The notes below the pieces were generated by a model. It was given only the letters and a program-made list of their open reading frames with translations. It was not told the origin of the DNA and ran no database searches. Both the position numbers and the translations under genes were made by a program. 64,000 bases of DNA from a candidate division WOR-3 bacterium (lineage in GTDB: Bacteria; Hydrothermota; Hydrothermia; UBA1063; CAJXJZ01): contig JALSNX010000030.1 of assembly GCA_026986775.1 (NCBI GenBank), forward strand, positions 79,483 to 143,482. Reading direction: 5' to 3'. Shown piece by piece: positions 1 through 64,000 of this stretch. The number at the start of each line of letters is the position of its first letter. Within the stretch, counting starts at the first letter, position 1.

Positions 1-88
1 CTCCAGGTTAAGGTATAAGTATCAAAACTGTATTTTTGATTATATGTAATTATCTGTGATATCATTAAGTGGCCCCCAAATAGATTAA

Positions 89-2077
89 TCATGGCTTTGT
101 CCTCCTGCCAAACATTACATATAGATATTGAAACTTACTGAAGGTTTTGTCCTTACCTTTTTGGATGGGAATACCTTCTCTTTTGTTTTTACCTTTTTTA
201 GCAAGATAAACTGCAATGTCTCTGCTTAAAGCTTTTATAGTAATGTCAGGGCATTCACTGGTTTTACAGTGTATCGTAACGATAGGTTTACCTTCTCTAT
301 AATATCTTTTGAGAGAATCACATTTTAAATAAATAGTGGCCGAACTTAACATCCTATCAGAAACAAGAATGGGGCCAATTTTGCCTGAAACCTGCATTTT
401 GTAATATGCCCTGAACTTTAAACCATTTATCACTTTAATCTCAAAATCATAAGCATTCCCATGTGTATGAGAAATTTTACACAATCCTGCTTGATAAACT
501 TTATTCTTCGCTTTTCTCTCTACATCTTCCTGTGGCTTTCTTTTATCCTCTCTATAAGAAGGTTTTTTATCATTTCTTGTGTCTGGCTTTTGCTTGCGTT
601 TCTTTATTTCCTTTTCGTTTTTTGTCCTTTTCTTACGCTCTCTGTTTTTTGATTGAGGCTTTCTCTTACTTTTTTGCTCTTCTATTAAACTATTTATTAT
701 CTTTAGTAAGTGGTCCCTATCCAATACCTTTACATTTCGGGATGTTCCATTAACATCAATGTAGAGTTGCCCTGTGTTAACAGGGTAAAAGTAATATGAA
801 TATAAATCTACACTATCTTTTATGTTAAAAATGAGTTCTTTTCTCAAATACCTGAGTGTTTTCACTCCCGTTAAATCTTTTTTTGTTAATTTCTCTATAT
901 TTGATTTAATCAAGGTATCAATCAATACCGTATCGTTGTCCTTTAAGTACAACTCTCCAACTTTTAAGTTTTTCAAAAACATTATGCTATATGTATCAGG
1001 TCTTAAAGTTACTGTTTTTCCATAACTTATCTTATATTCGTTTTCACGATTCCTTAAATAGATGATATGCGAGAGTATTTTATCTTTTACCCGGACAGTG
1101 GCTGTTGGGGTGGATGTTTTGGAATAAAGATAAAGAAATAGACCTGCCCCCAGAGTAAGTAAGAGAAACAGGGATACGAAAATAAGTTTGTTCTGGTGCT
1201 TTTCTTTTTTTCTGATATACTTTTGAGTGTATGAATTTACCACTTTATCCTCTTTGAATAAGGCATCGTTAACTTTCAAAAGTATATAGGTATTGTTATC
1301 ATCACAGAGATTATCACGAATGGCATTGTCAAGATGTCCATTGAGTGTGGTTGCTACTTCTTTAAGGTTGTTTGAGTTTTCAAAAATGTTAAATAAAATG
1401 CTATGGCTAAGAAAACTCTCCCAAACACCATCTGTGCATAGTAGTATAATGTCACTTTCATTTAATAGCACAGTTCTAATGGGGGGAGAAAAATCACTCT
1501 GGGAAGCATGAAGTGAATGTTGAAGTTGGTTCTTCGCTGGATGCTGAGAAAGCTGGTCAAGGGAGAGAAGTTTCTGAGCATAGAGTTGCCATACGAGACT
1601 GTGGTCTTCTGTTAAAAGCCATAATTTTCTCTCCTTTTCAGGCAATTCTTCAGGAAGGGGAATTGCTTTATCTAACCTGTGTAATGATGGGGTAAATACA
1701 TATATTCTGGAGTCTCCTATCCATGTATAAGTAAAACTAAATTTTCCCCCTATCCCTTTCTCCAATACTCCTGCTACAACAGTGCTTCCCATATCTACAC
1801 CTGTTTCCTTGATCTTCTTAGCCGCATATTGTATACCAGTTTTTAATATTTGCTTTGCACTAAATTTTGAGGAATACTCATTGAATACTTCGTTAAGGGA
1901 TTGAACAACTATTTTACTGGCAATATCACCCTTTGAATGTCCCCCCATTCCGTCTGCAACAACAACTAATAATTTATTACCCTTTATGGATACTCCGTAT
2001 GCATCCTCTTGATACTTACGAGGACCTCTGTGATGCCTAAAATAAATGAACTTCTCCTCATTGTTACTAACTTTCAT
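89..2077 (-). CDS. PP2C-family Ser/Thr protein phosphatase, membrane-anchored, with a K/R/E-rich linker and an uncharacterized C-terminal domain
   Basis: The N-terminus carries PP2C motifs (QEDAYGV, VVVADGMGGH, ILLCTDGVWE). A transmembrane helix LIFVSLFLLLTLGAGLFLYLY follows, then a long lysine/arginine-rich low-complexity stretch and a ~150-aa C-terminal domain of unknown type. The ORF track begins at a TTG (2086). I chose the in-frame ATG at 2077, which is preceded by GAGG. It is the last gene of a minus-strand operon. Confidence 0.8.
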   Translation of the reverse strand: MKVSNNEEKFIYFRHHRGPRKYQEDAYGVSIKGNKLLVVVADGMGGHSKGDIASKIVVQSLNEVFNEYSSKFSAKQILKTGIQYAAKKIKETGVDMGSTVVAGVLEKGIGGKFSFTYTWIGDSRIYVFTPSLHRLDKAIPLPEELPEKERKLWLLTEDHSLVWQLYAQKLLSLDQLSQHPAKNQLQHSLHASQSDFSPPIRTVLLNESDIILLCTDGVWESFLSHSILFNIFENSNNLKEVATTLNGHLDNAIRDNLCDDNNTYILLKVNDALFKEDKVVNSYTQKYIRKKEKHQNKLIFVSLFLLLTLGAGLFLYLYSKTSTPTATVRVKDKILSHIIYLRNRENEYKISYGKTVTLRPDTYSIMFLKNLKVGELYLKDNDTVLIDTLIKSNIEKLTKKDLTGVKTLRYLRKELIFNIKDSVDLYSYYFYPVNTGQLYIDVNGTSRNVKVLDRDHLLKIINSLIEEQKSKRKPQSKNRERKKRTKNEKEIKKRKQKPDTRNDKKPSYREDKRKPQEDVERKAKNKVYQAGLCKISHTHGNAYDFEIKVINGLKFRAYYKMQVSGKIGPILVSDRMLSSATIYLKCDSLKRYYREGKPIVTIHCKTSECPDITIKALSRDIAVYLAKKGKNKREGIPIQKGKDKTFSKFQYLYVMFGRRTKP

Positions 2078-3515
2078 GCCCCACAACCTCTAATTTACCT
2101 TCAAATACCAGATGACCTTTTATCCTTTGGGAAAGAGATAGAATCGGATTTAAAACCTCTTTAAGTTTAGACGGAGTTACACGGATATTTACTAAATTAG
2201 CATGTGTTTGAACTGCCTCAACAAAGCTTGGCCCACTTATTTTACGCACTTTTTCTATAATCACAGCCTGTGGCAAGGTTATTATACCCCCAAATGGGCC
2301 GGGTATGTTCACGATTTTGCCTTCTTCGTATTCTATCATGGGAGCCACATAGGTGCTGTCTGTTTGAGGAAGCGGAAGTGGGATTTTAATCCTGAAAACT
2401 ACTTCATATTTTATCTTTTCTTGTTCTTGTTTCGCCTGTTGCTCTATAAGCATTGGCGATGTGTCTGTGGTTTTAGCATCTATTTGCATTTCGGACAAAG
2501 CATTCCTGAAATTATTTAAGAATTCCTCTGCATTTTTGTATCTTTCATCTATGTTAAGGGAAGTGGCTTTTTTGATAACTCTGGCTATAGGCTGTGGTAA
2601 ACCATACTTTCTTTCTGCTTGAGACACTATATCTGGAAAATTAATAGTTAATGGATTGATGCTTACTATATCCATGTAATTTTGCCAGTTCCATGTGCCA
2701 AGCCATATCTCAAATGTCAGTACTCCAAGAGAATAAATGTCAATACGTGGGTCTTTCCGATATTTTAACATATCCCGAAAATATACAGGATCAAGGTACC
2801 TGCTTGTCCCTACCAGTGAGGTTTTGCCAAAGGTTGTAGTAGTTCCCGTTGCAGATTTTGCGGTTCCGAAATCGGAAAGAACATAGTATATATTTTGCTC
2901 GCCTCTGTCCATTATGAGTATGTTTTTTAAACTCAAGTCTCTATAGACTGTGTTCATTGCATGAAGATACGAAAGGGTTTTTGCTACCTGTTTTATAATC
3001 TTAATTTTTTCTTCCACCGGGAAATTGTCCTTTCCATACTTTTGCATGAGTGCTTCAACATCGCCGTAAGCAAGTTCCATTATGTAATAGGGAAAAGTTC
3101 TCTCTTCTCCTCTGACTCTCATATGGAATTCACCATAGTCAACAATACCAACTATACCAGGATGTGAATATGAAGTTAAAATTTTTATCTCCTTTCTTAA
3201 CATCTCCTCAGATTTTTCCACTAAAGTATCATCAATAAAGGAAGCAAATTCTATCAAGGATGCAGCACTTATAGGCAACTTCAAAGCATACACACTCTGG
3301 TTTCTCGGCTCCTTAACTTTAAGAATGTAGGCGAACCCTCCCTTAGCTACTACGCCTTCTATCAAATACCTTCTATTTTTCAAAAAGATCTCTTCAAGTG
3401 GAATGTTCTTTATCCGATATAAAAAGTCTATATCTATCAGACTATTACTGCCACAATATGGGCATACTTCAAAAGTTCTGCTTATAAATCTAAAACATTT
3501 CGTGCACCTCTTCAT
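2067..3515 (-). CDS. Zn-ribbon plus divergent Ser/Thr protein kinase-like protein (possible pseudokinase or atypical kinase)
   Basis: N-terminal CxxC...CxxC zinc ribbon (CTKCF...CPYCG). The kinase fold is recognisable: Gly-rich loop AKGGFAYI, VYALKL lysine, DFG as SDFGTA. The catalytic loop reads VYRDLSLKN in place of HRDLKPEN (His to Tyr, Lys displaced). The start overlaps the upstream gene by ATGA. Confidence 0.7.
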   Translation of the reverse strand: MKRCTKCFRFISRTFEVCPYCGSNSLIDIDFLYRIKNIPLEEIFLKNRRYLIEGVVAKGGFAYILKVKEPRNQSVYALKLPISAASLIEFASFIDDTLVEKSEEMLRKEIKILTSYSHPGIVGIVDYGEFHMRVRGEERTFPYYIMELAYGDVEALMQKYGKDNFPVEEKIKIIKQVAKTLSYLHAMNTVYRDLSLKNILIMDRGEQNIYYVLSDFGTAKSATGTTTTFGKTSLVGTSRYLDPVYFRDMLKYRKDPRIDIYSLGVLTFEIWLGTWNWQNYMDIVSINPLTINFPDIVSQAERKYGLPQPIARVIKKATSLNIDERYKNAEEFLNNFRNALSEMQIDAKTTDTSPMLIEQQAKQEQEKIKYEVVFRIKIPLPLPQTDSTYVAPMIEYEEGKIVNIPGPFGGIITLPQAVIIEKVRKISGPSFVEAVQTHANLVNIRVTPSKLKEVLNPILSLSQRIKGHLVFEGKLEVVGHES

Positions 3516-4885
3516 GATAGTTCATCCTTTTTAAAGTATTTTTCTATTAAAAATACTGTGCTTCCTGTGGATAGGTATCCTCCTGCATCCAGAAGCACCT
3601 GTCTTTTACCTATGACAATGTTGTTATAGCGGGAAAGATTTCTCGGGAGGTGGCCGTTTACATCATCAGTAAAATATATATCGGTGGATTTCTTTATTAA
3701 TTTCCCGTGTATAGAAGACATCCATGGATCATTAGAAAACATTATATTTCCCTCTTTTCTTCCCACAATTAATTCCCAATTTGTTGTCCTCTTTACATCA
3801 ATAAGTATAGTTGTATGGCTGAACAGCTGAGATATACCAGGATACCTTACCACCTTAACTCCATCAGGTAGATTACTGGTTTTAACCTCATTTGCTAAAG
3901 TAATTATATGTAGCGCAACGTATTTAAATGGGCTTCCACAATGCTGGCAAAAATTCGCTGGAGGGTCTGTGGTTTTTCCACAATCCAGGCAAGTATAAGG
4001 TCCTTCTTCCACAAGCGGTGTTATGTGTTTAATTGATATACTGGATTCTGGTTTTTTCCCTAATTGTGGGCAATACTTTTGAATTAGAGTTTCGGCGAAA
4101 GGCCTTTCGTCCGGGAAAAAAGTGGTTGCTTCTATTACCAGGTCCCTTATATTCTTCGGTGATATTTTTTTGTACCAGTTCTCAAGAACTTTACTACCCT
4201 TATTGAGATATTCTGCTTTTATTGACTTATTGCACCCTGAAAAAGGCATTTCTCCTGTTACTATTACACCTATTGTCAATCCCATACTGAAAACATCGTG
4301 TAGTTTTTTCATGTTCTTTACCTGTTCTCTCGGTGAACTTCCACGAATCTTTGAGAGACGGGCACCCGCCTGCGCCGACAAATCAAACATGGGGAAGTAT
4401 TCAGGTGGCATATAACATTCCGTTCCTGCAAATGACAACCCAGTTTGACTGTCTCGCCATGAAGCCACCCCAAAATCAAGTAAAATCGGTATATTATTTT
4501 TTACCCTTATGTTTTCAGGCTTTATATCCCTGTGCACAATCCCTATACTATGTAATTGTGAAACCGCATCAACAATCCTTGCTATGAAATCTATATCCTC
4601 CGTGTTCTTATAGTAAGCAATAGGGTCATCAGGAAGGTATTCCATTACATATGCTTTTTGATCAAACATTATTTCTTTTATGTCAACAAGATACGGTATT
4701 TTATACTTCTTTCTTATCTCATTTAGTTTTGCAGCCTCTTTGAAGAATCTTTCAAGTATATACTCCCGGGTTTCCTTTGAAACTTTAATGGCATATTTTT
4801 GCCCTTCATGCTCACCAAGATACACGATTCCAAATCCCCCTGTCCCAAGAGTAGTCAATATCCTATATTTTCCTATCTTCTTCAT
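3512..4885 (-). CDS. Ser/Thr protein kinase with internal Zn ribbon and C-terminal FHA domain
   Basis: Canonical Hanks kinase motifs GTGGFGIVY, AIKV, HRDIKPEN, DFGVA and GTECYMPPE. A CLDCG...CQHCG zinc ribbon follows. The C-terminal FHA-like block has GRKEGNIMF...SSIHGKL. ATG start. The stop overlaps the downstream gene (ATGA). Confidence 0.85.
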   Translation of the reverse strand: MKKIGKYRILTTLGTGGFGIVYLGEHEGQKYAIKVSKETREYILERFFKEAAKLNEIRKKYKIPYLVDIKEIMFDQKAYVMEYLPDDPIAYYKNTEDIDFIARIVDAVSQLHSIGIVHRDIKPENIRVKNNIPILLDFGVASWRDSQTGLSFAGTECYMPPEYFPMFDLSAQAGARLSKIRGSSPREQVKNMKKLHDVFSMGLTIGVIVTGEMPFSGCNKSIKAEYLNKGSKVLENWYKKISPKNIRDLVIEATTFFPDERPFAETLIQKYCPQLGKKPESSISIKHITPLVEEGPYTCLDCGKTTDPPANFCQHCGSPFKYVALHIITLANEVKTSNLPDGVKVVRYPGISQLFSHTTILIDVKRTTNWELIVGRKEGNIMFSNDPWMSSIHGKLIKKSTDIYFTDDVNGHLPRNLSRYNNIVIGKRQVLLDAGGYLSTGSTVFLIEKYFKKDELS

Positions 4886-4893
4886 AGCACACT

Positions 4894-6897
4894 TTATTTT
4901 ATAATTTCTTCTGGTATCCTAAAACTAAGTCCATAGGTCTCATTTTCACTTCCACTAAACACTATACTTTGCTCTATAGCAACTACATTGAAGCAGGAAT
5001 CTCTAACGGATGGATTGACAATAAAGTCGGGAGAACCACTGTATCCGTGATATGTTTGTGCAAAAATTTTAACATAATCTATTTCAACATCAATAATTAA
5101 ACCTGCCGTGTGAGCTCTGGTCCAACTAGGATATCCAATAACACCTACAAAATCTCCTTCTTTAACGCTATTGGAGAGTTTAAATGGGGTTGCTACTTCC
5201 TTTGCTATTTTAGCTGGGAGTTTAAAATATGCCACGGAATCCGAATACTTTTTAAAGTCAATTCTATTAGAAAACTTCCATTCTGAAACACTTATCGGCA
5301 AGATTCGTTTCTTCACCAGTTCTTTACCTAATTCCTCTATATCTATGTCTTTTTGAAAACCCTTTGCTAACAAATCTTTTACATCTTCTGACAGGTCGGT
5401 TGGGTTATCTATATAAGTCCTGTTCAACCCTATAAAAGCAATGGCTTTGGTGTTGTCTATACCGCCAAGAACATGGGCTATTGTAATAGCATAAACTTCA
5501 CCCTTATTATTATAAGCAAAAAATCCCGTCCCAGCACTTTCCTTTATACTATCATCTTCCTGAAAAATTGTTACAATTGGAAAAACAGAAGGGATTGATT
5601 GAGTCTTTGTAAAATTATCAATATCTTTCACTATATCTCTTACCTCGTTTAATGCTTCTTTTGTTTCCCCCCTGTTACTCAATTCCTCCAGTTTCTGCTT
5701 CAATTTGTCAACCTCATTTTTTAATACCCTAATCCTTCTGTCTTTTCTACTACTCACTTGCTTCAATCTTTCAATTTCTTCCTTCTTTTTTGCTATTTCA
5801 TTCTTTACACTGTTTAAACTGTCCATGTAAGCCAGGTATGTATTTTTAAGATCGGCAATTTTGCTGTTTAAATTGGCTACATCTTTCCTATAAGAACTTA
5901 ATTTATTACTCCATGCAATAGCCTGAATCTGTGAAAACCCGCCAAAAGCAGGTATTCCAAGGAGTGCAATGACAACAAAAACCCTCATCGTGGTCTGGAG
6001 CTTTTTGTATTCGTTATGCATTAACTGGGCAGTTCTGGATACTGTTTTGGGATGGAAAATGGACTTCTTCTCAGACTCATATTCTATTTTAAAAGTGGGC
6101 CCAAATCCAGAAACAAGACTCAGTTCAGCATTATTTGGCAGTTGTGTGGCAGTAGTATAAGGTGTATTGTTAATGGCAAAAGCATACTTCTGAGCAATCG
6201 GTGTATAGAACAGAGAATTTCCAACAACCATTATCTTGCCATGTCTTCTGCTAACAACCCGCCAGTTGTCTCCCAGAACAACATCGGCCCAGTTTTTATC
6301 TCTTCCTATATTTATCTCAAATTTTTCAAATGTTTTCTCCTCCCCTTTCTGCCATTCCTGATTTACAGTATCATTTGGAATAATCTTAACCTTTACACTC
6401 ATTGCAGCCATGGAAATCGTTTTCATCAGAGATTGTGTTAATGCCTGACTTTCTGTCATGGGTTTTCCCTGTATGGTTGACCTTAATGATTTTTCCGAGC
6501 CAAGTTTGAAAATAGATGCCAGAAAAGCGAGTGCAAAAAACATTGTGGTATACAAAAGTCCAGCATAAGCATAAAGATGAGAGCCACCTTTCACAGCCAC
6601 AAGGAGTTCAGTTCCTAACAAGGCGGTTATTATGAAAAGGATGACACTTCTTATATACACGAGAGTTTTAGTCGTATGTAGAAAAAGGGTTATAAATATA
6701 ATTACAGATACCGCAATCACAATAATCCCATCAATTCTCGTAAATGCTCCTTGTGAAAATTCCTTAAGAAAGTCAAATACATTCTTCTCCGCTTGAAAAC
6801 CGTGGGAGAGAAACGCTATTAAAGACCCAGCAGGTATACGTGGCCAGTTTAAGAATAAACCAAAAAGAGCAATTAATACAAGAAACGCTGCCAGCAT
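4894..6897 (-). CDS. polytopic membrane protein with cytoplasmic FHA domain, coiled coil and C-terminal trypsin-like (S1) serine peptidase domain
   Basis: Four N-terminal hydrophobic helices. FHA signature INIGRDKNWADVVLGDNWRVVSRRHGKI. A further TM helix (VFVVIALLGIPAFGGF), then a K/E-rich coiled coil. The C-terminus has His (ITIAHVLGG) and Ser (HGYSGSP) motifs resembling TAAHC / GDSGGP of S1 proteases. It is one nucleotide from the upstream gene's stop. Confidence 0.6.
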   Translation of the reverse strand: MLAAFLVLIALFGLFLNWPRIPAGSLIAFLSHGFQAEKNVFDFLKEFSQGAFTRIDGIIVIAVSVIIFITLFLHTTKTLVYIRSVILFIITALLGTELLVAVKGGSHLYAYAGLLYTTMFFALAFLASIFKLGSEKSLRSTIQGKPMTESQALTQSLMKTISMAAMSVKVKIIPNDTVNQEWQKGEEKTFEKFEINIGRDKNWADVVLGDNWRVVSRRHGKIMVVGNSLFYTPIAQKYAFAINNTPYTTATQLPNNAELSLVSGFGPTFKIEYESEKKSIFHPKTVSRTAQLMHNEYKKLQTTMRVFVVIALLGIPAFGGFSQIQAIAWSNKLSSYRKDVANLNSKIADLKNTYLAYMDSLNSVKNEIAKKKEEIERLKQVSSRKDRRIRVLKNEVDKLKQKLEELSNRGETKEALNEVRDIVKDIDNFTKTQSIPSVFPIVTIFQEDDSIKESAGTGFFAYNNKGEVYAITIAHVLGGIDNTKAIAFIGLNRTYIDNPTDLSEDVKDLLAKGFQKDIDIEELGKELVKKRILPISVSEWKFSNRIDFKKYSDSVAYFKLPAKIAKEVATPFKLSNSVKEGDFVGVIGYPSWTRAHTAGLIIDVEIDYVKIFAQTYHGYSGSPDFIVNPSVRDSCFNVVAIEQSIVFSGSENETYGLSFRIPEEIIK

Positions 6898-6898
6898 T

Positions 6899-7900
6899 TT
6901 ATTCCTCCTGTATTGTTTTTATATGCAGTTTTGCTTCAACAGGAACTCCATTTTTCTTCACAATCCTAATGATGGTGTTATTATCAAGAATCACGGGGTC
7001 TTCCTTTATCTCAACGTAAAAGCTCTTCCCACTTAAAGGAACCAGATACCATGAACCATTGGTTAAAGGCTGAACTTTTAAATGATGTTTTGAAACTCCA
7101 CTTTGAGCAAGTATCAATTCTTCAATTTGCAATAGTTCCATAAGAGTCTCTCTACCCAGAATAAATTCCCAATTTACCGTTAATATATCGTTTTTCCCCG
7201 GCATGTTTAATACCCTTATTCGTGGTTTCCCGGTGGTGAAAATATTAAATACATCTTCACCAGGACCGGCCATTACCGTTTTAATCTCATTAGTCTCTTG
7301 CATCATATCTTTGTGTTCTGCTGAACCAAGTAGCTGAAACCCCACTGCTCCAAGATAAAACTCTGTTCCACTCAAAACAATAAGTCCTTTATTGTATTTG
7401 ACAAAGAGTTTACCCTCCGTTTGAGAACTGATTTTTCTAATCATTACCTTTGGATAAAGTGTAGAGTTGTATACCATAAAGGCAAAACCCTCAAATGCTC
7501 CCACACCAGCAAAAAACGGCTCGCACTTTTTAAGTAATACATTCCCTTCAAGATTATCGTAATTAGATGACTGCCACTCAAACTCAATTTTCATTGACGA
7601 TTTTTCTTCTGTTTCATAACTTCTCACTTCCTCTATTTGTTGTTGAGCAGGCATCAGTGGAAACCCACAGAACTTGCAGAAACTTGCTTCAGGGGGATTC
7701 TCTTTTCCACATTTTGGACATTTAATTCCCTTCCCACCAATATTAGATAACTTTTTATGCCTTATTCCCTCTTCCACAGACACTGACAGAGATGTTTCAG
7801 CAGGAAATTCATATCCACAGACAGGGCACTTATCCAGGCCCTCTTTTACGAATGACCCACATTGTGGACACCTTCTTCCCAAAAGAGTTGATCCTTCCAT
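6899..7900 (-). CDS. double zinc-ribbon protein with C-terminal FHA-like domain
   Basis: Two CxxC-N-CxxC ribbons (CPQCG...CPVCG; CPKCG...CKFCG). A divergent FHA-like C-terminus has ILGRE...VSKHHLKV...NNTIIRI. A strong RBS (GGAGG) sits 6 nt before the ATG. Confidence 0.55.
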   Translation of the reverse strand: MEGSTLLGRRCPQCGSFVKEGLDKCPVCGYEFPAETSLSVSVEEGIRHKKLSNIGGKGIKCPKCGKENPPEASFCKFCGFPLMPAQQQIEEVRSYETEEKSSMKIEFEWQSSNYDNLEGNVLLKKCEPFFAGVGAFEGFAFMVYNSTLYPKVMIRKISSQTEGKLFVKYNKGLIVLSGTEFYLGAVGFQLLGSAEHKDMMQETNEIKTVMAGPGEDVFNIFTTGKPRIRVLNMPGKNDILTVNWEFILGRETLMELLQIEELILAQSGVSKHHLKVQPLTNGSWYLVPLSGKSFYVEIKEDPVILDNNTIIRIVKKNGVPVEAKLHIKTIQEE

Positions 7901-7914
7901 GTTTACCTCCTCTT

Positions 7915-9159
7915 CTATTTTTTATTTAATAATGCAATTGCAAAAACATCGTTTTTCTGGCGAGCAATGTCCAGTGGACTCTTGCCATATTTGTTTTTTA
8001 TATTAGGTTTTGCTCCAGCCAAAATGAGCTTCTTTATAATGTCATAATTACCCTGTAAAACAGCATAGTGCAGTGGTGTGTTTCCATCCATATCTGCAAT
8101 ATTCGGGTCTGCTCCGTTTAAAAGTAGTGCTTTCACAGAATACCCAGAGCCGTGCAAAGAAGCAATATGCAGTCCCGTTCTCCCATATTTATCTTTCCAC
8201 GCCACATCAAAATCATTTATCAAGTGAGAGACTTTATCTGTATCATCATCAAAGAAAGAAGAAAACAAAGGAACCCAGGCATATTCATTTTTTACCGTAG
8301 AATCACTGTGATAAAGTATAAAATCAACACTCCAGTAATGCCTGTGTTTCCATGCATAATCTATGGGGGAAAGACCATTACTATCCCTTTTACACTCAGG
8401 ATTAAACTGTAAAATCTTAATTAAAAAGGATGAATCTTCCTGCATTGCTGCATAATGCAGTGCTGTTTTTCCATATCTATCCCCATTATTTATAGCGTCG
8501 CTAATACCCTTAAACTTCTTTAACATATAAACAAAAATTGGGTAATCACCCATTTTTATACTTAACATAAATGGAGTCATACCAACATCATTAGAAATAC
8601 TCACAGACGCTCCATTTTCCATAAGTAACACAGCCAAATCATCTCTTTTATTTCTTATGGCCATATACAGCGGTGTATAGCCTTCCAGATTGAATGTGTC
8701 CCAGTTAAACTTACTCACTGAGGATAGAAATACCAAGACACCACGAAAATTTCCGGCATCCACCATAGTATGGAGCACATTATTACCATAGGTATCTTTC
8801 AGGGTAAAATCAGCACCATTATTCAGAAGGTATATAAAGACATTGATAAGGTTAGAGTCCTTTGCTGCATAAAACAATGGTGTCTGATTGTTTTTATCAG
8901 TGATATTGATATCTGCTCCACGCTTAATAAGAAAATCTACAACTCTGATATTTCCGCATTTAACTGCAACATGAAGCAGTGAAGGATTAAAATACCCATT
9001 ATAAAAACTGAACTTGTAATCAGGTCCAACAACATACAGAAAACTGTCAAGGACTGAAATATTACCCTCTGTTATTGACGAATATAACACTCTTTCTTCT
9101 TCTCTGTCACCAAGAGAATTTCCCTCAAGTAGGGCAAGAAAAAGTATTAAAACCAGCAT
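7915..9159 (-). CDS. secreted ankyrin-repeat protein
   Basis: N-terminal signal-like peptide MLVLILFLALLEGNSLG. It contains at least 8 ankyrin repeats (e.g. GNTPLHYAVLQGNYDIIKKLILAGAKPN, GRTGLHIASLHGSGYSVKALLLNGADPN). AGGAGG RBS. It ends 14 nt before the next minus-strand gene, so it is probably co-transcribed with the FHA/kinase/PP2C genes. Confidence 0.85.
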   Translation of the reverse strand: MLVLILFLALLEGNSLGDREEERVLYSSITEGNISVLDSFLYVVGPDYKFSFYNGYFNPSLLHVAVKCGNIRVVDFLIKRGADINITDKNNQTPLFYAAKDSNLINVFIYLLNNGADFTLKDTYGNNVLHTMVDAGNFRGVLVFLSSVSKFNWDTFNLEGYTPLYMAIRNKRDDLAVLLMENGASVSISNDVGMTPFMLSIKMGDYPIFVYMLKKFKGISDAINNGDRYGKTALHYAAMQEDSSFLIKILQFNPECKRDSNGLSPIDYAWKHRHYWSVDFILYHSDSTVKNEYAWVPLFSSFFDDDTDKVSHLINDFDVAWKDKYGRTGLHIASLHGSGYSVKALLLNGADPNIADMDGNTPLHYAVLQGNYDIIKKLILAGAKPNIKNKYGKSPLDIARQKNDVFAIALLNKK

Positions 9160-9270
9160 CTACTGCACGCCTCCTTCTGAATTTTTGCCCCATTAAATAC
9201 TGGCAATTTAAATGCCAAAGGCTCACATCGCTTAAATACACACATTTCCATACATATCTCCCTCTTAAAC

Positions 9271-9304
9271 TTTCATTTTGAATTTTGAAATTTCATTTTG
9301 AAAT
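9271..9304 (-). promoter_or_regulatory. tandem TTTCA-N3-TGAAA inverted-repeat element about 110 nt upstream of the ankyrin gene start
   Basis: The sequence tttcattttgaattttgaaatttcattttgaaa contains two TTTCATTTTGAA units and an overlapping TGAAATTTCA palindrome. A near-identical element lies at 11878-11911, upstream of the second ankyrin gene. Confidence 0.4.
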
Positions 9305-9358
9305 CCCGAAGGTGACATAAAAAGTAATTGTTCCAATCTTTAATAGATAATATAGATA

Positions 9359-9394
9359 AAGAGCCCCTTCGTTACAATGAAGGGGCTCTTTTTG
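9359..9394 (-). terminator. GC-rich hairpin immediately after the stop of the lipoprotein gene (bidirectional intrinsic terminator candidate)
   Basis: agagcccctt...aaggggctct forms a 10-bp stem. The plus strand has TTTTT. The minus strand has TTTATCTATATT. It is followed by the promoter region of the ankyrin operon. Confidence 0.55.
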
Positions 9395-9399
9395 AAGTA

Positions 9400-10884
9400 T
9401 CAGTGTGGCAACCATTTAATCCTGACCCAATCTACCTTTAAAGTTGAAGCAGATAGTTGATCAGCCCACTTCAAGAATGCAATCTTGACCTTTTTAATCC
9501 TCGCCGTGCTCGTTACAGATTTAGAAAAAACATCTCCAGTATTCACAAACAATGTATAGGTCTCCCCTGTTTTTCTTACACCAATAACACCACTGAAACT
9601 CTGAAAATCGTTACCTGTCCAGTCACTACTACCATCGGGGTAATCTATTTGAATATGTCCCTGCTGACTCGCACAACAACCACCACCAGAACTATCATAC
9701 CATTTAAACCGTATAATAGGGGTGCCGTTTTCATCAAGAAGGGATATATCAAGTATACCTTCTTCGTTGTTATCATTCGTGCCGGTGATAATATAGGCAC
9801 TTGCTTCAAAGTTATCTGTAAGAAGGTCTATGGTTGTGTCAAGGTCATGGATGATTTCTGGACCATGCCATCCAGAGCCTGGGCCATAACTCAGCGGATA
9901 TATGGTGCTGTTTGAATAACCTATGTGAGCATTAGTGGGAGTTCCAGGTCCGTAAGCCCAACCTGAGTCAAAAGGATTGCCGTTAAAGTGGTCAAAGATA
10001 ATCGGAGGTTGTTCCACAAACTTTGCTATAACTGACAGGTTGCTATTCATCGTAACTGTGCAATTTGGAGAAGACCCACTGCAGGCACCATCCCATCCAT
10101 TAAATAAATACCCTGCCTCTGGCGTTGCTGTTAACGTTACAGTCGTGCCTGATACATAATCCTCGGAACAGTCAAGCCCACAGGATATGCCCGGCGGGTC
10201 GCTTATAACAGTCCCTCTCCCTGTTTTTGAAACATTAAGGGTGTAGGTTGTTATCTGGGTATTTCTGAAGTTTGCTATAATGTGCTTATCAGTATTTGCC
10301 ACCACATAAGCAGTATCTCCATGAGTTTTGAATGTATCACCAGAAAATCCATCAAACATAACATTCTGGGATGTTGATTGTGCAATAATTTTAACTGTAT
10401 CACCTTCCTCATATTCACCTGCACAGTCAGAACCACAGGATATACCACCCGGGATACTGAAGACATACCCATCACTGGCACCACTGCCTGAACGCTGAAC
10501 AGTAATAGTATGAGTGTTTGAGTTACTATTGATAAAATACGCCACAATGTTGTAGTCCTGATTCATCGTAAGGGTAATCTCACTTTCACTTGACTGGATA
10601 TCTCCACCCCATGACACAAACCTTCCACCCCAACCTGCATAAGCGTTAAGGGTTACCTCTGCGCCCTTCTCAAAGTTAGCAGTATATGGGAGGTTAACAT
10701 CTGAGCCGTTTACCTTAACATATCCTTCACCTTCACCTGTTTTTTCTATATGAAGTGTATATTGGCTCTGGTTACCACCACCTCCATTATCACCCTCATC
10801 AGTATCAGTAGACTGTGTGCTACAGGAAAGGACAAGCAGCAGTATTGGTATTATGTGGTATAGTTTATTTTTTACACTTATCAT
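9400..10884 (-). CDS. lipoprotein with three InlB-B-repeat-like (GISCG...C) domains and an uncharacterized C-terminal domain
   Basis: I chose the ATG at 10884, which has an AGGAGG RBS (the track start at 10893 is a GTG). The signal peptide plus lipobox is LLLVLSCS. Repeated modules match the bacterial InlB B-repeat pattern: G.V.S.PPGISCG.DC...Y..GTTVTLTATP..GY.F.GW.G.CSG. Confidence 0.7.
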   Translation of the reverse strand: MISVKNKLYHIIPILLLVLSCSTQSTDTDEGDNGGGGNQSQYTLHIEKTGEGEGYVKVNGSDVNLPYTANFEKGAEVTLNAYAGWGGRFVSWGGDIQSSESEITLTMNQDYNIVAYFINSNSNTHTITVQRSGSGASDGYVFSIPGGISCGSDCAGEYEEGDTVKIIAQSTSQNVMFDGFSGDTFKTHGDTAYVVANTDKHIIANFRNTQITTYTLNVSKTGRGTVISDPPGISCGLDCSEDYVSGTTVTLTATPEAGYLFNGWDGACSGSSPNCTVTMNSNLSVIAKFVEQPPIIFDHFNGNPFDSGWAYGPGTPTNAHIGYSNSTIYPLSYGPGSGWHGPEIIHDLDTTIDLLTDNFEASAYIITGTNDNNEEGILDISLLDENGTPIIRFKWYDSSGGGCCASQQGHIQIDYPDGSSDWTGNDFQSFSGVIGVRKTGETYTLFVNTGDVFSKSVTSTARIKKVKIAFLKWADQLSASTLKVDWVRIKWLPH

Positions 10885-10901
10885 ACCATACACCTCCTTT
10901 T

Positions 10902-11744
10902 TTATTTATTCTTAACACTCTCAAGATACTCTACCACGTCTTCATGCTCCATATCTCTGGCATAATCAAGAGGAGTTTTACCATCATTATCCTTCACATT
11001 CACCTCTGCTCCATTGGAGATTAAATACTTAACTACTTCTATGTGACCATTCTGGGCTGCATAATGTAGTGGGGTCTTACCATCGCCGTCTTTCACATTT
11101 AAATCTTCCCCTGTTGAATCAAGTAAATACTTGACTATGTCCAGATGTCCTTTTTCAGCTGCGAGGTGAAGAGGGGTATAAGTCGAGTCCACTTCATCAT
11201 TGTAAAATTTACCTCCGCGCTCAATGAAGTATTTCGCAATTTCAAAATTGCCATAATATATTGCATAATAGAGAGGAGTGGCGTTGTCATAATATTCACT
11301 CGTGCCTATAGCGTTTATATCGGCGCCATGGTCAAGGAGAACTTTTGCCACATCAATTTTTCCATACTTGGCTGCTACATGTAGAGGTGTTTGCCCTTCA
11401 ATATTCTCACTACCTATATTTGCTCCATTAATGATTAAATACTCTGCTATTTTTGGAAAACCATATTCAGCAGCCATGTGAAGAGGCGTGTTTCCCTGAC
11501 TATCCTCTATGTTGACATCAGCTCCAGAATTTATCAAGTATTTTACAACGTCTAAATTACCACCCATGACCGCATAATGAAGTAGTGACCATTCCCTCAT
11601 CATTGAAGTGTCTCTGGTATTTACATCCACCCCACTTTCCACAAGCCTTCTTACTTCCTCTATATTACCTTCTTTTGCTGCACTGAATATGTCTCCACTT
11701 ACCTGTGTTACAAGCAATATGTATCCAAGTATGGCTCCTATCAT
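10902..11744 (-). CDS. ankyrin-repeat protein with N-terminal hydrophobic signal/anchor
   Basis: At least 7 ankyrin repeats (GNTPLHMAAEYGFPKIAEYLIINGANI, GKTPLHYAAQNGHIEVVKYLISNGAEVN and others). N-terminus MIGAILGYILLVTQVSG. AAGGAGG RBS 7 nt before the ATG. Confidence 0.85.
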   Translation of the reverse strand: MIGAILGYILLVTQVSGDIFSAAKEGNIEEVRRLVESGVDVNTRDTSMMREWSLLHYAVMGGNLDVVKYLINSGADVNIEDSQGNTPLHMAAEYGFPKIAEYLIINGANIGSENIEGQTPLHVAAKYGKIDVAKVLLDHGADINAIGTSEYYDNATPLYYAIYYGNFEIAKYFIERGGKFYNDEVDSTYTPLHLAAEKGHLDIVKYLLDSTGEDLNVKDGDGKTPLHYAAQNGHIEVVKYLISNGAEVNVKDNDGKTPLDYARDMEHEDVVEYLESVKNK

Positions 11745-11877
11745 ACTTTTACCTCCTTTTCATTTCTTCTATAACAATTATTCTGCCAGTTAATCCTTGA
11801 AAGAAAGTAATCTATTGCATTACATGGTATTAAGAGGTTTAAATCTGTAGAGCAACTTTATTTAAGTTAACACAATC

Positions 11878-11911
11878 TTTTCATTATGAAATTTCAAATT
11901 TCATTTTGAAA
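11878..11911 (-). promoter_or_regulatory. second copy of the tandem TTTCA-N3-TGAAA element, about 135 nt upstream of the second ankyrin gene
   Basis: tttcattatgaaatttcaaatttcattttgaaa. It shares TTTCAAAATGAAATTT...AAATTTCA with the 9271-9304 element when read on the minus strand. Confidence 0.4.
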
Positions 11912-11921
11912 GAGATGTCTC

Positions 11922-12476
11922 TTAAAAGAAATCCTGAGTTACATATATCTCACCATCTTCTGTAATAAACACGCCTATCCCTTCTTTTTCAAAATTGGCA
12001 TTCAGAATATTTTTCCTGTGGCCCTTGCTGTGCATCCATCCTTCTATGATTTCACTGGCAATGGCTTCAGTGGTTTTATATATGTATGTTCTTTTGTCCG
12101 AGGGGTATACATAATAATGGCTGAATGTGTAAGTTTTAAATATGTTTTCTCCCAGACCAATTAAAATATACCCGTTTTTACTTCTTTCTATTTTGTAGTG
12201 ATGTCTGAGAGCTCTCTCATCAGGACCTTCTCCTTTTTTGTTTATATGGGAAAAGTAATTGTTTCTGGCCATGTCTTCGCTGTGCTCTCGCGCAATTTTT
12301 GCAAGTTTTTTGTCCCACTTTAACGGTTTTAGCCCTCTTTTTTTTCTCTCCCTGTTTACGAGAAGGTGAATCTTTTTTTCAAGATATGTGCTTAAAGGGA
12401 TATTCTTTTTGGAAGATAGAGCAGATATGCACGATTCAAGTAGAATGAGTATTGCTATGAGATAAATCTTCTTCAC
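11922..12476 (-). CDS. secreted CAP/SCP (PR-1-like, YkwD-type) domain protein
   Basis: GTG start with a GGAGG RBS. Signal peptide. CAP-domain hallmarks: HSEDMARNNYFSH, GENI, IIEGWMHSKGHRKNILNANFEKEGIGV. Confidence 0.75.
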   Translation of the reverse strand: MKKIYLIAILILLESCISALSSKKNIPLSTYLEKKIHLLVNRERKKRGLKPLKWDKKLAKIAREHSEDMARNNYFSHINKKGEGPDERALRHHYKIERSKNGYILIGLGENIFKTYTFSHYYVYPSDKRTYIYKTTEAIASEIIEGWMHSKGHRKNILNANFEKEGIGVFITEDGEIYVTQDFF

Positions 12477-12547
12477 TATGAATTACCTCCTTTACCTGTT
12501 ATATATCAATTTTTCTGCCATATATATTTTCCTCTTCAATCTTCCTG

Positions 12548-12576
12548 TTGACAGAATATTCCTTATTATGTATATT
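12548..12576 (+). promoter_or_regulatory. sigma-70-like promoter candidate (TTGACA-17-TATATT) for the acidic protein / valS operon
   Basis: ttgacagaatattccttattatgtatatt. The -35 and -10 hexamers are separated by 17 nt. It lies about 35 nt upstream of the AAAGGAGG RBS of the 12609 ORF. Confidence 0.35.
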
Positions 12577-12608
12577 ATTGACCTGACATATATTAAAGGA
12601 GGCTTGTA

Positions 12609-12977
12609 ATGGGATTTACTTTTGAAGATATTATGGGAATATGGGCTCAGGTTACTGACTTCCCTGACGGATGGCAGGACCATATAGAAGAACTTCTTTT
12701 CAGAATCAATGAACTTAAGGACCAGGAAGAGTATTCCGGTTACAGAGAGAAGATTGATGAACTTCAAAATGAGGTCATTTCCTTAAAAAAGGATATTCTT
12801 GACACTGTTAATGATGCTCTGGAAGGGGCATTATCGCAGGACGATATTGAAAGCCTCTTCAGAGAATACGGTGATATGCTGTCTGAACTTGAACAGAAGG
12901 TCATAGAACTTGAACTTGAACCAGAAGAGGAGGATGAATCTTATTTCTGGGGCGATGAAGAAGAGGAGGAATTTTAA
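12609..12977 (+). CDS. small highly acidic hypothetical protein (coiled coil, poly-E C-terminus)
   Basis: AAAGGAGG RBS 7 nt before the ATG. Coding-like codon usage. It ends 5 nt before valS, and its C-terminus is EPEEEDESYFWGDEEEEEF. No domain recognised. Confidence 0.55.
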   Translation: MGFTFEDIMGIWAQVTDFPDGWQDHIEELLFRINELKDQEEYSGYREKIDELQNEVISLKKDILDTVNDALEGALSQDDIESLFREYGDMLSELEQKVIELELEPEEEDESYFWGDEEEEEF

Positions 12978-12982
12978 GGATT

Positions 12983-15610
12983 ATGGAACTTGAAAAAACC
13001 TATAATTTTAAAGAAGTAGAGGAGAGGATTTATAAGAAATGGGAGGAGGGTGGATATTTTAAAGCGAACCCGAAAAGCAATAAGAAGCCTTATACAATAA
13101 TGATGCCACCTCCCAATGTTACGGGGATTATTCACATGGGACATGTGCTGGATAACACTATACAGGATATTCTCACACGCACAAAGAGAATGCAGGGGTA
13201 TGAAGTCTTATGGCAACCCGGAATTGACCATGCTGGTATTGCTACTCAAAATGTGGTAGAAAAACAACTTGCAAAGGAAGGTAAAACGAGATTTGATGTT
13301 GGGAGGGAGGAGTTTGTAAAAAGAGTATGGGAGTGGAAGGAAAAATACGGGGGCATCATCTTAAAGCAATTGAGGAAATTGGGTGTTTCCTGTGACTGGT
13401 CAAGGACGAAGTTTACCCTTGACCCTGACATGTCAAGGGCCGTTCTTACTGCTTTTAAAATACTCTACGATGAGGGTCTTATTTATAAAGGTAAGAGGAT
13501 TATCAACTGGTGTCCAAGATGTGGTACAGCCCTTGCAGATGATGAAGTGGAATATGTGGAGGAAAAGAGCCACCTCTGGTATATAAAATATCCCCTTGTA
13601 GATAAAGATGGCTTCATTGTTGTGGCTACAACAAGACCTGAGACCTATCTGGGTGATACTGCAGTTGCCGTGAATCCCCATGACGAGCGGTATAAGCACC
13701 TTGTTGGTAAAAAGGTAAGACTTCCTCTCGTTGACTGGGACAGAGAAGGTGTGCCTCCTGAAATTCCTATAATTGCAGACGAGCATGTGGATATGGAATT
13801 CGGAACCGGGGCTGTGAAGGTAACACCTGCCCATGACCCCAATGACTTTGAAATCGGGGAGAGGCACAATCTTCCAAAGGTCGTTGTTATGGACGAAGAT
13901 GCCAGAATGAATGAAAATGCAGGGCCATATAAGGGCCTTGACAGATATGAAGCAAGGAAGAAAATAGTTCAAGACCTCAAGAATGCTGGTTTTCTTGAGA
14001 AGATTGAAGACCATACCCACTCGGTAGGAACATGTTACAGGTGTCATACAGTAATTGAGCCCTATCTTTCCTCCCAGTGGTTTGTGAAGATGAAGCCACT
14101 GGCTGAACCGGCTATAAAAGGGGTAGAGGAAGGGGATATTAAACTCATTCCTGATTATGCCAACAAGATTTACTTTCACTGGCTCCGCAACGTGAGGGAC
14201 TGGTGTATTTCAAGGCAGATATGGTGGGGACACAGGATACCTGTTTATACTTGTAAGGATTGCGGACATGTTGAGGTATCGGTTGATAAGGTGGAAAAAT
14301 GTCCCAAATGTGGCTCTACGAACATAAAACAGGATGAAGATGTCCTTGATACATGGTTCTCCTCATGGCTCTGGCCTCTTTCAACACTTGGATGGCCCAA
14401 AGAGACGGATTTCTTAAAGAAGTTTTATCCAACAGATGTACTCGTTACGGGATGGGATATTCTGTTTTTCTGGGTTGCCCGTATGATAATGGCAGGCTAT
14501 CACTTTAAGAAAAAAGAGCCGTTTAAAACCGTTTATCTTCACGGCATCGTAAGAGATGAAAAGAGGAGAAAATTCTCAAAGTCACTCGGTAATTCACCGG
14601 ACCCGCTTGAACTGATTGAAAAATATGGGGCTGATGGTGTTAGAATGGGTATGATGCTCATTACACCTGAGGGTCAGGATATTATCTTCTCATCTGACAG
14701 AATGGAGGTTGGAAGGAACTTTGCCAATAAAGTCTGGAATGCTGCAAGATATGTGCTTATGAATACGGAAAATGTGAATCTCAAAAGGTTTGTGGACATA
14801 AAGGATGAGCTGGAAATAGAGGATAAATGGATTCTCACAGAACTTTCTGATACGGTAAAGAGGGTTTCAGAGGGAATAGAGAACTTTGACTTTAACGGTG
14901 CTGCATGGACATTATATAACTTCTTCTGGAAAAAATACTGCGATTTTTATCTTGAAATTATAAAGGGAAGACGTGATAAGGATGTAGCCCTTACAGTGGC
15001 AGTATTTGTTCTTGATGTATTTTTGAGATTGCTTCATCCTTTTATGCCGTTCATTACTGAGGAACTTTATTCCTATCTTCCGTCAGAAAATAAGGAGGAG
15101 GCTATAATAATTGCTCCATGGCCTGATTTTTCAGAAAAATACGAGGAAGATGCACTTTTAATGAAGAAGATAATAAGGGTAATTGAATCTATGAGAGAAA
15201 TACGGGGTGAGTTTGGCCTAAATAAAAAAGAGATTGTTTTTCTTGAATACATAAATGATGAGATAACAAACGTTCTGGATAAAAAGCCTTACATGCGGAA
15301 ATTGGGTCTGTTTGAGATGATAAAAGACAGTGTGGAGGAAGGTCTTTTCAGTACAGTATTTTACCTTGATGGCAGGGAGTACAGAGTTTATCTTCCTCAG
15401 GTTGATATAGAAAAAGAAATTCGTAAAACAGAGAAGGAAATAGCGAGCCTGAAACTACTTATAAAGCGTCAGGAAGCGAAGTTGCAAAATGAGAACTTTT
15501 TGAAGAAGGCTCCATCCGAGGTGGTGGAAAAGGAAAAGAAAAAATACGAAGATTTTAAAAATAAACTTGATGGCCTTTTGAAACACCTTGAGAGGTTACA
15601 AAATGGATGA
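12983..15610 (+). CDS. valS: valyl-tRNA synthetase
   Basis: Class I aminoacyl-tRNA synthetase HIGH motif (PPNVTGIIHMGH) and KMSKS motif (KFSKSLGNS). Its 875-aa length and C-terminal coiled coil are typical of ValRS. Confidence 0.96.
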   Translation: MELEKTYNFKEVEERIYKKWEEGGYFKANPKSNKKPYTIMMPPPNVTGIIHMGHVLDNTIQDILTRTKRMQGYEVLWQPGIDHAGIATQNVVEKQLAKEGKTRFDVGREEFVKRVWEWKEKYGGIILKQLRKLGVSCDWSRTKFTLDPDMSRAVLTAFKILYDEGLIYKGKRIINWCPRCGTALADDEVEYVEEKSHLWYIKYPLVDKDGFIVVATTRPETYLGDTAVAVNPHDERYKHLVGKKVRLPLVDWDREGVPPEIPIIADEHVDMEFGTGAVKVTPAHDPNDFEIGERHNLPKVVVMDEDARMNENAGPYKGLDRYEARKKIVQDLKNAGFLEKIEDHTHSVGTCYRCHTVIEPYLSSQWFVKMKPLAEPAIKGVEEGDIKLIPDYANKIYFHWLRNVRDWCISRQIWWGHRIPVYTCKDCGHVEVSVDKVEKCPKCGSTNIKQDEDVLDTWFSSWLWPLSTLGWPKETDFLKKFYPTDVLVTGWDILFFWVARMIMAGYHFKKKEPFKTVYLHGIVRDEKRRKFSKSLGNSPDPLELIEKYGADGVRMGMMLITPEGQDIIFSSDRMEVGRNFANKVWNAARYVLMNTENVNLKRFVDIKDELEIEDKWILTELSDTVKRVSEGIENFDFNGAAWTLYNFFWKKYCDFYLEIIKGRRDKDVALTVAVFVLDVFLRLLHPFMPFITEELYSYLPSENKEEAIIIAPWPDFSEKYEEDALLMKKIIRVIESMREIRGEFGLNKKEIVFLEYINDEITNVLDKKPYMRKLGLFEMIKDSVEEGLFSTVFYLDGREYRVYLPQVDIEKEIRKTEKEIASLKLLIKRQEAKLQNENFLKKAPSEVVEKEKKKYEDFKNKLDGLLKHLERLQNG

Positions 15611-17045
15611 AATATTTAATCTTGGACTTACTGAAATACATGAAAAACTGAAAAAAAAGGAATTAAATGTAAAAGACCTTGCTCTATATGTTCTGGAAAA
15701 TATCAGACGAAAGGAAGAAGAGATTAATGCCTTTATAACAGTTAAGGATGACGATGAGATTATAAGTGAGGCAGAGAAGTTTGATGCACAATTTCCTGAT
15801 TATCTTAAGTCAGTAATTTCGGGTATTCCGGTGGCTATAAAGGACAATATTTCTGTAAAGGATATGCTTCTTACATGTGCATCAAGGATTTTGCTTGGAT
15901 ACAAGGCACCTTATGATGCAACAGCAATAAAAAGGTTAAAAGAGCAGAATGCACTTATAATCGGAAAAACCAATCTTGATGAATTTGCCATGGGAGCCAC
16001 TGGTGAATACTCTTATTTTGGAGCCACCAGAAATCCGCTTAATCTAAAACATGTCCCCGGTGGGTCTTCCAGTGGCTCTGCAGCATCAGTTAAGGCAGGT
16101 TTTGCCTTTTATGCCCTTGGTTCTGATACTGGAGGCTCTGTAAGGCTTCCTGCTTTTTATACCGGAACTGTGGGATTTAAGCCCACTTATGGCAGGATTT
16201 CACGCTATGGCCTTGTTGCCTTTGCTTCTTCTTTAGACCAGATAGGCATTATAAGTCGTTCTGTGGAGGATGCAGAACTTATTTTTGAACATATCTCAGG
16301 TTTTGATGAGAAAGATTCCACATCTTACCCGTTGGGGGCATACAGTTCTGAGGAGAGTAAAAATATAAACCCGAAGTCTTTAAAAATAGGTGTTCCTTTT
16401 GGCCTTATTGATAGAGTAAAAGAACAGGAAATAAAAGATAGTATACTGGATGTTGTGGAAAGGTTTAAAAATGATGGTTTTTCAGTTCAGGAAATTGAAC
16501 TTCCACATGCTGAATATGCAGTTTATGTGTATCAGGTTGTTGCCACTTCGGAAGCATCAAGCAATCTCTCAAGGTATGATGGTGTAAGATACGGCCTCAG
16601 ACTGGAAGGCGATGACCTCATGGAAACATATTTAAATACACGTGGAGAGGGTTTTGGAGATGAGGTGAAAAGAAGGATACTTCTTGGAACGTTTGCTTTA
16701 TCAAGTGGTTACTACGATGAGTACTATGCACATGCTCAGAAAGTAAGGAGACTCATAAAAAATGATCTTGATAAGATTTTTGAGGGGCTTGATGCAATTA
16801 TTCTTCCAACAGCACCCGAATTTCCTCCAGAACTGGGTGAAGGCATAAAAGACCCCATATCCCTGTATCTTCTTGATATGTTTACGACTCTTGCAAATCT
16901 GGCAGGAATACCGGCTATCTCTATTCCGTTAAAGCAAAGGTCAAAAAATGGATTTGCGCTGGGGTTTCAGATAATGACACAGGCATTTAGAGAAGATAAA
17001 TTATTTGCCCTTTCACAGTTTTTTGAAAAACAACTGGATGGCTGA
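15603..17045 (+). CDS. gatA: Glu-tRNA(Gln)/Asp-tRNA(Asn) amidotransferase subunit A
   Basis: Amidase signature GGSSSGSAASV...GSDTGGSVRLPA. Its length and N-terminus are typical of GatA. I chose the ATG at 15603 (RBS GAGAGG), which overlaps the valS stop. No gatC or gatB is adjacent. Confidence 0.92.
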   Translation: MDEIFNLGLTEIHEKLKKKELNVKDLALYVLENIRRKEEEINAFITVKDDDEIISEAEKFDAQFPDYLKSVISGIPVAIKDNISVKDMLLTCASRILLGYKAPYDATAIKRLKEQNALIIGKTNLDEFAMGATGEYSYFGATRNPLNLKHVPGGSSSGSAASVKAGFAFYALGSDTGGSVRLPAFYTGTVGFKPTYGRISRYGLVAFASSLDQIGIISRSVEDAELIFEHISGFDEKDSTSYPLGAYSSEESKNINPKSLKIGVPFGLIDRVKEQEIKDSILDVVERFKNDGFSVQEIELPHAEYAVYVYQVVATSEASSNLSRYDGVRYGLRLEGDDLMETYLNTRGEGFGDEVKRRILLGTFALSSGYYDEYYAHAQKVRRLIKNDLDKIFEGLDAIILPTAPEFPPELGEGIKDPISLYLLDMFTTLANLAGIPAISIPLKQRSKNGFALGFQIMTQAFREDKLFALSQFFEKQLDG

Positions 17046-17766
17046 TAAAGACAGGGTCCATGGCTCCATTGAGGTACTGAAAAAGGTTTATTCCCTTTAT
17101 AAGCAAAAAAAACTGACATTAGAGGAACTCTTTGACATTATAAAGAGAGATTATCCATCTTTTGCCGTGCTTTTTTCTTTATACGAGTTTTTACAGGAAG
17201 GCCATGGTGATATTTCTCTTTTCCTTGAGAGAATGGAAGAAAATAAATTAAGGGTTGAGAGGAAAACACTTGAATACATTGATGGTTTTTCCACTGTTTT
17301 TACCTATTCAAGGAGTTCTCAGGTCCGTGATGTGCTTATGAAAAAAAGAAAACTTGAGAGGGTGTTTATTACAGAAGGAAGGCCCCATAACGAGGGTGTT
17401 GTGCTTGCCAAAGAACTTGCAGAGAATGGCATTAGTGTCACTCTCGGCATTGATGCAGCTATGGGGGAATTTATTAGAAAGAGTGATTGTGTGCTTTTAG
17501 GGTCTGATGCTGTGTTTGATGAGTATTTTGTCAATAAAATAGGAACCTCTCTTGTTCTGCAAATTGCTGAAGTTTACAATAAACCCGTATTTATTATGGC
17601 CCTTCCTGAGAAAAGAGTTAAGAAAGAGTTTGAAAAGTATTATAAGATTCTTGATGAACCTCCCACTGAAGTTACAGAACTATCAGAGGAATATCACAAT
17701 ATATCAGTTTTTAACAGGTACTTTGAGAAGGTTTATCTTATAAGTAACAGAACTCTTATTATTTAA
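17038..17766 (+). CDS. short eIF-2B alpha/beta/delta-family (MtnA / ribose-1,5-bisphosphate-isomerase-like) protein
   Basis: ITEGRPHNEGVVLAKELAENGISVTLGIDAAMG...VLLGSDAV matches the IF-2B family core. It is much shorter than MtnA. The start is uncertain: the ATG at 17038 overlaps the gatA stop. Confidence 0.5.
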   Translation: MADKDRVHGSIEVLKKVYSLYKQKKLTLEELFDIIKRDYPSFAVLFSLYEFLQEGHGDISLFLERMEENKLRVERKTLEYIDGFSTVFTYSRSSQVRDVLMKKRKLERVFITEGRPHNEGVVLAKELAENGISVTLGIDAAMGEFIRKSDCVLLGSDAVFDEYFVNKIGTSLVLQIAEVYNKPVFIMALPEKRVKKEFEKYYKILDEPPTEVTELSEEYHNISVFNRYFEKVYLISNRTLII

Positions 17767-17866
17767 CTGTGACATGTCACAGTTGGTGTGACTTTCCCGT
17801 CACTGTGCTAAATTAAGGCAGCATATATAATTTACTATCATAAGTGTGACATCAAAGGTGTGACAT
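17767..17866 (+). promoter_or_regulatory. cluster of GTGACAT-type sites: perfect 16-bp palindrome CTGTGACATGTCACAG, inverted repeat TGTGA-N8-TCACT and two direct GTGTGACAT repeats (candidate UAS / operator)
   Basis: The palindrome lies at 17767-17782, directly after the stop of the previous gene. gTGTGActttcccgTCACt lies at 17786-17804. GTGTGACAT occurs at 17844-17852 and 17858-17866. The whole cluster sits about 50-150 nt upstream of a sigma-54 promoter. A similar cluster is present upstream of the 28252 gene. Confidence 0.5.
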
Positions 17867-17914
17867 TCTGACCTTTCTGAACCCTTTCTTTGGTAATATC
17901 ACCATAACTCAAAA

Positions 17915-17929
17915 TGGCACTTAAATTGC
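17915..17929 (+). promoter_or_regulatory. sigma-54 (RpoN) -24/-12 promoter, TGGCAC-N5-TTGC
   Basis: tggcacttaaattgc matches the TGGCACG-N4-TTGC consensus at every conserved position. The GC of the -12 element is 31 nt upstream of the ATG at 17960. Confidence 0.7.
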
Positions 17930-17959
17930 CAATAAATACCATGGAGAAAGGGGGGATTT

Positions 17960-20824
17960 ATGAAATATCTGTTATTATTGTGGCTTATTGGATTTTTGAA
18001 TGCACAGGGTTATGAAGATATTGTGATAAAGGACACGATAGGATTAATAAGGGAACTTCCCAGAAGGGGAAAAGGATATAGCGTATGTATTGATACTGGA
18101 GGCAATTATGTATTCGCAGGTTATGCTGAAGAGCCGTATGATGCGTGGCTGGTGAAGTACAACTCTCAATTGCGTGATACTGTATGGATGCGGTTTTATG
18201 GGGGAGACGGGGATGATAGAATATACGATATGGCAATAGACAGCATGGGAAGTTATGTTTTGGTTGGTTATACCGAATCTTATGGTGCAGGCGGAAAGGA
18301 TGTGTGGATTTTAAAGATTGATCCTGAGAATGGTGATACGATATGGACGGATGTACTGGGTGGTGGAAATGATGACATTGCGTATGGAATAACTGTTGAC
18401 AGGGATGGGAACTATGTTATTACGGGTGAAACAAAATCATATGGCGATGATAATGGAGATTGTTTTATCCTGAAGATGAGGCCGAATAAGGACGCAATAT
18501 GGTTTAGAAGATACGGAACAGATCTGGAAGATGGCGGTTATGATATTGCCGTTGATACATCTGGAAATTATGTTGTGGCAGGACTTTATAATTTTGCATG
18601 GGAAAGTTCTTGGGGTGATGTATGGGTTTTGAAAATAGAATCTGATAGCGGTGATACTATATGGACACACAATTATGGTGATTCACAGGGTCAGATAGGT
18701 TATGGAATAGTGGTTGATGATAGTAACAGGTATGTTGTATCCGGGAAAACTTATCTTCCCGGGGCCAATGACAATGTATGGGTATTAAGGATTGATTCAC
18801 AGACAGGAGGACTGTTATGGGAGAGAAATTATGGTGCAGATGGAGGTGAAAGGGGATACAGTATTGTGCAGGATGTTGATGGGTTTTATATCATTGCCGG
18901 TTTTACTGCATCTTTCGGAGAGGGAGGACTTGATGCATGGGTTGTGAAAATAAGCCCTTCCTCCGGTGATACGGTGTGGACACATACGTATGGAACGGAA
19001 GATGACGATAGGGCAGAGGATATAATAGTGGTAAATGACAGTCTTTACATGATGTGCGGGTTTGATGCATCCCATTTTACAGCAAGAGAGATTAAAAGCA
19101 GTGATGGAACAGTATCTGATAGCATGGATTTTTCCATAAAACGGCTGGATATGGCCGCACTGGATGATAGAGGCTATGGTATTGCACTGGATTCATCAGG
19201 TTTTTATGTTATTACGGGTTATTCTGGAACCTATGAAACAGGTGAGGATGCATTGATTGTAAAGTATGATCCACAAATACATGACACTGTCTGGGCAAAA
19301 TTATATGGTGGAAGTGGTAATGATGGATGTTACGCCGTGAGTGTGGACAGAATTGGCTACTATGTTCTGGCGGGTTTTACGGAATCAGAAGGTGCCGGGG
19401 GCAAAGACTTCTGGGTTCTAAAGATATCTCCTCTTGATGGTGATACTATATGGACAAGACATTATGGAGGCAGTAGTGATGATGTTGCAAAGGGTATTGC
19501 AATTGATGATGACAACAATTACATTATTGTGGGGTACACAAAGTCTTATGGGGCAGGAGGAGGTGACCTCTGGATTTTAAAGATAAATTCTCAGAATGGG
19601 GATACTATCTGGTCCCGTATTTATGGTGGTAGTGAATTTGAAGGAGGAAATGGTGTTGCTGTGGATACTGCCGGTGATTATATAGTGTGTGGAAATACAT
19701 GGACCTATGACCCTGGAAACCTTGAAAATGTCTGGATCTTGAAAATAAATCATGAAACGGGTGATACCTTATGGACAAAGAGTTATGGGGACGAAGGGGG
19801 GCAGTGCGCTTTTGATGTGATTGTAGATAGAGACGGTAACTATGTTATTTCCGCAAAAACAACTTTTCATTACACGGATGATGTGTGGGTTTTAAAGGTA
19901 AATCCCATAACCGGGGATACATCCTGGACAGTGCATTACGGAACAGATAGAAATGAGAAGGGGTACAGTATCGCACAGGATAGGGAAGGATACTATGTTG
20001 TGGCGGGCTTTACGGACAAAAGGGGCACCAATAATCCGGATTACTATATTGGTAAAATCTCTCCTGATTCCGGAAAGTTGCTTTTTACAAGGAGATTAGG
20101 AGGAAATGGTGTTGACCGTGCGGAAGGAGTAATCGTTGACGATGACAGTTTTTATGTGGTGATTGGTTATTCAAATTCAACGTACAACGGGGATTATGAT
20201 GTTTATCTCGTAAAATACAACCCGTGGGATGAGAATCCACCAGTTATAGATAGTGTGACACGGATTGAAGATGATGATACCTACCCATACGGTCCCTATG
20301 AGATATGGGCTACAATAATGGACTCTTATTCCGGAGTAATTGAAGCGGTTTTACACTGGAAAACCGAACTTGATACATATTACAGGGATGTGGTTATGAC
20401 TGGTACACCATATAGCAAATTCAGGGCAACCATTCCAGAGATATTTACAACCATTGATAGCCTTAAATTGTTTTACTATGTAACAGCGAGAGATGGTGCA
20501 GGCAACGAGGCTGTTTCTGATACCCATGATTTTTATATCATAACAACATCTCATATAAAGGAGAAGCAGAATAACAGTGATATAGTTGTAAAAATGCCCT
20601 CCATTGTCAGAGGGAACAATTTAAAAGTATTGCTTTCCCTTAAAGAAGGCACAGAATACAGTCTGAGTGTGTTTTCAAAAGTTGGCAGGCTTGTTTGGTC
20701 AAAGCATGATGTTTTTACCTTCAAAGAAAATACTTTTCTTATGCCCGAATTTAAAAGAGGCGTTTATTTTCTTGAAATAAGGACCAAAAACAAAAGAAGA
20801 ATAGTGAGGTTTGTTGTAATTTAG
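17960..20824 (+). CDS. secreted T9SS cargo protein: SBBP-like beta-propeller repeats, one ~107-aa pre-CTD domain, T9SS C-terminal sorting domain
   Basis: Signal peptide MKYLLLLWLIGFLNAQG. About 14 repeats of ~47 aa with the pattern D.WxLK.D...GDTxWT..YGG...D.A.xI.VD.DGNYVxxG.T.SYGAGG. The C-terminal ~75 aa (SLSVFSKVGRLVWS...RGVYFLEIRTKNKRRIVRFVVI) fits a type-A Por secretion tail. Confidence 0.85.
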   Translation: MKYLLLLWLIGFLNAQGYEDIVIKDTIGLIRELPRRGKGYSVCIDTGGNYVFAGYAEEPYDAWLVKYNSQLRDTVWMRFYGGDGDDRIYDMAIDSMGSYVLVGYTESYGAGGKDVWILKIDPENGDTIWTDVLGGGNDDIAYGITVDRDGNYVITGETKSYGDDNGDCFILKMRPNKDAIWFRRYGTDLEDGGYDIAVDTSGNYVVAGLYNFAWESSWGDVWVLKIESDSGDTIWTHNYGDSQGQIGYGIVVDDSNRYVVSGKTYLPGANDNVWVLRIDSQTGGLLWERNYGADGGERGYSIVQDVDGFYIIAGFTASFGEGGLDAWVVKISPSSGDTVWTHTYGTEDDDRAEDIIVVNDSLYMMCGFDASHFTAREIKSSDGTVSDSMDFSIKRLDMAALDDRGYGIALDSSGFYVITGYSGTYETGEDALIVKYDPQIHDTVWAKLYGGSGNDGCYAVSVDRIGYYVLAGFTESEGAGGKDFWVLKISPLDGDTIWTRHYGGSSDDVAKGIAIDDDNNYIIVGYTKSYGAGGGDLWILKINSQNGDTIWSRIYGGSEFEGGNGVAVDTAGDYIVCGNTWTYDPGNLENVWILKINHETGDTLWTKSYGDEGGQCAFDVIVDRDGNYVISAKTTFHYTDDVWVLKVNPITGDTSWTVHYGTDRNEKGYSIAQDREGYYVVAGFTDKRGTNNPDYYIGKISPDSGKLLFTRRLGGNGVDRAEGVIVDDDSFYVVIGYSNSTYNGDYDVYLVKYNPWDENPPVIDSVTRIEDDDTYPYGPYEIWATIMDSYSGVIEAVLHWKTELDTYYRDVVMTGTPYSKFRATIPEIFTTIDSLKLFYYVTARDGAGNEAVSDTHDFYIITTSHIKEKQNNSDIVVKMPSIVRGNNLKVLLSLKEGTEYSLSVFSKVGRLVWSKHDVFTFKENTFLMPEFKRGVYFLEIRTKNKRRIVRFVVI

Positions 20825-20842
20825 AAAACAAGGGAGGTTTTT

Positions 20843-23800
20843 ATGAAAAGGTTAATTGTAATACTCTTCATGGTATCACTACTCAAAGCCCAGAACTTCG
20901 GGGATGTTATCCTTGAGGATACCTTTGGGCTATATACTCCGGGTTCCGGGAATGGGGTAGCATGGGATGATCATGATAACACGGTAATCATAGCAGGTTA
21001 TAAAAGGGCTCATGGTTCGGCTGTAAAAAAAGGATGGCTTATTAAATATGACCCGTTAAGTGATGATACGATCTGGAGCAGGTTCTATGGCAATTATAAG
21101 TATGACTTTTTCAACGATGTGGCTTATGATCCTTCGGGGTATTATGTGGCAGTGGGTGCTTCAGCTACATCTTCAAGTGTTGATTTCTGGATTTTGAAAC
21201 TGACTACTGATGGAAATGTTGAATGGCAGGGAATATACGGGAATCCTTCGCTTTATGATGAAGCAAAGGCAGTTACGCTTGATAGTGCTGGTGATTATGT
21301 TGTGGTGGGATATGAAAGAGATTCAGACGGTGTAGATAAAGCGGCGATTTTAAAGATAGATGCTAACACTAATGATACTGTGTGGACAAGAGTTTACAAT
21401 ACACCGGACACGAGCCGTCTTTATGATGTTTTCATTGACCCCAATGGATATTATGTAGGGGTTGGAGAGATTTACGAGGCAGGATACGGATGGAAAATGG
21501 CGCTTTGGGTGATAGCACCTAACAATGGTGACATTGTGGGCGGAGATGAATACGGCACAAGTGGGAGCAATCACAGGGGCCGCTGTGGCCTTATGAGTTC
21601 TGATAACAACTTCATTATTGCAGGCTATACGGATGTAAATGGCGACAAAGACTATGAAATTTTGAAAATAAAATATTCCGACTTTAGTGTTATATGGGAT
21701 AGCACTTATGCTATCAGCGGAGATCAGGAGGCATGGGAGATAACGAGAATAAATGAGGATGTTTATGTTGGAGGGTACTCTTCGGAAAAAGGAAATAAAG
21801 ATGGCTTTATGATGGTAATAGACGATGGATTTGGCAGAGTTGTAGATATGGACCTTAATGGTTTATCTGATGTTGATGACTGGGAAAAAAGTGTCGTCGT
21901 GTATCAGGATACCATCCTCAGTGTGGGTGGAAGCGAAAATGAGCATCTTCTTACACATATAAGGCATTCCCAGAATATCAGAGACAGTCATCTAAAAGAC
22001 CTGTCTCTGCGTATAGGTTATGAGGATAGAGCATATGCCATTGCCATTGATTCTTCTGGAAATTACATTATAGTGGGAAATACCCATTCGCCCGATGATG
22101 CAGACCACTGGCAGATACTGGCTGTAAAATACGACCCTGTACAGGATAGAGTTTTATGGTGGAAAGTTTACAGTCAGAGATGGGGGGACAGTAAAGCCAA
22201 TAAAGTTATTGTTGATAGAGACGGATATTATGCTATAGCGGGTTATACTGTAAACTCTTCGGGAAATAAAGACGTATGGGTTTTGAAACTCAATCCCAAT
22301 ACGGGTGATACTGTGTGGACAGGGGTCTTTGGTGGTGACAGTGACGAAGTTGCAATGGACATAATAGAGGATTTAAACGGTGATTATGCAGTTGCAGGTT
22401 ATACTACATCTTATGGTGCAGGCCGGGAGGATGGCTGGCTTTTGGTGCTTAATGCTTCAACGGGAGATACTCTTTATACAAAAACATACGGTGGTTCCGA
22501 GTATGATGTATTTAACGCAATAGCAGAGGATAATGGTTATTACATTCTGGCAGGTGTATCTTCCGAACTGCACGGGTGGGGTGATGACTGGATTTTAAAG
22601 GTTGATGCTCAAAATGGGGATACTGTGTGGCAAAGATACTATGGGGACCAAGAGGGTCAGATTGCCTATGATGTTATTGTGGATAGAGACGGTAACTATG
22701 TGGTAGGTGGTAAAACATATACAAATTCCACCCAAGATGATGTCTGGGTTTTAAAGATAGAGAGCGATAGCGGTGACACAATATGGACAAAGTCCTACGG
22801 AGGCTCAGATTCAGAAAGAGGCTTCAGCATAAGAGAGGATAAGGAGGGCTTTTATGTGATAGCAGGTTTCACAAGGTCATATGGTGCAGGCTCGTCAGAT
22901 TACTGGGCTTTAAAACTTGACCCCGAAAATGGTGCTACGCTGGGCCAAAAAACCTTCGGTGGTACAGGGGATGACATGGCAGAGTGTGTATCAGTGGATG
23001 ACAGCAACCATTATGTCATAACAGGTTTCTCCAATTCCACCACTACAGGTGGTTATGATTTTTACACCGTAAAAATATATCAGGGCGATAACCTCCCGCC
23101 AGTGTTTGATTCAATAACGCAACTTCCTAATGACACAACCCTGCCATTCGGGCCCTATCAGGTGGATGTTAAAATAACGGATAATCTTTCGGGGGTTGAC
23201 AGAGGCAGGCTGTACTGGAAGTCATCCGAAGATGCTGATTTTTCCTACAGTTCTTTGACATACAATACTAACAACTGGTGGGGTGCAAGTATTTCGGAGA
23301 TAAACATTACAGGAGATAGTGCCCTCGTCTATTATTATGTTGATGCTTATGATTCCGCAGGAAATTATGGAGTATCGGATACTCTCAGTTTCTGGGTCAT
23401 AAAGCCCGACACGGAGCCACCTTTAATAGATTCTCTTACACAGGTGGATAAAGACACAACCATTCCTCATGGCCCTTATGAAGTAAGGGTAAAGGCATGG
23501 GATGAATATAGGGGCGTAAACAATGTTCGTCTTTACTGGAAGGATGAGGCATCAAGTACATTTACGGAGAGTTTCATGGACAGTCTCGGTGGTGACTGGT
23601 GGGTAGATTCCATACCGGAGCAGGTATTAAACAACGACAGCACGGTGATTTACTACTATGTTATAGCAGAGGACAATGCTGGCAATACGAGTTATTCGGA
23701 TACCATTTCATTTCGGGTAATAGACCCTGACACAACGGTGCCTCAAATAGATTCATTAACACAACTTGAAAAAGACACCACCATACCGCATGGACCCTAC

Positions 23801-26800
23801 GAGGTTATGGTGAAGGCATGGGATAATTATAAAGGCATGGGCAATGTTGAGTTCTACTGGAAGAGCGCAGGAGATACTGTATTCACCGAGAGTTTCATGG
23901 ACAGTCTCGGTGGTGACTGGCGGATAGATTCCATACCGGAGCAGGTATTAAACAACGACAGCACAGTTATTTACTACTATGTTATAGCAGAGGACAATGC
24001 AGGCAATACGACTTATTCAGATACCCTTTCATTCTGGGTAATAGACCCGGATACAACTATACCTCTTGTGGATAATCTCACACAACTTGAAAAAGATACA
24101 ACCATACCGCATGGCCCCTATGAAATCAAGGTGGAGGGCTATGACAATTACAAGGGCCTTAATAGTGTAAAACTTTACTGGCGAAGAAATACAGATACTG
24201 TTTTTAATGAAAGTTCCATGATTGATTATGATTCAACACATTACTGGGTAGACTCTATACCTGAACAGGTACTTAATAACGATAGTGTTGAGATTTATTA
24301 CTATGTAATGGCGGAGGATGTGGGTGGCAACCGTGCGTACACGGATACCCTCTCTTTCTGGGTAATAGACCCTGACACAACGGTGCCTCAAATAGATTCA
24401 TTAACACAACTTGAAAACGACACCACCATACCGCATGGACCCTACGAGGTTAAGATAAAGGCATGGGATGATTATAAGGGTATGGGCAATATGAAGTTTT
24501 ACTGCAAGAGCGCGGAGGATACTGTATTCACAGAGAGTTTCATGGATAGTCTTGGTGGTAACTGGTGGGTGGATACGATACCGGAAGAGGTATTAAACAA
24601 CGACAGCACAGAGATTTATTACTATGTTATAGCAGAAGACAATGCGGGCAATACGAGTTATTCGGACACCCTCTCTTTCTGGGTAATAGACCCCGACACA
24701 ACAGTGCCAGAGATAGATTCATTAACGCAAATTGAAAAAGACACCACCATACCGCATGGACCCTACGAGGTTAAGGTGAAGGCATGGGACGATTATAAAG
24801 GCATATCAAATGTTAAGTTCTACTGGAAAAATGATGCATCTGGAACATTTACGGAGAGTTTCATGGACAGTCTCGGTGGTAATTGGTGGGTGGATTCCAT
24901 ACCTGAGCAGGTATTAAACAACGACAGCACAATAATTTATTACTATGTTGTAGCCGAAGATATAGGCGGCAATATTACCTGTTCGGATACCTTGAGTTTC
25001 TGGGTAATAGACCCCGACACCTTACCACCTGAAATTGACTCACTCACGAAGGTTTTAAGCGATACTACCTTACCTTTTGGACCCTATGAGGTTAAGGTGA
25101 AGTCATGGGATGAGTATGGTAGTATTCAGGATGTAAAATTCTACTGGAAAAACGATACAATGTCTGATTTCACAGTGGGGAATATGGCATATCTGGGTGG
25201 GGATTGGTGGGTAGATTCTATACCACAGCAGGAATTTGCCGCCGACAGTATGTCTATTCTTTACTATGTGGTATCAGAGGATAGTGCAGGCAATTCAACC
25301 ATAACAGATACCATGAGTTTCTGGATGGTAAAGCCCGACACGGAGCCACCTTTAATAGATTCTCTCACGCAGGTGGATAAAGACACGACAATACCTCATG
25401 GTCCTTATGAAATAAGGGTAAAGGCATGGGATGAGTACAGGGGCGTAAGCAATGTTCGTCTTTACTGGAAGGATGACACATCAAGTACATTTACGGAGAG
25501 TTTCATGGACAGTCTCGGTGGTGACTGGTGGATAGATTCCATACCGGAGCAGATATTAAACAACGACAGCACAGTTATTTATTACTATGTTATAGCCGAG
25601 GACAATGCCGGTAATACGAGTTATTCGGATACCATTTCATTCTGGGTAGTAGACCCTGATACAACAGTACCACAGATAGATTCAGTGACACAGCTTGAAA
25701 GAGACAATAACCCACCTTACGGGCCATATGATGTATGGAGCAAGGTAAAAGATGAATACAGGGGACTTGCTGATGTTGAACTCTACTGGAAAAAGGAATC
25801 CCAGCCGGCATTCATACAGGTTTCTATGTCAGGGACTTCAGATGACTGGTGGTACGGTAGTATACCCGAGCAGACGCTTGATACTGATAGCATAAGAATT
25901 GTTTACTATGTAAAAGCAACCGATCTGGGAGGAAATACTTCATATTCTGATACTTTGAGTTTCTACATAGTAAAACCCGATACCATGGCTCCTCAGATAG
26001 ATTCCCTTACACAGGTTGATAACGACTCAACCGCTCCTTATGGTCCCTATGAAGTCAGAGTGAAGGTGACAGACCTTTACAAGAAAGCAGGAAGTCTATT
26101 TGGTAAAGGTGTGTTAAAAGACATAAAGGACAAGGAGACATCACAAGTGAAACTCTACTGGAAACTGGAGACAGAGGCCGTTTTCAACGAAAACAGTATG
26201 GCTTATCTTGGTAACAACTGGTGGATAGACAGCATTCCAGAGGAGAGTTTCAGCACAGATAGCGTAAGAGTTCTTTATTATGTGAGTGCCATGGATGATG
26301 CCGGTAATACTTCATATTCGGATACCCTGTCATTCTGGCTTATAAAACTTGATACCGTAAAACCTGTAATAGATACGGTTACACAGATTGAAAGGGATTC
26401 GGTGCCTCCTTATGGCCCCTATGAGGTATGGGTAAATGCCACAGATAACAAAGGAGTAAAATACACAAGGCTTTACTGGAAAAGGGCATCTCAGCCGGCA
26501 TTTGTTCAGATTGATATGAACCATGCAGCAGGGAACTGGTGGGTTGATAGTATTCCAGAGCAGACACTCAATCAGGATAGCGTATTGATACTATACTACG
26601 CTGAAGCAGTTGATTCTTCGGGCAATACATGTATTTCGGACACATTGGGGTTCTGGATTGTAAGCCCTGATACAATGCCGCCTGTGATAGATTCCCTTGC
26701 TCAGATTGAAAATGATACAATGCCACCCTATGGCCCTTATGAAGTTAGAGTAAAAGTTACAGATAGTAGAAAAGGACAGGTTGTTTTCGGCATTTATAAA

Positions 26801-28009
26801 AACAATAAGCATATTGCCTTATTGAATGGTAAAGATGCATTTCTTGATAAATCAGCAGGAAAAGGTGTAGGAAGTGTGAAACTTTACTGGAAAAACGACC
26901 AGGATGCTGTATTCCATGAAAGCGATATGAGCCTCCAGAGTGGTGACTGGTGGATAGATACAATACCACAGCAGAGTCCTGCTACGCATACCATGGGTGT
27001 TATATATTATGTCAAAGCTACAGACGAGGCGGGTAATACGGCTTATTCTGATACATTGAGTTTTGTTATAGTCACACCCGATACAACACCGCCGGTAATA
27101 GACTCCCTTACACAACTTGAAAACGATACTACATTCCCGCATGGTCCGTATAATATAGATGTCAAGGTAATGGATGATTACAGGGGCGTTTCAGGTGTAA
27201 CGCTTTACTGGAGAACCTCACTGATGTCTGACTTTTCACACGATGCCATGGTTAATATCTCAGGCAACTGGTGGCATGATACGATACCGCAGATTGACTT
27301 TACCAGTGTTGATAGTGTTGAGATTTTCTATTTCGTGACTGCAGCTGACTCATCTTCAAATATGTCTGTCTCGGACACTTTGAGTTTCTGGGTAATAAAC
27401 CCCGATACCACACCACCCGAGATAGATTCCCTTACACAGATAGAAAACGACTCAACCTCTCCTTATGGACCCTATGAGGTCTGGGTTAAGGTGGTGGATG
27501 GTTATACGGGTGTGGACAGTGTTAAATTGCTCTATAAGAAACAGTCTCAGCCTGCCTTTGTAGAAAGTAATATGAGTTATGTTGCTCAGAACTGGTGGGT
27601 GGATACAATCCCTGAACAGAGCCTTCAGGCGGAAGATAGTGTAATAGTTATGCTCTACTACATATATGCCATTGATAATGCCGGAAATGAAGTCGTCTCT
27701 GATACTCTGAGTTTTGAACTGATAAATCCGGAATATCTAATAGAAGAAGGGAAGTCTATCACACAATTTGGCGTGAAAATCCCGTCCGTGTGCAGAAACA
27801 GATTGAGTTTTGTCTTTATGGCGCCGTCTTCAGATATATACAGCGTAAAAGTATATTCTGTAAACGGCAGGCTCTTATTCAATGACAGAGGAAAAATAAA
27901 GAGAGGATTGACACTCATGAATCTTCCGCTGCATAAAGGTGGTCTTTACTTTGTAAGGATAAAATTCCATGGAAAAACATACTATGGAAAGGTTCTTCTG
28001 GTAAAATGA
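20843..28009 (+). CDS. giant (2388 aa) T9SS cargo protein: SBBP-like propeller repeats plus 14 tandem ~107-aa repeats plus T9SS C-terminal domain
   Basis: Signal peptide. N-terminal repeats are as in the 17960 gene. From about aa 748 there are 14 in-frame tandem copies of PDT.xP.IDSLTQ.EKDTTIPHGPYEVKVKAWD.YKG..NVKFYWK....FTESFMDSLGG.WWVDSIPEQVLNNDST.IYYYVIAEDNAGNTSYSDTLSFWVID. The C-terminus (YSVKVYSVNGRLLFND...GGLYFVRIKF...KVLLVK) is T9SS CTD-like. It is 18 nt downstream of the previous gene and probably co-transcribed. Confidence 0.85.
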   Translation: MKRLIVILFMVSLLKAQNFGDVILEDTFGLYTPGSGNGVAWDDHDNTVIIAGYKRAHGSAVKKGWLIKYDPLSDDTIWSRFYGNYKYDFFNDVAYDPSGYYVAVGASATSSSVDFWILKLTTDGNVEWQGIYGNPSLYDEAKAVTLDSAGDYVVVGYERDSDGVDKAAILKIDANTNDTVWTRVYNTPDTSRLYDVFIDPNGYYVGVGEIYEAGYGWKMALWVIAPNNGDIVGGDEYGTSGSNHRGRCGLMSSDNNFIIAGYTDVNGDKDYEILKIKYSDFSVIWDSTYAISGDQEAWEITRINEDVYVGGYSSEKGNKDGFMMVIDDGFGRVVDMDLNGLSDVDDWEKSVVVYQDTILSVGGSENEHLLTHIRHSQNIRDSHLKDLSLRIGYEDRAYAIAIDSSGNYIIVGNTHSPDDADHWQILAVKYDPVQDRVLWWKVYSQRWGDSKANKVIVDRDGYYAIAGYTVNSSGNKDVWVLKLNPNTGDTVWTGVFGGDSDEVAMDIIEDLNGDYAVAGYTTSYGAGREDGWLLVLNASTGDTLYTKTYGGSEYDVFNAIAEDNGYYILAGVSSELHGWGDDWILKVDAQNGDTVWQRYYGDQEGQIAYDVIVDRDGNYVVGGKTYTNSTQDDVWVLKIESDSGDTIWTKSYGGSDSERGFSIREDKEGFYVIAGFTRSYGAGSSDYWALKLDPENGATLGQKTFGGTGDDMAECVSVDDSNHYVITGFSNSTTTGGYDFYTVKIYQGDNLPPVFDSITQLPNDTTLPFGPYQVDVKITDNLSGVDRGRLYWKSSEDADFSYSSLTYNTNNWWGASISEINITGDSALVYYYVDAYDSAGNYGVSDTLSFWVIKPDTEPPLIDSLTQVDKDTTIPHGPYEVRVKAWDEYRGVNNVRLYWKDEASSTFTESFMDSLGGDWWVDSIPEQVLNNDSTVIYYYVIAEDNAGNTSYSDTISFRVIDPDTTVPQIDSLTQLEKDTTIPHGPYEVMVKAWDNYKGMGNVEFYWKSAGDTVFTESFMDSLGGDWRIDSIPEQVLNNDSTVIYYYVIAEDNAGNTTYSDTLSFWVIDPDTTIPLVDNLTQLEKDTTIPHGPYEIKVEGYDNYKGLNSVKLYWRRNTDTVFNESSMIDYDSTHYWVDSIPEQVLNNDSVEIYYYVMAEDVGGNRAYTDTLSFWVIDPDTTVPQIDSLTQLENDTTIPHGPYEVKIKAWDDYKGMGNMKFYCKSAEDTVFTESFMDSLGGNWWVDTIPEEVLNNDSTEIYYYVIAEDNAGNTSYSDTLSFWVIDPDTTVPEIDSLTQIEKDTTIPHGPYEVKVKAWDDYKGISNVKFYWKNDASGTFTESFMDSLGGNWWVDSIPEQVLNNDSTIIYYYVVAEDIGGNITCSDTLSFWVIDPDTLPPEIDSLTKVLSDTTLPFGPYEVKVKSWDEYGSIQDVKFYWKNDTMSDFTVGNMAYLGGDWWVDSIPQQEFAADSMSILYYVVSEDSAGNSTITDTMSFWMVKPDTEPPLIDSLTQVDKDTTIPHGPYEIRVKAWDEYRGVSNVRLYWKDDTSSTFTESFMDSLGGDWWIDSIPEQILNNDSTVIYYYVIAEDNAGNTSYSDTISFWVVDPDTTVPQIDSVTQLERDNNPPYGPYDVWSKVKDEYRGLADVELYWKKESQPAFIQVSMSGTSDDWWYGSIPEQTLDTDSIRIVYYVKATDLGGNTSYSDTLSFYIVKPDTMAPQIDSLTQVDNDSTAPYGPYEVRVKVTDLYKKAGSLFGKGVLKDIKDKETSQVKLYWKLETEAVFNENSMAYLGNNWWIDSIPEESFSTDSVRVLYYVSAMDDAGNTSYSDTLSFWLIKLDTVKPVIDTVTQIERDSVPPYGPYEVWVNATDNKGVKYTRLYWKRASQPAFVQIDMNHAAGNWWVDSIPEQTLNQDSVLILYYAEAVDSSGNTCISDTLGFWIVSPDTMPPVIDSLAQIENDTMPPYGPYEVRVKVTDSRKGQVVFGIYKNNKHIALLNGKDAFLDKSAGKGVGSVKLYWKNDQDAVFHESDMSLQSGDWWIDTIPQQSPATHTMGVIYYVKATDEAGNTAYSDTLSFVIVTPDTTPPVIDSLTQLENDTTFPHGPYNIDVKVMDDYRGVSGVTLYWRTSLMSDFSHDAMVNISGNWWHDTIPQIDFTSVDSVEIFYFVTAADSSSNMSVSDTLSFWVINPDTTPPEIDSLTQIENDSTSPYGPYEVWVKVVDGYTGVDSVKLLYKKQSQPAFVESNMSYVAQNWWVDTIPEQSLQAEDSVIVMLYYIYAIDNAGNEVVSDTLSFELINPEYLIEEGKSITQFGVKIPSVCRNRLSFVFMAPSSDIYSVKVYSVNGRLLFNDRGKIKRGLTLMNLPLHKGGLYFVRIKFHGKTYYGKVLLVK
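23085..27730 (+). repeat. array of 14 tandem ~321-nt coding repeats; several copies are nearly identical at nucleotide level
   Basis: For example, 23380-23640 and 25300-25560 differ at only a handful of positions (ttctgg.t..taaagcccgacacggagccacctttaatagattctct.ac.caggtggataaagacac...). Copies near the array ends are more divergent, including two with insertions (around 26060 and 26760). Confidence 0.9.
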
Positions 28010-28024
28010 GGAAAACTAAGCAAA

Positions 28025-28052
28025 CAGAGCCCCCATATAAGGGGGCTCTTTA
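28025..28052 (+). terminator. intrinsic terminator candidate after the 2388-aa gene
   Basis: agagccccc-atataa-gggggctct hairpin followed by TTTACTGTTTTA. Confidence 0.55.
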
Positions 28053-28060
28053 CTGTTTTA

Positions 28061-28149
28061 TGACACATTGCTGTGACATGAATGGTCACAGTTTAACATG
28101 TTGTTATGTAAGGAGTTTAATTCTGGGGTGTGACATGGAGTTATGACAT
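28061..28149 (+). promoter_or_regulatory. second cluster of GTGACAT-type sites (inverted repeat CTGTGAC-N7-GTCACAG; direct GTGTGACATG / ATGACAT)
   Basis: The sequence tgacacattgCTGTGACatgaatgGTCACAG lies at 28061-28091. The sequence GTGTGACATGgagttATGACAT lies at 28128-28149. These share their half-site with the 17767-17866 cluster. The cluster sits about 60-150 nt upstream of a sigma-54-like promoter. Confidence 0.5.
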
Positions 28150-28210
28150 TTTGAGTATTGATTTTATTGGTTTTAAAGGTGTTGGTTGTAAATCAATAAC
28201 TTATGTACTA

Positions 28211-28225
28211 TGGCTTGAAAATTGC
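28211..28225 (+). promoter_or_regulatory. sigma-54-type -24/-12 promoter candidate, TGGCTT-N5-TTGC
   Basis: tggcttgaaaattgc has GG and GC at exactly the consensus spacing, with two mismatches in the -24 hexamer. The GC is 27 nt upstream of the ATG at 28252, which has an AAAGGAGG RBS. Confidence 0.5.
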
Positions 28226-28251
28226 CGTAATACTGCAAAAGGAGGTTTTTT

Positions 28252-31200
28252 ATGAGGCGTTTTGTATTAGCCATACTTTTATCTATGGGATTTCTTCTGG
28301 CAGCAGGAGAGTCCGATATTATGTGGCAACAGACCTTCGGGTCTGATACCGATGATGTTTTTTACAGTGTATCTGTCTGGGACAGCACTCCTTATTATTA
28401 CATTGGTGGAGCTACCATGGCTGGCGGAACGAACTACGACTACTGGATTTTGGCCCTTGACCCTGGTAACAGTTCACCTGTGTGGGAATATACTTTCGGT
28501 GCCGGTGGTCATGAGCAGGCCTACGGCATATCAAATGGTTATGCTCCGGGTTATGGAGGGTTTATAGCCACCACCGGATACACATATTCCTATGGGAATG
28601 GGCAAAACGACTTAATGTCGCTTGCCATGACAGCAGGTGGTAGTTTTCTGGATACCATGCTTATAGGTGGTGCAAGTTATGATGTAGGCTACAGCGTTTT
28701 TGCCGGAGAGGATGGTACCTATGTTGATGCGGGAAGAACACACAGTTATTCTGGTGATGGAGATATGATAGTTACCAAATATATCCTGGCTGACGGCCAC
28801 ATTATTGACACCATCTGGTCACAGGTGTTTCATGCGTCAGATTCCTTTGATGTAGCAACTTCAGTTATAAGGTATCAGGATGTTGATATTGTTGGTGGAT
28901 ATACTAATGGAACTGGCAATTACGACGGGATTATACTTGTTCTGAGTGACTCTTCAGGTGAGAGAGTCGCCGATTACGAATTCAGGGGTTCTGGTAATGA
29001 TTATATCAAGGCCCTTACAGTGGATAGAGATGGCAACATAATTGGTGCTGGATATTCAACAACAGACAGTCATGGTGGTGACGATGTCTGGATTTTTAAA
29101 ATGGCGCCAGATGGCACGGTTTTATGGGATAAAAAGTATGGTGGTCCTCTTGATGACAGGGCAAACAGTGTATTCATTGATTCAAACGGAAATGTTGTTA
29201 TTGGTGGGTACACGGAAAGTTATGGACAGGGAAATGAGGATTGCTTTATCCTCTCTGTGAACCTTGTAGATGGAAAGCCAAACTGGTACAGGGTTTATGG
29301 AGGCTCGGGAACGGATATCCTGTATGGTTCCACACTCGGAAACAAGGGAGAGGGTGTGTTTGTTGGAAAAACTTCGTCTTTTGGTGCAGGTTCCTATGAT
29401 GGCTGGATTATAACGATGAACCTTGATGTTACTCCGTTAAGGATAAGTGGATTTGTTCCCCGTGTGATACCTCTTTCCACCACGAGAAAAATTTATGTGT
29501 ATGGAACCGGATTTTCAGGCTACGATGCAGGTGAGATAAACATAAACTTTGTTGATGCGTCAGGTGTCGTGCAGGCTGCGGTGCATCCTGATGAGGTGAT
29601 TTCTGATGATGAACTTGTGGCAACTGTAAACCTTTCGGGTATCCCCACTGGTTCCTACAGTGTATATATTGATGCAGGAGGAATAGTTACTACCGATACA
29701 CTAAAAGGTGTGGTTTATGTTATAAATCAGGGCGCAGATGAAAAGTATTTGAGTTATGTTAATGTGGGCAGCACGGGACCCATAGGAACCATGGCATCAG
29801 GTGATGCTGACAACGATGGCAGGATAGAACTTTACGCAGGTGGAGGCTATTATCTGGGAAGCACGCTTTACTATCCCCTTATGAAGATAAGTGGCAGTGG
29901 CGGTGGACTTTCAGTTGATACAATATGGAGTATCCGCACAGGTGCCCGTGCGATTGTTATAAGTGATGTTGATATGGATGGGAAAAATGAGATGTACATA
30001 GGTTATGGTGATTTCTCAAGTGGAACTGTTTCCAGACTCAGATGGAATGGCACCTCATGGACGGAAGATACCGTATTGAATACTGATTATGTAATTATGG
30101 GGCTTGATGCGGGCAGCATTTATGGACAGAGTAAAAGGTCACTTTATGCAGTATCCTATGACAGTACATTCTATGAGATTACAAAAACAGCTTCAGGATA
30201 CAGTAAAGACACATTTATGGTTTCAGGTTATGGTGCTTTCATAGATGTGAAATTGGGAGACCTTGAGAGGGATGGTAAGGTAAAGGCCTATGTATCAACT
30301 GCAAGTGGAAAGATTCTGGAAATAAAAAGGGATAGTTATGGCAATTTTGTCTATACCACTATTTCCGAATCTCTAATTAAAAACATAGGAACGATGGGCA
30401 GGCTCTATATAACCGATGCTGATAATAATGGGTATGAGGAACTCTATGCTTCCAGTGTTGTAGGAGTTTATGATGATATTTTTGATCTTAAGATAACATA
30501 CAATAGCGGTGCTTTTGTATTTGATACCATTGGCAGGGAGTTTATTGACTTAAGAACACAGATTATAGTTGAGGACTTAAACGGTGATGGAAAGGTAAAC
30601 CTGTACGGTACGGGATGGTATCACGGTTTTTACAAAGAACCTCTGGAAGATGGCAGTTGGGCATGCGGTGTGGGTTCGGTTTATAATGCCACAATGGAGC
30701 CGGGACAGGCGGCAGGTTATGTTGACCTTGATGGTTCGGGAAATCTCACCATATTTGCAGGCGGCGCAGGTATGCTTTACAGACTTGTGCCCCAGAATAC
30801 AGCACCACAGTTTAAAACCCTTGAGGTGTTTAAATACTTCCCACAGACTGCACCCGAAAATAAAGACTTTAAACTTGTCGTATACGGCAGGGGATTGAAC
30901 AATGCACAGGAAGTAAGACTTGAAGGTGATGCGGGAAGTTTTTCCGGAACGATAGACAGCCGATATTATCCGCGCATTGTGGTTTCTTTTAACGGGATGC
31001 CCGAAGGACACTATAACCTTCTGGTTGTCTCTGCATCCTCAACGGATACAATAAGGGATGCTGTATGTATAAATAAATCCACTTATTATCCTGATGGGAC
31101 CGCCCATATAAGGATTGATACCATGTTTTCCACACCTTCTGGTGTGCCACTTTACAGTCTTGTAAAGGGTGACCTTGATAAGGATGGCCATGTAGAACTT

Positions 31201-34200
31201 TATGCAGGAAGCGCAGGAAAGATATATAAAATCTATAAAGACCCAGTTGCAGACTCTGTTAATATTGAAGATATAGGACTGACATTTTCTTACGATGTCA
31301 GAACCCTTCTTTATGGCGATGTTGACAATAGCGGAGAGAAGAAACTCTTTTACAGGGACAGTATGGATATGGGAGTTATATATTACGATGGCTCATATCA
31401 TAAGGTTTCTTTCCACAAATATCCCAATAATGCATCAGGGTATCTGACAGATAATATAAACCTTGTGGATTTGAACGGTAACGGGTTCAATGAACTTGTT
31501 AATATGTCCTATAACGGACTTCTCAATCTGTTTGAGATATATCAGGACAGTTTTGTGCTTTCAAACACAAAGAGGATATTTACGTCAAATAGTTTTTATA
31601 CAGATGTTGATTATGGAGCTTTTGTGGGTGCACCAGATAATATGGAACTTTATGTCACGGGGACAGATGCATGCTCTGGTAGTTACTGTGATGGTAAGAT
31701 AAAGAGGATAAAATACAACTATGACCTGTGGCAGGTAATTGATGTTTATTCAAATACAGAACCCTATACCATTACCCTATCTCCCATGAAAGTTCTTGCA
31801 GATGATACAGGCAATGACGAATTATTCTTCTTTGATATGGCTGATACTGCTGTATATAGAATGACATACGGTGGCAGTGGGTATTTGAGTACAGGGGTGC
31901 ATACAACGCTGGAAAGTGAACTTATTTTTGACAGGGCTGACCTTGATAATGATGGAACTGTAGAATACTGGGGCATTGGTGATTATTATCTTCGTGAATT
32001 TCTGCTGACGGGTTCTTCCTTTACCACTGTGGACAGCGTGTATTTACCGGATGTAAATGATATTGCAGGATTTGACCTTGATGGGGATAACAAACTTGAG
32101 ATGTATGCCATAACCAGCTATGGAAAAGTTTTAAAGATACATAAAGTTTTTAAGAAGAAATTGAGGGTAAGAAAAACTGACCCTGTAATATTCTCCCGTG
32201 CCTCTGAGGATTCTCTCATTACTATTTTTGGTGGCGGATTTACACTGTTTGATAAAGATTCTTTGAATGTTAACCTGATTGATAAAAACGGTAATTCAGT
32301 CATGGTACTCAATCCGGACACAGTAATGAGCTATACGCGGCTTTCACTTCATTTACCTGTTTCTGCCATCAACCCCGGATGGTATGATATGGTAATTTCT
32401 TATGATACGATAAAATCGGATACTTTAAAAGATGCTGTGTTTATTTCAGGAGAGCCTTTAAAACATTATATATACAGAGTTGATACTATTGGACGTATTG
32501 CCTCGTCGTTAAGATGGTATATTACGAAGGCGGATATGGATGGGGACGGAAGGATGGAATACTATGTACATGATGATGGACATATATACAAAATCACCTA
32601 TAATTATGGCTCACATGCATGGAGTATAAGCACAATTTACACAGGCAATTTGTATGTTTCAAGTCTTGTGGCAGGAGATATGGACCATGATGGTAAGATG
32701 GAACTGTATTTCAGTCCCTTTGCTACAACTCCAACTCCTGTTTACTGTATAAAAATGGAGGCGGATACATACAGAGTAGATAGTATAAGTTATTTCTCCT
32801 CTGGAGCGAAAATAGGCATAGGCGATGCCGACAACGACGGTGAGGATGAACTTCTGGGTTACTCTGTGCATGGTGTTCTGAATGTATTAAACTTCAGAGA
32901 TTCCACATGGGAGAGAAAGACTTATACCATTGAAAGCGTTGCCGCTACTTCTGATATAGTGGTGGCAGATGTGGATAATGATGGATTCAATGAAATCTAT
33001 ACTTACGGTGCGCCTTCAGGACAGACAGATGCAGGTCTTATAAAGATAACACTCGCACCTTATTTAAGTTCAGAATATGTTTACGTAGATTACAATATTG
33101 CAGTGGGTGGCATAAAAATCTATGATATTGACGGCGATGGACAGGAAGAACTCTACACAGGTAGTTATGGCAGTGATGGTAAAACTACGATTTACCTATT
33201 TAGATATTTAAATTCAGGGTATTATTCCTCGGAAGTCATGAAGAATGAAGGTCTTGCAGGAGATATAGGTGTCGGTGACCTTGATAATGACGGTAAAAAC
33301 GAGATTGCCGCTGGTTTTTATTCGCTGCTTGAAATGGTAAAAGAAAATAATGATTACAAACGGATTATAACCGGCATTGATACCATAGTGGGTATTCTCC
33401 CAGCAAGTATAAATGACACCACAAGACTTGACATGCTCGTAACCACCAGAAGCGGTTATCTTGTTCACATCAGTCAGGAGCCCTTACCGATTGATTCTGC
33501 TGTATCAGTAAATGGACTCCTTACATCCATTATTCCTGTTGGTGATTCACTGATAACCGTTTTATATGGCAAAAACCTGAACAATGTGCAGAATATATAT
33601 GTTGAGAAGTCACAGGGCAGTTACCAGAAGGAGGCCACCATTTTAGAGGTATCTTCAGGTGGAAACTATGCAAAGATTGTAATACCGCCTCTTGACACAG
33701 CAGGTTACTACAATGTTATTGTCCACGGTAATGGTGATGATACACTTTACAGCGGGCTTCTGGCTAATAATATCTATTCAGAAACGGATAATGGAATTGT
33801 AGAGATAGATACTTTGAAAGATATAGGTGGAAGAAAGCATAAAGACACCTACTACTATATGAGTATAACCTCAGTTGACCTTGATAAAGACGGCAAGAAA
33901 GAGGTGTATGTCGCAGGAGACAGTTTGTGGACTGTGGACTATGTTGGTGATACCTTTGTGGTAAATTCAATTATGGACATTCCGGGAGTGGCAAACTGCA
34001 TAACATACGGCAGATTCATGAAGGATACGGTATCCCTCTTTGTGGGGACCACTTCAGGTGAAATCTATGAATTGTCACCGAATGATACGGGCTTTACCAT
34101 TTTGAAGGTATTTGACCTTTCCATGGCAGGGCTTTCTTCTTCAATAACAAATGGTATAAAGATAATGGATGTGGACAACGATAAAAACAATGAACTTATA

Positions 34201-35802
34201 GCAGGGTGGGGTAATGGGATGGTTGCGATTTTAAAAGAAAATAACAGTGATATTGACCTTTACATCACTGAATTGCATTCATCTTCAGTTGTGAAATCCA
34301 TTGACATAGGAGATATGGACAGGGATGGCACAAACGATGTTTATGTTAATACTTACGGAACATCGGCCTACCTGAATGATATCCATTATTCTGATACAGG
34401 CTATGTGAAATCAAATATATTCTCTCTTGGAAGTGCAGCGGATATTGGAAAAATAGGGGATATAAACAAAGATGGAAATAGCGAAATTGCAGTTGCCAAT
34501 CACGCTTATCTTTATCTCGGAAGTTACAACAGCGGTTCCTGGAACCTTGACACGGTGATGTCTTCTGGAGGCTCTTACATATTCAGGACTGCGATATTCA
34601 CGGACTTTAAAAATACAGGGAGCAATGACCTTATTGTATCTCACTCAAGCCATCGTCTTTTAAGAGTTGTATCTCATGGTGCAGATTCTTTTGAAATAGA
34701 TACGCTTGTTAGTTTCAGCGATGCAGAACCCATGGATATGACTGCCTGTGACCTTGATAAAGATGGTGAGGTGGAAGTATATGCAGTAAATGGTTCTGGC
34801 AGGATTTTTAGAATAGCATATGTGCATGACACCCTGCCTCCTTCCATGGTAAACATTGTATATCCACAAAACAATACCTGGTTTACAGCAGTGCCTGACA
34901 GTTTCCTATTTATCTGGAACAGCGTAAGTAAGATTGTGAATACCAGAAGGAATAGTATAAAATTTGCTAAATTCACCTTTATGGATTATCCGGATGAAAA
35001 AGGGGTGACACCCGTTAACTATATTGTGGAAATTGCAAGAGACTCTTTATTTGACACCATAACCATGATTGATACCACCTCTGATACAGTATATGTTATT
35101 GCCAAAAAATCTCCTCTTGGAGAGGAAAATTACTTTAGAGTCAGGGCATTTGACCTTGCCGGAAATGAAGGTCCGTACAGTGAGGTTGTAAGATTTGGAA
35201 TTGACAGTATTGTGCCTGTTATTGATTCTGTTACCATACTATCAGATACCACTTACGAGGGACCATTCAATATAGCCATAGGTGCCCATGATGTGCCATC
35301 GGGAATTGATTCTGTTATTCTTTTCTACAGGAGAATGGAGGATACAGCGTGGATAATGGCTCTGGCGGTGCGTGATACACAGGATGTTTACATTGCCACA
35401 ATTCCCGAGGTGAATCTGCAGAACGACTCCGTTAAATACTATATTAGTGTTTCTGATTATGCACATCTTTCTGACACTGCGCCAGCGGGTGCACCTTATG
35501 TTTACTATGAATTTATTGCATCGGGTATAGGTGAAACAAACAGGATAACCCGCTTTGAGATGAATGTTCCTGTGGTATCTGAAAACACGGTGAGATTCAG
35601 TCTAACTGTGCCGGAAAAACAGAGAATAGGTCTGAATATATACGATATACAGGGGAGGAAGGTTATTACCGTGTTGAACAGGAGGCTCTTGAGAGGAAAA
35701 TATACATTCAGTGTCGCCAATCTGAAAAGAGGGGTGTACATTTATCATCTCAGATACGGGAACCGCAGGTTTAATGGCAAATTTATCGTAGTGGGTAAAT
35801 AA
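28252..35802 (+). CDS. giant (2516 aa) T9SS cargo protein: N-terminal propeller-like repeats, four [IPT/TIG-like plus FG-GAP repeat block] modules, one ~107-aa pre-CTD domain, T9SS C-terminal domain
   Basis: Signal peptide MRRFVLAILLSMGFLLAAG. About 25 integrin-alpha-like FG-GAP motifs (GDADNDGRIELYAGG, GDLDKDGHVELYAG, ADVDNDGFNEIYTYG, CDLDKDGEVEVYAVNG and others). Four IPT-like segments (e.g. PLRISGFVPRVIPLSTTRKIYVYGTGFSG). The C-terminus VRFSLTVPEKQRIGLNIYDIQGRKVITV...KRGVYIYHLRYGNRRFNGKFIVVGK matches a Por secretion tail. Confidence 0.85.
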   Translation: MRRFVLAILLSMGFLLAAGESDIMWQQTFGSDTDDVFYSVSVWDSTPYYYIGGATMAGGTNYDYWILALDPGNSSPVWEYTFGAGGHEQAYGISNGYAPGYGGFIATTGYTYSYGNGQNDLMSLAMTAGGSFLDTMLIGGASYDVGYSVFAGEDGTYVDAGRTHSYSGDGDMIVTKYILADGHIIDTIWSQVFHASDSFDVATSVIRYQDVDIVGGYTNGTGNYDGIILVLSDSSGERVADYEFRGSGNDYIKALTVDRDGNIIGAGYSTTDSHGGDDVWIFKMAPDGTVLWDKKYGGPLDDRANSVFIDSNGNVVIGGYTESYGQGNEDCFILSVNLVDGKPNWYRVYGGSGTDILYGSTLGNKGEGVFVGKTSSFGAGSYDGWIITMNLDVTPLRISGFVPRVIPLSTTRKIYVYGTGFSGYDAGEININFVDASGVVQAAVHPDEVISDDELVATVNLSGIPTGSYSVYIDAGGIVTTDTLKGVVYVINQGADEKYLSYVNVGSTGPIGTMASGDADNDGRIELYAGGGYYLGSTLYYPLMKISGSGGGLSVDTIWSIRTGARAIVISDVDMDGKNEMYIGYGDFSSGTVSRLRWNGTSWTEDTVLNTDYVIMGLDAGSIYGQSKRSLYAVSYDSTFYEITKTASGYSKDTFMVSGYGAFIDVKLGDLERDGKVKAYVSTASGKILEIKRDSYGNFVYTTISESLIKNIGTMGRLYITDADNNGYEELYASSVVGVYDDIFDLKITYNSGAFVFDTIGREFIDLRTQIIVEDLNGDGKVNLYGTGWYHGFYKEPLEDGSWACGVGSVYNATMEPGQAAGYVDLDGSGNLTIFAGGAGMLYRLVPQNTAPQFKTLEVFKYFPQTAPENKDFKLVVYGRGLNNAQEVRLEGDAGSFSGTIDSRYYPRIVVSFNGMPEGHYNLLVVSASSTDTIRDAVCINKSTYYPDGTAHIRIDTMFSTPSGVPLYSLVKGDLDKDGHVELYAGSAGKIYKIYKDPVADSVNIEDIGLTFSYDVRTLLYGDVDNSGEKKLFYRDSMDMGVIYYDGSYHKVSFHKYPNNASGYLTDNINLVDLNGNGFNELVNMSYNGLLNLFEIYQDSFVLSNTKRIFTSNSFYTDVDYGAFVGAPDNMELYVTGTDACSGSYCDGKIKRIKYNYDLWQVIDVYSNTEPYTITLSPMKVLADDTGNDELFFFDMADTAVYRMTYGGSGYLSTGVHTTLESELIFDRADLDNDGTVEYWGIGDYYLREFLLTGSSFTTVDSVYLPDVNDIAGFDLDGDNKLEMYAITSYGKVLKIHKVFKKKLRVRKTDPVIFSRASEDSLITIFGGGFTLFDKDSLNVNLIDKNGNSVMVLNPDTVMSYTRLSLHLPVSAINPGWYDMVISYDTIKSDTLKDAVFISGEPLKHYIYRVDTIGRIASSLRWYITKADMDGDGRMEYYVHDDGHIYKITYNYGSHAWSISTIYTGNLYVSSLVAGDMDHDGKMELYFSPFATTPTPVYCIKMEADTYRVDSISYFSSGAKIGIGDADNDGEDELLGYSVHGVLNVLNFRDSTWERKTYTIESVAATSDIVVADVDNDGFNEIYTYGAPSGQTDAGLIKITLAPYLSSEYVYVDYNIAVGGIKIYDIDGDGQEELYTGSYGSDGKTTIYLFRYLNSGYYSSEVMKNEGLAGDIGVGDLDNDGKNEIAAGFYSLLEMVKENNDYKRIITGIDTIVGILPASINDTTRLDMLVTTRSGYLVHISQEPLPIDSAVSVNGLLTSIIPVGDSLITVLYGKNLNNVQNIYVEKSQGSYQKEATILEVSSGGNYAKIVIPPLDTAGYYNVIVHGNGDDTLYSGLLANNIYSETDNGIVEIDTLKDIGGRKHKDTYYYMSITSVDLDKDGKKEVYVAGDSLWTVDYVGDTFVVNSIMDIPGVANCITYGRFMKDTVSLFVGTTSGEIYELSPNDTGFTILKVFDLSMAGLSSSITNGIKIMDVDNDKNNELIAGWGNGMVAILKENNSDIDLYITELHSSSVVKSIDIGDMDRDGTNDVYVNTYGTSAYLNDIHYSDTGYVKSNIFSLGSAADIGKIGDINKDGNSEIAVANHAYLYLGSYNSGSWNLDTVMSSGGSYIFRTAIFTDFKNTGSNDLIVSHSSHRLLRVVSHGADSFEIDTLVSFSDAEPMDMTACDLDKDGEVEVYAVNGSGRIFRIAYVHDTLPPSMVNIVYPQNNTWFTAVPDSFLFIWNSVSKIVNTRRNSIKFAKFTFMDYPDEKGVTPVNYIVEIARDSLFDTITMIDTTSDTVYVIAKKSPLGEENYFRVRAFDLAGNEGPYSEVVRFGIDSIVPVIDSVTILSDTTYEGPFNIAIGAHDVPSGIDSVILFYRRMEDTAWIMALAVRDTQDVYIATIPEVNLQNDSVKYYISVSDYAHLSDTAPAGAPYVYYEFIASGIGETNRITRFEMNVPVVSENTVRFSLTVPEKQRIGLNIYDIQGRKVITVLNRRLLRGKYTFSVANLKRGVYIYHLRYGNRRFNGKFIVVGK

Positions 35803-35803
35803 A

Positions 35804-36028
35804 ATGCAGAACCTCGTTGTAAAGGTCAGAGAGGGAGAGATTGTATTTAAAAGCGCCGTCCTGAAAGGTGCCGACATTAAGATTTACAGGGAGGATGGGG
35901 AAATGGTATTTGCAAGGGAGAACCATCCCATAGACCACCTCACTGTGAAGAATCTGAAGAAGGGTGTGTATAAATACACAATAAACTCAGGCGGGCAATC
36001 TCTTTCAGGGAGGGTGGTGGTGATATAA
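35804..36028 (+). CDS. orphan T9SS C-terminal-domain-like small ORF (74 aa) with no signal peptide
   Basis: The ATG lies 2 nt after the giant gene's TAA, in a different frame. The sequence VVKVREGEIVFKSAVLKGADIKIYREDGEMVF...KNLKKGVYKYTINSGGQSLSGRVVVI has the strand pattern and terminal hydrophobic residues of a Por secretion tail. There is no obvious RBS. Confidence 0.4.
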   Translation: MQNLVVKVREGEIVFKSAVLKGADIKIYREDGEMVFARENHPIDHLTVKNLKKGVYKYTINSGGQSLSGRVVVI

Positions 36029-36034
36029 ATTTAT

Positions 36035-36094
36035 GGGGCCCTCCGGCTTCCCCCCACACGATACCCATCTTTCGGAGGGCCCTTCTTTTTTATT
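36035..36094. terminator. bidirectional intrinsic terminator between convergent genes
   Basis: ggggccctccg...cggagggccc forms a 10-bp GC stem with a long loop. It is followed by TTCTTTTTTATT on the plus strand and by an A/T-rich run on the minus strand. It sits between the stops of the 35804 ORF and the sigma-54 activator gene. Confidence 0.6.
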
Positions 36095-37931
36095 ATAATT
36101 TATCTTTTTTTATGTCGTATTTTTCCATTATTCTGTAAAGATGTCTTCTTGATATACCCAACTTCTCTGCTGCCTTTGTTATATTAAAGTTTGTTTCTCT
36201 TAAAACCCTTTTCACCACCTCTGGATTGTTGTAGTCTCTATCTTTCTGTACATTTCTCAGCTCTTCAGGAAGATGGTGGCTCTTTATAATTTTTTCTCTG
36301 GCAGAGATTACCGCCGCTCTCGTGATGATATTTTCTAATTCCCGAATATTTCCCGGAAAGTCATACGATAGGAGTAAAGATATTGCATCCTGTGAGAGCC
36401 TTTTGTCAGGTGCTATGTTTTTCAGGAAGTGTCTTGCAAGCACAGGTATATCCTCTTTTCTTTGCCTGAGAGGCGGAAGGTAAATCTGGAAAACATTGAG
36501 CCTGTAATACAAATCTTCCCTGAAATAGCCTTTATTTAATAACTCTTTTAGGGGTCGGCTTGTTGCACCGATAATGCGTATATCTACCCTTTTTGGAGCG
36601 GGACTGCCGAGAACCTCAATCTCTTTAAATTGTATGAGTCGCAACAGTTTAGCCTGAATTTCAAGAGGCAGTTCTGCAAGTTCGTCCAGAAATAGTGTCC
36701 CACCATCAGCCATTTCAATTTTACCCTTTTTATCCTTATAGGCCCCGCTGAATGCACCCTTTTTGTAACCAAATAACTCGGCCTCAAATAATTCCTTAGG
36801 TATTGTGGCACAGTTAATGACGACAAAAGGTCCATCTTTTCTTTTGCTATTCTTATGAATTGCCTTTGCTATAAGTTCCTTACCTGTTCCACTTTCGCCA
36901 ACTAAAAGACACGGTACATCTGTTGGAGCCACTTTTGTTATTGACTCAAGGATTTCAACAAATTTCTCACTTTCTCCTATAAGTCCGGAAAAGTCATAGT
37001 GTTCCTTTAAATAGGCCAATCTCTCACGGACTTTTTTGGGATAAACAATACTTCTTGTAAGAACGGCGCTTATTTCACTGGATAGATACTCTGCCATTTT
37101 CAGGTGTGTTTTTTGAAATATGCCTTCCATTGTCCTGTTTTCAAGGTATATGACTGCCAGGAGGTTGTTTTCTTCCATGAGTGGAAAAGCCAGAACTGAC
37201 CGGATATTAAGTGACATTATACTCGTAAACGCTCCCCATGTGGGGTCCTCCACCGCATTTGAGATGATTAGAGGCTCTCTGGATTCTATAACTTTGGTGA
37301 TGATTGATCTGGGCAGTGGGTCATGAGTGGCTATATCCTCTGTGAGACCATGATAGTAAACAGGCTGGTATTCTCCGTTTAGACTTACCTTTACAATTAC
37401 CGCTCTTTCTGCTCCCGTAAGGTCTACAATGTTTTCAAATATAAATGATAAGAGGTGTTCATTATCCAGTTTGTCTATAACCTCAGTCAGGTTATAGAGA
37501 AATTTATACATAGCAAGTTCCTGCTTTAATTCCTCATGTTCATCCAAAAGAGCAATAATCTCATCTATAACTCCTGAGTACTCTTTTTTCTCGCTCCTGA
37601 GCTGGCACAGAAAATCCTTAACATTCTGTATGCTCCTGGGGTTTACATCTTCAGGAATATCTAGGCTGAATTCAAAGCTAACAGGCCCAAATCCGATTAT
37701 ATCATGGTCATTTAGCAAAACCTCGGTTGACACCGGGTTACCATTTACTGTGGTGCCGTAAGTGGAATTTAAGTCCCGCAAAAACCATTTATTGCCCTTT
37801 TTCAGGATTTCAGCATGATTTCTGGATATATATGAATTTTGAATTACAATATCTGCATCCTCTGACCTTCCTACTACAACCTTATCCTTATCAATGTTGT
37901 AAAGAGTGTCTTTTCCCTTAAGATATGGCAT
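36093..37931 (-). CDS. sigma-54-dependent transcriptional activator (enhancer-binding protein) with N-terminal FHA domain and central GAF domain
   Basis: FHA signature VVVGRSEDADIVIQNSYISRNHAEI...YGTTVNG. A GAF-like region follows. The AAA+ sigma-54 interaction domain has Walker A GESGTGKE and GAFSGA (the GAFTGA loop variant). C-terminal Fis-type HTH KAAEKLGISRRHLYRIMEKY. The ATG overlaps the kinase gene's stop (TAATG). Confidence 0.85.
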   Translation of the reverse strand: MPYLKGKDTLYNIDKDKVVVGRSEDADIVIQNSYISRNHAEILKKGNKWFLRDLNSTYGTTVNGNPVSTEVLLNDHDIIGFGPVSFEFSLDIPEDVNPRSIQNVKDFLCQLRSEKKEYSGVIDEIIALLDEHEELKQELAMYKFLYNLTEVIDKLDNEHLLSFIFENIVDLTGAERAVIVKVSLNGEYQPVYYHGLTEDIATHDPLPRSIITKVIESREPLIISNAVEDPTWGAFTSIMSLNIRSVLAFPLMEENNLLAVIYLENRTMEGIFQKTHLKMAEYLSSEISAVLTRSIVYPKKVRERLAYLKEHYDFSGLIGESEKFVEILESITKVAPTDVPCLLVGESGTGKELIAKAIHKNSKRKDGPFVVINCATIPKELFEAELFGYKKGAFSGAYKDKKGKIEMADGGTLFLDELAELPLEIQAKLLRLIQFKEIEVLGSPAPKRVDIRIIGATSRPLKELLNKGYFREDLYYRLNVFQIYLPPLRQRKEDIPVLARHFLKNIAPDKRLSQDAISLLLSYDFPGNIRELENIITRAAVISAREKIIKSHHLPEELRNVQKDRDYNNPEVVKRVLRETNFNITKAAEKLGISRRHLYRIMEKYDIKKDKL

Positions 37932-40426
37932 TATAGTACCACCGCTTTAATGTGTATTTTGCTACCTTTGCCACTTATTTGTTCCTTCCTCCCTATTTTA
38001 CGGTATATTAAATAAAGGTAATGTTGCGTTCTCCATAACTGTATCTTTGAAAGGATGCTGTTTTGTTCTTTTTCTATTTCTGAAATGGATTTAATGAGTA
38101 TCCTTCTGGCTTCTTCATACTTGCCCTGTCTATAAAGATAGGAACCCAGAAGGTCCGGGTATTTTTTTATAATCGTCGTATCCACCTGATCAAGACGGTT
38201 TAAATCAATATAAACAGCACATGCAGGGTAGTTCTCATCTACTATAAGTTTTGGATGCTTCCTCTTTAGTAATTGTACTTTTGAAAGTGTACTATCTGGT
38301 TCACCGATAATATAGAACAAAAGGGATGAAAAATAAATATAAAAGGCATCATTTTTCTTCGCATAGTCATTATAAAGAGAAAGTGCTTCCTTGAAGTTTC
38401 CGCTCATGGCACTGGACATCATACTGTAAAAGTAGGCCCACTGGTCACTGCTTAGATAGTATGCCTTTTCAAAAACATTCTGAGCTTTTATGTATTCATC
38501 TTTGTTGAAATACAGAAATCCCAGTCTGAGATACGGTGCTGCATAGCCTGTGTCAATTCTGGCTGCTCTTTCAAAGTCCTTTATAGCAGCATTAACTTCA
38601 TTGGCTTCGTTTTCAATAATACCTCTGTAAAGATATAAAGATGCGTAAACGGGGTACAGGAAGTCCTCATAAGGCCGGTCCGTTATTTTAAGAATTTTGA
38701 TAGCCTCAAGTATTTTTCCGTTTTTTGAAAGCGTTGATGCCATTTTCATTTTGTTGATCAAACTGTGTCCGGTATTGAAAATTTCAGTGTGATGTACAGG
38801 CAGGATGGTGTCTTTGAGAAGCACACCAAGATTACTTATATAAAATATTTTGCCGTTTCGTGTGGTTATGCTGTAGATGGCAGGTTTAATTTTTTTAATT
38901 TCATCCACAGGGTTAGAACCCGGAAGTATGGAGTAAAACAGAGTACCATATTCTTCTGAAATGTCTTTTCCGAACCATGGGGGTGACTGTGCATCAAAAC
39001 CACGACCGTTTAAGGCAAAGAAAACAGGTTTCATACCTAAGTCATTGTTTATTCCACCGGCGACAATATCCTTTGTGCCGTCGTTATTTACATCGTCAAA
39101 GACAGCATCAAATATCCATCCGGAGTGCCAGTATTGGCGTAATCTGGCGTCTTTTTTATTGGGGCAAAGGTTTCTTATTATATATGGAAACCATTTTCCA
39201 CATCTTTCTCCCACCAGTATGCAGCCAGAAGAATCGTTCATAAATTTTAACATATCAACCATAAATACAGCCGGTTTATCGTAGATGTTCCGTGCTGGAT
39301 TGCCAAAATATCTTTTAAATTTACCGGTATAATCCAGTACATAGACTGAACCTGTATCTTTTCCTGCAACTTTTTCTTTGTTAGAGGTGGTTTTTAAGTA
39401 TCCTGTCCCAACGATAACCTCGTTTTTACCGTCATTATTTATGTCCTTAAGAAGATAGGCTGTTATATCACTTCCGGCTTTAAATGTAAATAGTTTTCTT
39501 CCTGATTTATTAAATACTTTGACCTCTGGGCCATTAATATGTACTTTTGCTGGATTCTTATCATTATATCTGCTCAGTATTAGAAATACAACTGACAGTA
39601 TAAGAGCAAAAAATACCAGTCCATACTTTATACCGGACAGCATTGGATACCAGATTTTAACTTTCTTTCGGGTTATCCAGTCGTTTCTCAGTTCCTGTGC
39701 GTCCTTGTATCTGTATCGTGGTGTTTTCAAGAGACACTTCTGAATTATACCTGATATGTGGGATGGAATTCTGGTATTTATTTTATCAGGTGGTTTTGGG
39801 TTCTTGTTTATTATGTTGTACATGGTCTGGGATATGGTATCTTTTCTAAAAGGATGGGTGCCTGTAAAGAGCTCATAGAGTATAACTCCAAGAGAAAATA
39901 TATCTGAAGATTTTGTGGGTTTTTCTCCTTTTAATTCTTCCGGAGATATGTATGCAGGTGTACCTGCCAATTCACCTGTTTTAGTTAGACCTGTCCCCTC
40001 ATCACGGGCAAGTCCAAAGTCCGTAAGTTTTACTTTCAAATCTTTTGTTAAAAGAATATTCTCCGGTTTTAAATCTTTGTGCATTATCCCCTTTTTATGA
40101 GATGCTACCAGGGCTTCTATAATCTGAGTTGCAATTTTTATCCTGTCTTTTAAGGAAAGGCCAGAAATTTGAAAGTTAAGAGGCTTTCCATCAACGTATT
40201 CAGTAAGCACATAGGTTTTGCCATCAATAGTGCCTGTTTCGTATATTTTAACTATATTGGGGTGATTGAGTTTTCTTGCCAGTTCGTAAGCTTTCAGGAA
40301 TTTTGAATATTTTAACAGTTTAAGGGCATATTTTTTTTGCGTTTTAATGTCCTCTACGAGGTAGACCTCCGCAGACCCGCCCTCGCCTAACTTACGAATT
40401 ATCCGAAATCTTCCCCCCAGTATCAC
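37931..40426 (-). CDS. transmembrane Ser/Thr protein kinase with extracytoplasmic FG-GAP/propeller-like region and C-terminal TPR repeats
   Basis: Kinase motifs GEGGSAEVY, YALKLLK, HKDLKPENILL, DFGLA, GTPAYISPE. TM helix YGLVFFALILSVVFLIL. FG-GAP-like DINNDGKNEVIVGTG and DDVNNDGTKDIVAGG. Several TPR-like repeats. The apparent start is a GTG with a weak RBS, so the start is uncertain. Confidence 0.8.
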   Translation of the reverse strand: MILGGRFRIIRKLGEGGSAEVYLVEDIKTQKKYALKLLKYSKFLKAYELARKLNHPNIVKIYETGTIDGKTYVLTEYVDGKPLNFQISGLSLKDRIKIATQIIEALVASHKKGIMHKDLKPENILLTKDLKVKLTDFGLARDEGTGLTKTGELAGTPAYISPEELKGEKPTKSSDIFSLGVILYELFTGTHPFRKDTISQTMYNIINKNPKPPDKINTRIPSHISGIIQKCLLKTPRYRYKDAQELRNDWITRKKVKIWYPMLSGIKYGLVFFALILSVVFLILSRYNDKNPAKVHINGPEVKVFNKSGRKLFTFKAGSDITAYLLKDINNDGKNEVIVGTGYLKTTSNKEKVAGKDTGSVYVLDYTGKFKRYFGNPARNIYDKPAVFMVDMLKFMNDSSGCILVGERCGKWFPYIIRNLCPNKKDARLRQYWHSGWIFDAVFDDVNNDGTKDIVAGGINNDLGMKPVFFALNGRGFDAQSPPWFGKDISEEYGTLFYSILPGSNPVDEIKKIKPAIYSITTRNGKIFYISNLGVLLKDTILPVHHTEIFNTGHSLINKMKMASTLSKNGKILEAIKILKITDRPYEDFLYPVYASLYLYRGIIENEANEVNAAIKDFERAARIDTGYAAPYLRLGFLYFNKDEYIKAQNVFEKAYYLSSDQWAYFYSMMSSAMSGNFKEALSLYNDYAKKNDAFYIYFSSLLFYIIGEPDSTLSKVQLLKRKHPKLIVDENYPACAVYIDLNRLDQVDTTIIKKYPDLLGSYLYRQGKYEEARRILIKSISEIEKEQNSILSKIQLWRTQHYLYLIYRKIGRKEQISGKGSKIHIKAVVL

Positions 40427-40480
40427 ACGGATATTATAAAGACTTTCAGAGAGTTTATGAAGCGGTTATTTTTACTATTC

Positions 40481-40509
40481 TTGACAGTCCACCCCTGAAA
40501 CTTGATAAT
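40481..40509 (+). promoter_or_regulatory. sigma-70-like promoter (TTGACA-17-GATAAT) for the DUF4139 gene
   Basis: ttgacagtccacccctgaaacttgataat. It lies about 20 nt upstream of the GGGGGAG RBS / ATG at 40530. Confidence 0.45.
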
Positions 40510-40529
40510 AATTTAAAAAGGGGGAGACT

Positions 40530-42008
40530 ATGAATTTACTTTTGATACTTCTTGCATCTATACTTTTACCTGAGAATATAAAACTATATTACAACGGTGC
40601 TGTTGTAGAGTACAGAACCACTGTTGAACTTAAAAAGGGGATTAATGAGTTATACCTTACGGGTATAAGGAGCAAAAATGGTATAAAAATCCTTGGAATA
40701 AAAGCTGAAGGCGGTGTTTTTATCGGAGGGTACAGTTTACTTGATAGTGTCCCCATTTCAGGTTCCAGAGTAAAAAAACTGAAAAGAACACAGGATTCAC
40801 TGCTTGGACTAAAAGAGATACTAAACAAACGAATTGACATTGTTTCAAAGGAACAGGTTATGCTCACAGGGATTCTGAACAGTAAAAGAGATACAATTTA
40901 TTTTGATGCAGTAAAGCTTTCTGCCCTGCTGGATACAATAAGACGTAAAAGTCTTCTATTAAAGAAAATGGAATTGAGTTTAAGGAAAGAATTGAAAAGG
41001 ATCATGAAAGAATTGGATGTGGTGAATGACTCTTTAAGATTGTATGCTGGACCTGTTATCAGTCTCACGGCAGTATCTGAAAAAAATGGAGTTTCAAAAT
41101 TGATTGTCAACGTTTTTAACACGAATATTTATTATGCTCCCATGTTTACCATAAACGCAGAGCCGGACAAAGACAGGGCAATTCTATCTGCTTTTGCAAA
41201 AATTGAAAACAGGACAGGTCTGAAATTCAAAAACGTGTCGCTAACAGTTTTTATGCAGAGATATGAGCCTTACGCTCTCCCCGATATTGTTCCAGAAGTA
41301 TTTTTCTATGAAGAGCCAGAGCTTTCTTATAATTTTCCCAGGTATAGTAAAAGGTACACAGGAGCCAAGTCGGCTCCTAAAAATATTGAAAAAAGGAAGA
41401 TTGAGGTTGAAGCAAGACCGTATACACTTGGAGGAAGTTTTTACTTGAGAGGAAAATACGTTATAGGAGAAGAAATTTCGGTTCCTGTTTTTTATGATAC
41501 CCTTCCTGCAAAGTTTATAAGAAAATCGTATCCAAGAATTTATGATGGTGTTTATCTATCTGGAATCCTGACCGCAGGGAAATATCCTGTTTATCTTAAA
41601 AATATCCGTGTGCTTGTTGACGGTGTGTATCAGGGGTATTTTACTTATATAGAAAAAGAAATCGTCTTTTCCCGTGATACATTTACCGTTAATTTTGGAA
41701 AGGACAATATGGTGGTTGTTAAGAGAAAGAAACTGAAAGACTTTTCGACATCTTCATGGACAGGGGCAAAGATAAAACAGTTTGAATATCTAATAAACGT
41801 GCAGAATTTGAGAAATACTCCCATTACAGTAGATATTTATGATAATCTACCTGTTTTCACATCGGATAAGTACAGGCTTAAAAATGTTAGAATAGAACCA
41901 TCTGATTATCAACTGAATAAAGAAACGGGTGTAATAAAGTGGTCTTTGAAACTTGATGCAAAACAGAAAAAAGAATTGAGACTGTACTATGAGATTTTTA
42001 AACGGTAA
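40530..42008 (+). CDS. DUF4139/DUF4140-family (mucoidy-inhibitor MuiA-like) protein, probably secreted
   Basis: N-terminal hydrophobic signal. IKLYYNGAVVEYRTTVELKKGINELYLTGI resembles the conserved N-terminal block of the DUF4140/TIGR02231 family. It has a central coiled coil, and its ~490-aa length is typical. Confidence 0.5.
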   Translation: MNLLLILLASILLPENIKLYYNGAVVEYRTTVELKKGINELYLTGIRSKNGIKILGIKAEGGVFIGGYSLLDSVPISGSRVKKLKRTQDSLLGLKEILNKRIDIVSKEQVMLTGILNSKRDTIYFDAVKLSALLDTIRRKSLLLKKMELSLRKELKRIMKELDVVNDSLRLYAGPVISLTAVSEKNGVSKLIVNVFNTNIYYAPMFTINAEPDKDRAILSAFAKIENRTGLKFKNVSLTVFMQRYEPYALPDIVPEVFFYEEPELSYNFPRYSKRYTGAKSAPKNIEKRKIEVEARPYTLGGSFYLRGKYVIGEEISVPVFYDTLPAKFIRKSYPRIYDGVYLSGILTAGKYPVYLKNIRVLVDGVYQGYFTYIEKEIVFSRDTFTVNFGKDNMVVVKRKKLKDFSTSSWTGAKIKQFEYLINVQNLRNTPITVDIYDNLPVFTSDKYRLKNVRIEPSDYQLNKETGVIKWSLKLDAKQKKELRLYYEIFKR

Positions 42009-42604
42009 CTTTTAATGATTTTCTGGATTATTCTGTAGGCTTTTTCAAGAAAATAGTTTAAATCTTCATTATTGTTCTCAATAATATAGTCGTATTCTCT
42101 GTTCATATCGTATGACTGTTTTTTTAGAACATTTTCAATAAACTCTTTATTTAAACCCCGCTGTAAAAGACGTTTTTTCAGTACCTTTATGGGTGCATCA
42201 ACCTTAATCATAACATTGCATATCCTGTATATTCCTGTGGTAAAAGGTATTGCCACATCAACAAAGCATATTTTCTTTTTTGAACGCTCAAGCTCCTCTC
42301 TTAAGAGTTTAAGAATCACGGGGTGGGTTATTTGTTCCAGTTTGCGCCAGTCTTCTTCAGTTTTTAACTTTTCCCGCAGTTTCTGACGCAGTATATCACC
42401 GGTTTTTGAAACAACATCACTTCCAAAGGTGTTTTTTATCTCTTCTTTCGCTATGGAGAGTGCCCTGTGCCCCAGTTCATCGGCTGATATGATACAGAAT
42501 CCCTTTTCCTTCAGGTATTGTGCAAGGGTAGACTTACCTGAACCAGCATATCCGCTGATACAAATGACCAGTATGTTTCTATCTGCGATTCTTTTTGAAG
42601 GCAT
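41987..42604 (-). CDS. coaE: dephospho-CoA kinase
   Basis: P-loop ICISGYAGSGKST, substrate motif IISADELGH, ~200 aa. It is convergent with the DUF4139 gene and overlaps it by 22 nt. Confidence 0.8.
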   Translation of the reverse strand: MPSKRIADRNILVICISGYAGSGKSTLAQYLKEKGFCIISADELGHRALSIAKEEIKNTFGSDVVSKTGDILRQKLREKLKTEEDWRKLEQITHPVILKLLREELERSKKKICFVDVAIPFTTGIYRICNVMIKVDAPIKVLKKRLLQRGLNKEFIENVLKKQSYDMNREYDYIIENNNEDLNYFLEKAYRIIQKIIKSYRLKIS

Positions 42605-44261
42605 CCTTAATAATCCTGAAATGTTCCTCTATAACCTTATCATTTGACATCTTATGGGCTTTTTTAGAAAGTTTATATGCTTCTTCAATCTCCCCCTTTT
42701 TGAATAAGAGCCACGCATATGAATCAAGCACATAGGGGTCTTCTGGAGAAAGTTCAAAAGCCTTTTTTAGATACTTTTCTGCCTTTTGTATATCTCCGTT
42801 AGTAAGCCACAGGTATCCAAGATTATTGTAATACAGTCCTTTTGATGGATTCTGAGCAATCAATAAACGATAAAGAGAATCTGCAAGATAGACATCATTT
42901 AAGTACTGTGCTGCATAGGCGAGGTCAAAAATATCGTCTGTGTTCACAAGATGGAGGTTTCTGACAGTATCTACCAGCATTTTTACAAATTGTGTATCTG
43001 CAAAATGCGGTGCGAGACTTAAAAGTGGAATGTATCTTGCAGGATGTGAGGGGTCTTTTTGTATGGACAGGTTAAGGTACTTAAATGACAGCTTTCTTCT
43101 GCCGAGGCTTTTGAGTACAACGCCTGTAAGATAAAGATAGTAAGGGTCATTCTGTCCTTTATTTTTCCAGATGAGGAGTTCTCGTGCGGCATCATCAATA
43201 TAATTGAGTTTAAATAGAATGAAGGCTTTCAAAAGGCTGTAAGAATAGTTTCTTCTTATTTTTTCGGCTTTTTCAATGCTTCTAAGAGCGTCTTTGTATA
43301 GATTTTTCCTTATTAAAACGCGCGCTATGTAATAATGTATTTCAGGGTCATTTTTTGTCAGACTTCGTGCTATGAGATAGTTTATAAGGCTTGAATCATA
43401 TTTTTGAAGCATGAAATAAGCATAGCCTGCCTGTTTCCTCAATTTGTAATTAAATGGAGACTGTTTAAGTAGTAGAAGCACATATTTTTTTGCGTCATCG
43501 TAATATCCTTTCTTTATATAAAGGCTTATAAGGTGATGAAAAACTTTTAAATCTGGTTCAGTGCTTGATTCTATGTATTGTGTGAGATAAAACAGTGCAC
43601 TGTCCACATTGTCCATTGCCTCAAAAGAAAATCCTTTAAGTTTGAGAAATTCAATTCTTTCCTTACCACGAAGGTCTTTATTGGCCAGGACTTTTATGAT
43701 TCTTCCCATCTTTTGATATTCAGCCCTTTCGTAAAAAGTTCTGGCAAGCGTGAGTAAAGTTGTTGCGCTCAGACTGTCTAAATTATATTTGTTTTCTGAA
43801 AGGATACTGGTGACCATGTTTTGAACGTTGTACCTTGATGCGTAAAAAAGAATAATGTTTACGAGATCTGGGTCATTTTTGAATGCCCTGTACAATTTTT
43901 CAAGTTCTTTTTCAACCTGTGTTCTGGTTCGTGTAAAAAGCGTCAGTCTCAGGTAGTTGTAAAGTAAGGTGTCGTATACTGTGTAGTGCTTTGTGTAAAT
44001 ATAGAAGATGCTGTCTATATAAGGTAAACCATCTTCAATTTCATTGAGTTTGTCTATAAAAGTTTGAAATTCAAGAGAAGCGATCTTTGCCGCTGAGTGA
44101 TTTATTGTGATATCACAGAGGAGAGAGTCAGGGGAATTTTTAATCTGCTTATAAATATCTGAAACTGCTTTATCAAAGGGCTGTTTTTCAATTGAGTATA
44201 TAGCCTCAAAGTATGTCTTTTTAAATCCTGAGAGAAGTAGTAACAACAGTAAGAGATTCAT
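42579..44261 (-). CDS. secreted TPR-repeat protein
   Basis: Leu-rich signal peptide MNLLLLLLLLSGF. Many TPR-like helical repeats (Y/A/L periodicity). ATGA overlap with the upstream holA. Confidence 0.7.
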   Translation of the reverse strand: MNLLLLLLLLSGFKKTYFEAIYSIEKQPFDKAVSDIYKQIKNSPDSLLCDITINHSAAKIASLEFQTFIDKLNEIEDGLPYIDSIFYIYTKHYTVYDTLLYNYLRLTLFTRTRTQVEKELEKLYRAFKNDPDLVNIILFYASRYNVQNMVTSILSENKYNLDSLSATTLLTLARTFYERAEYQKMGRIIKVLANKDLRGKERIEFLKLKGFSFEAMDNVDSALFYLTQYIESSTEPDLKVFHHLISLYIKKGYYDDAKKYVLLLLKQSPFNYKLRKQAGYAYFMLQKYDSSLINYLIARSLTKNDPEIHYYIARVLIRKNLYKDALRSIEKAEKIRRNYSYSLLKAFILFKLNYIDDAARELLIWKNKGQNDPYYLYLTGVVLKSLGRRKLSFKYLNLSIQKDPSHPARYIPLLSLAPHFADTQFVKMLVDTVRNLHLVNTDDIFDLAYAAQYLNDVYLADSLYRLLIAQNPSKGLYYNNLGYLWLTNGDIQKAEKYLKKAFELSPEDPYVLDSYAWLLFKKGEIEEAYKLSKKAHKMSNDKVIEEHFRIIKDAFKKNRR

Positions 44262-45220
44262 GGCAGAAGTGAGAGAATTATGAGGTTTTTTGTTATCTTT
44301 TCGTCACGCAGATTTGTTTTTGTCGCATATTCTATTTCAATAAGCCTTTTCATAACAATTGATGCATCTTTGAGCGTGTGGAGCATTTTGTGCTTTTTAT
44401 ATGGTCTTATACGCCATTCAGAACGGTATCTATCAGAAAAGAATGTACCCAGAGCTGCGTCAATAATTCTTGCAAAGTGAGTTTCCATTTCATATACTAT
44501 TTCATTGGTTTTTCTGTTTAGCATGGCCTTTTTTATCTTTTTTGTGTTAAATTTCTCATATCCCATTACGTCAAATAAAGTGTTCTGCAAAGGATATTCA
44601 GATACATAACTTAAGATGCTGAGGTGATGTTTATCAAGAAAGCGGTCATCATCCATATATAGAAAGAGTTTCTTCAGCTCCATATCAGCGTGAGTAAGAT
44701 TCTGTGGCAGTTTTTTAACGAGAAGTTCAAGTATTCTATCGTCCGCTTCCTTGTTGTTCCTTTTTAATCTGCTTTTTACCCATATGGTAAATCCTTTATA
44801 ATCAAGCGATGAAAACTCATATATATCAATGTGTTTCAGGTTGCGATATTTGCCAAGAAGATTCTTCAATTTCCTTTTATCGTATGAAGAAGAAATGACA
44901 AGAGCAATATATGTGCCATCAGGAATTCTCATGCGTAATAAATCATCTTTTTGCTTTAGTTTCTCAAACTCATAAATCACAATTAAGCGTTTTGCAGCAA
45001 ACAATCCCGTATTTGTGACAGTGCCCAAAATTTCATCTACGGTGGTGTCCTTGCCAAAGAAAACAATTCTTTTTACGCCCAGAAATTCTTCTATACGGGA
45101 TATAGCCACTTTTTTAAGATAATCCTCCTCACCGACAAGAAGGACAATGGGTGATGCAGGTCCATTGGCCTTAAGATTGTTAAAAAGCTGGTTGTAATAC
45201 GCAATACCTGTACCTGCCAT
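44258..45220 (-). CDS. holA: DNA polymerase III delta subunit
   Basis: N-terminus ...IVLLVGEEDYLKKVAISRI and its ~320-aa size resemble HolA clamp-loader delta. Confidence 0.55.
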   Translation of the reverse strand: MAGTGIAYYNQLFNNLKANGPASPIVLLVGEEDYLKKVAISRIEEFLGVKRIVFFGKDTTVDEILGTVTNTGLFAAKRLIVIYEFEKLKQKDDLLRMRIPDGTYIALVISSSYDKRKLKNLLGKYRNLKHIDIYEFSSLDYKGFTIWVKSRLKRNNKEADDRILELLVKKLPQNLTHADMELKKLFLYMDDDRFLDKHHLSILSYVSEYPLQNTLFDVMGYEKFNTKKIKKAMLNRKTNEIVYEMETHFARIIDAALGTFFSDRYRSEWRIRPYKKHKMLHTLKDASIVMKRLIEIEYATKTNLRDEKITKNLIILSLLP

Positions 45221-45383
45221 ATATAAATTTTACGGCGTTATGTCTAACCTGACAAGCGGAGCGAGGTTTCAGAAGTCCACACAGTACGAGTTATATAAAT
45301 TATTGTGAATCAAAAAGATACTTGTAAGTCACATTTTTCCTTGCAAAATCATGCTTTTGCCATTATACTATTTATCACACAGA

Positions 45384-45458
45384 GGCCTCGTCGTCTAGCC
45401 AGGTCTAGGACACCGGCCTTTCACGCCGGCGACAGGGGTTCGAATCCCCTCGAGGCCA
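45384..45458 (+). tRNA. tRNA-Glu (anticodon UUC), CCA not encoded
   Basis: GGCCTCG acceptor stem paired with CGAGGCC. The D-arm TCGTCTAGCCAGGTCTAGGAC and anticodon stem-loop CCGGCCTTTCACGCCGG are nearly identical to E. coli tRNA-Glu. T-arm GGGGTTCGAATCCCC. Confidence 0.9.
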
Positions 45459-45467
45459 CTTTGAAAT

Positions 45468-46772
45468 ATGAAAAAGTTATTCTTCCGCCTTATCTCCATT
45501 GTTTTTACCCTTTCAATTGGTTTATTGATCGCCTTACATATTCTATCCCGCACTCCACAATCCAGAGTACCGGGCCTTACCCCATTACATTTGATTCCTT
45601 CACGTGGTTTTTCCTATGCGGTTATATTTACCCAGGAGAAGATTTTAAAGGCTTTTCTTGGTAACGATACTATCTCTGAGAGTTTTTACAGACTGTCCTC
45701 AACTTTTCTACATAAGAGCTATTATTCAGTTAGATATTCAATGGTTTTGAAGAACGCTTTAGGTAAGTATGTGCTTTTTGCTTCGTACAAAAATGGGGCT
45801 TTTGTACTTGTAACCAGACCAAGATTTAGATTAAAACTCCTCAGATATTTTGTAAATAGTGAGAAAAAGGATTATGATGGAATAACTGTCTATAAAATGG
45901 GCAGTATCTATTTTTACTTTGTGGAGGACTACCTGGTTATTACACCTGATCTGGACATTCTTAAATTGTCATGTGATATAGTAAGTGGGGAACGAAAAGG
46001 CAGTGTCTTTGATAATGCAGGATATCCTGATAACTATGATTTTTCCATGATTGTAAATATCAGGAAACCTCTTTTGAGTTTCAATCCTCTTGTATTTGGA
46101 CTTAAGAAAGACAAAATGGTGATAAGGGTAAAACCACTTTCCTCAGTAATTTTTGATGCCATAAAAGGTGATTTACCGGACTCTTTGCCGGTGGCTCCTG
46201 TATTTCTTGGAATAAAAATCCCATACCTTGAATTATACGATGCCTATGTTTCACATTATCCAGATGATGCACTTGACCTTTCCGCATGTTTCTGGGATAT
46301 GGGTGGTAGTGGCTTTTTGTGGTTGAACGAAAACGGTGATTTTCTATTTTCACTTGATGCAAGGGTACCAGAGGAGAGGATGGTATCTGATATATTTACC
46401 TGTTTGAAGTTGAAAAAAAAGGCTGATAGGGTGATTATAGATACATTGTCTCACACTTATGTGTTTAAAAAGGGAGATTTTTCCGCTTATTTTCTAAAGT
46501 ATATTGTGGATGTTGAGAAAAATCGTTTTATACTCACTAACTCAAGAGTTCTCTTGAATGCCTATGAGAGTGCGCAGTATGAGAAAAAGGATGGTTTTAT
46601 AAACTTTGTCAAGATACCTGAGTATCTTTTACCAGCTTCCTCGTACATGGATTCTATAATTGACTGGTACGTTAAGGCAGACAGTTTGAAAAATAAAAGA
46701 TGGATGCTTGATTTTAAGGAATATCGGACTGAATTTTACATTGAAGGCAGAAGATATTTAAGAGGAAAGTAA
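45468..46772 (+). CDS. hypothetical membrane-anchored protein (434 aa), no recognised domain
   Basis: N-terminal TM helix LISIVFTLSIGLLIALHIL. Long ORF with coding-like composition. The ATG is 10 nt after the tRNA, with no clear RBS. Confidence 0.5.
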   Translation: MKKLFFRLISIVFTLSIGLLIALHILSRTPQSRVPGLTPLHLIPSRGFSYAVIFTQEKILKAFLGNDTISESFYRLSSTFLHKSYYSVRYSMVLKNALGKYVLFASYKNGAFVLVTRPRFRLKLLRYFVNSEKKDYDGITVYKMGSIYFYFVEDYLVITPDLDILKLSCDIVSGERKGSVFDNAGYPDNYDFSMIVNIRKPLLSFNPLVFGLKKDKMVIRVKPLSSVIFDAIKGDLPDSLPVAPVFLGIKIPYLELYDAYVSHYPDDALDLSACFWDMGGSGFLWLNENGDFLFSLDARVPEERMVSDIFTCLKLKKKADRVIIDTLSHTYVFKKGDFSAYFLKYIVDVEKNRFILTNSRVLLNAYESAQYEKKDGFINFVKIPEYLLPASSYMDSIIDWYVKADSLKNKRWMLDFKEYRTEFYIEGRRYLRGK

Positions 46773-49079
46773 TTTTTTAATTATCCTGAAAGAGTAAAGT
46801 TCTTCTCTTTTTTTACCTGTAATCTCCTCAAGAACTCTGTAAATACCCTTTTGTCGTTTTAAAATTACTTTTGTATATTCTCCATGAGAAAGTAGTGTAT
46901 AGTCGTCAGTCTCTTTAGATTTGTTTGCTATGGGGGGGTGTATTTCATAATACTCTTTGAGTTTTAAAAGGTCTTTCTTTGTTCCTGTTATTATTTTTAT
47001 TATTTTTAGTCCTTCGGGCATAAACATGTTAAGTTCAGAGATTTTTTTCTCTATCGGAGCTTCTGTTCGTATATGTATAGTTTCAGCCTCACTCTCAACT
47101 CCAAGAGGTGTGGCATTTTTCATGGATATCATCCAGTGTTTTTTAAAACCTGATTTTCGCCCTATTTTTATGCCGGCCCTGAAAAGGCCTGTTATGAGTG
47201 ACTCTATTGTATCTGTATGACCTATGAGGGAGAATCCTTTCGTTTTGCTGTAGATAATTATGTAATCATATAAAGTTTCAGGCCTGAGGCTATTTTCTGT
47301 TTCAGTAATAGTAATACGTTCTCTTTCTATATGTAGTGGAAAACTTCTGCAAATATCATAGTCCTTTATCCATATACCACAGCCCTTGCATCCTCTGTAC
47401 TGACAGTTGTCCATATATTCTGAGTTTATTGCCCTTTTGAGTTCCCGATCTAAAAAACGTCTGTACACTCCTGTATCAACTACATCCCACGGCCTTTTTC
47501 CATTTTCACAACCTGTCTGAAATTCTTCAATAGTTTTACCCAGGATATGGGCTGCTCTTTCATACCTCTCAAATCTGAAAAACTCGTATCTTTCGTCAAA
47601 GAGAGCACCATTTTCAAAAGCGCGTAGTAAGAGATCGGATGTATTACTATCTCCACGTCCAAGCAAGCCTTCAATAAAGGATTGATAGGGGTTATGATAG
47701 GACATATAAACACCTTTTATCTTCCTGATTTCACTTTTTAGATAGTGTATCTTACTCTTTATAGTTTCAGGGTCTTCCTGTCGTATGCACTCAAAGGGTG
47801 TGTGTGGCCTTGGCACAAAAGGAGAAAATTTTGCATGAAAAATGATTTTTTTGCTTAATTTGCGTAGTTCTTTAAGGAAGTAGGGAATTTCCTCAATGTC
47901 TTTCTGTTCCTCAAAGGGTAAACCTAACATAAAATAAAGCTTAATGTGGTTATAGTTGTACTTTTCCGCAAGTTTTATGGTTCGCTCAATGGTTTCTAAT
48001 TCAACGTTTTTGTTTATAACTCCGCGTAGTCTCTCTGATACAGTTTCCGGCGCAAGCGTGATGTTGAATTTTTTCATAGAGTTTAAGAGTTTAAAAAGTT
48101 CTTCTGTGAGTGCATCAGTAGGAAGTGAGGGAAGAGAAACCGATATTTCAGGAAATTTTCTCCGTATATCAAACAATAAACTTTCAAGATAGGGGTAATC
48201 GCTTGTGGTGAAGGCAAGAAGAGATACATCTGTAAAACCGGTGCTTTTAATACCCTCTTCAATTATTCTCAATACGTCATCTGTACTTCTCCACCTTAAA
48301 GGTCTGTATGTAAACCCTCCCTGGCAGAATCTGCATCCCCTCGTACAACCCCTCATTATTTCCACAACGAGTCTCTTATGGACTATATCAATATTGGGAA
48401 CTATCTGTTTTACAGGATAGTCTTCAAATTTAAGCTCATAAACAGAGGCCTTTGAGGCTCTCTTCGTTCTTTCGGGTACGTATATGCCATTCAGTGAAGA
48501 AATGTGTTCTAAAAAGTTATCCTTTGTAAGGTCTCTTTGCTTGTACGCTTTGAGGTATGGTATCAGTTGTTTTACAACATTTTCTCCTTCACCCACTACA
48601 AAAAAGTCAACAAAAGGTTCAAGGGGACGGGGATTCATACTTGCAGGACCTCCCACAGCCACAAGAGGCATATCCTCTTCTCTTTCTTTGCTAAAAAAGG
48701 GTATTTTTGATAGTTTTAAACCGAGAAGTATATTGGTGTAGTTAAGTTCTGTATGCACTGAAAACCCTATGAGGTCCATATATCTTAAAGGCGTATAGGT
48801 TTCAAGGGTAAAAAGAGGAATAGACTCCTTTAACATAAAATTTATAGCATCAATCCAGGGTAAGAACACCCTTTCAGCATAAACTCCCTCAACGCTGTTC
48901 AATATGTGATAAATAATCTTCAAACCGAGATTGGACATACCTATTTCATAGGTTTCAGGATAAAATAGTGCAATACGTATGGTTTCAGGGTCTATGTCTT
49001 TGTGTATTTCATTGAACTCTCTACCAGTATATCTTCCTGGTTTCTCAAGGGTTTTGAGTGCGTTTCCAAATGGATGCAT
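46758..49079 (-). CDS. radical SAM family protein, fused TIGR03960-like radical SAM domain plus DUF2344 (TIGR03936)-like C-terminal domain
   Basis: CTRGCRFCQ is the CxxxCxxC radical SAM cluster motif. The N-terminal region (KPGRYTGREFNEIHKD...YEIGMSNLGLKIIY) and the 773-aa length are typical of this widespread uncharacterised fusion. Confidence 0.75.
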   Translation of the reverse strand: MHPFGNALKTLEKPGRYTGREFNEIHKDIDPETIRIALFYPETYEIGMSNLGLKIIYHILNSVEGVYAERVFLPWIDAINFMLKESIPLFTLETYTPLRYMDLIGFSVHTELNYTNILLGLKLSKIPFFSKEREEDMPLVAVGGPASMNPRPLEPFVDFFVVGEGENVVKQLIPYLKAYKQRDLTKDNFLEHISSLNGIYVPERTKRASKASVYELKFEDYPVKQIVPNIDIVHKRLVVEIMRGCTRGCRFCQGGFTYRPLRWRSTDDVLRIIEEGIKSTGFTDVSLLAFTTSDYPYLESLLFDIRRKFPEISVSLPSLPTDALTEELFKLLNSMKKFNITLAPETVSERLRGVINKNVELETIERTIKLAEKYNYNHIKLYFMLGLPFEEQKDIEEIPYFLKELRKLSKKIIFHAKFSPFVPRPHTPFECIRQEDPETIKSKIHYLKSEIRKIKGVYMSYHNPYQSFIEGLLGRGDSNTSDLLLRAFENGALFDERYEFFRFERYERAAHILGKTIEEFQTGCENGKRPWDVVDTGVYRRFLDRELKRAINSEYMDNCQYRGCKGCGIWIKDYDICRSFPLHIERERITITETENSLRPETLYDYIIIYSKTKGFSLIGHTDTIESLITGLFRAGIKIGRKSGFKKHWMISMKNATPLGVESEAETIHIRTEAPIEKKISELNMFMPEGLKIIKIITGTKKDLLKLKEYYEIHPPIANKSKETDDYTLLSHGEYTKVILKRQKGIYRVLEEITGKKREELYSFRIIKKLLSS

Positions 49080-49084
49080 TAAAG

Positions 49085-50104
49085 TTATATAGAAAATCTG
49101 ATGTTTATAACGTCTCCATCCTGAACTATGTAATCTTTACCCTCAAGGTGCATGAGATTAAGATTCTTTGCCTCTTTATGAGAACCGGCTTTAATAAAGT
49201 CATCGTAATGAATTATCTCAGCCCTTATAAACCCTCTCTGAATATCTGAATGGATTTTACCTGCAGCCTCATATACTGTTGAGCCCTTTTTAAGAAGCCA
49301 CGCTCTTGTCTCCTTTTCGCCGGCAGTGTAGAATATAATATAGCCGAGCTCTCTTAAAATGATCTCCTCAAGTCTGTGTACTGCACTGTCTTTGAGTCCG
49401 TATTCCCTTAGTAATTCCTCCCGTTCCTTTTCATCTTCTATTTCTGCGAGTTCCCTCTCAATACTCAGGGGTGCACACAGTGCAGGATACCCCATGTATT
49501 CTGAAGTACAGTCTTTCTCAAGTGCATTTTCTGATACATTTAATAGAACAATGCGGGGTCTGGTGGTTATAAATGGGTTTCCTGAAATCATTTTTTGTTC
49601 CTGTTCTGATAGCTCAAGAGATGTTATGGGCTTTTCTTCTAAAAGGTTTGAATGTATTTTTTTCAGTAATTCAAGTTCTTTCTCCGCCCCTTTTTTTGCC
49701 TTAACTTCCTTTTGTAGCCTTGCTATGCGTTTTTCTGCAAACTGAAGGTCAGAAAATATCAGCCTGAGATTGATATCCTCAAAATCTTCTCTCGGGTCCT
49801 TTTGGGAAAATGCGTCTATTACATGAATTAGAACATCATAGCTGATAAGTTCCTGAAGGATTTCGCCTGTTTTTTCCTCCTTCCACAGTTTCCCAAATCC
49901 ATCAAAATCCCCCACTTCGTAATTAACAGGTGTAATTTTTCTGGAATTTAATAATCTACCCAACTCAAAAACCCTTCTATCTTTTGATACAAATGTACCA
50001 ATCTGTGAAAAATAGCCCTTTTTTCTTGAAAAATGTGTACCCACAAGGGAATAGAATAAAGAGGTTTTCCCGACAGCTGTATTTCCGATAATGGCGAGTT
50101 TCAT
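49085..50104 (-). CDS. ychF: YchF/Obg-family GTPase (ribosome-associated ATPase YchF-like) with C-terminal TGS domain
   Basis: P-loop IIGNTAVGKTS. C-terminal TGS-type block RGFIRAEIIHYDDFIKAGS...EGKDYIVQDGDVINIRF. Confidence 0.75.
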   Translation of the reverse strand: MKLAIIGNTAVGKTSLFYSLVGTHFSRKKGYFSQIGTFVSKDRRVFELGRLLNSRKITPVNYEVGDFDGFGKLWKEEKTGEILQELISYDVLIHVIDAFSQKDPREDFEDINLRLIFSDLQFAEKRIARLQKEVKAKKGAEKELELLKKIHSNLLEEKPITSLELSEQEQKMISGNPFITTRPRIVLLNVSENALEKDCTSEYMGYPALCAPLSIERELAEIEDEKEREELLREYGLKDSAVHRLEEIILRELGYIIFYTAGEKETRAWLLKKGSTVYEAAGKIHSDIQRGFIRAEIIHYDDFIKAGSHKEAKNLNLMHLEGKDYIVQDGDVINIRFSI

Positions 50105-50110
50105 AATTTA

Positions 50111-50959
50111 TTACGGAAGTTTACCTCTTTTACGCATGCCTTTAATTGTGTTAAGAAGGAGCATATATGATGTTACAGGTCCCACGCCACCAGGTACGGG
50201 TGTTATGAACATTAATCCCTTTTCTTTATACTCCTTTTCCTCAAAATTAATGGCCATATCACCAACTATTTTACCCTCTACAATGTTAATAGCTACGTCA
50301 ATCAGGAAGGTAGCGTTTTGTACCATATCCTCTGTTATAAGACCAGGATGGCCTGCTGCTGAGATAACAACATCTGCTTTATTTGTAAATTCTTTAAGGT
50401 TTTCAGTTTTTGAATGACATACGGTGCAGGTTGCGTCCTCACTGAGGAGCATATGAAAGAGAGGAAGTCCTACAGTAGTGCTTCTCCCCACAATAACAAC
50501 GTGTTTACCTGTTAGTTTGTAGTTAACTTCTTTAAAAAATTCCATCACAGCTAAAGGGGTGGCGGGGAACAATCCATCTTCTTTTTTATATAGAGCAGCG
50601 ATATTTGCATCTGTCTGTCCATCAATATCCTTCCACTTTGGTACGCGGTTTATAATTTCCCTTTTCATCCTGACTACGTAGGGACGTGTGATAATAATAC
50701 CGTCAACATCATCATCAGTTGCAAGTACCTTTACGATCTCTTCAAGTTCTTCCTCTGATGTATTGGAATCCACTTCATAAAGAGTAATTCTGAAACCATT
50801 GTCTCTTGCCACTTTGGTTATGCTTTTGATATATGATCTGGATGGATTGTCTTCTATATTGAGAACCACACTTATATGTGGAGTTCCTTTATATGATGCC
50901 AGAGCATCGTTTAGTTCATCTTTTAATCGTGATATAATCTGCTCACCGCTTATAATCAT
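50111..50959 (-). CDS. folD: bifunctional methylenetetrahydrofolate dehydrogenase / methenyl-THF cyclohydrolase
   Basis: KHVVIVGRSTTVGLPLFHMLL...ATCTVCHSKT and PVPGGVGPVT are FolD signatures. ~282 aa. Confidence 0.92.
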   Translation of the reverse strand: MIISGEQIISRLKDELNDALASYKGTPHISVVLNIEDNPSRSYIKSITKVARDNGFRITLYEVDSNTSEEELEEIVKVLATDDDVDGIIITRPYVVRMKREIINRVPKWKDIDGQTDANIAALYKKEDGLFPATPLAVMEFFKEVNYKLTGKHVVIVGRSTTVGLPLFHMLLSEDATCTVCHSKTENLKEFTNKADVVISAAGHPGLITEDMVQNATFLIDVAINIVEGKIVGDMAINFEEKEYKEKGLMFITPVPGGVGPVTSYMLLLNTIKGMRKRGKLP

Positions 50960-51072
50960 GCAAATATTATACGGGTATATATTCGGGTTTAAAAGTTTTT
51001 AAGAGGTTGGAGTGTTCAACTTGCCAATATCCTTTGTTTGCCATATAATAATTTTTAAACGCAAAAAAGGAG

Positions 51073-54000
51073 GTGTATATGGGGTGGTCCCCTAAAAGAT
51101 ACTTCTTTGTGCTGCTCATAGGAGGAGTGGCACTATTGCAGGCAGAAATTAAGAAGCCTGCAGAGACGGATACAGGAAAGAGACTTCCTCTTAAGGTAAA
51201 CATAAGCGTAACAAAACCCCGTGGTGTGAAGAGCACTCCCAAGGGCTACAAAGGAGTTCTTCATGAGAGCTTTGAAAGTGGTGTAATTCCAGATGCTTGG
51301 ACAATAATAGATGGAGACGGAGATGGAAATAAGTGGGGTGTGTATGATGATGCTGCATTTGCTCATACTGGAACGTATTCAGCAGCTGTTAGATGGAATT
51401 CTTCTGGAAATGATGACTGGCTTATAACCCCAGCGCTTTTACCACAGACAGGTGATTCCATAACTTTCTGGGCAAGGTCGCATTCGGCTACTTATCTTGA
51501 GGATTTTGATGTCCTTATTTCCACGACCACGACCGATACTAATGCATTTATATTGATAGATAGTGTCCGTGCCCTTGCCGATACCTATTCGTATTTTGCT
51601 TATGACCTTTCATCCTATGCTGGAGATACCATTTATGTGGCAATAAGGTGTGTATCTCAAAATGAATTCTATCTTCATGTAGATGACTTCTCTGGACCTG
51701 AATTATTAGACACAATACCTCCACAGATTAATATTGTTTTGGCGCCCAATCCTCATTTCTATACAGGAACAGATGATGTGATTGCAGCCGTTATTTCTGA
51801 TATATCTGGCATTGCATCTGCTGAGATACGTTATAGTACAGATTTAGGCAATACATGGACTCCAGTACAGATGGTTAAAGTAAATGGAGATACATTTATG
51901 GCCAGCATCCCTGCCCAGGCCAAGGGAAATAAGATACTCTGGTACGTTTACGCACAGGATAGTAGTAGCAATGATACTACAACTTCCGCATATTACTATA
52001 CAATTATGCCTTCTGGTAATGACCTTGTTTCATTCAGTGATGTGACAGAAGCATATCCTCTTATTTATGCCCTTATAGACCTTGGAATAGACCCTCTTCC
52101 TGACTATATGTTCCGTACTGATTTTTACACATATCAGGATTCTTTAAGTTACTGGAAGTCCATTTACTTTGGCGAGACAGGTGGACTTGGGGATACGCTT
52201 GTGGACGTTTTTGATAAATTCCTGTCCACAGGGAATGATACCAGCAGGAAAAGCGTGATTATTTTCGGTGATGATATAGCTTATTATGCTAATTCAGGTA
52301 ATTATCTTGATAAGCTCCACAGTGTTTTCAGAATAACATATATACAGGATGATTACTCAACTTCAACGGATAATGATACGATAGAAGGTGTAGTGGGTGA
52401 TCCCATTTCAGAAGGAATTCCGACCTTCACCGTATCCTCAAATTATCCTGACATGGTAGAACCCTGGTCTCCATGGGATAGTGTTGATATGCCGTGGAAA
52501 TTCCTCATTGTAACCACTGGAGATTCTACCAATACAGCAGGTGGTGTTGCATACAATGGACTTGAAAAACAGGTATTCTATATGCCCTATGAGGTATCTG
52601 AGATAGACAGTCAGTCAGCAGTTGATACCCTTATCGGTAGAATACATACATTTATAGAAAATAACATACTTCCTCCAATGCCTGATTGGTGTGGCATTCA
52701 ATGGCCCCAGGCGGACACTGTAACATATGATGTTGATACGCTGTCCGATGTCGTTTATGGTCAGGTTTATAAGGGTGGCGTTACAGACGTGGGTGTACAG
52801 GACAGTTCTAATTTCATAGTTGAACTTGGAGTTGGACCTGCGGGCACAATGCCTGATGATGAGAACTGGAAATGGGTAAGAGCAGTTTTCAATACGGCAC
52901 ATGGAAATGATGGAAATAACTATGAATATATGGCGCAGATTGATGTGAGAGGTCTTACACCTGGAGTTTATGATTATGCGTTCAGGTTTTCTTATAACGG
53001 TGGCCCATGGGTTTATGCAGACTGGGGTTCAAGCGGAGGATCAAATGATGGTTATCAGCCTGAAAATGCTGGAAAACTCTATGTTGTTACCCAGACACCA
53101 ATGGTGTCTATATACGAGATACAGGATACAACAGATACTACTTTTGCAGCAGATACGTCTGATTACTTTGGCCAGACAGTCACTACATTCGGTATTGTAA
53201 CCGGCGTTTATTCCAATGGATTCTTCCTTGAAGACCAGGCAGGTGGTGCATGGAGTGGTTTATGGGTTTATCTGAATGGTGCAGATACACTGTATGAGAT
53301 AGGCGATTCTCTAATCGTGGAAGGTGGTGTAACAGAATACCATGGACTTACAGAACTTTCACCAGATACAATTTTCCTCATAAAGAAGAATACCACTTTG
53401 CCAGTGCCTGTGGTGGTAAACACGGGTGCAGCAAATGATGAATCTTATGAAGGTGTTCTCCTTAGAGTCATTGGTGCTACCTGTACAAATCCTGACCTTG
53501 GCTATGGAGAATGGGAAGTTAATGATGGTTCGGGTGCATTAAGAGTTGATGATATGGGTGTAGCATATACTCCTGATTCCGGTGCTATGTATAACATAAC
53601 AGCGCCTTTGTATTATTCCTATGGGAATTACAAACTTGAACCAAGAGATTCTGCTGATATAGTGCAGTTTACCTATCCACAGGTGGTAATTAATGAAGTT
53701 TATTACGATGCCCCTGGTACAGATGCAGGTGTGTTTGTTGAGTTAAAGGCCGCTCCTGGAACCTCTCTTGACAATATCCATGTGTGGGGAGTTAATGGTG
53801 CAGATGGTTCAGTTTACAGTGATGTTGATCTTACGGGACATACTGTTGGACCTCGTGGATACTTTGTACTTGCCCAGGACAGCACAGTACCTAATGCTGA
53901 CACAATAACAGGTCTCGATTACCAGAATGGACCGGATAATGTTGTGCTTGTTTACATAGATGGTTCTGATACAACAGTATTGGATGCTCTTGGATATGGC

Positions 54001-55689
54001 TCAACCGATACCACAACATGGGTGTTTGTTGGTGAGGGTGTACCTGCACCAGACGTTACATCTGGTCTTTCGCTTCAGAGAATACCGGATGGCTCAGATA
54101 CCAATGATAACAGTGTTGATTTTGTGGGTCTTCCACCAACACCCGGCCGTAAAAACGCCACTTACGTGATATTTGAGGATAACTTTGACGATGATACTTT
54201 AAGATGGACTGGAAACTGGGCGAAGACAGGACTTTCATATCACAGTCCAGATTCTTCATTCACCGATTCTCCAACGGGTAACTATCCAGATAACTCTGTA
54301 CTCGTTGGTGAAATCAATCAGGACATTGACCTTACATCATACTACAGCGCTAAGATGGAATTCTGGACAAAATATGCGATTGAAGAGGGCTGGGACAGCG
54401 TGCATCTTCAGATTTCAACTGATAGTGGTGCAACCTGGACGGATATAAAGGCGTACACAGGAAATGTCTCTGATTGGACTAAAGAGACAGTTGACCTTGG
54501 TGCATATGCAGGAAAGGTTATAAGGCTCAGATTCGTTCTTATAAGTGATGCCGCTGTGAACTACGATGGTATGTATGTAGATGATGTTGTGATTTCCGGT
54601 AGCATGATTGATAATGGTGCACCTGCTATACATCACAAACCACCTACATTGAGAGACGATATTCTTGGTGATTTTGTGGCAGTTGCCTCTATTATAGACC
54701 CATCACCTATTGCCATTGATTCACTCTACTACAGGGCAGATACAATGAGTAGCTTTGTGGCTATAGCCCCCGATAGCATGGTAGATACACTCTCTTACTT
54801 CACCATTCCTGCACAGAGAATAGGCGCAAGAGTTGATTACTACTTTGTTGCAGCAGATACTGCAAGGAACAGAACACAGACAGAGGTTTACACCTACTAT
54901 CAGGGTGTGAAATTCATTTATGATGATGATGACCCACAATACTATATGCCGATGGCAACTGGAAGTAAGTATGCTGTTAGTATCTTCGCACCCGCGGATA
55001 CAGGTGTGGCTATAAGTGCGATGATGGTGCTACATTATTACTCACCTGGACAGGGTGTTACAGGTGGTGCTTACATCATTCATGTCTATGATAACACCTT
55101 TAATGACATCATTACTCCTGATACAGTTTACGAGGATACCACAATGGGCAATGTATTCTGGAAGGTTATAGACCTTACAGCGCTCAATAATGGTGAGCCT
55201 ATATATCTCTCATACAATGATACCATCTATCTTGGTGTGGAAGGTATTGATACCACAGTAGCACTGATGTTAGACCAGCCGAGTTCTGGATATTATCACA
55301 CCTATGTGTATAATGCTGATTCGGCGGCCTGGTATCTTGTTGATGCTGATCTCTTCATCAGAGCCATTGGTGACTACGTATCCGACGCTAAAGAAAATCT
55401 CAATAAACCTCTCAAATTTGCTGCGCTTGCACCAATGCCTAACCCGTTCCGTGGACATACTGTTATCAAATTTGCCCTTCCAGCGAAAGAGAGAGTAACA
55501 CTTGATATTTATGACATCAATGGAAGAAGAATTACGAGACTCTTAAACGGAAAACTCAATGCAGGCTGGCATACTGTATCCTGGAATGGCAGGGATGCAC
55601 GTGGCAGAAAAGTAAAATCCGGTGTCTACTTCTACAAACTCAACGCTGGCAAATACAGAAAGACCGTGAAGATGCTTCTTGTGCGATAG
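51073..55689 (+). CDS. large (1538 aa) T9SS cargo protein with choice-of-anchor-J-like N-terminal domain, lamin-tail domain (LTD) and T9SS C-terminal sorting domain
   Basis: AGGAGG RBS. Signal peptide. ESFESGVIPDAWTIIDGDGDGNKW resembles the choice-of-anchor J domain. VVINEVYYDAPGTDAGVFVELKAAPGTSLDNIHVWGVNG...LTGHTVGPRGYFVLAQDS fits the LTD. The C-terminus NPFRGHTVIKFALPAKERVTLDIYDINGRRITRL...SGVYFYKLNAGKYRKTVKMLLVR is a textbook Por secretion tail. Confidence 0.85.
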   Translation: MYMGWSPKRYFFVLLIGGVALLQAEIKKPAETDTGKRLPLKVNISVTKPRGVKSTPKGYKGVLHESFESGVIPDAWTIIDGDGDGNKWGVYDDAAFAHTGTYSAAVRWNSSGNDDWLITPALLPQTGDSITFWARSHSATYLEDFDVLISTTTTDTNAFILIDSVRALADTYSYFAYDLSSYAGDTIYVAIRCVSQNEFYLHVDDFSGPELLDTIPPQINIVLAPNPHFYTGTDDVIAAVISDISGIASAEIRYSTDLGNTWTPVQMVKVNGDTFMASIPAQAKGNKILWYVYAQDSSSNDTTTSAYYYTIMPSGNDLVSFSDVTEAYPLIYALIDLGIDPLPDYMFRTDFYTYQDSLSYWKSIYFGETGGLGDTLVDVFDKFLSTGNDTSRKSVIIFGDDIAYYANSGNYLDKLHSVFRITYIQDDYSTSTDNDTIEGVVGDPISEGIPTFTVSSNYPDMVEPWSPWDSVDMPWKFLIVTTGDSTNTAGGVAYNGLEKQVFYMPYEVSEIDSQSAVDTLIGRIHTFIENNILPPMPDWCGIQWPQADTVTYDVDTLSDVVYGQVYKGGVTDVGVQDSSNFIVELGVGPAGTMPDDENWKWVRAVFNTAHGNDGNNYEYMAQIDVRGLTPGVYDYAFRFSYNGGPWVYADWGSSGGSNDGYQPENAGKLYVVTQTPMVSIYEIQDTTDTTFAADTSDYFGQTVTTFGIVTGVYSNGFFLEDQAGGAWSGLWVYLNGADTLYEIGDSLIVEGGVTEYHGLTELSPDTIFLIKKNTTLPVPVVVNTGAANDESYEGVLLRVIGATCTNPDLGYGEWEVNDGSGALRVDDMGVAYTPDSGAMYNITAPLYYSYGNYKLEPRDSADIVQFTYPQVVINEVYYDAPGTDAGVFVELKAAPGTSLDNIHVWGVNGADGSVYSDVDLTGHTVGPRGYFVLAQDSTVPNADTITGLDYQNGPDNVVLVYIDGSDTTVLDALGYGSTDTTTWVFVGEGVPAPDVTSGLSLQRIPDGSDTNDNSVDFVGLPPTPGRKNATYVIFEDNFDDDTLRWTGNWAKTGLSYHSPDSSFTDSPTGNYPDNSVLVGEINQDIDLTSYYSAKMEFWTKYAIEEGWDSVHLQISTDSGATWTDIKAYTGNVSDWTKETVDLGAYAGKVIRLRFVLISDAAVNYDGMYVDDVVISGSMIDNGAPAIHHKPPTLRDDILGDFVAVASIIDPSPIAIDSLYYRADTMSSFVAIAPDSMVDTLSYFTIPAQRIGARVDYYFVAADTARNRTQTEVYTYYQGVKFIYDDDDPQYYMPMATGSKYAVSIFAPADTGVAISAMMVLHYYSPGQGVTGGAYIIHVYDNTFNDIITPDTVYEDTTMGNVFWKVIDLTALNNGEPIYLSYNDTIYLGVEGIDTTVALMLDQPSSGYYHTYVYNADSAAWYLVDADLFIRAIGDYVSDAKENLNKPLKFAALAPMPNPFRGHTVIKFALPAKERVTLDIYDINGRRITRLLNGKLNAGWHTVSWNGRDARGRKVKSGVYFYKLNAGKYRKTVKMLLVR

Positions 55690-55714
55690 TAAAAAGGGCA
55701 TAACTATATTTAAA

Positions 55715-55744
55715 GCGGGGCCATGTGGCCCCGCTTTTTTGTTT
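55715..55744 (+). terminator. intrinsic terminator after the 1538-aa gene
   Basis: gcggggcc-atgt-ggccccgc hairpin followed by TTTTTTGTTT. Confidence 0.7.
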
Positions 55745-55774
55745 ATACTGAAAATTGATGGTATAATTACCTTC

Positions 55775-56239
55775 ATGAGAATATTAAGATACATTGTAGC
55801 AACAGTTTTTATAGGGATAACAGCGTGTGCTCTTCTAAACAGTGCACAGAAGGTTATGGCCGTCAAAAATCTCAAAGTTACACTTTCCCGATTTGAATTA
55901 AATGGTGTTGACCTTCAGGGTATAAATAGCACTGTGTATATAAATGCAGAGAATCCCAATAGAGTAAGTGCAGAGATTGTATCTTTTGACTTTGATGTAC
56001 TTGTTAATTCAGAAAAGGTGAGCAGAGGAAGCCTCAGAAATACTGTTATTATCCCCCCACATGCTAAAAAGACCATTGAGATTCCGCTATATCTTCCGTT
56101 TACTGGCATGAGTTCTCTTGTCAAGAGAGTTTTATTGAACAAGAGTGCTGAAGTTGGTATTAGAGGATTTGTAGTTATCAATACATCAATAGGTACGATG
56201 CGATTCAAGGTTATTGACAGAACAGACAGGATATTCTGA
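55775..56239 (+). CDS. LEA14-like (LEA_2 / WHy domain) lipoprotein
   Basis: The ATG at 55775 lies downstream of the terminator (the track's TTG start at 55679 overlaps the previous gene and the terminator). Lipobox GITAC. NPN motif (INAENPNRVSAEIVSFDFDVLVN) and an IPPHAKKTIEIPL block are characteristic of LEA_2. Confidence 0.55.
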   Translation: MRILRYIVATVFIGITACALLNSAQKVMAVKNLKVTLSRFELNGVDLQGINSTVYINAENPNRVSAEIVSFDFDVLVNSEKVSRGSLRNTVIIPPHAKKTIEIPLYLPFTGMSSLVKRVLLNKSAEVGIRGFVVINTSIGTMRFKVIDRTDRIF

Positions 56240-56932
56240 ATGTTTTTCAAACTATTACTCGTGGCCATTACCCCGGGTATTGCAATACTTCTATACGTTT
56301 ATTACAGAGACAGGTATGAAAAGGAACCACCGGAACTTGTGAGAAAGGTCTTTGTGTACGGTGCCTTATCAACCTTACTGGCAGGTTCAGCTGAGATGAT
56401 TATGCTATCATTTCATTTCTGGTGGCTTAAAAAACATGTCCTCTTTTTATTTGCTTTTTTGTATTCCTTTATTGTTATTGGCCCTGTGGAGGAAGGGATA
56501 AAGTATATTGTAACCTATAAACTCACCTTTAAAAATCCAGAGTTCAATGAGCCTATGGATGGTATTGTTTATGCTACCTCTGCTTCGCTGGGTTTTGCCA
56601 CACTTGAAAATATAATGTATGTTTTCAGATACGGTATGAATGTGGGTATAGACAGGGCCTTTATATCCGTTCCTGTTCATGCCTTTATGGGTATCATAAT
56701 GGGTTCCTATCTGGGGAAGGCCAGATTTAAAGATAAAAGAGAAAGAACAAAACTACTGGCAAAGGCATTTTACGTCCCGGCACTTCTACATGGTTTTTTT
56801 GATTTTGTGCTATTGTCACGAACTCTTCTTGCAGTTCTCATTTATCCCTTTATAATATATATCATGATTCTTTCGCTTAAAGACATAGACAAAGCCCTGT
56901 TTTTAAGCCCATTTAAGAGGAAAGATGAGTAA
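56240..56932 (+). CDS. prsW: PrsW-family intramembrane metalloprotease
   Basis: Polytopic membrane protein with the PrsW signature motifs EEGIKY, FATLENIMY, HAFMGIIMG and LLHGFFD. Confidence 0.7.
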   Translation: MFFKLLLVAITPGIAILLYVYYRDRYEKEPPELVRKVFVYGALSTLLAGSAEMIMLSFHFWWLKKHVLFLFAFLYSFIVIGPVEEGIKYIVTYKLTFKNPEFNEPMDGIVYATSASLGFATLENIMYVFRYGMNVGIDRAFISVPVHAFMGIIMGSYLGKARFKDKRERTKLLAKAFYVPALLHGFFDFVLLSRTLLAVLIYPFIIYIMILSLKDIDKALFLSPFKRKDE

Positions 56933-57237
56933 AGAAAAGATAGTATCCATTTTTGTATTTATCAGCACACTTTTAGTGCTGTGGTTAAGAACCAGAAATC
57001 TTAATGCTGTCTGGCTTTTTGGAGTAGCAGGCAGAAATTATTTTGTTTATTATTATATGGTTTTCGGATATAATTGCAGAGTATCTTGGTCCTCTTTTAG
57101 GTTTGTGGGCCATTTTTGCAAGGGATTTTCCTTCAAACAATGTGCATGGTAATTCTCTTGCTCTTAAGTTGATAGGATGGATTCTAATTATATCCGTTTT
57201 TCTTTTGAGTTTTTGTGTAAGAGTTAATGCTTAGGTC

Positions 57238-58299
57238 ATGGATGATAAAATACCGGAAATAGAGGATACAAGAAGAGATATAAAAGAGTGGATTATGGCA
57301 GCAATCACGCTGCAGGATATCACGGTAAAGATGCATCGTTCTACTGACATGTATGAAGCCATGGATTTTATCATTGAAGCCACCATAAGATTACTGAAAG
57401 TTGAGTATGCCAGCATAATTCTTGTGTACCTGAAAAACAGAAAGTTTTTAAAGAGTGCAACAAATGACCCCACAAGAGAAAAACACAGCACATGGCAGTA
57501 TTTAAGACCCAATGGTCTTACTTTCCATGTGGCGAGTACGCGAGAAATAGTTATTGTTTATGATGTTGATACACATCCACTTACTACAAATCCAATGCTT
57601 AAAGATTTAAATATCAAATCTTTGCTTGCAGTTCCTGTAGTATCTGGTGATGAGGTACTTGGGGTTTTCTATGCTCTCACCACCCGAAAACGCAGGTTTG
57701 ATAAATTTGACCTTCATCTTGCCCGCAACCTTGCTGCCCATGCCGCGACTGCAATTCAGAATATAAGATTCAAAAATGAACTTCTGAGGATAGCAAGGGA
57801 GGACCCGTTAACAGGTCTTTTAAATCGCAGAGCTTTTATGGAGCGACTTGAAAACGAGTTTCACAGGTTTAAAAGATACAAAGAGGAGTTTGCTCTTGCT
57901 GTGATAGACCTGGACAACCTGAAAAAAGTTAATGATACGCTGGGGCATCATATGGGAGACCATTACATAAAGTCTTTTGCCAGGGTTCTTAACAAGACCC
58001 TAAGAAAGTCTGATGTTTCGGCTCGTATTGGAGGTGATGAGTTTTCCGTAATCATTATAAAACCTGACACAGACTCATTACATAAGGTCTTTGGCCGCAT
58101 TCAGGGTTTATGGGAAAAAGAGGCGGGAATAATAAACATAACACCTACATTCAGTGCAGGCATTTACCTTGTAAGCAGTGCAAATAATATTTCTCATGTA
58201 CAGGAACTCTTTAAACTTGCGGATAGGGAACTCTACAATTCCAAAAAACATGGTAAAGCATCGGTTTCCATTATGGGAAATATCATAAAAATTGTATAA
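57238..58299 (+). CDS. GAF-domain diguanylate cyclase (GGDEF)
   Basis: N-terminal GAF-like region. The C-terminal GGDEF domain has RIGGDEFSVI, the I-site-like RKSD, and LTGLLNRRAF. Confidence 0.85.
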   Translation: MDDKIPEIEDTRRDIKEWIMAAITLQDITVKMHRSTDMYEAMDFIIEATIRLLKVEYASIILVYLKNRKFLKSATNDPTREKHSTWQYLRPNGLTFHVASTREIVIVYDVDTHPLTTNPMLKDLNIKSLLAVPVVSGDEVLGVFYALTTRKRRFDKFDLHLARNLAAHAATAIQNIRFKNELLRIAREDPLTGLLNRRAFMERLENEFHRFKRYKEEFALAVIDLDNLKKVNDTLGHHMGDHYIKSFARVLNKTLRKSDVSARIGGDEFSVIIIKPDTDSLHKVFGRIQGLWEKEAGIINITPTFSAGIYLVSSANNISHVQELFKLADRELYNSKKHGKASVSIMGNIIKIV

Positions 58300-58376
58300 A
58301 ATTCGTGTGATTCTGATTTTTGAGCATACACGCATAATACCATATAATTTTTTCCATAAAAAGGAGACCTTGATAT

Positions 58377-59693
58377 ATGGGAAAATTCACCTTTAAAGGG
58401 GGTGTGCATCCAGAGTATAACAAGATAACCAGTGATGTTCCCATAGAGAGCCTCCCTCTTCCCAAAGAATTGTACGTGCCGGTATTGCAGCATCTTGGGA
58501 GACCGGCAAAAGTAGTTGTAAAGAGGGGAGAGGCTGTAAAGAGGGGACAGATAATCGCGGAGGCAGACGGTTTTATCTCGGCAAATATACATTCTCCCAC
58601 CTCAGGAAAGGTTAAAAAAATATGGCCCGTACTTCACCCAGTCACTGGTATTAACGTGGATGCTATTGTCATAGAGCCCGATGGAGAGGATGAATGGGTT
58701 GAAGGAGTAGAGGAGGATAAAAATTACAGGGATATATCTCCCAAGGATATAGTAGAAAGAGTTAAGAATGCTGGAATAGTTGGACTTGGAGGTGCCACAT
58801 TTCCCACGCATGTTAAACTGTCCCCACCTCCTGATAAGCCCATTGATACAGTCATAATAAATGGTGCTGAGTGTGAACCATACCTTACTGCTGATGATAG
58901 AATAATGCAGGAGCGGGCACATGATATAGTAGAAGGTGCTTTTCTTATAAAGAAGGCACTTTCCGCAAAGAAGGTAATTATTGCTATAGAAGATAACAAA
59001 CCCAAGGCCATATCAAAGGTAGAAGAGGCGATAAAAGGAGAAAACTGGATAGATATTGCTGTTACAGAAACTAAGTACCCGGAAGGCGGTGAAAAACAGC
59101 TAATCTGGGCGATTTTAAAGAGAGAAGTTCCCTCTGGTGGGCTTCCCATGGACGTAGGTGCTCTTGTTCAGAACGTTGGTACCACAGTGGCTATTTATGA
59201 GGCAGTAAGATACAGAAAGCCTCTGACAGAGAGGGTCCTGACCCTTTCAGGAGACCTGCCCAAAAAGAAGGGAAATTATCTTGTAAGACTGGGAACTCTT
59301 TTTAAAGACGTGTTAGAACTTGCCGGTGGGCTTAAAAAAGACCAATACAGGGTAATTATGGGTGGGCCCATGATGGGTATTGCACAGCATTCGCTTGAGG
59401 TTCCCGTTATTAAAGGCACAAGTGGAATTCTCGTTTTTTCAAAGGAAAATACCCATTATCAGGAGCCTTATCCATGTATAAGGTGTGCGAGATGCGTTGA
59501 TGTGTGTCCGATGAACCTCATGCCACTTTATTTTGTGGACCTTATCAAGGCAAAGAGATTTGAGGATGCAAAGAAGATAGGGCTTTTAGATTGTATTGAG
59601 TGTGGTTCCTGTGCTTATATATGTCCTTCTCACATAAGACATGTTCAACTCATTAAGTATGGCAAACAGGAACTCAGGAGGCTTAAAAAATGA
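58377..59693 (+). CDS. rnfC: Rnf electron transport complex subunit C
   Basis: N-terminus FKGGVHPEYNKITS. Two ferredoxin-type clusters CIRCARCVDVCP and CIECGSCAYICP. NADH-binding-like GLGGATFPT. Confidence 0.92.
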   Translation: MGKFTFKGGVHPEYNKITSDVPIESLPLPKELYVPVLQHLGRPAKVVVKRGEAVKRGQIIAEADGFISANIHSPTSGKVKKIWPVLHPVTGINVDAIVIEPDGEDEWVEGVEEDKNYRDISPKDIVERVKNAGIVGLGGATFPTHVKLSPPPDKPIDTVIINGAECEPYLTADDRIMQERAHDIVEGAFLIKKALSAKKVIIAIEDNKPKAISKVEEAIKGENWIDIAVTETKYPEGGEKQLIWAILKREVPSGGLPMDVGALVQNVGTTVAIYEAVRYRKPLTERVLTLSGDLPKKKGNYLVRLGTLFKDVLELAGGLKKDQYRVIMGGPMMGIAQHSLEVPVIKGTSGILVFSKENTHYQEPYPCIRCARCVDVCPMNLMPLYFVDLIKAKRFEDAKKIGLLDCIECGSCAYICPSHIRHVQLIKYGKQELRRLKK

Positions 59694-60655
59694 GTGAAAA
59701 ACTACTTGTCGTTTCAAGCTCTCCCCATGTGTTCACAAGGGAGGATTCAAAAAAGATAATGTGGAATACAGTCCTATCATTGCTTCCTCCGACAATAGGG
59801 GCAGTTTATTTCTTTGGACTGAGAGCACTGCTTGTTATCCTTGTTTCTGTTATAAGTGCTGTTATCTCTGAGGCAATATGGCTTTATGTGAGGAAAATGC
59901 CCCTTTCAATGTCCCTTGATGGCAGTCAGGTAATAACAGGTATTCTCCTTGCTCTTACTCTTCCGCCATCAATACCTTTATGGATGGCCGCTTTAGGTTC
60001 TGTCTTTGGAATAATCTTTGGAAAGCAGGTTTTTGGAGGTATAGGACAAAACATCTTTAATCCCGCTCTTATTGGAAGGGCATTTCTCATGGCTGCTTTT
60101 CCGGTGGAACTCACGACATGGGTGGCACCAAATCCCGGTCTGCATTCAGGATTTGACACGGTTACAACTGCCACTCCCCTTGCACTTATGAAGTTTTCTC
60201 ATAAGATGACCTCATACAAGGCTCTGTTCTGGGGTAATGTCGGAGGGTCTCTCGGTGAGACTTCTGTATTCCTTATACTTATAGGCTTTGTGTTCCTCGT
60301 TATTAAAAAGTACATTGACTGGAAGGAGACATTTTCATATGTGGCTACAGTATTCGTACTTGGAGGTATTTTCTGGCTTATCAATCCTTCAAAGTATCCA
60401 GATCCCATTTTCCACGTTCTTTCGGGAGGCCTGATGCTTGGTGCAGTATATATGATAACAGATATGGTAACAAGTCCGGTTACTTCAAAGGGAAGGATAA
60501 TTTATGGAATAGGCGCAGGTATTCTCGTTATTCTCATAAGGCTTTTCGGTGGTTTTCCGGAAGGTGTTATGTATTCAATACTCCTCATTAATATGACAAG
60601 ACCATGGATTGACAGATTGACTATAAGAAGAAGATTTGGGGAGGTAAGAAAATGA
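59690..60655 (+). CDS. rnfD: Rnf complex subunit D
   Basis: Polytopic membrane protein with N-terminus VVSSSPHVF. NqrB/RnfD family. ATGA-coupled to rnfC. Confidence 0.9.
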   Translation: MSEKLLVVSSSPHVFTREDSKKIMWNTVLSLLPPTIGAVYFFGLRALLVILVSVISAVISEAIWLYVRKMPLSMSLDGSQVITGILLALTLPPSIPLWMAALGSVFGIIFGKQVFGGIGQNIFNPALIGRAFLMAAFPVELTTWVAPNPGLHSGFDTVTTATPLALMKFSHKMTSYKALFWGNVGGSLGETSVFLILIGFVFLVIKKYIDWKETFSYVATVFVLGGIFWLINPSKYPDPIFHVLSGGLMLGAVYMITDMVTSPVTSKGRIIYGIGAGILVILIRLFGGFPEGVMYSILLINMTRPWIDRLTIRRRFGEVRK

Positions 60656-61203
60656 AACTGGGCATAAAGATGATACTTGTTTTAACATCCATTGCACTTG
60701 TCAGTGGACTTCTTCTCTCTTACACGTACCAGTCAACGAAAGCTGATATAGAAAGAAATAAAGAGATAGAAAAGGAAAGGGCCATTAAAGTGGTGATTCC
60801 CGGTACTGAGAGATTTGAAGAGAAGGTTATTAATGTGAAGAATTATCTCCTTGTTGCCTATGATAAAGATGATAACCTGATAGGATACGCAATGCTCACA
60901 GAAGGAACAGGATTTCAGGGCCCAATAAAACTCATGGTGGGATTTGATACCACTTTAAGCAAGATAACCGGTATGGAAGTGCTTGAAAATGTTGAAACTC
61001 CTGGACTTGGAAACAGGATTGTTGAAGACTGGTTTAAAAAGCAGTTTAAAGGAAGATTAACTCCCATTGGTTACGTTAAGGGTAAAAAGCCGGAGAATCC
61101 ACATAATATACAGGCAATTTCCGGTGCCACAATATCATCCCGCTCTGTGGTTAAAATAGTCAATGATGCATGGAAACTTGCTAAAAAGGAGATTAAGAAA
61201 TGA
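60652..61203 (+). CDS. rnfG: Rnf complex subunit G (FMN-binding)
   Basis: N-terminal TM helix. FMN-attachment motif SGATISS. Confidence 0.88.
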   Translation: MKLGIKMILVLTSIALVSGLLLSYTYQSTKADIERNKEIEKERAIKVVIPGTERFEEKVINVKNYLLVAYDKDDNLIGYAMLTEGTGFQGPIKLMVGFDTTLSKITGMEVLENVETPGLGNRIVEDWFKKQFKGRLTPIGYVKGKKPENPHNIQAISGATISSRSVVKIVNDAWKLAKKEIKK

Positions 61204-61808
61204 AGAAGCATTCATTGTTTTACGAGTTTAAAAAGGGACTTGTGGCTGAAAATCCAGTCCTTGTAATGCTTTTGGGATTGTGTTCCACTCTTGCTGTATC
61301 CAATAAGGCAATAAACTCTGTTGCAATGGCACTTGCTGTATTTTTCGTTCTGTTTTTCTCCTCTTTAATAATAGGTATTATCAAGAACCTTATTCCCGAT
61401 CAGGTTCGTATTCCTTCGTTTATTCTGGTTATAGCCACATTTGTTACACTTGCGGACCTCTTCATGAAAGCAAAGTTTCCTGCTATATCAAAGGCCCTTG
61501 GTCCATATATTCCTCTTATAGTGGTAAACTGTATAATACTTGGAAGACAGGAGGCCTTTGTATCCAAAAATTCACTTATTGCCTCCTTAATGGACGCAAT
61601 TGGAATGAGTCTGGGATACTTCTGGGTAATTGTTCTTCTGGGTATTGTTCGTGAGGTTTTAGGCTTTGGGACGATCTTCGGCTATAAAGTTCTGGGTTCG
61701 TGGTTTAAACCATGGCTTGTTATGGTGCTTCCACCCGGTTCCTTTATAACGCTTGGTATTTTTGTAGGTGTTCTGAACTGGCTCAGGGCAAAGGGAGGTA
61801 AAGCATGA
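61200..61808 (+). CDS. rnfE: Rnf complex subunit E
   Basis: NPVLVMLLGLCSTLAV. RnfE/NqrD family. 202 aa. Confidence 0.88.
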   Translation: MKKHSLFYEFKKGLVAENPVLVMLLGLCSTLAVSNKAINSVAMALAVFFVLFFSSLIIGIIKNLIPDQVRIPSFILVIATFVTLADLFMKAKFPAISKALGPYIPLIVVNCIILGRQEAFVSKNSLIASLMDAIGMSLGYFWVIVLLGIVREVLGFGTIFGYKVLGSWFKPWLVMVLPPGSFITLGIFVGVLNWLRAKGGKA

Positions 61809-62389
61809 TACAGAAAGCAATAATCATATTTCTTGCAGCGGCATTGACCAATAACTTTGTTTTAACATACTTCCTTGGGCTCTGCCCATTTGTGGGTGTT
61901 TCTGAGCGCTCATCATCAGCAATAGGAATGGGTTTTGCTTCAACCTTCGTTATGACCATGACCGCAGTAATTGCCTGGATAATGGACTGGCTCGTTTTAA
62001 GACCTCTTCACCTTGAGTTTCTTCAAACTGCTGTTTTTATTCTTGTTATCGCCTCTTTAGTCCAGTTCGTGGAAATGTTTATTAAGAAGACATCAAAGGA
62101 ACTGTACAAGGCACTGGGTATCTATCTACCACTTATTACAACCAACTGTATAGTATTCGGTCTTGCTCTCATAGGCTCAATGAAAAACTATAATCTTCTT
62201 GAAAATATCATGCTGGGATTTGGAGCAGGTATGGGGTTTACTCTTGCACTTGTTCTCATTGCCGGTATAAGAGAGGAACTTGAGTTCAGAAATGTTCCAG
62301 AGCCTCTTAAGGGTGCCGGTATTACTCTTATAGTGGTGGGACTTATGGCGCTTGCCTTTATGGGATTTTCCGGTATGGTGACACTGTAG
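61805..62389 (+). CDS. rnfA: Rnf complex subunit A
   Basis: NNFVLTYFLGLCPFVGVS. RnfA/NqrE family. 194 aa. Confidence 0.88.
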   Translation: MIQKAIIIFLAAALTNNFVLTYFLGLCPFVGVSERSSSAIGMGFASTFVMTMTAVIAWIMDWLVLRPLHLEFLQTAVFILVIASLVQFVEMFIKKTSKELYKALGIYLPLITTNCIVFGLALIGSMKNYNLLENIMLGFGAGMGFTLALVLIAGIREELEFRNVPEPLKGAGITLIVVGLMALAFMGFSGMVTL

Positions 62390-62399
62390 GAGGAGAAAA

Positions 62400-63233
62400 A
62401 TGAATACTATTTTACTTTCAGTTATAGTAATGGCAGGCATGGGCATCTTCTTTGCCCTGTTTCTCCTTATATCGTATAAGAAGTTATCTGTTGAAGAGGA
62501 CCCAAGAGTAAAGAGAATTGAAGACATTTTGCCCGGTGCAAACTGTGGTGCATGTGGCTTTCCGGGTTGTGCCGCTTACGCGGAGGCTATTGTTCTTGAA
62601 GGTGCAGAGATAAATAGATGTGCTCCTGGTGGTGCGGATGTGGTTGTGGAAATAGGAAAAATAATGGGAATAGAGGCAGAGGCAAAGGCCACACCGGTTG
62701 CTCATTTAATGTGTCAGGGCTCACCAGAGGTGGCAGTGCAGAGGAGTATATATGTGGGAGAGCCATCGTGCAGGGTGGCAGATTTCACAACAAAGGGAGA
62801 TAAGGCCTGCACTTATGGCTGTCTTGGACTTGGAGATTGTGTTCGTGTCTGTCCTTTCAATGCAATGTACATGGGGGAGGACAACCTGCCCAAGATTATA
62901 GAGGAAAACTGCACAGGTTGTGGTCTCTGTGTTGAGGAGTGTCCAAGAGATATACTTGCTCTTGTCCCAAGAGACCAGAAAACATTTGTTGCATGCGTGA
63001 ACAAGGATAAAGGGGCAATATCCCGTAAAGTATGTAAGGTCTCATGCATTGCCTGTGGTTTGTGCGTAAAGAAGGCTCCAGAAGGTGCCATGACAATGAA
63101 GGATAATCTTGCGGTAATCCTTGATTATAAGCAGGTTGATACAAAGGCTGAAGAGGTGTATGCTGTGTGTCCAACAAAGGCCATAGAACTTAAAGGCAAT
63201 GTCCCTGCTGTGGCGGGAGTGGATAATGGCTGA
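62400..63233 (+). CDS. rnfB: Rnf complex subunit B (polyferredoxin)
   Basis: N-terminal TM helix. CGACGFPGCAAYAEA motif. Multiple CxxCxxCxxxCP clusters. Confidence 0.9.
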   Translation: MNTILLSVIVMAGMGIFFALFLLISYKKLSVEEDPRVKRIEDILPGANCGACGFPGCAAYAEAIVLEGAEINRCAPGGADVVVEIGKIMGIEAEAKATPVAHLMCQGSPEVAVQRSIYVGEPSCRVADFTTKGDKACTYGCLGLGDCVRVCPFNAMYMGEDNLPKIIEENCTGCGLCVEECPRDILALVPRDQKTFVACVNKDKGAISRKVCKVSCIACGLCVKKAPEGAMTMKDNLAVILDYKQVDTKAEEVYAVCPTKAIELKGNVPAVAGVDNG

Positions 63234-63621
63234 GACCAGTGGTGTAGTAAAAAAGGTAACAGGTAAGAAGGTTATTGTTGCCACATCAAAAGGGGGCTGC
63301 CATTCATGCCCCCTTTCCAAAGTATGTAGCGTTAACAACATAGATGAAGTTGAAGCCATAAAGGTAGGGGACCTTAAAGTAGGGGATAGAGTGAAACTTC
63401 ACAATTCAGATTCAAAACTCATTGTATTTTCTTTTGTTCTCTTCATCATGCCCTTAATAGTTCTTGTGGCAGTATTTGCATCTTTACCCGAAAAGATGAG
63501 TCAGGGTATAAAAATACTCATAGCACTTTCCGCCACAGCCTTGTATTTTATACTTCTGGGGCTGGTGGAGAAGAAGTTTAAGGATAGATTTATACTTCCT
63601 GTGGCAGAGAAATCTGAGTAA
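63226..63621 (+). CDS. RseC/MucC-family protein (SoxR-reducing-system / positive regulator of sigma-E component)
   Basis: N-terminal CxxC region (GGCHSCPLSKVC) followed by two TM helices. It sits directly after rnfB (ATG overlapping the rnfB stop), as in many rnf/rsx operons. Confidence 0.65.
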   Translation: MAETSGVVKKVTGKKVIVATSKGGCHSCPLSKVCSVNNIDEVEAIKVGDLKVGDRVKLHNSDSKLIVFSFVLFIMPLIVLVAVFASLPEKMSQGIKILIALSATALYFILLGLVEKKFKDRFILPVAEKSE

Positions 63622-63645
63622 GGTTTTCCTCTAAAATGTAAATTT

Positions 63646-63674
63646 TTGCATATACGCTTCCTGTGATTTATTAT
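63646..63674 (+). promoter_or_regulatory. sigma-70-like promoter candidate TTGCAT-17-TATTAT upstream of arsC
   Basis: ttgcatatacgcttcctgtgatttattat, followed by the GGTGAGG RBS at 63684-63690. Confidence 0.35.
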
Positions 63675-63696
63675 AATTACAAAGGTGAGGTATTGT

Positions 63697-64000
63697 TTGA
63701 AAAAGGTTCTTTTTATATGTACCCATAATTCCGCAAGGTCACAGATGGCCGAAGGACTGTTAAATGTCATGGGTTCAGGTAAATACATGGCAAGCAGTGC
63801 AGGAACCACACCATCAAAGGTACATCCTCTTGCAATCTATGTTATGAAAGAGATAGGAATTGATATTTCGCATCACCGTTCAAAAAGCATAGAAGAGTTC
63901 AAAGGAGAAAAATTTGATATTGTTGTGACTGTTTGCGATAATGCAAAAGAGGCCTGTCCTTTTTTTCCTTATGCTAAAAAATATCTTCACAGGTCATTTG
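63697..64000 (+). CDS. arsC: arsenate reductase, LMW-PTP/thioredoxin-coupled family (partial, runs off the window end)
   Basis: TTG start 7 nt after the AGGTGAGG RBS. The catalytic P-loop CTHNSARS and downstream VCDNAKEACPFFP are typical of LMW-PTP ArsC. Confidence 0.75.
   Translation, partial: MKKVLFICTHNSARSQMAEGLLNVMGSGKYMASSAGTTPSKVHPLAIYVMKEIGIDISHHRSKSIEEFKGEKFDIVVTVCDNAKEACPFFPYAKKYLHRSF

Follow-up and report, generated by a model that had tools for sequence, protein, structure and literature searches.

Results

The window analysed here is a stretch of 64,000 nucleotides from a candidate division WOR-3 bacterium, in which six minus-strand open reading frames are tightly packed from position 9159 to 89, with gaps of 14, 1, 8, -4 and -11 nt. 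On this strand they encode an ankyrin protein (gene 1, 7915-9159), a Zn-ribbon/FHA protein (gene 2, 6899-7900), an FHA-membrane-protease protein (gene 3, 4894-6897), a kinase-Zn-ribbon-FHA protein (gene 4, 3512-4885), a Zn-ribbon-kinase (gene 5, 2067-3515) and a PP2C-TM phosphatase (gene 6, 89-2077/2086, with two candidate starts). The last gap is counted from the ATG at 2077, which is preceded by GAGG and was the start picked by gene callers; the TTG at 2086 would give -20. ORF calls and Pfam searches recovered the ORFs, spacing and named domains of the original prediction, a six-gene minus-strand cluster with gaps of 14, 1, 8, -4 and about -10 nt. A terminator-like hairpin at 9391-9358 of the minus strand, with a G+C-rich 13-bp stem (7 G-C pairs) and a T-rich tail behind it, would terminate the upstream Flg_new_2 lipoprotein gene and mark the 5' boundary of the unit. 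A Shine-Dalgarno-like AAGGAGG, read from the sequence at 9170-9176 of the minus strand, lies 10 nt ahead of the ankyrin start codon ATG, and an in-frame TAG directly upstream of this ATG leaves no room for an earlier start. No terminator-like site was found 3' of the PP2C gene and the genes beyond window position 1 are co-directional with the cassette, so the transcription unit may comprise more than six genes.

The product of gene 1 (414 aa) consists of ankyrin repeats (Pfam Ank_2, E = 3e-73) behind a hydrophobic, signal-peptide-like N-terminus, by which it is presumed to be exported; its orthologue in lineage L003 carries a classical signal peptide. Gene 2 encodes a cytoplasmic adaptor of 333 aa with two Cys4 Zn ribbons (aa 11-29 and 60-77; DZR/Zn_ribbon matches in Pfam), a conserved middle domain (aa ~100-195) with an invariant GxEFYLGAVGFQLLG, and an FHA domain (aa ~245-325). 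Sequence searches of Pfam and PDB gave no match for the middle domain, and no fold was assigned to it. The FHA domain scores 20.8 bits against a Pfam cut-off of 20.7, matches the FHA profile of the protease protein with E = 3e-4 in hhalign, and is without the canonical Asn of the NG motif. The family of this adaptor is represented by only 5 clusters in 5.8e9 proteins.

Gene 3 encodes a protein of 667 aa with five TM helices. A hydropathy scan placed a four-helix membrane domain at aa 1-132 (6502-6897, minus strand), where the polar residues W18, D56, T75 and E97 are invariant in a 13-sequence alignment. Pfam and the alignment then delimit a juxtamembrane motif and an FHA domain at aa 133-277 (6067-6501, minus strand); the motif is Ser/Thr-rich, with a conserved GSxKSLxSTxxGxPM[T/S]ES, and the FHA domain (Pfam FHA 21.4 bits, Yop-YscD_cpl 24.6 bits) shows the GR...SxxH...N/D-G signature, with G198, R199, S216 and H219 invariant in the 13 sequences. 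The FHA loop is assigned to the cytoplasm because Lys/Arg residues lie on its side of both TM4 and TM5. Hydropathy, the AlphaFold model and profiles define TM5 and the following stalk at aa 303-437 (5587-5991, minus strand). The stalk, of ~110 residues, is helical or coiled coil, matches profiles of coiled-coil proteins and differs in length among orthologues; the model has helices at 283-381, 386-407 and 411-431.

The remainder of this protein (aa 438-667; 4894-5586 of the minus strand, including the stop codon) is an S1, trypsin-fold serine protease according to motifs, model and Foldseek, which by the predicted topology lies outside the cytoplasmic membrane on the coiled-coil stalk. Pfam Trypsin_2 reaches 20.1 bits, under its cut-off of 27.6. 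The triad His475, Asp553 and Ser620 is invariant in four orthologues, and the motifs GTGF...AHV, SD..A and GYSGSP are conserved. The modelled domain (AlphaFold pLDDT about 80) matches the trypsin domain of IgA1 protease, HtrA1, DegP/DegQ/DegS, V8, Esp and Spl with Foldseek E-values of 3e-7 to 1e-4, and a PDB profile search retrieves SplB/SplD. HtrA/DegP/DegS and staphylococcal V8/Spl (MEROPS S1C/S1B) appear as its best structural matches in the model, sharing the trypsin fold and the His-Asp-Ser triad, and their membrane-anchored or periplasmic members, such as DegS and DegP, also act in the envelope; they differ from the gene 3 protein, in which no PDZ domain was found and which has a ~110-residue coiled-coil tether to a five-pass FHA membrane protein and only 10-18% identity to them. 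In the extracytoplasmic half there are about one third as many invariant positions as in the cytoplasmic and membrane half. Nine of 13 family representatives, the window included, keep the triad; in the clade P0132-P0135 (L015/L016) the protease His and Ser are lost while kinases, PP2C and adaptor are kept, so catalysis is not essential in every version of the cassette. An extra, split copy beside the L003 cassette, made of a 4TM-FHA protein (287 aa) and a separate exported trypsin (584 aa), suggests that the membrane-FHA and trypsin halves are functionally linked.

Gene 4 encodes a protein of 457 aa, without a TM segment in the hydropathy scan, whose Hanks-type kinase domain (aa 7-269; Pfam Pkinase, 102 bits) has all the expected motifs (GxGxxG, AIK, HRDIKPEN and DFG). 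A Cys4 Zn ribbon with a weak Pfam DZR match (aa 299-316) lies between the kinase and an FHA domain (aa ~365-450), which Pfam did not detect in the window protein; the orthologues score 23.7 bits (L009) and 19.1 bits (L023), and comparison with the protease FHA profile gave E = 1.9e-5 (hhalign). Two of the three FHA calls of the cassette sit at the Pfam threshold, and threshold matches, orthologue match and hhalign agree on the three FHA domains originally claimed; together with the protease call, these are borne out by domain searches, orthologue alignments and the structure model. Gene 5 encodes a Cys4 Zn ribbon (aa 4-21), a kinase domain (aa ~50-345; Pkinase, 94.7 bits) and a conserved, beta-rich C-terminal domain (aa 367-481) with no family assigned. 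It had been described as kinase-like only; from its motifs it appears to be catalytically competent, keeping Lys79, YRDLSLKN with the catalytic Asp and Asn, and DFG, and its activation loop is Thr-rich. With the ribbon of the 457-aa kinase, the cassette has three Zn-ribbon proteins instead of the two predicted.

The PP2C domain of gene 6 (aa ~8-275; Pfam PP2C_2, 53.6 bits) has intact YQED, DGMGG, TDG and DDNNT motifs and scores 119.8 bits against NCBIfam Stp1_PP2C_phos, under the equivalog cut-off of 230. It is followed by a single TM helix (aa 298-316; TM scan) and an extracytoplasmic C-terminal region of ~345 aa, Lys-rich and poorly conserved, an architecture that resembles PstP. The C-terminal domain varies among relatives, being SPOR in L015 and ankyrin in L023.

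Genes 2 to 6 (Zn-ribbon/FHA, FHA-membrane-protease, kinase-Zn-ribbon-FHA, Zn-ribbon-kinase and PP2C-TM) form a core whose gene order is the same in five other lineages with full context; four more lineages have parts of the core, and one lineage carrying it is a candidate division WOR-3 MAG. Identities of the core proteins, to the window or among lineages, are 22-54%, and G+C contents 29-58%. All five have colinear orthologues with 33-51% identity in L003, L009, L010 and L012; L015 and L023 have the same gene order and domain content, L017, L018 and L019 hold partial cassettes, and the partial contigs, from four lineages in all, mostly agree with the core order. Intergenic gaps are -14 to +31 nt in every cassette locus. 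In the neighbourhood survey that had been proposed, every related contig with sufficient context had the homologues together and in the same order. The family is rare, with 4-5 clusters in 5.8e9 proteins (word-indexed search) and 13 full-length representatives in 1.84e9 proteins (full HMMER).

The ankyrin gene is a frequent, not universal, sixth partner of this core. An orthologue lies directly upstream in four lineages (the window, L003 and L012 have syntenic genes, L023 an ankyrin fragment upstream), and no ankyrin gene adjoins the cassette in L010 and L015. The best matches of gene 1 are the syntenic genes of L003 (147 bits) and L012 (128 bits); its paralogue in the same genome scores lower (88.6 bits). 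Ankyrin repeats are fused behind the PP2C membrane helix in L023 (PP2C-TM-Pro-rich linker-Ank), and in L019 the second kinase, a soluble PP2C and three TM-Ank genes lie together.

In a genus-level relative, 75.6% identical in DNA around ValRS, the position of the cassette is taken by other genes, which indicates that the cassette is accessory, a status that would suit an envelope regulator and a conflict system alike. The same window also holds an FHA-sigma54 activator/Pkinase-TPR pair and several further ankyrin genes.

Discussion

We propose, with a probability of about 0.5, that the cassette is a trans-envelope phospho-threonine switch that couples the cytoplasm to a protease outside the membrane and to the ankyrin partner of that protease. 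A role at the cell envelope is suggested because nothing is placed outside the cytoplasmic membrane but the S1 protease on its coiled-coil stalk, the exported ankyrin protein and the PP2C C-terminal domain, which varies among lineages; the SPOR (peptidoglycan-binding) domain on the L015 PP2C points to the same envelope link. Both kinases would phosphorylate themselves, in gene 5 possibly at the Thr-rich activation loop, and also membrane-proximal Thr sites such as those of the Ser/Thr-rich juxtamembrane motif of the protease protein. Such marks would be recognised by the three FHA domains, bringing Zn-ribbon adaptor, kinase and protease protein together in one complex at the membrane that the PP2C would take apart. 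By way of TM5 and the coiled coil, assembly could affect the oligomeric or active state of the protease on the outer side of the membrane, where the exported ankyrin protein may be its partner, most likely as inhibitor or substrate adaptor. We infer the direction of signalling and the protease substrate, and signal could flow in either direction. The original prediction of a self-contained phospho-threonine switch is supported by the conserved module; its statement that the output is not evident holds less well, since output or input is partly legible at the envelope.

The role given to the ankyrin protein follows a precedent in Bdellovibrio, where the exported ankyrin protein Bd3460 is a self-protection protein that binds and inhibits the co-encoded serine-type DD-endopeptidase Bd3459 (PMC4686830). 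In both cases the gene for an exported ankyrin protein lies near that of a secreted serine-type peptidase; the Bd3459 peptidase, however, is PBP4-like and that of the cassette S1, and the Bdellovibrio pair is without kinase, PP2C and FHA, so that by analogy the likeness bears only on the possible role of the ankyrin protein. In the T6SS switch PpkA-PppA-Fha1/TagH of Pseudomonas and Agrobacterium, an envelope machine is switched on when FHA binds a phosphorylated component of the membrane (PMC3953482). Kinase, PP2C and FHA reader are likewise encoded together in the cassette, but with three FHA domains and two kinases instead of one of each and no T6SS genes, and none of the window FHA proteins matched NCBIfam TIGR03354 VI_FHA. 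The activity coupled to phosphorylation would here be proteolysis in the envelope, in a scheme otherwise like that of T6SS Fha/PpkA/PppA or of FhaA/FhaB/PstP/PknA/PknB.

A rather less probable reading is that information runs from the outside inwards, with the protease-fold domain, the ankyrin protein and the variable PP2C ectodomain as input. Binding or cleavage of an envelope ligand, possibly a misfolded or foreign protein or a peptidoglycan-associated cue, would alter the coiled coil and TM5, expose the cytoplasmic FHA domain or juxtamembrane motif and recruit the kinases, the real output being their soluble targets reached through Zn-ribbon and beta domains. A whole clade with a dead protease domain and intact kinase and PP2C motifs would be expected if this domain mainly binds; the PP2C ectodomain is swapped among lineages (SPOR, ankyrin, unassigned), as often in sensor domains; the low invariance of the extracytoplasmic half agrees with this, as does the Bacteroidota-like version, where the second kinase is a TM receptor kinase. 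Nevertheless, strict retention of the triad in most representatives argues that catalysis is under selection in most of them, the cassette has no cytoplasmic effector with DNA-binding or enzymatic output, and the extra domains of the kinases have no recognisable output fold.

It is unlikely that the cassette is a toxin-antitoxin-like conflict or defence system of KKP type, with the kinases as growth-arresting toxins that the PP2C restrains and phage attack releases, and the 4TM/protease protein as effector or trigger. The neighbouring kinase-FHA, second kinase with a different C-terminal domain and PP2C parallel PfkB, PfkA and PfpC of the Pf-prophage KKP, but the gene order differs (the search in the source paper had the PP2C gene first), the PP2C is membrane-anchored, and two extra conserved genes (ZnR-FHA and FHA-protease) are present (PMC11341870). 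There is also no cold-shock domain (CSD) and no nuclease/NTPase effector in the cassette. Its rare, patchy distribution and its setting would suit such a system: it lies in a non-syntenic segment with a G+C content of 0.34-0.38 against 0.40-0.44 nearby, flanked by direct repeats of 139 nt (96%) and 137 nt (88%) in two ankyrin paralogues. It is, however, not on a prophage, the neighbouring genes scanned include no integrase or mobile-element gene, and searches of IMG/VR contigs, 50,697 phage genomes and 72,556 plasmids gave no relatives. The kinases match the PADLOC kinase models PD-T4-6 and mad6, but PADLOC/NCBIfam matches cover the generic kinase domain only and lie far under family cut-offs, the adaptor is unmatched there and the protease protein is matched only in its coiled-coil region; no match to a curated defence system was found. 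A protease outside the cytoplasmic membrane is an odd site for an abortive-infection effector, and the colinear divergence of all five genes suggests long-term retention.

Still more doubtful is an equivalent of the division and cell-wall cluster, in which the cassette would control peptidoglycan synthesis or septation and the protease would cut wall-associated proteins. The actinobacterial operon fhaA-fhaB(fipA)-pstP-rodA-pbpA-pknA-pknB occurs in Mycobacterium, Corynebacterium and Streptomyces, and its components assemble at the membrane in a pThr-dependent manner. It shares with the cassette the logic of its parts, namely a pair of adjacent Hanks kinases, a PstP-like PP2C that crosses the membrane once and ends in an extracellular tail, and two FHA proteins, of which one is membrane-anchored and the other a soluble adaptor. 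The SPOR domain binds septal peptidoglycan, and in L015 a glycosyltransferase gene follows the cassette whose PP2C carries this domain (Pfam). In contrast, the cassette kinases are soluble, with Zn ribbons and without TM or PASTA domains, its membrane FHA protein spans the membrane five times and has the extracytoplasmic protease at its C-terminal end, and the cassette has an exported ankyrin partner; the likeness in sequence is at domain level only, and NCBIfam FhaB_Rv0019c and PknB_PASTA_kin were not reached. No rodA/ftsW/pbp genes lie in or beside any locus, and the missing cassette at the same position of the related genome, where it could lie elsewhere, is unexpected for an essential division regulator. 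The resemblance noted earlier to the mycobacterial Fha/PstP/Pkn and T6SS modules is valid only as an analogy, and the loci have no rodA/pbpA, PASTA or T6SS partners, in keeping with the earlier statement that the partners are an ankyrin and an FHA-protease gene. Chance juxtaposition of unrelated signalling genes in a domain-rich genome, for which the FHA-sigma54/Pkinase-TPR pair and the further ankyrin genes could speak since these domains are common here, is rejected as practically negligible because the order is identical on independent, divergent contigs (six of six full-context lineages) and the frames overlap or nearly abut.

Bacteroidota-like genomes hold distant FHA-TM-coiled coil-trypsin relatives (490-640 aa; about 50-70 clusters) in similar kinase/PP2C clusters, such as P0148 in GCA_020629275.1, with the same order of parts as gene 3 and 22-23% identity to it, but without the N-terminal four-helix domain. 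They are encoded with ZnR-ZnR-FHA, kinase-FHA, PP2C-TM-tail and a second kinase, and in L013 and L014 the relative lies beside ZnR-FHA, kinase-FHA, PP2C-TM and kinase genes. Their adaptor differs from ours in having no middle domain, their first kinase has no Zn ribbon and the second has a TM helix; there is no ankyrin protein, and in L013 an exported 347-aa protein takes its place. Our literature search found no paper that describes the cassette. Since the same gene set recurs in several uncultivated bacteria, it is a real, uncharacterised variant of bacterial "eukaryote-like" signalling, and belongs, as one branch, to a larger family in Bacteroidota-like genomes that is likewise uncharacterised.

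Results

The cassette lies between positions 9159 and 89 on the minus strand and consists of six consecutive open reading frames. They encode an ankyrin protein (gene 1, 7915-9159, 414 aa), a Zn-ribbon/FHA adaptor (gene 2, 6899-7900, 333 aa), a protein in which four transmembrane (TM) helices, an FHA domain, a fifth TM helix and a coiled coil precede a protease domain (gene 3, 4894-6897, 667 aa), a kinase-Zn ribbon-FHA protein (gene 4 or kinase 1, 3512-4885, 457 aa), a Zn-ribbon kinase (gene 5 or kinase 2, 2067-3515, 482 aa) and a PP2C phosphatase with a TM helix (gene 6, 89-2077, 662 aa, or 665 aa when read from a TTG at 2086). The gene 6 ATG at 2077 is preceded by GAGG and is the start picked by gene callers on the parent contig. 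The tight packing described in the original prediction was found again, with spacings of 14, 1, 8, -4 and -11 nt. At the upstream end, an AAGGAGG is located 10 nt 5' of the gene 1 ATG, an in-frame stop directly precedes the same ATG, and the lipoprotein gene upstream ends in a 13-bp G+C-rich hairpin (9391-9358), which was the sole exception to the background level in scans for sigma-70 promoters and terminators. No terminator-like site was detected 3' of the PP2C gene on the 218-kb parent contig (ENA), and four co-directional genes follow beyond the window (a 51-aa ORF and genes for a 145-aa ankyrin, a 198-aa membrane and a 278-aa protein); therefore, the six genes are to be taken as the minimum for the transcription unit.

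Pfam searches recovered the ankyrin, FHA, kinase, PP2C and Zn-ribbon domains that had been called from the sequence: ankyrin repeats in gene 1 (E = 3e-73), two Zn ribbons and an FHA domain in gene 2 (20.8 bits, cut-off 20.7), an FHA domain in gene 3 (21.4 bits, beside coiled-coil noise), Pkinase in genes 4 (102 bits, with a weak Zn ribbon) and 5 (94.7 bits), and PP2C_2 in gene 6 (53.6 bits). The Trypsin_2 match of gene 3 (20.1 bits) fell below its cut-off of 27.6, and the fold is supported by orthologues and by a structural model. The motifs GTGF...AHV, SD..A and GYSGSP, which hold His475, Asp553 and Ser620, are invariant in four orthologues, and an AlphaFold model built from those four sequences reached a pLDDT of about 80 over aa 438-667. 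When this domain was compared with the PDB by Foldseek, solely trypsin-fold proteases were retrieved (E = 3e-7 to 1e-4), among them the IgA1 protease trypsin domain, HtrA1, DegP/DegQ/DegS, V8, Esp and Spl, and a profile search of PDB sequences retrieved SplB and SplD.

The third FHA domain, in the tail of gene 4, gave no Pfam match in the window protein, and was matched in the orthologues of L009 (23.7 bits, which passes) and L023 (19.1 bits), two other contigs with the cassette. Aligned by hhalign to the gene 3 FHA profile, the FHA domains of genes 4 and 2 gave E = 1.9e-5 and 3e-4, respectively. All three domains retain GR and SxxH, so that the Arg/Ser/His signature for phosphothreonine (pThr) binding is present, with domain support near the threshold for two of the three. 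Kinase 1 has all the canonical kinase motifs and a Cys4 ribbon between its kinase and FHA domains. Kinase 2 has an N-terminal Cys4 ribbon, Lys79, YRDLSLKN (a plain HRD in two orthologues) and DFG; the catalytic Lys, HRD-type Asp, Asn and DFG of the kinase fold are therefore all in place. The metal-binding motifs of the PP2C are likewise all kept (YQED, DGMGG, TDG, DDNNT), and none of the seven lineages examined has lost the kinase, Zn-ribbon or PP2C motifs. Threonine phosphorylation and FHA-phosphopeptide binding by the cassette are predicted from these motifs.

Gene 3 begins with four hydrophobic helices, which a loop predicted to be cytoplasmic connects to a fifth helix (aa 303-324). Within this loop are an invariant Ser/Thr-rich motif, GSxKSLxSTxxGxPM[T/S]ES, and the FHA domain, and both of its ends next to the membrane bear Lys/Arg; a helical stretch of about 110 residues separates the fifth helix from the protease. 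Given this helix order and stalk, the protease should sit on the stalk outside the cytoplasmic membrane, as far as topology can be predicted. In the PP2C, a single TM helix (aa 298-316) precedes a tail of about 345 residues with little conservation. The ankyrin protein of gene 1 has a hydrophobic, signal-like N-terminus, and its orthologue in contig L003 has a classical signal peptide. No TM segments were predicted in either kinase or in the adaptor.

Homologues of these genes are co-localised in other genomes and the order of genes 2-6, hereafter the core, recurs across loci, which answers the objection raised with the original prediction that they might never be found together. The family is small: word-indexed searches of 5.8e9 proteins returned only four clusters for gene 3 and five for gene 2, a full HMMER search of 1.84e9 cluster representatives gave 13 full-length members with the complete gene 3 architecture, plus fragments, and a pattern scan based on an 8-sequence alignment found two metagenome loci only, one of them new. 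The scan of genome contigs had as its sole match a metagenome-assembled genome labelled 'candidate division WOR-3 bacterium' (L009, identical to L011; G+C 37.5%), whose contig begins at the FHA-protease gene and continues to the PP2C. All six genes, ankyrin gene included, occur in the same order in L003 (and L004-L008; G+C 34%), L012 (29%) and L023 (58%). The core is present in L015/L016 (46%) and in L010 (38%), where a third kinase and a Zn-ribbon-TM protein precede it. The gene order in the partial contigs L017 and L018 agrees with that of the core, and in L019, also partial, an ankyrin fragment and not kinase 1 stands before kinase 2. Intergenic gaps range from -14 to +31 nt in every locus, and the orthologues of L003, L009, L010 and L012 can be aligned over their full length to the window proteins, with 33-51% identity.

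Several variants bear on the function of the parts. At 2999-5647 of L003, the two halves of gene 3 occur separately beside the fused gene, as an exported trypsin (584 aa) and a 287-aa four-TM-FHA protein clearly paralogous to the N-terminal half of the fused protein; this split copy supports a functional bond between the halves. In the clade of L015/L016 (members P0132-P0135), the protease His and Ser are lost, giving a pseudo-protease, with kinases, adaptor and PP2C intact. This clade has, as its PP2C ectodomain, a peptidoglycan-binding SPOR domain (41.8 bits), and the cassette is followed by a family-2 glycosyltransferase gene. The outer part of the PP2C thus varies by lineage, being of unknown type, SPOR, ankyrin or absent.

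Below the four-TM family, HMMER revealed about 50-70 cluster representatives of 490-640 aa, in which a conserved N-terminal segment is followed by FHA, an RPYK motif, a TM helix, a coiled coil and a trypsin domain with the motifs SGTGF..ARHV, SDWA and GNSGGP. This distant version is widespread in Bacteroidota-like genomes. Two of its neighbourhoods were retrieved. That of L013 (GCA_020629275.1) encodes a double-Zn-ribbon FHA protein (212 aa), a kinase-FHA protein (435 aa), an FHA-TM protein (419 aa), the FHA-TM-coil-trypsin protein (550 aa), an exported 347-aa protein, a PP2C with TM helix and tail (627 aa) and a TM kinase (661 aa), with BACON and Por_Secre_tail genes nearby; that of L014 encodes a double-Zn-ribbon FHA protein (223 aa), a kinase-FHA protein (452 aa), a TM kinase (535 aa) and an FHA-trypsin. 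The window cassette thus represents one branch of a broader, uncharacterised theme of the FCB group.

The window, L003 and L012 share an orthologous ankyrin gene directly upstream of the core, and its products have non-repeat motifs in common; the window protein scores 147 bits against that of L003 and 128 bits against that of L012, versus 88.6 bits against a paralogue from its own genome. L023 has, besides the upstream ankyrin gene, a single fusion in which a TM helix and a Pro-rich linker join the PP2C to ankyrin repeats. Since the PP2C must face the substrates of the cytoplasmic kinases, this fusion would place ankyrin repeats outside the membrane and tie them to the module. A run of adjacent genes in L019 encodes three TM-ankyrin proteins beside kinase 2 and a soluble PP2C, and L003 has TM-ankyrin genes on either flank. 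In L010 and L015 no ankyrin gene adjoins the cassette, and ankyrin is not a universal partner of the core.

Over window positions 12548-17642 (genes for ValRS, GatA and IF-2B), the related assembly GCA_027038175.1 is 75.6% identical in DNA sequence. To the left of 12548 it has aconitase and AAA_16-TPR genes, in contrast to the CAP, ankyrin, Flg_new_2 and cassette genes of the window, and to the right of 17642 it lacks the window genes for a 954-aa and a 2388-aa protein. G+C is 0.34-0.38 in the cassette versus 0.40-0.44 further along the window. The ankyrin genes for the 280-aa (10902-11744) and 145-aa proteins, the latter beyond the window, share direct repeats at their 5' and 3' ends: one of 139 nt (96%; window 11619-11757 and, outside it, 17053-17191 of the parent contig L001) and one of 137 nt (88%; L001 5815-5951 and 17307-17443). 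The first 42 residues of these paralogues are identical, and the six genes, flanked by the Flg_new_2 gene and the 51-aa ORF, occupy the 11.9 kb between the repeats. The repeats may be a trace left by duplication or recombination, or may serve as a substrate for excision. The synteny break, the lower G+C and the bracketing repeats together indicate that the cassette is accessory and lies in a rearranged segment.

Three minus-strand genes for predicted exported proteins or lipoproteins precede the cassette, encoding a Flg_new_2 (InlB B-repeat) lipoprotein (9400-10893), the 280-aa ankyrin protein (10902-11744) and a CAP/SCP-family protein (11922-12476); none is conserved beside the cassette in other lineages. 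Further along, on the plus strand, are genes for two giant surface-type proteins, one of 2388 aa with Ig-like Big domains (20843-28009) and one of 2516 aa (28252-35802) that combines FG-GAP repeats with a Por_Secre_tail (T9SS) sorting domain. The sorting domain fits an organism of the FCB group. A second phospho-threonine pair lies on the minus strand: an FHA-GAF-sigma54 activator-HTH_8 protein (36093-37931, 612 aa, FHA 74 bits) and a Pkinase-TPR protein (37931-40426, 831 aa) are encoded by genes that share one base at stop and start, which suggests a kinase-controlled sigma-54 enhancer-binding protein.

Discussion

Bacterial Hanks-kinase/FHA/PP2C modules control cell-wall growth and T6SS firing. 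The cassette carries the kinase, PP2C and FHA signatures of this general kind, and the original prediction had likened it to two of its members. The likeness to the T6SS Fha/PpkA/PppA module is one of analogy: no window protein matches TIGR03354 (TagH-family FHA) and no T6SS core genes lie in the neighbourhood. An association with T6SS or T3SS was rejected because such genes are absent, and a Yop-YscD_cpl match merely reflects the FHA fold. As for the mycobacterial module, gene 6 has the architecture of a PstP-type PP2C, with one TM helix and an extracytoplasmic tail, and this part of the comparison stands. Elsewhere the two differ: rodA and pbpA of the actinobacterial FhaA-FhaB-PstP-RodA-PbpA-PknA-PknB cluster are absent from the window and from every related locus, and whereas PknB is a TM receptor with PASTA domains, the cassette kinases have neither TM helix nor PASTA match and score 71 and 115 bits with the NCBIfam model PknB_PASTA_kin, against a cut-off of 450. 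The relation to the actinobacterial division cluster is, on this comparison, an architectural analogy only. Similarly, the gene 3 protease shares with HtrA (S1C) the trypsin fold and the His-Asp-Ser triad, but it ends with the protease domain and has no match to the C-terminal PDZ domain(s) of HtrA.

The main alternative is a toxin-antitoxin or defence role like that of KKP (PMC11341870), and it receives little specific support. The kinase-Zn ribbon-FHA arrangement of gene 4, with the PP2C two genes downstream, does recall PfkB of KKP, a kinase-FHA protein beside a PP2C. However, PfkA combines a kinase with a cold-shock domain, and in the C-terminal part of gene 5 Pfam finds no domain, cold-shock or other, even at E <= 10. 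Also unlike KKP, the cassette shows no prophage or other mobile location: no relatives were found in IMG/VR contigs, phage genomes or plasmids, and no phage genes lie nearby. PADLOC-DB 2.0 gave no system-specific match, only generic kinase, ankyrin and coiled-coil ones, a weak match of the PP2C domain to the candidate model PDC-M21C (39 bits) and nothing for the adaptor or the protease domain; NCBIfam likewise gave no system match beyond generic domains. A survey of conflict systems from the Aravind group (PMC7159879) mentions, in actinobacteria, a kinase, a Zn ribbon and a beta-rich domain together with PP2C and vWA, with sporadic FHA domains among effectors, and does not describe the arrangement of the cassette.

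Our preferred reading, rated about as likely as not, is a membrane-associated pThr switch coupled to a protease outside the cytoplasmic membrane. The kinases would phosphorylate threonines of their own and at sites close to the membrane; by binding these residues, the three FHA domains would bring together a membrane complex of adaptor, kinase 1 and protease protein, which the PP2C would take apart again. The fifth TM helix and the coiled coil would couple the state of this cytoplasmic assembly to that of the protease outside, with signals running in either direction. Outside the membrane, the exported ankyrin protein may act as an inhibitor or adaptor of the protease, a role for which Bd3460 of Bdellovibrio is a precedent (PMC4686830). 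As to what the outside parts do, a sensing role is favored by the loss of protease residues in one clade and by the exchange of PP2C ectodomains among lineages, and proteolysis as the output by the strict retention of the triad elsewhere. A more novel reading, to which we give roughly one chance in four, is an inside-out protease switch without a described bacterial counterpart, in which the membrane FHA protein reads cytoplasmic threonine phosphorylation and gates its S1 protease on the far side through the coiled coil, with the exported ankyrin protein as inhibitor or adaptor. In that case the conserved four-helix domain, with its buried Asp/Glu, could add a further sensing or channel function.

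We know of no described module in which an FHA reader is fused across the membrane to a protease. Searches of the searchable library retrieved no paper on FHA-protease fusions (including PF00498 with PF13365) or on this cassette, and nothing relevant to it on FraH, which is a Zn-ribbon/FHA protein. We therefore rate the membrane-spanning protease partner as new and the Hanks-kinase/PP2C/FHA signalling as known. The hosts of the cassette are poorly known, uncultivated lineages, one orthologue being assigned to candidate division WOR-3, and the interest for specialists is moderate to high. If the coupling is real, the cassette would offer a direct route from cytoplasmic phosphorylation to envelope proteolysis, or the reverse, and would give a defined role to exported bacterial ankyrin proteins.

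Follow-up and report, generated by a model that had tools for sequence, protein, structure and literature searches.

A polytopic membrane protein joining an FHA domain to a chymotrypsin-fold serine peptidase domain is encoded with two Ser/Thr kinases and a PP2C phosphatase in a WOR-3 bacterium

Introduction

In bacteria, signaling by Hanks-type kinases and FHA domains acts on cytoplasmic targets and also governs how some envelope machines are assembled. In the envelope itself, regulated proteolysis (DegS/RseP, HtrA) is triggered from outside the cell; DegS is a chymotrypsin-fold protease that is anchored in the inner membrane and faces the periplasm. The closest described gene modules are the mycobacterial fhaA-fhaB(fipA)-pstP-pknA-pknB genes and the PpkA-PppA-Fha1 proteins of type VI secretion systems (T6SS), and the locus analyzed here resembles them in having FHA proteins encoded in the same operon as Ser/Thr kinases and a membrane-bound PP2C phosphatase with an extracytoplasmic tail. 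To our knowledge, the FHA proteins of the mycobacterial and T6SS modules do not carry a protease.

Here, we describe a locus in a 64-kb stretch of DNA from a candidate division WOR-3 bacterium (referred to as the window) that encodes an FHA domain and a serine peptidase domain on the same membrane protein. A cytoplasmic phosphothreonine (pThr) reader joined to a periplasmic serine protease and invariably encoded with two kinases and a PP2C phosphatase would link the fields of Hanks kinase signaling and envelope proteolysis and would make the coupling of phosphorylation to proteolysis across a membrane directly testable.

Results

The open reading frame (ORF) extends from position 4894 to 6897 of the window on the minus strand (ATG start, TAA stop at 4894-4896) and encodes a protein of 667 residues composed of four transmembrane (TM) helices, an FHA domain, a fifth TM helix, a coiled coil, and an S1-like protease domain. 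The plus-strand reading of 4894-6897 was rejected, since that frame is full of stops. The ORF is a real gene rather than a chance ORF, because it has full-length homologs with a conserved gene order and a good ribosome-binding site (AGGAGG, 7 nt 5' of the ATG). The motifs that draw attention to the protein are GRDKNWADVVLGDNWRVVSRRHGKI (residues 198 to 222) in the FHA domain and TIAHVL (residues 472 to 477) and GYSGSP (residues 618 to 623) in the protease domain. Pfam support in the window protein alone was marginal, with 21.4 bits for FHA (PF00498; cut-off, 20.7) and 20.1 bits for Trypsin_2 (PF13365; E = 1.2e-3), the latter below the gathering threshold of 27.6. Both domains were backed by predicted structure and by Foldseek fold searches, and we hold the architecture and the family placement of the protein with high confidence.

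Homologs were found in four metagenomic lineages, with 35 to 38% identity by BLASTP and 38 to 40% by MAFFT over 94 to 100% of the length. Nine further full-length representatives were retrieved from a library of 1.84 billion sequences, and the window clade comprises 13 representatives at 50% identity. A scan of genome contigs returned a single locus, in a WOR-3 metagenome-assembled genome, which corresponds to P0003.

The FHA domain (residues 166 to 277; positions 6067 to 6402, minus strand) adopts a beta-sandwich FHA fold in the AlphaFold2 (AF2) model of residues 135 to 299 (pLDDT, 79). All of the top 50 PDB matches of this region by Foldseek were FHA-containing chains, including GarA, OdhI, CT664, and FhaA (TM-score up to 0.85, rmsd of about 2 Å, E = 2e-7), and YscD/PscD were also among the fold matches. 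A PDB sequence search with the FHA-region profile gave no match at E ≤ 1, and the identity of the domain is therefore settled by the fold search. The window protein passed the Pfam threshold marginally; its relatives P0010 and P0013 scored 28.2 and 25.9 bits. Residues G198, R199, S216, and H219 were invariant in the 13 representatives, thus preserving the G-R loop and the S-x-x-H loop, and R199 (6301-6303), S216 (6250-6252), and H219 (6241-6243; all minus strand) are the putative phosphate-binding residues. The window clade has Q/R/F/K-K/N-Y-A/S-F (such as QKYAF) in the region of the S-x-N-G-T loop, a correspondence of alignment position only. Since the canonical Asn of the NG motif appears not to be conserved in this clade, pThr binding, which the domain probably performs, could be weakened.

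Four TM segments precede the FHA domain in hydropathy analysis (residues ~1 to 17, 55 to 73, 84 to 102, and 108 to 131) and form an N-terminal block (residues 1 to 132; 6502 to 6897, minus strand). This block gave nothing credible in Pfam at E ≤ 10. A relationship to MotA/ExbB was considered and rejected, since none appeared in that search. The block is connected to the FHA domain by a conserved Ser/Thr-rich juxtamembrane linker (residues 133 to 165; 6403 to 6501, minus strand) with the alignment consensus GSxKSLxSTxxGxP(M)(S/T)ESQALTQ, in which G133, S134, S140, T141, G144, P146, and E149 were invariant or nearly so in the 13 representatives. The linker has low pLDDT in the AF2 model. It may conceivably serve as a phospho-acceptor or as a ligand of the FHA domain.

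The fifth TM helix (residues 303 to 329; 5911 to 5991, minus strand), the only one after the FHA domain by hydropathy, separates the FHA side of the protein from the protease side and contains the motif FVVIAxLGIPxFG, which is conserved in the homolog alignment. It is followed by a coiled-coil stalk of 108 residues (330 to 437; 5587 to 5910, minus strand), which is a continuous helix in the AF2 model and has many coiled-coil matches in Pfam and NCBIfam. In the best heptad frame, 19 of the 30 a/d positions are hydrophobic, and 40% of the residues are charged. The stalk is 108 to 162 residues long in the homologs. These analyses bore out the original prediction of an FHA domain lying between two sets of TM helices (hydropathy, AF2, Foldseek) and of a coiled-coil linker leading to the protease domain (heptads, AF2 helix).

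The chymotrypsin-fold serine peptidase domain (residues 438 to 667; 4897 to 5586, minus strand) was modeled by AF2 as a double beta-barrel with a pLDDT of about 80 and contains a helical insertion of about 60 residues between the His and Asp residues of the putative triad. All of its top 50 PDB matches by Foldseek were PA-clan proteases, including the trypsin-like domain of IgA1 protease (E = 3e-7), HtrA1, Esp/V8, DegP/Q/S, and Spl, with a target TM-score of 0.5 to 0.6 for single-domain targets. A single-sequence PDB search gave noise-level matches only (SplB, E = 0.28), and a profile of the C-terminal domain was needed to retrieve SplD (E = 4e-4) with alignment of the GTGF..HV, D-IA, and GxSGSP motifs. 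In that comparison, H475 (AHV; 5473-5475), D553 (DSVAYFKLP; 5239-5241), and S620 (GYSGSP; 5038-5040), the putative triad encoded on the minus strand, aligned with TNKHV, DIAV, and GSSGSP of SplD. The protein ends 47 residues past the catalytic Ser, and Pfam detected no PDZ domain in any of the four close members.

The three residues were invariant in the four closest homologs. P0005, P0006, and P0013-15 have kept the His and the Ser, with an Asp at or adjoining the D553 column. The Trypsin_2 profile matched three of the four close members independently and its threshold was exceeded by P0006 (33.1 bits) and P0013 (33.5 bits), indicating that the shortfall of the window protein reflects divergence rather than absence of the domain. 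The assignment of an S1-like domain with His and Ser motifs in the order of S1 proteases was thus corroborated, the Asp also being aligned; for the proposed check of the chymotrypsin fold and the triad, structure prediction and Foldseek gave a chymotrypsin-like fold, and the triad was conserved. The domain is probably catalytically active in the window protein. In the subclade P0007-P0010, the domain is retained but its catalytic His and Ser are gone, so the role for which the C-terminal domain is conserved may be binding rather than catalysis. As read from its sequences, this pseudoprotease subclade shows that catalysis would not be essential to every member.

Several observations bear on topology. 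Homologous proteins from Bacteroidota consist of a soluble FHA domain without a signal peptide, then one TM segment, then the protease domain, and the FHA domain is therefore predicted to be inside and the protease outside. The even number of TM helices (four) ahead of the FHA domain in the window protein also counts for a cytoplasmic FHA domain, and the kinases and the zinc-ribbon–FHA partner encoded in the operon have no TM segment. At locus L003, a split paralog pairs a protein with four TM helices and an FHA domain with a trypsin-like protease bearing a signal peptide, which was counted as a further argument on topology. The window also encodes proteins with a Por_Secre_tail domain (type IX secretion), indicating a diderm cell with a periplasm. 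K+R counts are similar on either side of the TM helices, so the positive-inside rule by itself favors neither orientation. Together, these data suggest that the N terminus and the FHA domain are cytoplasmic, in agreement with the location originally proposed for the latter, and that the protease domain is in the periplasm.

The gene belongs to a tight six-gene operon on the minus strand encoding, in order, an ankyrin protein, a zinc-ribbon–FHA protein, the FHA-protease protein, two Hanks-type kinases, and a membrane PP2C phosphatase, with successive intergenic gaps of 14, 1, 8, -4, and -20 nt. A terminator-like hairpin with a 13-bp stem (9358 to 9391, minus strand), which ends the upstream gene, marks the 5' boundary of the operon. 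The ankyrin-repeat protein (7915 to 9159; 414 residues; Ank_2, 243 bits) has a hydrophobic N terminus, and an equivalent gene is present at L001, L002, L005, and L006. The next gene (6899 to 7900) encodes a protein of 333 residues that, according to Pfam, combines two zinc ribbons with an FHA domain at its C terminus, and it is the conserved upstream neighbor at L001-L006 and L008. The first kinase (3512 to 4885; 457 residues; Pkinase, 102 bits) has a zinc ribbon, and its C-terminal region is FHA-like, although Pfam did not confirm this; the kinase is present at all of the homolog loci and has the STK+FHA protein of Runella as its best match. The second kinase (2067 to 3515; 482 residues; Pkinase, 94.7 bits) has an N-terminal zinc ribbon, and its gene is the one that overlaps the preceding gene by 4 nt. 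The phosphatase (89 to 2086; PP2C_2, 53.6 bits; Stp1_PP2C, 119.8 bits in Pfam/NCBIfam) consists of an N-terminal PP2C domain, one TM segment (residues 299 to 322), and a C-terminal region of about 340 residues without a family match, and it is conserved at all of the homolog loci. Conservation of the operon extends to all four close homologs, and the same neighbors recur at all of the homolog loci. Searches with NCBIfam and PADLOC revealed no known defense system, the FHA-protease protein giving coiled-coil noise and its neighbors generic kinase and PP2C matches. No obvious substrate or transcriptional output is encoded in the operon.

A larger family of related proteins was found in Bacteroidota (at least 1,127 clusters at 90% identity). 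Its members, of about 490 to 600 residues, consist of an FHA domain, one TM segment, a coiled coil, and a Trypsin_2/Trypsin domain, carry automatic annotations such as "FHA domain/Trypsin," and include proteins from Runella zeae and Phaeodactylibacter xiamenensis annotated as "FHA domain-containing protein." Comparison of the window clade with this family by hhalign (99.9%, E = 3.2e-33) aligned 464 collinear columns (query 148 to 648, template 11 to 515). The collinearity runs from the segment ahead of the FHA domain through the FHA domain, the TM helix, and the coiled coil to the end of the protease domain, and the fifth TM helix of the window protein aligned with the single TM segment of the family. 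The two groups have in common the His/Asp/Ser triad, which was kept in 22 of 22 sampled Bacteroidota members, as well as the long insertion that separates the His from the Asp. Unlike the Bacteroidota proteins, those of the window clade are not bitopic, since four additional TM helices precede the FHA domain; the block that they form is missing from the Bacteroidota members and, by sequence comparison, is an apparently clade-specific addition. The FHA domain of the Bacteroidota family is fully canonical, with invariant GR, SRxH, and TNPT/NG motifs, an invariant N98 in the S-x-N-G-T loop, and Pfam scores of up to 61 bits, whereas the window protein has an apparently degenerate NG motif and much weaker Pfam scores. 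The groups also differ in abundance: the Bacteroidota family exceeds 1,100 clusters at 90% identity, and only 13 representatives at 50% identity were found for the window clade.

Equivalent operons in Bacteroidota encode a zinc-ribbon protein, an STK+FHA protein, the FHA-protease protein, a PP2C phosphatase, and a second STK. Gene order differs between the two groups, an ankyrin gene heading the operon in the window, and orthology between the operon partners is weak. Linkage to kinase and PP2C genes is conserved across both families. We conclude from these comparisons that the window protein appears to be a rare divergent sister clade or variant of the Bacteroidota family, extended by four TM helices.

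Discussion

The FHA-protease protein most likely functions as a phosphothreonine-coupled, membrane-tethered periplasmic protease. We give about even chances to the overall explanation that it is a polytopic inner-membrane protein of a pThr module with a cytoplasmic FHA domain and a periplasmic protease domain, and somewhat less than that to a phospho-coupled mechanism for the protease. According to this mechanism, the protein would be the membrane-spanning part of a six-gene phosphothreonine module that also contains two soluble Hanks-type kinases and a membrane PP2C phosphatase. The kinases would make pThr sites and the phosphatase would erase them. Candidate locations are the two kinases, the partner FHA proteins, and the conserved Ser/Thr-rich juxtamembrane linker of the FHA-protease protein. 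Docking of the FHA domain on pThr sites would shift the association of the fifth TM helix and the coiled-coil stalk and thereby control how active the periplasmic protease is or how it assembles, so that envelope proteolysis would be coupled to cytoplasmic threonine phosphorylation. We infer both the direction of signaling and the substrates. Phosphorylation-gated proteolysis across the membrane, as suggested by the original prediction, is thus a reasonable hypothesis and is strengthened by the conservation of the kinase/PP2C operon. More speculatively, and with some doubt, the proteins with an FHA domain, a TM segment, a coiled coil, and a protease domain in the FCB group (Bacteroidota, WOR-3-like) might form a class of inside-out devices, in which the FHA domain would read Hanks/PP2C phosphorylation and the TM segment and stalk would switch the periplasmic protease on or off, the four-helix block of the window clade providing a second, membrane-embedded input. 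Such a device would place extracytoplasmic proteolysis directly under phosphothreonine control.

Signaling could also run from the outside in, which we consider possible, if rather doubtful. The periplasmic protease-like domain would then serve chiefly to sense a bound ligand or peptide, or would cleave itself or a partner once, and the FHA domain would recruit the kinases and the zinc-ribbon–FHA protein to the membrane, so that conditions in the envelope would determine cytoplasmic phosphorylation, which rather than proteolysis would be the output. The kinases have neither a TM segment nor an extracytoplasmic sensor domain, so a signal from the envelope would have to enter through the FHA-protease protein or the phosphatase, and the retention of the C-terminal domain without its catalytic His and Ser in P0007-P0010 is as expected of a binding module. 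Such a role is also in keeping with the action of DegS-type proteases as sensors in the envelope and with scaffolding by membrane FHA proteins (mycobacterial FhaA/FipA, for example). However, strict retention of the triad in the window protein, its nearest relatives, and all of the sampled Bacteroidota members argues that catalysis matters in most lineages, and Pfam detected neither a PDZ domain nor any other known sensing domain.

Two other explanations appear improbable. The protein could regulate or anchor a large envelope machine, in the manner of T6SS PpkA/PppA/Fha1 or of a YscD-type ring of type III secretion systems (T3SS), its protease domain processing a machine component. At L011 and L012, which belong to one Bacteroidota lineage, the gene for TssR of the T6SS-iii membrane complex directly follows the operon, the homolog in Phaeodactylibacter is immediately preceded by a MotA_ExbB gene, and the window protein has a weak Yop-YscD_cpl match in Pfam. 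This match (24.6 bits) is nevertheless under the cut-off of 33.2, the scanned ORFs of at least 200 residues in the window and at L001-L008 include no core gene of a T6SS, a T3SS, or another secretion machine, and Pfam revealed no T6SS or T3SS gene among the three genes that separate the operon from valS. Likewise, the operons of Runella, Phaeodactylibacter, L010, and L014 have no recognizable T6SS genes adjoining them, and unknown genes on the 3' side of the Runella and Phaeodactylibacter operons had no Pfam match. It is equally unlikely that the FHA domain acts independently of phosphorylation as a generic interaction module, as do some FHA-like domains of T3SS and type VII secretion systems, with the protease being a constitutive tethered housekeeping or quality-control enzyme and the kinases and phosphatase acting on other targets. 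The apparently degenerate NG Asn of the window clade, the marginal Pfam score, and the lack of a sequence-level PDB match for the FHA profile fit such a module. Against it, the phosphate-contacting R199 and S216, together with H219, are invariant in 13 diverged representatives, the FHA domain of the Bacteroidota sister family is fully canonical, and linkage to two kinases and a PP2C phosphatase is conserved in both families.

The initial description of the architecture as an unusual fusion was overstated, because an FHA domain and a Trypsin_2 domain are united on one membrane protein throughout a large, automatically annotated Bacteroidota family that is homologous to and collinear with the window protein. 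Nor is the domain combination new, since automated annotation already records FHA together with Trypsin in many genomes. The rare features of the window protein are its N-terminal four-helix block and its sequence divergence. The accompanying statement that the combination is not known from characterized systems stands: literature searches, which mostly covered journals other than subscription titles, found no paper on an FHA and trypsin-like or serine protease architecture, including in connection with the FHA/PP2C/T6SS-iii links of Bacteroidota, and no experimental study of any member. Passages from three candidate papers (PMC7159879, PMC13584744, and PMC12428579) were not relevant to this architecture. 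The present analysis contributes the definition of a module conserved at the operon level, of a rare clade with four extra TM helices, and of a pseudoprotease subclade. The window organism is uncultured, but genetic tests of the phosphothreonine-coupled protease proposed here are possible in cultivable Bacteroidota (such as Runella and Phaeodactylibacter), where the sister family is abundant.

The best PDB sequence matches of the protease domain, which are also fold matches, are the staphylococcal S1B enzymes (SplA-F and V8/Esp glutamyl endopeptidase). These are small secreted proteins that lack a membrane anchor, a coiled coil, and an FHA domain; they share only about 15 to 18% identity with the window domain, which differs from them by its insertion of about 60 residues. 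The HtrA family (DegS/DegP/DegQ, HtrA1; S1C) is matched by fold (Foldseek E of about 1e-5). Like DegS, the window protein is probably anchored in the inner membrane with its protease domain facing the periplasm and could take part in signaling. In contrast to HtrA proteases, it ends with the protease domain instead of one or two C-terminal PDZ domains, and its anchor is a polytopic TM region with an FHA domain and a coiled coil rather than a single N-terminal TM helix.

The FHA fold is closest to those of GarA, OdhI, and FhaA. Unlike the mycobacterial and T6SS modules, the scanned ORFs of the window include neither cell wall synthesis nor T6SS genes; compared with the threonine phosphorylation pathway of T6SS, adjacency to T6SS genes is absent from the window and from L001-L008, and only the distant L011 and L012 abut TssR. 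YscD and PrgH of the T3SS, for which the scanned ORFs of the window include no genes, share with the window protein the succession of an FHA-like domain inside, one TM segment, and a folded domain outside, but the periplasmic part of the window protein is a protease domain, not a set of ring-building domains.

Domain architecture of the fusion protein

The target gene is an open reading frame of the minus strand (4894..6897) with an ATG start and a TAA stop; it encodes a 667-residue protein and is preceded by the ribosome-binding site AGGAGG, 7 nt 5' of the ATG. A plus-strand reading of the same interval was rejected, since many stops interrupt the frame. All motifs quoted in the original prediction were recovered, namely GRDKNWADVVLGDNWRVVSRRHGKI (residues 198 to 222), TIAHVL (residues 472 to 477), and GYSGSP (residues 618 to 623). 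Kyte-Doolittle analysis revealed four hydrophobic helices ahead of the FHA region (residues 1 to 17, 55 to 73, 84 to 102, and 108 to 131, approximately) and one past it (TM5, residues 303 to 329), in agreement with the proposed location of the FHA domain between two sets of transmembrane (TM) helices. The following 108 residues are ~40% charged, show a heptad pattern (hydrophobic residues occupy 19 of 30 a/d positions when the frame is optimal), and form long helices in the AlphaFold model, supporting the proposed coiled-coil linker.

The Pfam FHA profile scored marginally (21.4 bits versus a cut-off of 20.7), and Yop-YscD_cpl fell under its own cut-off (24.6 bits). A model of residues 135 to 299 was obtained with a four-sequence alignment as the input (mean pLDDT of 79). 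In a Foldseek search of the PDB, its best 50 matches were without exception FHA-containing chains, including GarA, OdhI, CT664, FhaA, Ki67, DgcB, ArnA, and YscD/PscD, with target TM-scores of up to 0.85, an rmsd of ~2 Å, and E values down to 2e-7. The model and fold search thus confirm the FHA domain despite the marginal Pfam score. Residues G198, R199, S216, and H219, which belong to the G-R and S-x-x-H loops that hold the phosphate in FHA domains, do not vary among the 13 full-length representatives of the window clade. Conservation does not extend to the Asn of the S-x-N-G-T loop in these proteins, so peptide recognition may be atypical.

Trypsin_2 scored below threshold on the window protein alone (20.1 bits versus 27.6; E = 1.2e-3). 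In the full-length model (mean pLDDT of 62.6), residues 438 to 667 averaged ~80, and the 50 best Foldseek matches of this region in the PDB were all PA-clan proteases, including the trypsin-like domain of IgA1 protease (E = 3e-7), HtrA1, Esp/V8, DegP/DegQ/DegS, and SplA to SplF. The C-terminal-domain profile matched SplD in the PDB (E = 4e-4), aligning GTGF…AHV with GTGF…NKHV, DSVAYFKLP with D-IAVVQV, and GYSGSP with GSSGSP. All four closest homologues carry H475, D553, and S620 unchanged. The chymotrypsin fold and the His/Asp/Ser triad put forward in the original prediction were therefore both recovered: the putative triad H475/D553/S620 appears intact, and the model indicates that the protease domain is real despite its sub-threshold score. 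The long His-Asp spacing (78 residues) is due to a modelled helical insertion at about residues 493 to 529.

A divergent clade of a common Bacteroidota family

A word-indexed search of 5.8 billion proteins returned only four members of the window clade. When 1.84 billion representatives were searched exhaustively with an HMM, 117 matched at E ≤ 1e-3; of these, 13 are full-length members with four TM helices, FHA, TM5, coiled coil, and C-terminal domain. The 4-TM block showed no detectable similarity to MotA/ExbB. Four of the 13 (P0007 to P0010) retain the C-terminal domain with the catalytic His and Ser replaced (GFTGGY, RDNSGL, GFPGGP, and RFHGGF), a pattern that identifies them as a predicted pseudoprotease subclade.

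Most of the remaining matches are proteins of 490 to 610 residues in which an N-terminal FHA domain is followed by one TM helix, a coiled coil, and, at the C terminus, a GxSGxP domain; both Pfam matches, to FHA (at most 61 bits) and to Trypsin_2/Trypsin, exceed threshold. When one member of this sister family was used as the query, at least 1,127 clusters were returned, nearly all PF00498 plus PF13365. Their source names include "FHA domain-containing protein" in Runella zeae, Phaeodactylibacter xiamenensis, and metagenome-assembled genomes (MAGs) of Bacteroidales and Chitinophagales, as well as "FHA domain/Trypsin" and "FHA protein/V8-like Glu-specific endopeptidase." Profile-profile comparison aligned the window clade to the sister family (probability of 99.9%, E = 3.2e-33) over 464 collinear columns, from the segment ahead of FHA through FHA, TM, and coiled coil to the protease. 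The fusion, initially regarded as unusual, is therefore common and already present in automated annotation. The window protein belongs to this uncharacterised Bacteroidota family as a rare, divergent structural variant with four extra TM helices.

Sister-family operons match that of the window in composition, with a zinc-ribbon protein, a Hanks-type Ser/Thr kinase (STK) with an FHA domain, the FHA-protease, an unknown protein of ~311 residues, a PP2C phosphatase, and a second STK; these partners show weak orthology to those of the window. In one Bacteroidota lineage (loci L011, 15213-16713, and L012, 11964-13470), a gene for TssR (PF17643/PF20782), a membrane-complex component of T6SS-iii, lies two unknown genes past the STK-STK-FHA/protease-x-x-PP2C operon; no such neighbour was seen in the other four groups of Bacteroidota-type loci that were examined. 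In P. xiamenensis (L017, 9242-9997), a MotA_ExbB-family gene (251 residues) is separated by 3 nt from the FHA-TM-protease gene that directly follows it.

A conserved kinase-phosphatase operon

Six closely spaced genes of the minus strand, with intergenic gaps of 14, 1, 8, -4, and -20 nt, include the target in third position. According to Pfam, they encode an ankyrin-repeat protein (414 residues, 7915-9159), a protein with two zinc ribbons and an FHA domain (333 residues, 6899-7900), the target, a Hanks kinase with a zinc ribbon (STK457; 457 residues, 3512-4885), a zinc ribbon-Hanks kinase (482 residues, 2067-3515), and, by Pfam/NCBIfam and hydropathy, a PP2C phosphatase with one TM helix and a tail of ~340 residues (665 residues, 89-2086). 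The preceding gene is closed by a terminator-like hairpin with a 13-bp stem (9391..9358, minus strand). The target-kinase-kinase-PP2C block is kept at all four close homologues (35 to 38% BLASTP identity), one of which is from a candidate division WOR-3 MAG; the zinc-ribbon protein is directly 5' of the homologue wherever the contig reaches that far, and the ankyrin gene comes first in two lineages. The conserved module combines two kinases and a phosphatase with one protease and two FHA domains confirmed by Pfam; a third, FHA-like region at the C terminus of STK457 lacked such confirmation. Only the target and PP2C span the membrane. Among the window's ORFs that were scanned, none bore a T6SS, T3SS, or defence-system signature.

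The translated 482-residue kinase has the catalytic loop YRDLSLKN (residues ~190 to 200) versus the canonical HRDLKPEN, with the Lys moved two positions, which recalls tyrosine-kinase loops of the HRDLAARN type. The post-TM tail of PP2C (89-1100, minus strand) had no family match and contains, at residues ~470 to 535, an extreme Lys/Arg/Glu-rich low-complexity stretch (…KSKRKPQSKNRERKKRTKNEKEIKKRKQKPDTRNDKK…), which would be unusual in a periplasmic tail. Two minus-strand ankyrin-repeat proteins, of 414 (7915-9159) and 280 (10902-11744) residues, have hydrophobic signal-peptide-like N termini; if exported, they could serve in the periplasm as partners or substrates of the protease. A further ankyrin gene (145 residues, locus L001) lies just past the left edge of the window.

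A second, separate phospho-threonine module (36093-40426, minus strand) consists of a Hanks kinase with TPR repeats (831 residues, 37931-40426) directly followed by an FHA-GAF-sigma54 AAA+ activator-HTH_8 protein (612 residues, 36093-37931; FHA, 74 bits), an arrangement in which a sigma-54 enhancer-binding protein may be under pThr control.

Membrane topology

K+R counts are alike on either side of the TM helices. TM5 is a single, well conserved hydrophobic span, placing the FHA and protease domains on opposite sides of the membrane. Both kinases and the zinc-ribbon-FHA partner lack TM helices, indicating that pThr chemistry is cytoplasmic. In sister-family proteins, a soluble FHA domain that no signal peptide precedes begins at residue ~40 and is followed by one TM helix and the protease, a layout indicating a cytoplasmic FHA domain and an external protease; with its four additional helices, an even number, the window clade is consistent with this. 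Adjoining the fused gene of homologue P0002, a split paralogous pair (L003, 2987-5647; also L005; P0017 and P0019 are proteins of a similar kind) encodes a 287-residue 4TM-FHA protein, whose FHA region closely resembles that of the fused family, and a 588-residue trypsin-like protease with a signal-peptide-like N terminus. From TM5, the TM-less partners, the sister-family layout, and the split paralogue, we infer that the FHA domain is cytoplasmic and the protease outside; this orientation does not support an FHA domain outside the cytoplasm.

Three very large surface-type proteins are encoded on the plus strand (20843-35802 and 51073-55689), of 2388 (Big_3_4/Big_13), 2516 (FG-GAP repeats), and 1538 (Cleaved_Adhesin/MAM) residues. 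The 2516- and 1538-residue proteins end in weak matches to Por_Secre_tail (T9SS sorting), which indicate a diderm cell and point to an FCB-group bacterium with type IX secretion.

Proposed function and alternatives

The operon kinases would write pThr sites that PP2C would erase and at which the FHA domain would dock. Candidate sites are located in the kinases themselves, in partner FHA proteins, or in the juxtamembrane linker of the target, which is Ser/Thr-rich and strongly conserved (GSxKSLxSTxxGxP..ESQALTQ). Docking would alter the association of the TM5/coiled-coil stalks and so control the periplasmic protease.

The main alternative is that information flows in reverse, as the protease-like domain could have a sensing or binding role in the envelope, with the FHA domain as a scaffold for the kinases. 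The pseudoprotease subclade favours such a role in some lineages, whereas strict conservation of the triad outside this subclade favours catalysis. Regulation of an envelope machine is a weaker alternative, for which the evidence consists of the TssR adjacency in one Bacteroidota lineage and the MotA_ExbB neighbour in another. Phospho-independent action of the FHA domain is likewise a weaker explanation.

Comparison with known systems

The domain combination is not new; the family is annotated but uncharacterised. In line with the original prediction, which knew the combination from no characterised system, full-text searches of a library with few subscription journals revealed no paper describing or testing the FHA-TM-coiled-coil-Trypsin architecture. 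As an operon-level module spread across FCB lineages with the prospect of pThr-coupled periplasmic proteolysis, it is worth experimental follow-up. The signalling logic is similar to that of mycobacterial FhaA/FipA-PstP-PknA/B and of T6SS PpkA-PppA-Fha1, but the target is not located beside the target genes of these systems. GarA and OdhI are cis pThr-FHA switches, which the linker of the target would resemble if it were the FHA ligand. The fold and membrane tethering are shared with HtrA/DegS without their defining PDZ domain, which Pfam detected neither in the target nor in close members. By sequence, the protease domain is most closely related to the Spl/V8 (S1B) proteases.

Follow-up and report, generated by a model that had tools for sequence, protein, structure and literature searches.

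A candidate Ser/Thr kinase and FHA-GAF activator cassette for sigma-54-dependent control of giant T9SS cargo genes in a WOR-3-like bacterium

Introduction

How might a bacterium control the synthesis of T9SS surface proteins that exceed two thousand residues? This question is raised by a 64,000-nt stretch of DNA (hereafter the window) from a candidate division WOR-3 bacterium (GCA_026986775.1 JALSNX010000030.1:79483-143482), an uncultured, WOR-3-like member of the FCB group. A first-pass annotation of this DNA had pointed to four co-occurring elements, namely two sigma-54 type promoters, upstream enhancer boxes, a kinase-activator gene pair and giant T9SS cargo genes; all four are present, and the comparative data described below reinforce their association. 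We consider it reasonably likely, judging from sequence, that they make up a dedicated signalling cassette in which a receptor kinase would act on an FHA-GAF activator, and the activator in turn, through TGTGACAT boxes and -24/-12 promoters, on the giant cargo genes. Protein domains, motifs, the positions of promoters and boxes, their non-random spread and their conservation beside orthologous regulators were observed directly, and from these we infer every biochemical step of the cassette.

Giant T9SS cargo genes

The first cargo gene (17960-20824, + strand) encodes a 954-aa secreted protein whose N-terminal segment resembles a signal peptide; a beta-propeller region with PQQ_2, SBBP and delta-60 repeats and a T9SS type A sorting domain follow. 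The protein is paralogous to the N-terminal part of the 2388-aa protein encoded next to it (37.5% identity over 877 aa). The gene for the latter (20843-28009, + strand) begins only 18 nt past the 954-aa gene, placing both in one operon; its product combines propeller repeats with Ig-like domains (Big_3_4/Big_13) and also has a T9SS type A sorting domain. An intrinsic terminator hairpin at 28026-28049 on the + strand (9-bp stem with 7 G-C pairs, then a T-rich tail) separates this operon from the promoter of the third gene (28252-35802, + strand), whose 2516-aa product starts with a signal-peptide-like segment, has its propeller region in the N-terminal part and also contains a TIG domain, many repeats of the FG-GAP/VCBS type and a T9SS type A sorting domain.

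All three proteins combine a C-terminal sorting domain with a predicted N-terminal Sec signal, the hydrophobic N-termini being recognised by eye as MKYLLLLWLIGFLNAQ, MKRLIVILFMVSLLKAQ and MRRFVLAILLSMGFLLAAG in the 954-, 2388- and 2516-aa proteins, respectively. Their earlier assignment as T9SS cargo holds, since all three exceed the cut-off of 23 bits for the NCBIfam T9SS type A model TIGR04183, by a narrow margin (23.2, 26.7 and 25.9 bits, in the same order). Taken alone, their matches to the Pfam model Por_Secre_tail were sub-threshold. Directly 3' of the 2516-aa gene lies a 74-aa ORF (35804-36028, + strand) without a signal peptide, the sole content of which is a T9SS type A sorting-domain-like fold (TIGR04183, 25.3 bits); four lineages keep it at this place, immediately behind the giant gene.

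Among the window ORFs scanned, neither T9SS machinery (porK/L/M/N, sprA, porU/V) nor rpoN was found. Another T9SS cargo gene in the window, encoding 1538 aa and located at 51073, has a TTGCCA-N17-TATAAT promoter and is without a -24/-12 site; this sigma-70-like promoter on a further cargo gene indicates that the control described here is locus-specific.

Receptor kinase and activator

The regulator genes had been described as a translationally coupled pair downstream of the giant genes. The pair, its domains and a 1-nt overlap between kinase stop and activator start (base 37931) were all borne out, with the correction that both genes lie on the opposite strand, convergent with the cargo genes. 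In the gap that separates them from the cargo unit we noted by eye a GC-rich hairpin (GGGCCCTCCG ... CGGAGGGCCC; 36036-36091) with a T-run behind it, a probable bidirectional terminator. Just 5' of the kinase start is a sigma-70-like promoter candidate (TTCATA-N17-TATAAT, 10/12; 40433-40461, - strand), and upstream of the kinase gene there are neither TGTGACAT boxes nor a -24/-12 site, so that the regulators are apparently not autoregulated.

The kinase gene (37931-40426, - strand) encodes 831 aa, with a Hanks kinase domain at residues 8-251 (PF00069, 178 bits against a cut-off of 31.7; TPR and weak FG-GAP matches were also obtained) that carries the motifs of the Hanks type, GEGGSAEV, YALK with the catalytic Lys, HKDLKPEN, DFG and SPE. 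The kinases of the window and of lineage L029 are non-RD (HKD), and those of L003, L031 and L030 have HRD. Beyond the catalytic domain lies a TM helix at about 262-287, then a beta-propeller spanning about 294-531 and finally, at about 546-821, a TPR solenoid. This order, a single TM helix and then an extracytoplasmic sensor, is that of receptor-class kinases. AlphaFold models (full length pLDDT 80.6; ectodomain pLDDT 84.2, pTM 0.82) gave a confident propeller and TPR in the ectodomain with fold matches to propellers and TPR proteins, and the propeller is one common to histidine-kinase sensors.

The activator gene (36093-37931, - strand) encodes 612 aa, in which FHA (18-82) and GAF (158-291) domains precede a sigma-54 interaction AAA+ domain (317-483), an AAA lid (489-565) and a Fis-type HTH_8 (572-605). 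The profile search that had been proposed for this protein confirmed each domain above its Pfam cut-off: FHA 74 bits (PF00498, cut-off 20.7), GAF_2 39.9, Sigma54_activat 226.6 (PF00158, cut-off 20.2, covering profile positions 1-167 of 168), AAA_lid_14 81.2 and HTH_8 37.9 bits (cut-off 22). Its Walker A sequence GESGTGKE and Walker B sequence LFLDELAEL, as expected of an enhancer-binding protein, are invariant in the clade. The sigma-54 contact loop reads GAFSGA in all five orthologues and GAFTGA in 12 of 12 distant FHA-GAF homologues checked; a Thr-to-Ser change in this loop is reportedly tolerated in PspF (T86S), and by sequence the exchange seen here is a conservative one. The HTH recognition helix LGISRRHLYR[IL]MEKY is likewise clade-invariant and differs in distant homologues.

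Within the FHA domain, G21, R22, S36 and H39 are invariant among clade orthologues, and the canonical Asn of S-x-N-G-T has been replaced by an invariant Tyr (STYGT, SRYGT or SKYGT) that aligns to the Asn of Mycobacterium tuberculosis FhaA (DLNSTNGTTVN). This peptide-contacting Asn is kept in 12 of the 12 distant FHA-GAF activators checked. With the Asn-to-Tyr change and the GAFSGA loop together, interactions with both the pThr peptide and sigma-54 could be altered. The nearest solved relatives of the domain, FhaA, GarA and EmbR of M. tuberculosis, bind pThr and have Ser/Thr-kinase partners.

Adjacency and domain content point to phosphosignalling that would run from the kinase to the FHA domain. 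Alternatively, the activator, the boxes and sigma-54 may be connected as proposed while the adjacent kinase is not an on-switch working through activator phosphorylation, which we regard as a possible, if somewhat unlikely, arrangement. In one version the FHA domain would dock the activator on the autophosphorylated kinase at the membrane, giving sequestration and negative control; in another it would read a different phosphoprotein, made by the other kinases of the window together with a PP2C; and in either version the GAF domain could be the chief activating input. The Tyr in the FHA domain, which suggests non-canonical peptide recognition, favours this alternative, as do the GAF domains that control NifA-, NorR- and FhlA-type activators. 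So does a second operon, at a distance of 27 kb and preceded by a third -24/-12 site, which encodes two more Ser/Thr kinases, a PP2C phosphatase and an FHA-like protein and means that the adjacent kinase need not be the sole input. Among five distant homologues sampled, three have a Pkinase gene within two genes and two are without a kinase gene within 6 kb, the latter two again favouring the alternative. Against it, the kinase gene lies directly 5' of the activator gene, co-oriented and with overlapping or near-abutting frames (overlap or gap <10 nt), in 5 of the 5 clade lineages found; such strict adjacency indicates that the two proteins act together, and leaves the sign of control unfixed.

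Promoters and enhancer boxes

The sigma-54 promoter that had been proposed ahead of the 954- and 2388-aa genes, TGGCAC-N5-TTGC at 17915, was matched exactly by TGGCACTTAAATTGC (17915-17929, + strand; P1), with 31 nt between its end and the ATG at 17960. A second -24/-12 element proposed for the 2516-aa gene was equally found, as TGGCTTGAAAATTGC (28211-28225, + strand; P2), which stops 27 nt short of the ATG at 28252. On the + strand, no sigma-70-like site was found in the intergenic region of either promoter. Across the window TGGC-N7-TTGC occurs four times against 1.45 expected, and three of the four matches are intergenic, in the correct orientation and 27-43 nt from a start codon, with intergenic DNA amounting to 3.8% of the window.

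Upstream of both promoters, clusters of GTGACAT palindromes had been suggested. Boxes are indeed present in both places, and the enriched motif proved to be the 8-mer TGTGACAT, mostly not in palindromes. GTGACAT itself did not stand as a specific motif, with 11 copies in the window against 8.5 expected and hence no window-wide enrichment. By comparison, all six copies of TGTGACAT on both strands of the 64-kb window fall within the two promoter intergenic regions, which together measure 435 bp (Poisson P about 6e-12 to 1e-11 for this confinement), and 8 of the 20 window copies of TGTGAC do so as well (P~3e-12). TGTGACAT is the probable DNA box of the activator.

The boxes follow a common layout, with a tandem pair starting 55-82 nt 5' of TGGC, a box-to-TGGC spacer of 47-61 nt and, further out, inverted copies between about -125 and -150. 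At P1, the proximal boxes form a direct tandem, TGTGACAT-N6-TGTGACAT (17845-17866, + strand), with the second box ending 48 nt 5' of TGGC, and this block is the conserved core of a five-promoter alignment (A1). The distal P1 boxes (17767-17803) begin 147 to 128 nt 5' of the T of TGGC and comprise CTGTGACATGTCACAG (17767-17782), solely among the boxes a perfect palindrome, and TGTGACTT-N4-GTCAC (17787-17803). At P2, the proximal direct tandem is TGTGACAT-N5-TATGACAT (28129-28149, + strand), its second box ending 61 nt 5' of TGGC, and the distal boxes (28060-28091) are ATGACACA (28060-28067) and the inverted repeat CTGTGACAT-N5-GTCACAG (28071-28091).

Comparison across lineages

Because the clade is rare, promoter regions were supplied by three genomes only (the window, L003 and L030), in which the activators of L003 and L030 are 55% and 44% identical to that of the window. 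In L003, the arrangement TGTGACAT-N5-TGTGACAT, a 60 nt spacer and TGGCATCAAAATTGC ends 29 nt before the ATG of an orthologous giant gene; the P2 tandem aligns with the L003 tandem, and TGGCATCAAAATTGC is the site orthologous to TGGCTTGAAAATTGC. The 2516-aa protein is a colinear orthologue of the L003 2517-aa protein with 28.7% identity, whereas the regulators of the two genomes are 51-55% identical, and thus the control module appears to be under stronger constraint than its target. In L030 the giant gene is missing, and two box-plus-promoter modules directly 3' of the activator gene precede the gene of a 224-aa CBM96 protein and, in IS-truncated form, a gene with weak similarity to the giant proteins. 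This brings the total to five box-plus-promoter modules beside orthologous activators in three genomes, each joining, by sequence, a neighbouring HTH protein, its predicted upstream sites and a -24/-12 promoter.

In loci that were fetched independently of the pattern, no exact tandem was found besides those in L003 and L030, and TGTGACA was absent near distant FHA-GAF activators. The FHA-GAF-AAA+-HTH architecture itself accounts for much of the homologue list and extends over several phyla. The proposed link between activator and boxes gains in part from these comparisons, through the recurrent layout beside orthologous activators, the gene pair kept in five of five lineages and the invariant HTH helix. 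The idea that the circuit controls T9SS cargo applies to the giant genes described here and not to T9SS cargo generally, as seen from the 1538-aa gene and the CBM96 target in L030.

The TGTGAC repeats could instead be sites of another protein, e.g., of the CRP/FNR family, with the activator binding elsewhere or not nearby. The CRP consensus is TGTGA-N6-TCACA, and the resemblance of the half-site TGTGA/TCACA to it, together with the inverted copies at 17767-17782 and 28071-28091, gives this idea some appeal. However, the inverted TGTGA/TCACA spacing is 2, 4, 8 or 9 nt across the promoters and never 6, conservation is strongest in a direct tandem that repeats every 13-14 nt, the boxes accompany the activator gene even where there is no giant gene (L030), and a CRP-like gene is absent from the conserved neighbourhood; we therefore find it quite improbable. 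It is very unlikely that the -24/-12 matches and boxes arose by chance or have no function and that the giant genes use unrecognised sigma-70-type promoters, since short-pattern counts merely mildly above shuffles across the window and one exact, unconserved TGGCAC-N5-TTGC inside an ORF (44904-44918) stand against TGGC-N7-TTGC ending 25-31 nt before the start codon in five promoters of three genomes with boxes at fixed distances, all six TGTGACAT copies within 0.7% of the window and no coding-strand sigma-70-like site in the P1 and P2 regions.

Proposed mechanism

Under the cassette reading, kinase and activator would be co-transcribed as one regulator operon from a sigma-70-type promoter, and the Fis-type HTH of the activator, as co-conservation suggests, would bind the proximal tandem and distal inverted TGTGACAT boxes. 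An envelope or extracellular cue would then switch on the kinase, and the FHA domain would read phosphothreonine on the kinase or the activator, relieving N-terminal FHA-GAF inhibition of the AAA+ domain and allowing hexamer assembly, with the GAF domain as a second, small-molecule input; this step is modelled by analogy with PknH-EmbR and with GAF-type activators. ATP hydrolysis, with the GAFSGA loop touching sigma-54, would open both -24/-12 promoters and drive two transcription units, one for the 954- and 2388-aa proteins and one for the 2516-aa protein and the 74-aa orphan sorting-domain ORF. The predicted products, with Sec-type N-termini and T9SS type A sorting domains, have the look of surface adhesins.

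A bolder reading, which we think unlikely, would make this the first full path readable from sequence, from a receptor Hanks kinase through an FHA-type sigma-54 activator to boxes, promoters and targets, and would add a secretion-to-transcription feedback. Giant propeller-rich cargo at the cell surface, or its ligand, would then be sensed by the propeller/TPR ectodomain, the conserved and co-transcribed orphan 74-aa ORF would take part, and the FHA Tyr would be the mark of a private kinase-activator code.

Comparison with known systems

FHA-domain sigma-54 enhancer-binding proteins of Myxococcus xanthus were reportedly described by Jelsbak, Givskov and Kaiser in 2005 (PNAS 102:3010; cited in PMC12288465 and PMC4320627), and Studholme and Dixon are said to have predicted such activators in Pirellula in 2004 (cited in PMC2754498). 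An FHA domain on a sigma-54 activator is thus not the novelty that the first-pass annotation had supposed, as the architecture is common and Myxococcota, Planctomycetota, Acidobacteriota and other phyla have many such activators. The locus is instead a well-defined, testable example of a regulator type known from other phyla. Like the activator described here, those of Myxococcus and Pirellula are reported to have an N-terminal FHA domain, a sigma-54 AAA+ domain and a C-terminal HTH, with input proposed to come from Hanks-type Ser/Thr kinases and not from a histidine kinase. In contrast, the present locus adds a GAF domain, a cognate receptor kinase in the operon and readable boxes, promoters and targets, and differs in its phylum (WOR-3-like, FCB group), the Asn-to-Tyr change in the FHA domain and the GAFSGA loop. 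In the literature searched, we found no FHA-type sigma-54 activator for which cognate kinase, DNA site and direct targets are all defined. The parts that the locus provides for reconstitution in vitro are few, namely one kinase, one activator, two promoters and an 8-bp box whose layout is fixed. The locus also yields a first hypothesis on how giant T9SS surface proteins may be regulated in an uncultured phylum.

NifA, NorR and FhlA share the GAF-AAA+-HTH core. The best NCBIfam matches of the activator were NifA and NorR, and its scores are far under the equivalog cut-offs (327.7 against 528.85 bits for NifA, TIGR01817; 323.8 against 476 for NorR). It also has the extra FHA domain, and its box is TGTGACAT, not the NifA consensus TGT-N10-ACA.

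The PknH-EmbR pair of M. tuberculosis likewise places a membrane receptor Ser/Thr kinase and an FHA activator in one operon, with cell-envelope genes as an output that we liken to that of the cassette; its FHA domain, one of the solved relatives noted above, is needed for kinase interaction and phosphorylation, and EmbR phosphorylation in vivo is disputed (PMC9239209). EmbR is a SARP/OmpR-type activator of the sigma-70 holoenzyme with a C-terminal FHA domain, whereas the activator here has a sigma-54 AAA+ ATPase and an N-terminal FHA domain. In the T6SS pathway PpkA-Fha1-PppA, based on threonine phosphorylation, and in the sigma-54 activators of T6SS clusters (PMC10482370), one meets the same combination of Hanks kinase, FHA protein, PP2C and sigma-54 activators for a secretion-related surface apparatus. 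There, however, FHA protein and sigma-54 activator are separate, the former acting on the machine post-translationally, whereas here both are in one polypeptide and the targets are T9SS cargo, not machinery.

A parallel in promoter layout is the PEP-CTERM/EpsH regulon described by Haft et al. (2006), in which large intergenic regions carry an activator motif and, after a ~63 nt spacer, a sigma-54 site of the -24/-12 type, and to which a membrane sensor kinase, a sigma-54 activator and a TPR protein (PrsK-PrsR-PrsT) are dedicated (PMC1569441). In both systems, surface proteins with C-terminal sorting signals stand behind boxes, a spacer and a -24/-12 site. The TPR is a separate protein in PrsKRT and a domain of the kinase here, and a T9SS type A domain, a Ser/Thr kinase and FHA-GAF contrast with the PEP-CTERM sorting signal, the histidine kinase and the REC domain of that system. 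The activator scored 326.8 bits against the PrsR model TIGR02915 (cut-off 502.6), in the AAA+ and HTH part only and with no Response_reg match; it is therefore not a PrsR, and the resemblance is one of logic only. Seen side by side, the two systems suggest that one design recurs, with enhancer-dependent promoters keeping surface proteins with sorting signals silent until a sensor in the envelope is triggered.

Organization of the giant-gene locus

The ORF map of the region places two transcription units on one strand, convergent with a minus-strand pair of regulator genes. Unit 1 carries the genes for a 954-aa protein (17960-20824, +) and, after a gap of 18 nt, a 2388-aa protein (20843-28009, +), and is separated by a strong hairpin terminator (28026-28049) from unit 2, which contains the gene for a 2516-aa protein (28252-35802, +) and a 74-aa ORF, described below. 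A GC-rich hairpin (36036-36091) lies between these cargo units and the convergent genes for an enhancer-binding protein (the activator; 36093-37931, −) and a receptor Ser/Thr kinase (37931-40426, −). An Rfam scan returned a tRNA at 45384-45458 as its sole match, with none in the regulatory regions, and genes for rpoN or the T9SS machinery were not found within the 64-kb window. At its far end, a GAF-GGDEF diguanylate cyclase gene (57238-58299, +) is followed by an Rnf-type cluster that includes RnfC and RnfD (58377-63621, +).

All three large proteins have signal-peptide-like N-termini together with propeller, Ig-like and FG-GAP repeats, and all three pass the NCBIfam cut-off for the T9SS type A sorting domain by a narrow margin; the two products of unit 1 and the 2516-aa protein have N-terminal propeller regions in common. 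Directly after the 2516-aa gene we found an ORF of 74 aa (35804-36028, +), with counterparts in three loci from other genomes (L003, 11884-12111, −; L029, 4714-4944, −; L032, 3249-3485, −). These orphan ORFs (74-78 aa) consist of T9SS type A sorting-domain-like sequence alone, without a signal peptide (TIGR04183 score of 25.3 bits versus a cut-off of 23), and in all four lineages the ORF sits immediately 3' of a giant cargo gene, at ~28% identity among them. It could serve as decoy, chaperone or feedback element.

The first-pass annotation had described the regulators as a translationally coupled pair, and their reading frames do overlap by one base, at 37931. Every activator domain exceeds its Pfam cut-off: FHA (residues 18-82, 74 bits), GAF (158-291), Sigma54_activat (317-483, 226.6 bits), an AAA lid and the terminal HTH_8 (572-605). 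Both Walker motifs, A (GESGTGKE) and B, are intact, and the sigma-54 contact loop reads GAFSGA.

Promoters and upstream boxes

Sigma-54 promoters had been proposed in front of both cargo units, and we recovered both, P1 at 17915 (TGGCACTTAAATTGC) before unit 1 and P2 at 28211 (TGGCTTGAAAATTGC) before the 2516-aa gene, ending 31 and 27 nt from the respective start codons. No sigma-70-like site was found on the coding strand in either intergenic region. Pattern counts across the window showed a modest excess over shuffles, and three of the four window matches to TGGC-N7-TTGC were intergenic, correctly oriented and near a start codon, with intergenic sequence making up 3.8% of the window; for these predicted elements it is position, not window-wide count, that matters. 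The fourth, an exact TGGCAC-N5-TTGC at 44904-44918 (−), was rejected as a promoter candidate and is probably a chance match, being located within a 320-aa ORF (44258-45220) and having no match in the syntenic region of L003.

The clusters of GTGACAT described upstream of both promoters were present as boxes, but the 7-mer itself has no overall enrichment, and the repeated element is in fact TGTGACAT, each of whose six copies in the 64 kb (both strands) falls within the two promoter regions, together 435 bp (P~6e-12). P1 and P2 share one layout, given here with positions counted from the T of TGGC: the proximal boxes form a direct tandem repeat with a period of 13-14 nt (starts at -70 and -56 in P1, -82 and -69 in P2), and inverted distal copies lie at approximately -128 to -151. 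We rejected a CRP-type reading of the boxes on grounds of spacing. In P2, AATCAATAACTTA (28191-28203, +), located 3' of the proximal boxes and 5' of the -24 element, was seen by eye to fit the IHF consensus WATCAANNNNTTR perfectly; in the L003 orthologue of P2 the match is only partial.

Conservation of the regulatory module

Close relatives of the activator are few, forming four clusters at 44-56% identity, the best-named of which are from candidate division WOR-3 MAGs. In every recovered lineage the kinase gene lies immediately 5' of the activator gene, with overlapping frames or a gap of <10 nt, and the convergent giant gene with its small orphan sorting-domain ORF is retained in four lineages. 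The sole full orthologous promoter is that of L003, in which TGTGACAT-N5-TGTGACAT is separated by 60 nt from TGGCATCAAAATTGC, whose end lies 29 nt upstream of the ATG; a distal ATGTCACA is also present. Between the window and L003 the regulators are 51-55% identical and the cargo only 28.7%, and thus the control module is conserved while its target diverges.

In L003 (19716-19920) a single giant gene directly follows an IF-2B-family gene; in the window, the 954 + 2388-aa operon with its own box-promoter module (17767-28251) stands between the IF-2B-family gene and the 2516-aa gene. Relative to L003 the operon is therefore additional and brings a copy of the control region with it, which points to a putative joint duplication of cargo and control sequence.

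L030, the locus with the most distant orthologue (44% identity), contains no giant gene. Right after its activator gene are two box-plus-promoter modules, one with the palindrome GTGTGACGTCACAC and the other with tandem TGTGACAT-N5-TGTGACAT, which precede a gene for a CBM96 protein and an IS-cut 111-aa gene, the latter weakly similar to the giant proteins. Transposase fragments (rve_3, HTH_Tnp_1; 13209-14064) directly follow the 111-aa gene, which is probably what remains of a larger gene for a surface protein, broken by an insertion sequence.

In an alignment of the five promoters, the box and -24/-12 columns are invariant. Leaving out L034 and L035, which were retrieved by the pattern itself, only L003 and L030 among the fetched loci carry the exact tandem, and no TGTGACA was found around five distant FHA-GAF activators. 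The HTH helix LGISRRHLYR[IL]MEKY does not vary inside the activator clade and differs outside it. Together, the box and promoter comparison and this constraint on the HTH give good, if indirect, evidence that the activator would recognise the boxes and drive these promoters.

Extent of the predicted regulon

A metagenome-wide scan for TGTGACAT-N5/6-TGTGACAT-N40-70-TGGC-N7-TTGC gave two matches, both taken as chance. L034 is almost ORF-free at 34% GC, with ~4 kb (3442-7375) lacking any ORF of at least 80 aa under codes 11, 4 and 25, and probably comes from a eukaryote or another non-bacterial source; the L035 contig measures 1.7 kb and shows no clear gene. The pattern-bearing L030 contig was not returned, so the scanned collection evidently does not contain the activator clade.

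Within the window, a third -24/-12 site (TGGCATTTAAATTGC; 9203-9217, −), near-identical to P1, is followed after 43 nt by an operon (9159 down to 89, −) encoding ankyrin-repeat, zinc-ribbon and 667-aa FHA-like proteins, two Ser/Thr kinases and a PP2C phosphatase. Upstream are a single 7/8 TGTGACAT-like box and two TTCAAAATGAAA repeats (~9270-9300). Since the homologous kinase/PP2C cassettes of L041 and L042 have no sigma-54 site or boxes at the corresponding position, its membership in the P1/P2 regulon is unconfirmed.

The proposed link to T9SS cargo held for the giant genes behind P1 and P2 but not for a 1538-aa T9SS cargo gene at 51073, which has TTGCCA-N17-TATAAT upstream and no -24/-12 site; sigma-54 control is, as predicted from these sites, no general property of T9SS cargo. 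In L038, a gene for a distant FHA-GAF sigma-54 activator (8103-9740; 33% identical) is followed by one for a Fasciclin and FG-GAP surface protein, which hints at control of surface proteins by such activators in further phyla too.

The proposed signalling step

From the operon structure and the analogy with PknH-EmbR (PMC9239209), we infer that the kinase would signal to the FHA domain. This domain retains Gly-Arg, Ser and His, with an invariant Tyr in place of the canonical Asn in S-x-N-G-T; that Asn is kept in 12/12 distant FHA-GAF activators checked and in M. tuberculosis FhaA, the closest solved structure. In search of a possible clue to self-sensing we compared the kinase ectodomain with the cargo by BLASTP, which detected no similarity. 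No activator gene neighbours P0130, a distant homologue of the ectodomain (25% identity), which therefore gives no basis for extending the kinase-activator pairing through the kinase family. The ectodomain propeller (Beta-prop_CGLA / FG-GAP_3) is also fused to histidine-kinase ATPase domains in three proteins (P0131-P0133) and thus appears to serve both kinase classes as a portable sensor module. We consider the activator-to-box-to-sigma-54-promoter part, taken alone, quite probable, and the full mechanism, from the kinase through the FHA activator to the giant-gene promoters, somewhat favoured.

Comparison with known systems

FHA-type sigma-54 activators were reportedly described in Myxococcus (Jelsbak, 2005) and are said to be predicted in planctomycetes. 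The FHA-GAF-AAA+-HTH architecture is frequent in our list of activator homologues, across several phyla, and three of five distant FHA-GAF activators sampled have a Pkinase gene at most two genes away. The original observation is upheld and refined, and its interpretation is supported in part: the wiring of the originally proposed circuit is well supported by boxes, promoters and co-conservation, its biochemistry is what we infer, and its conceptual novelty was overstated, for a regulator class known since 2005 and widespread in architecture. Within the literature searched, we found no paper linking a sigma-54 activator to T9SS cargo. Among validated pairs of a kinase and an FHA activator, PknH-EmbR (PMC9239209) comes closest, with an output domain that differs from that of the window activator. 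In regulon logic, the closest system is PEP-CTERM/PrsK-PrsR-PrsT, in which proteins with a sorting signal are encoded behind an activator motif, a ~63-nt spacer and a sigma-54 site (PMC1569441); by curated scores the window activator is neither PrsR nor NifA. The locus shows, in unusually readable form, a regulator of a known class that is paired with a novel type of target and comes from a phylum without cultured members.
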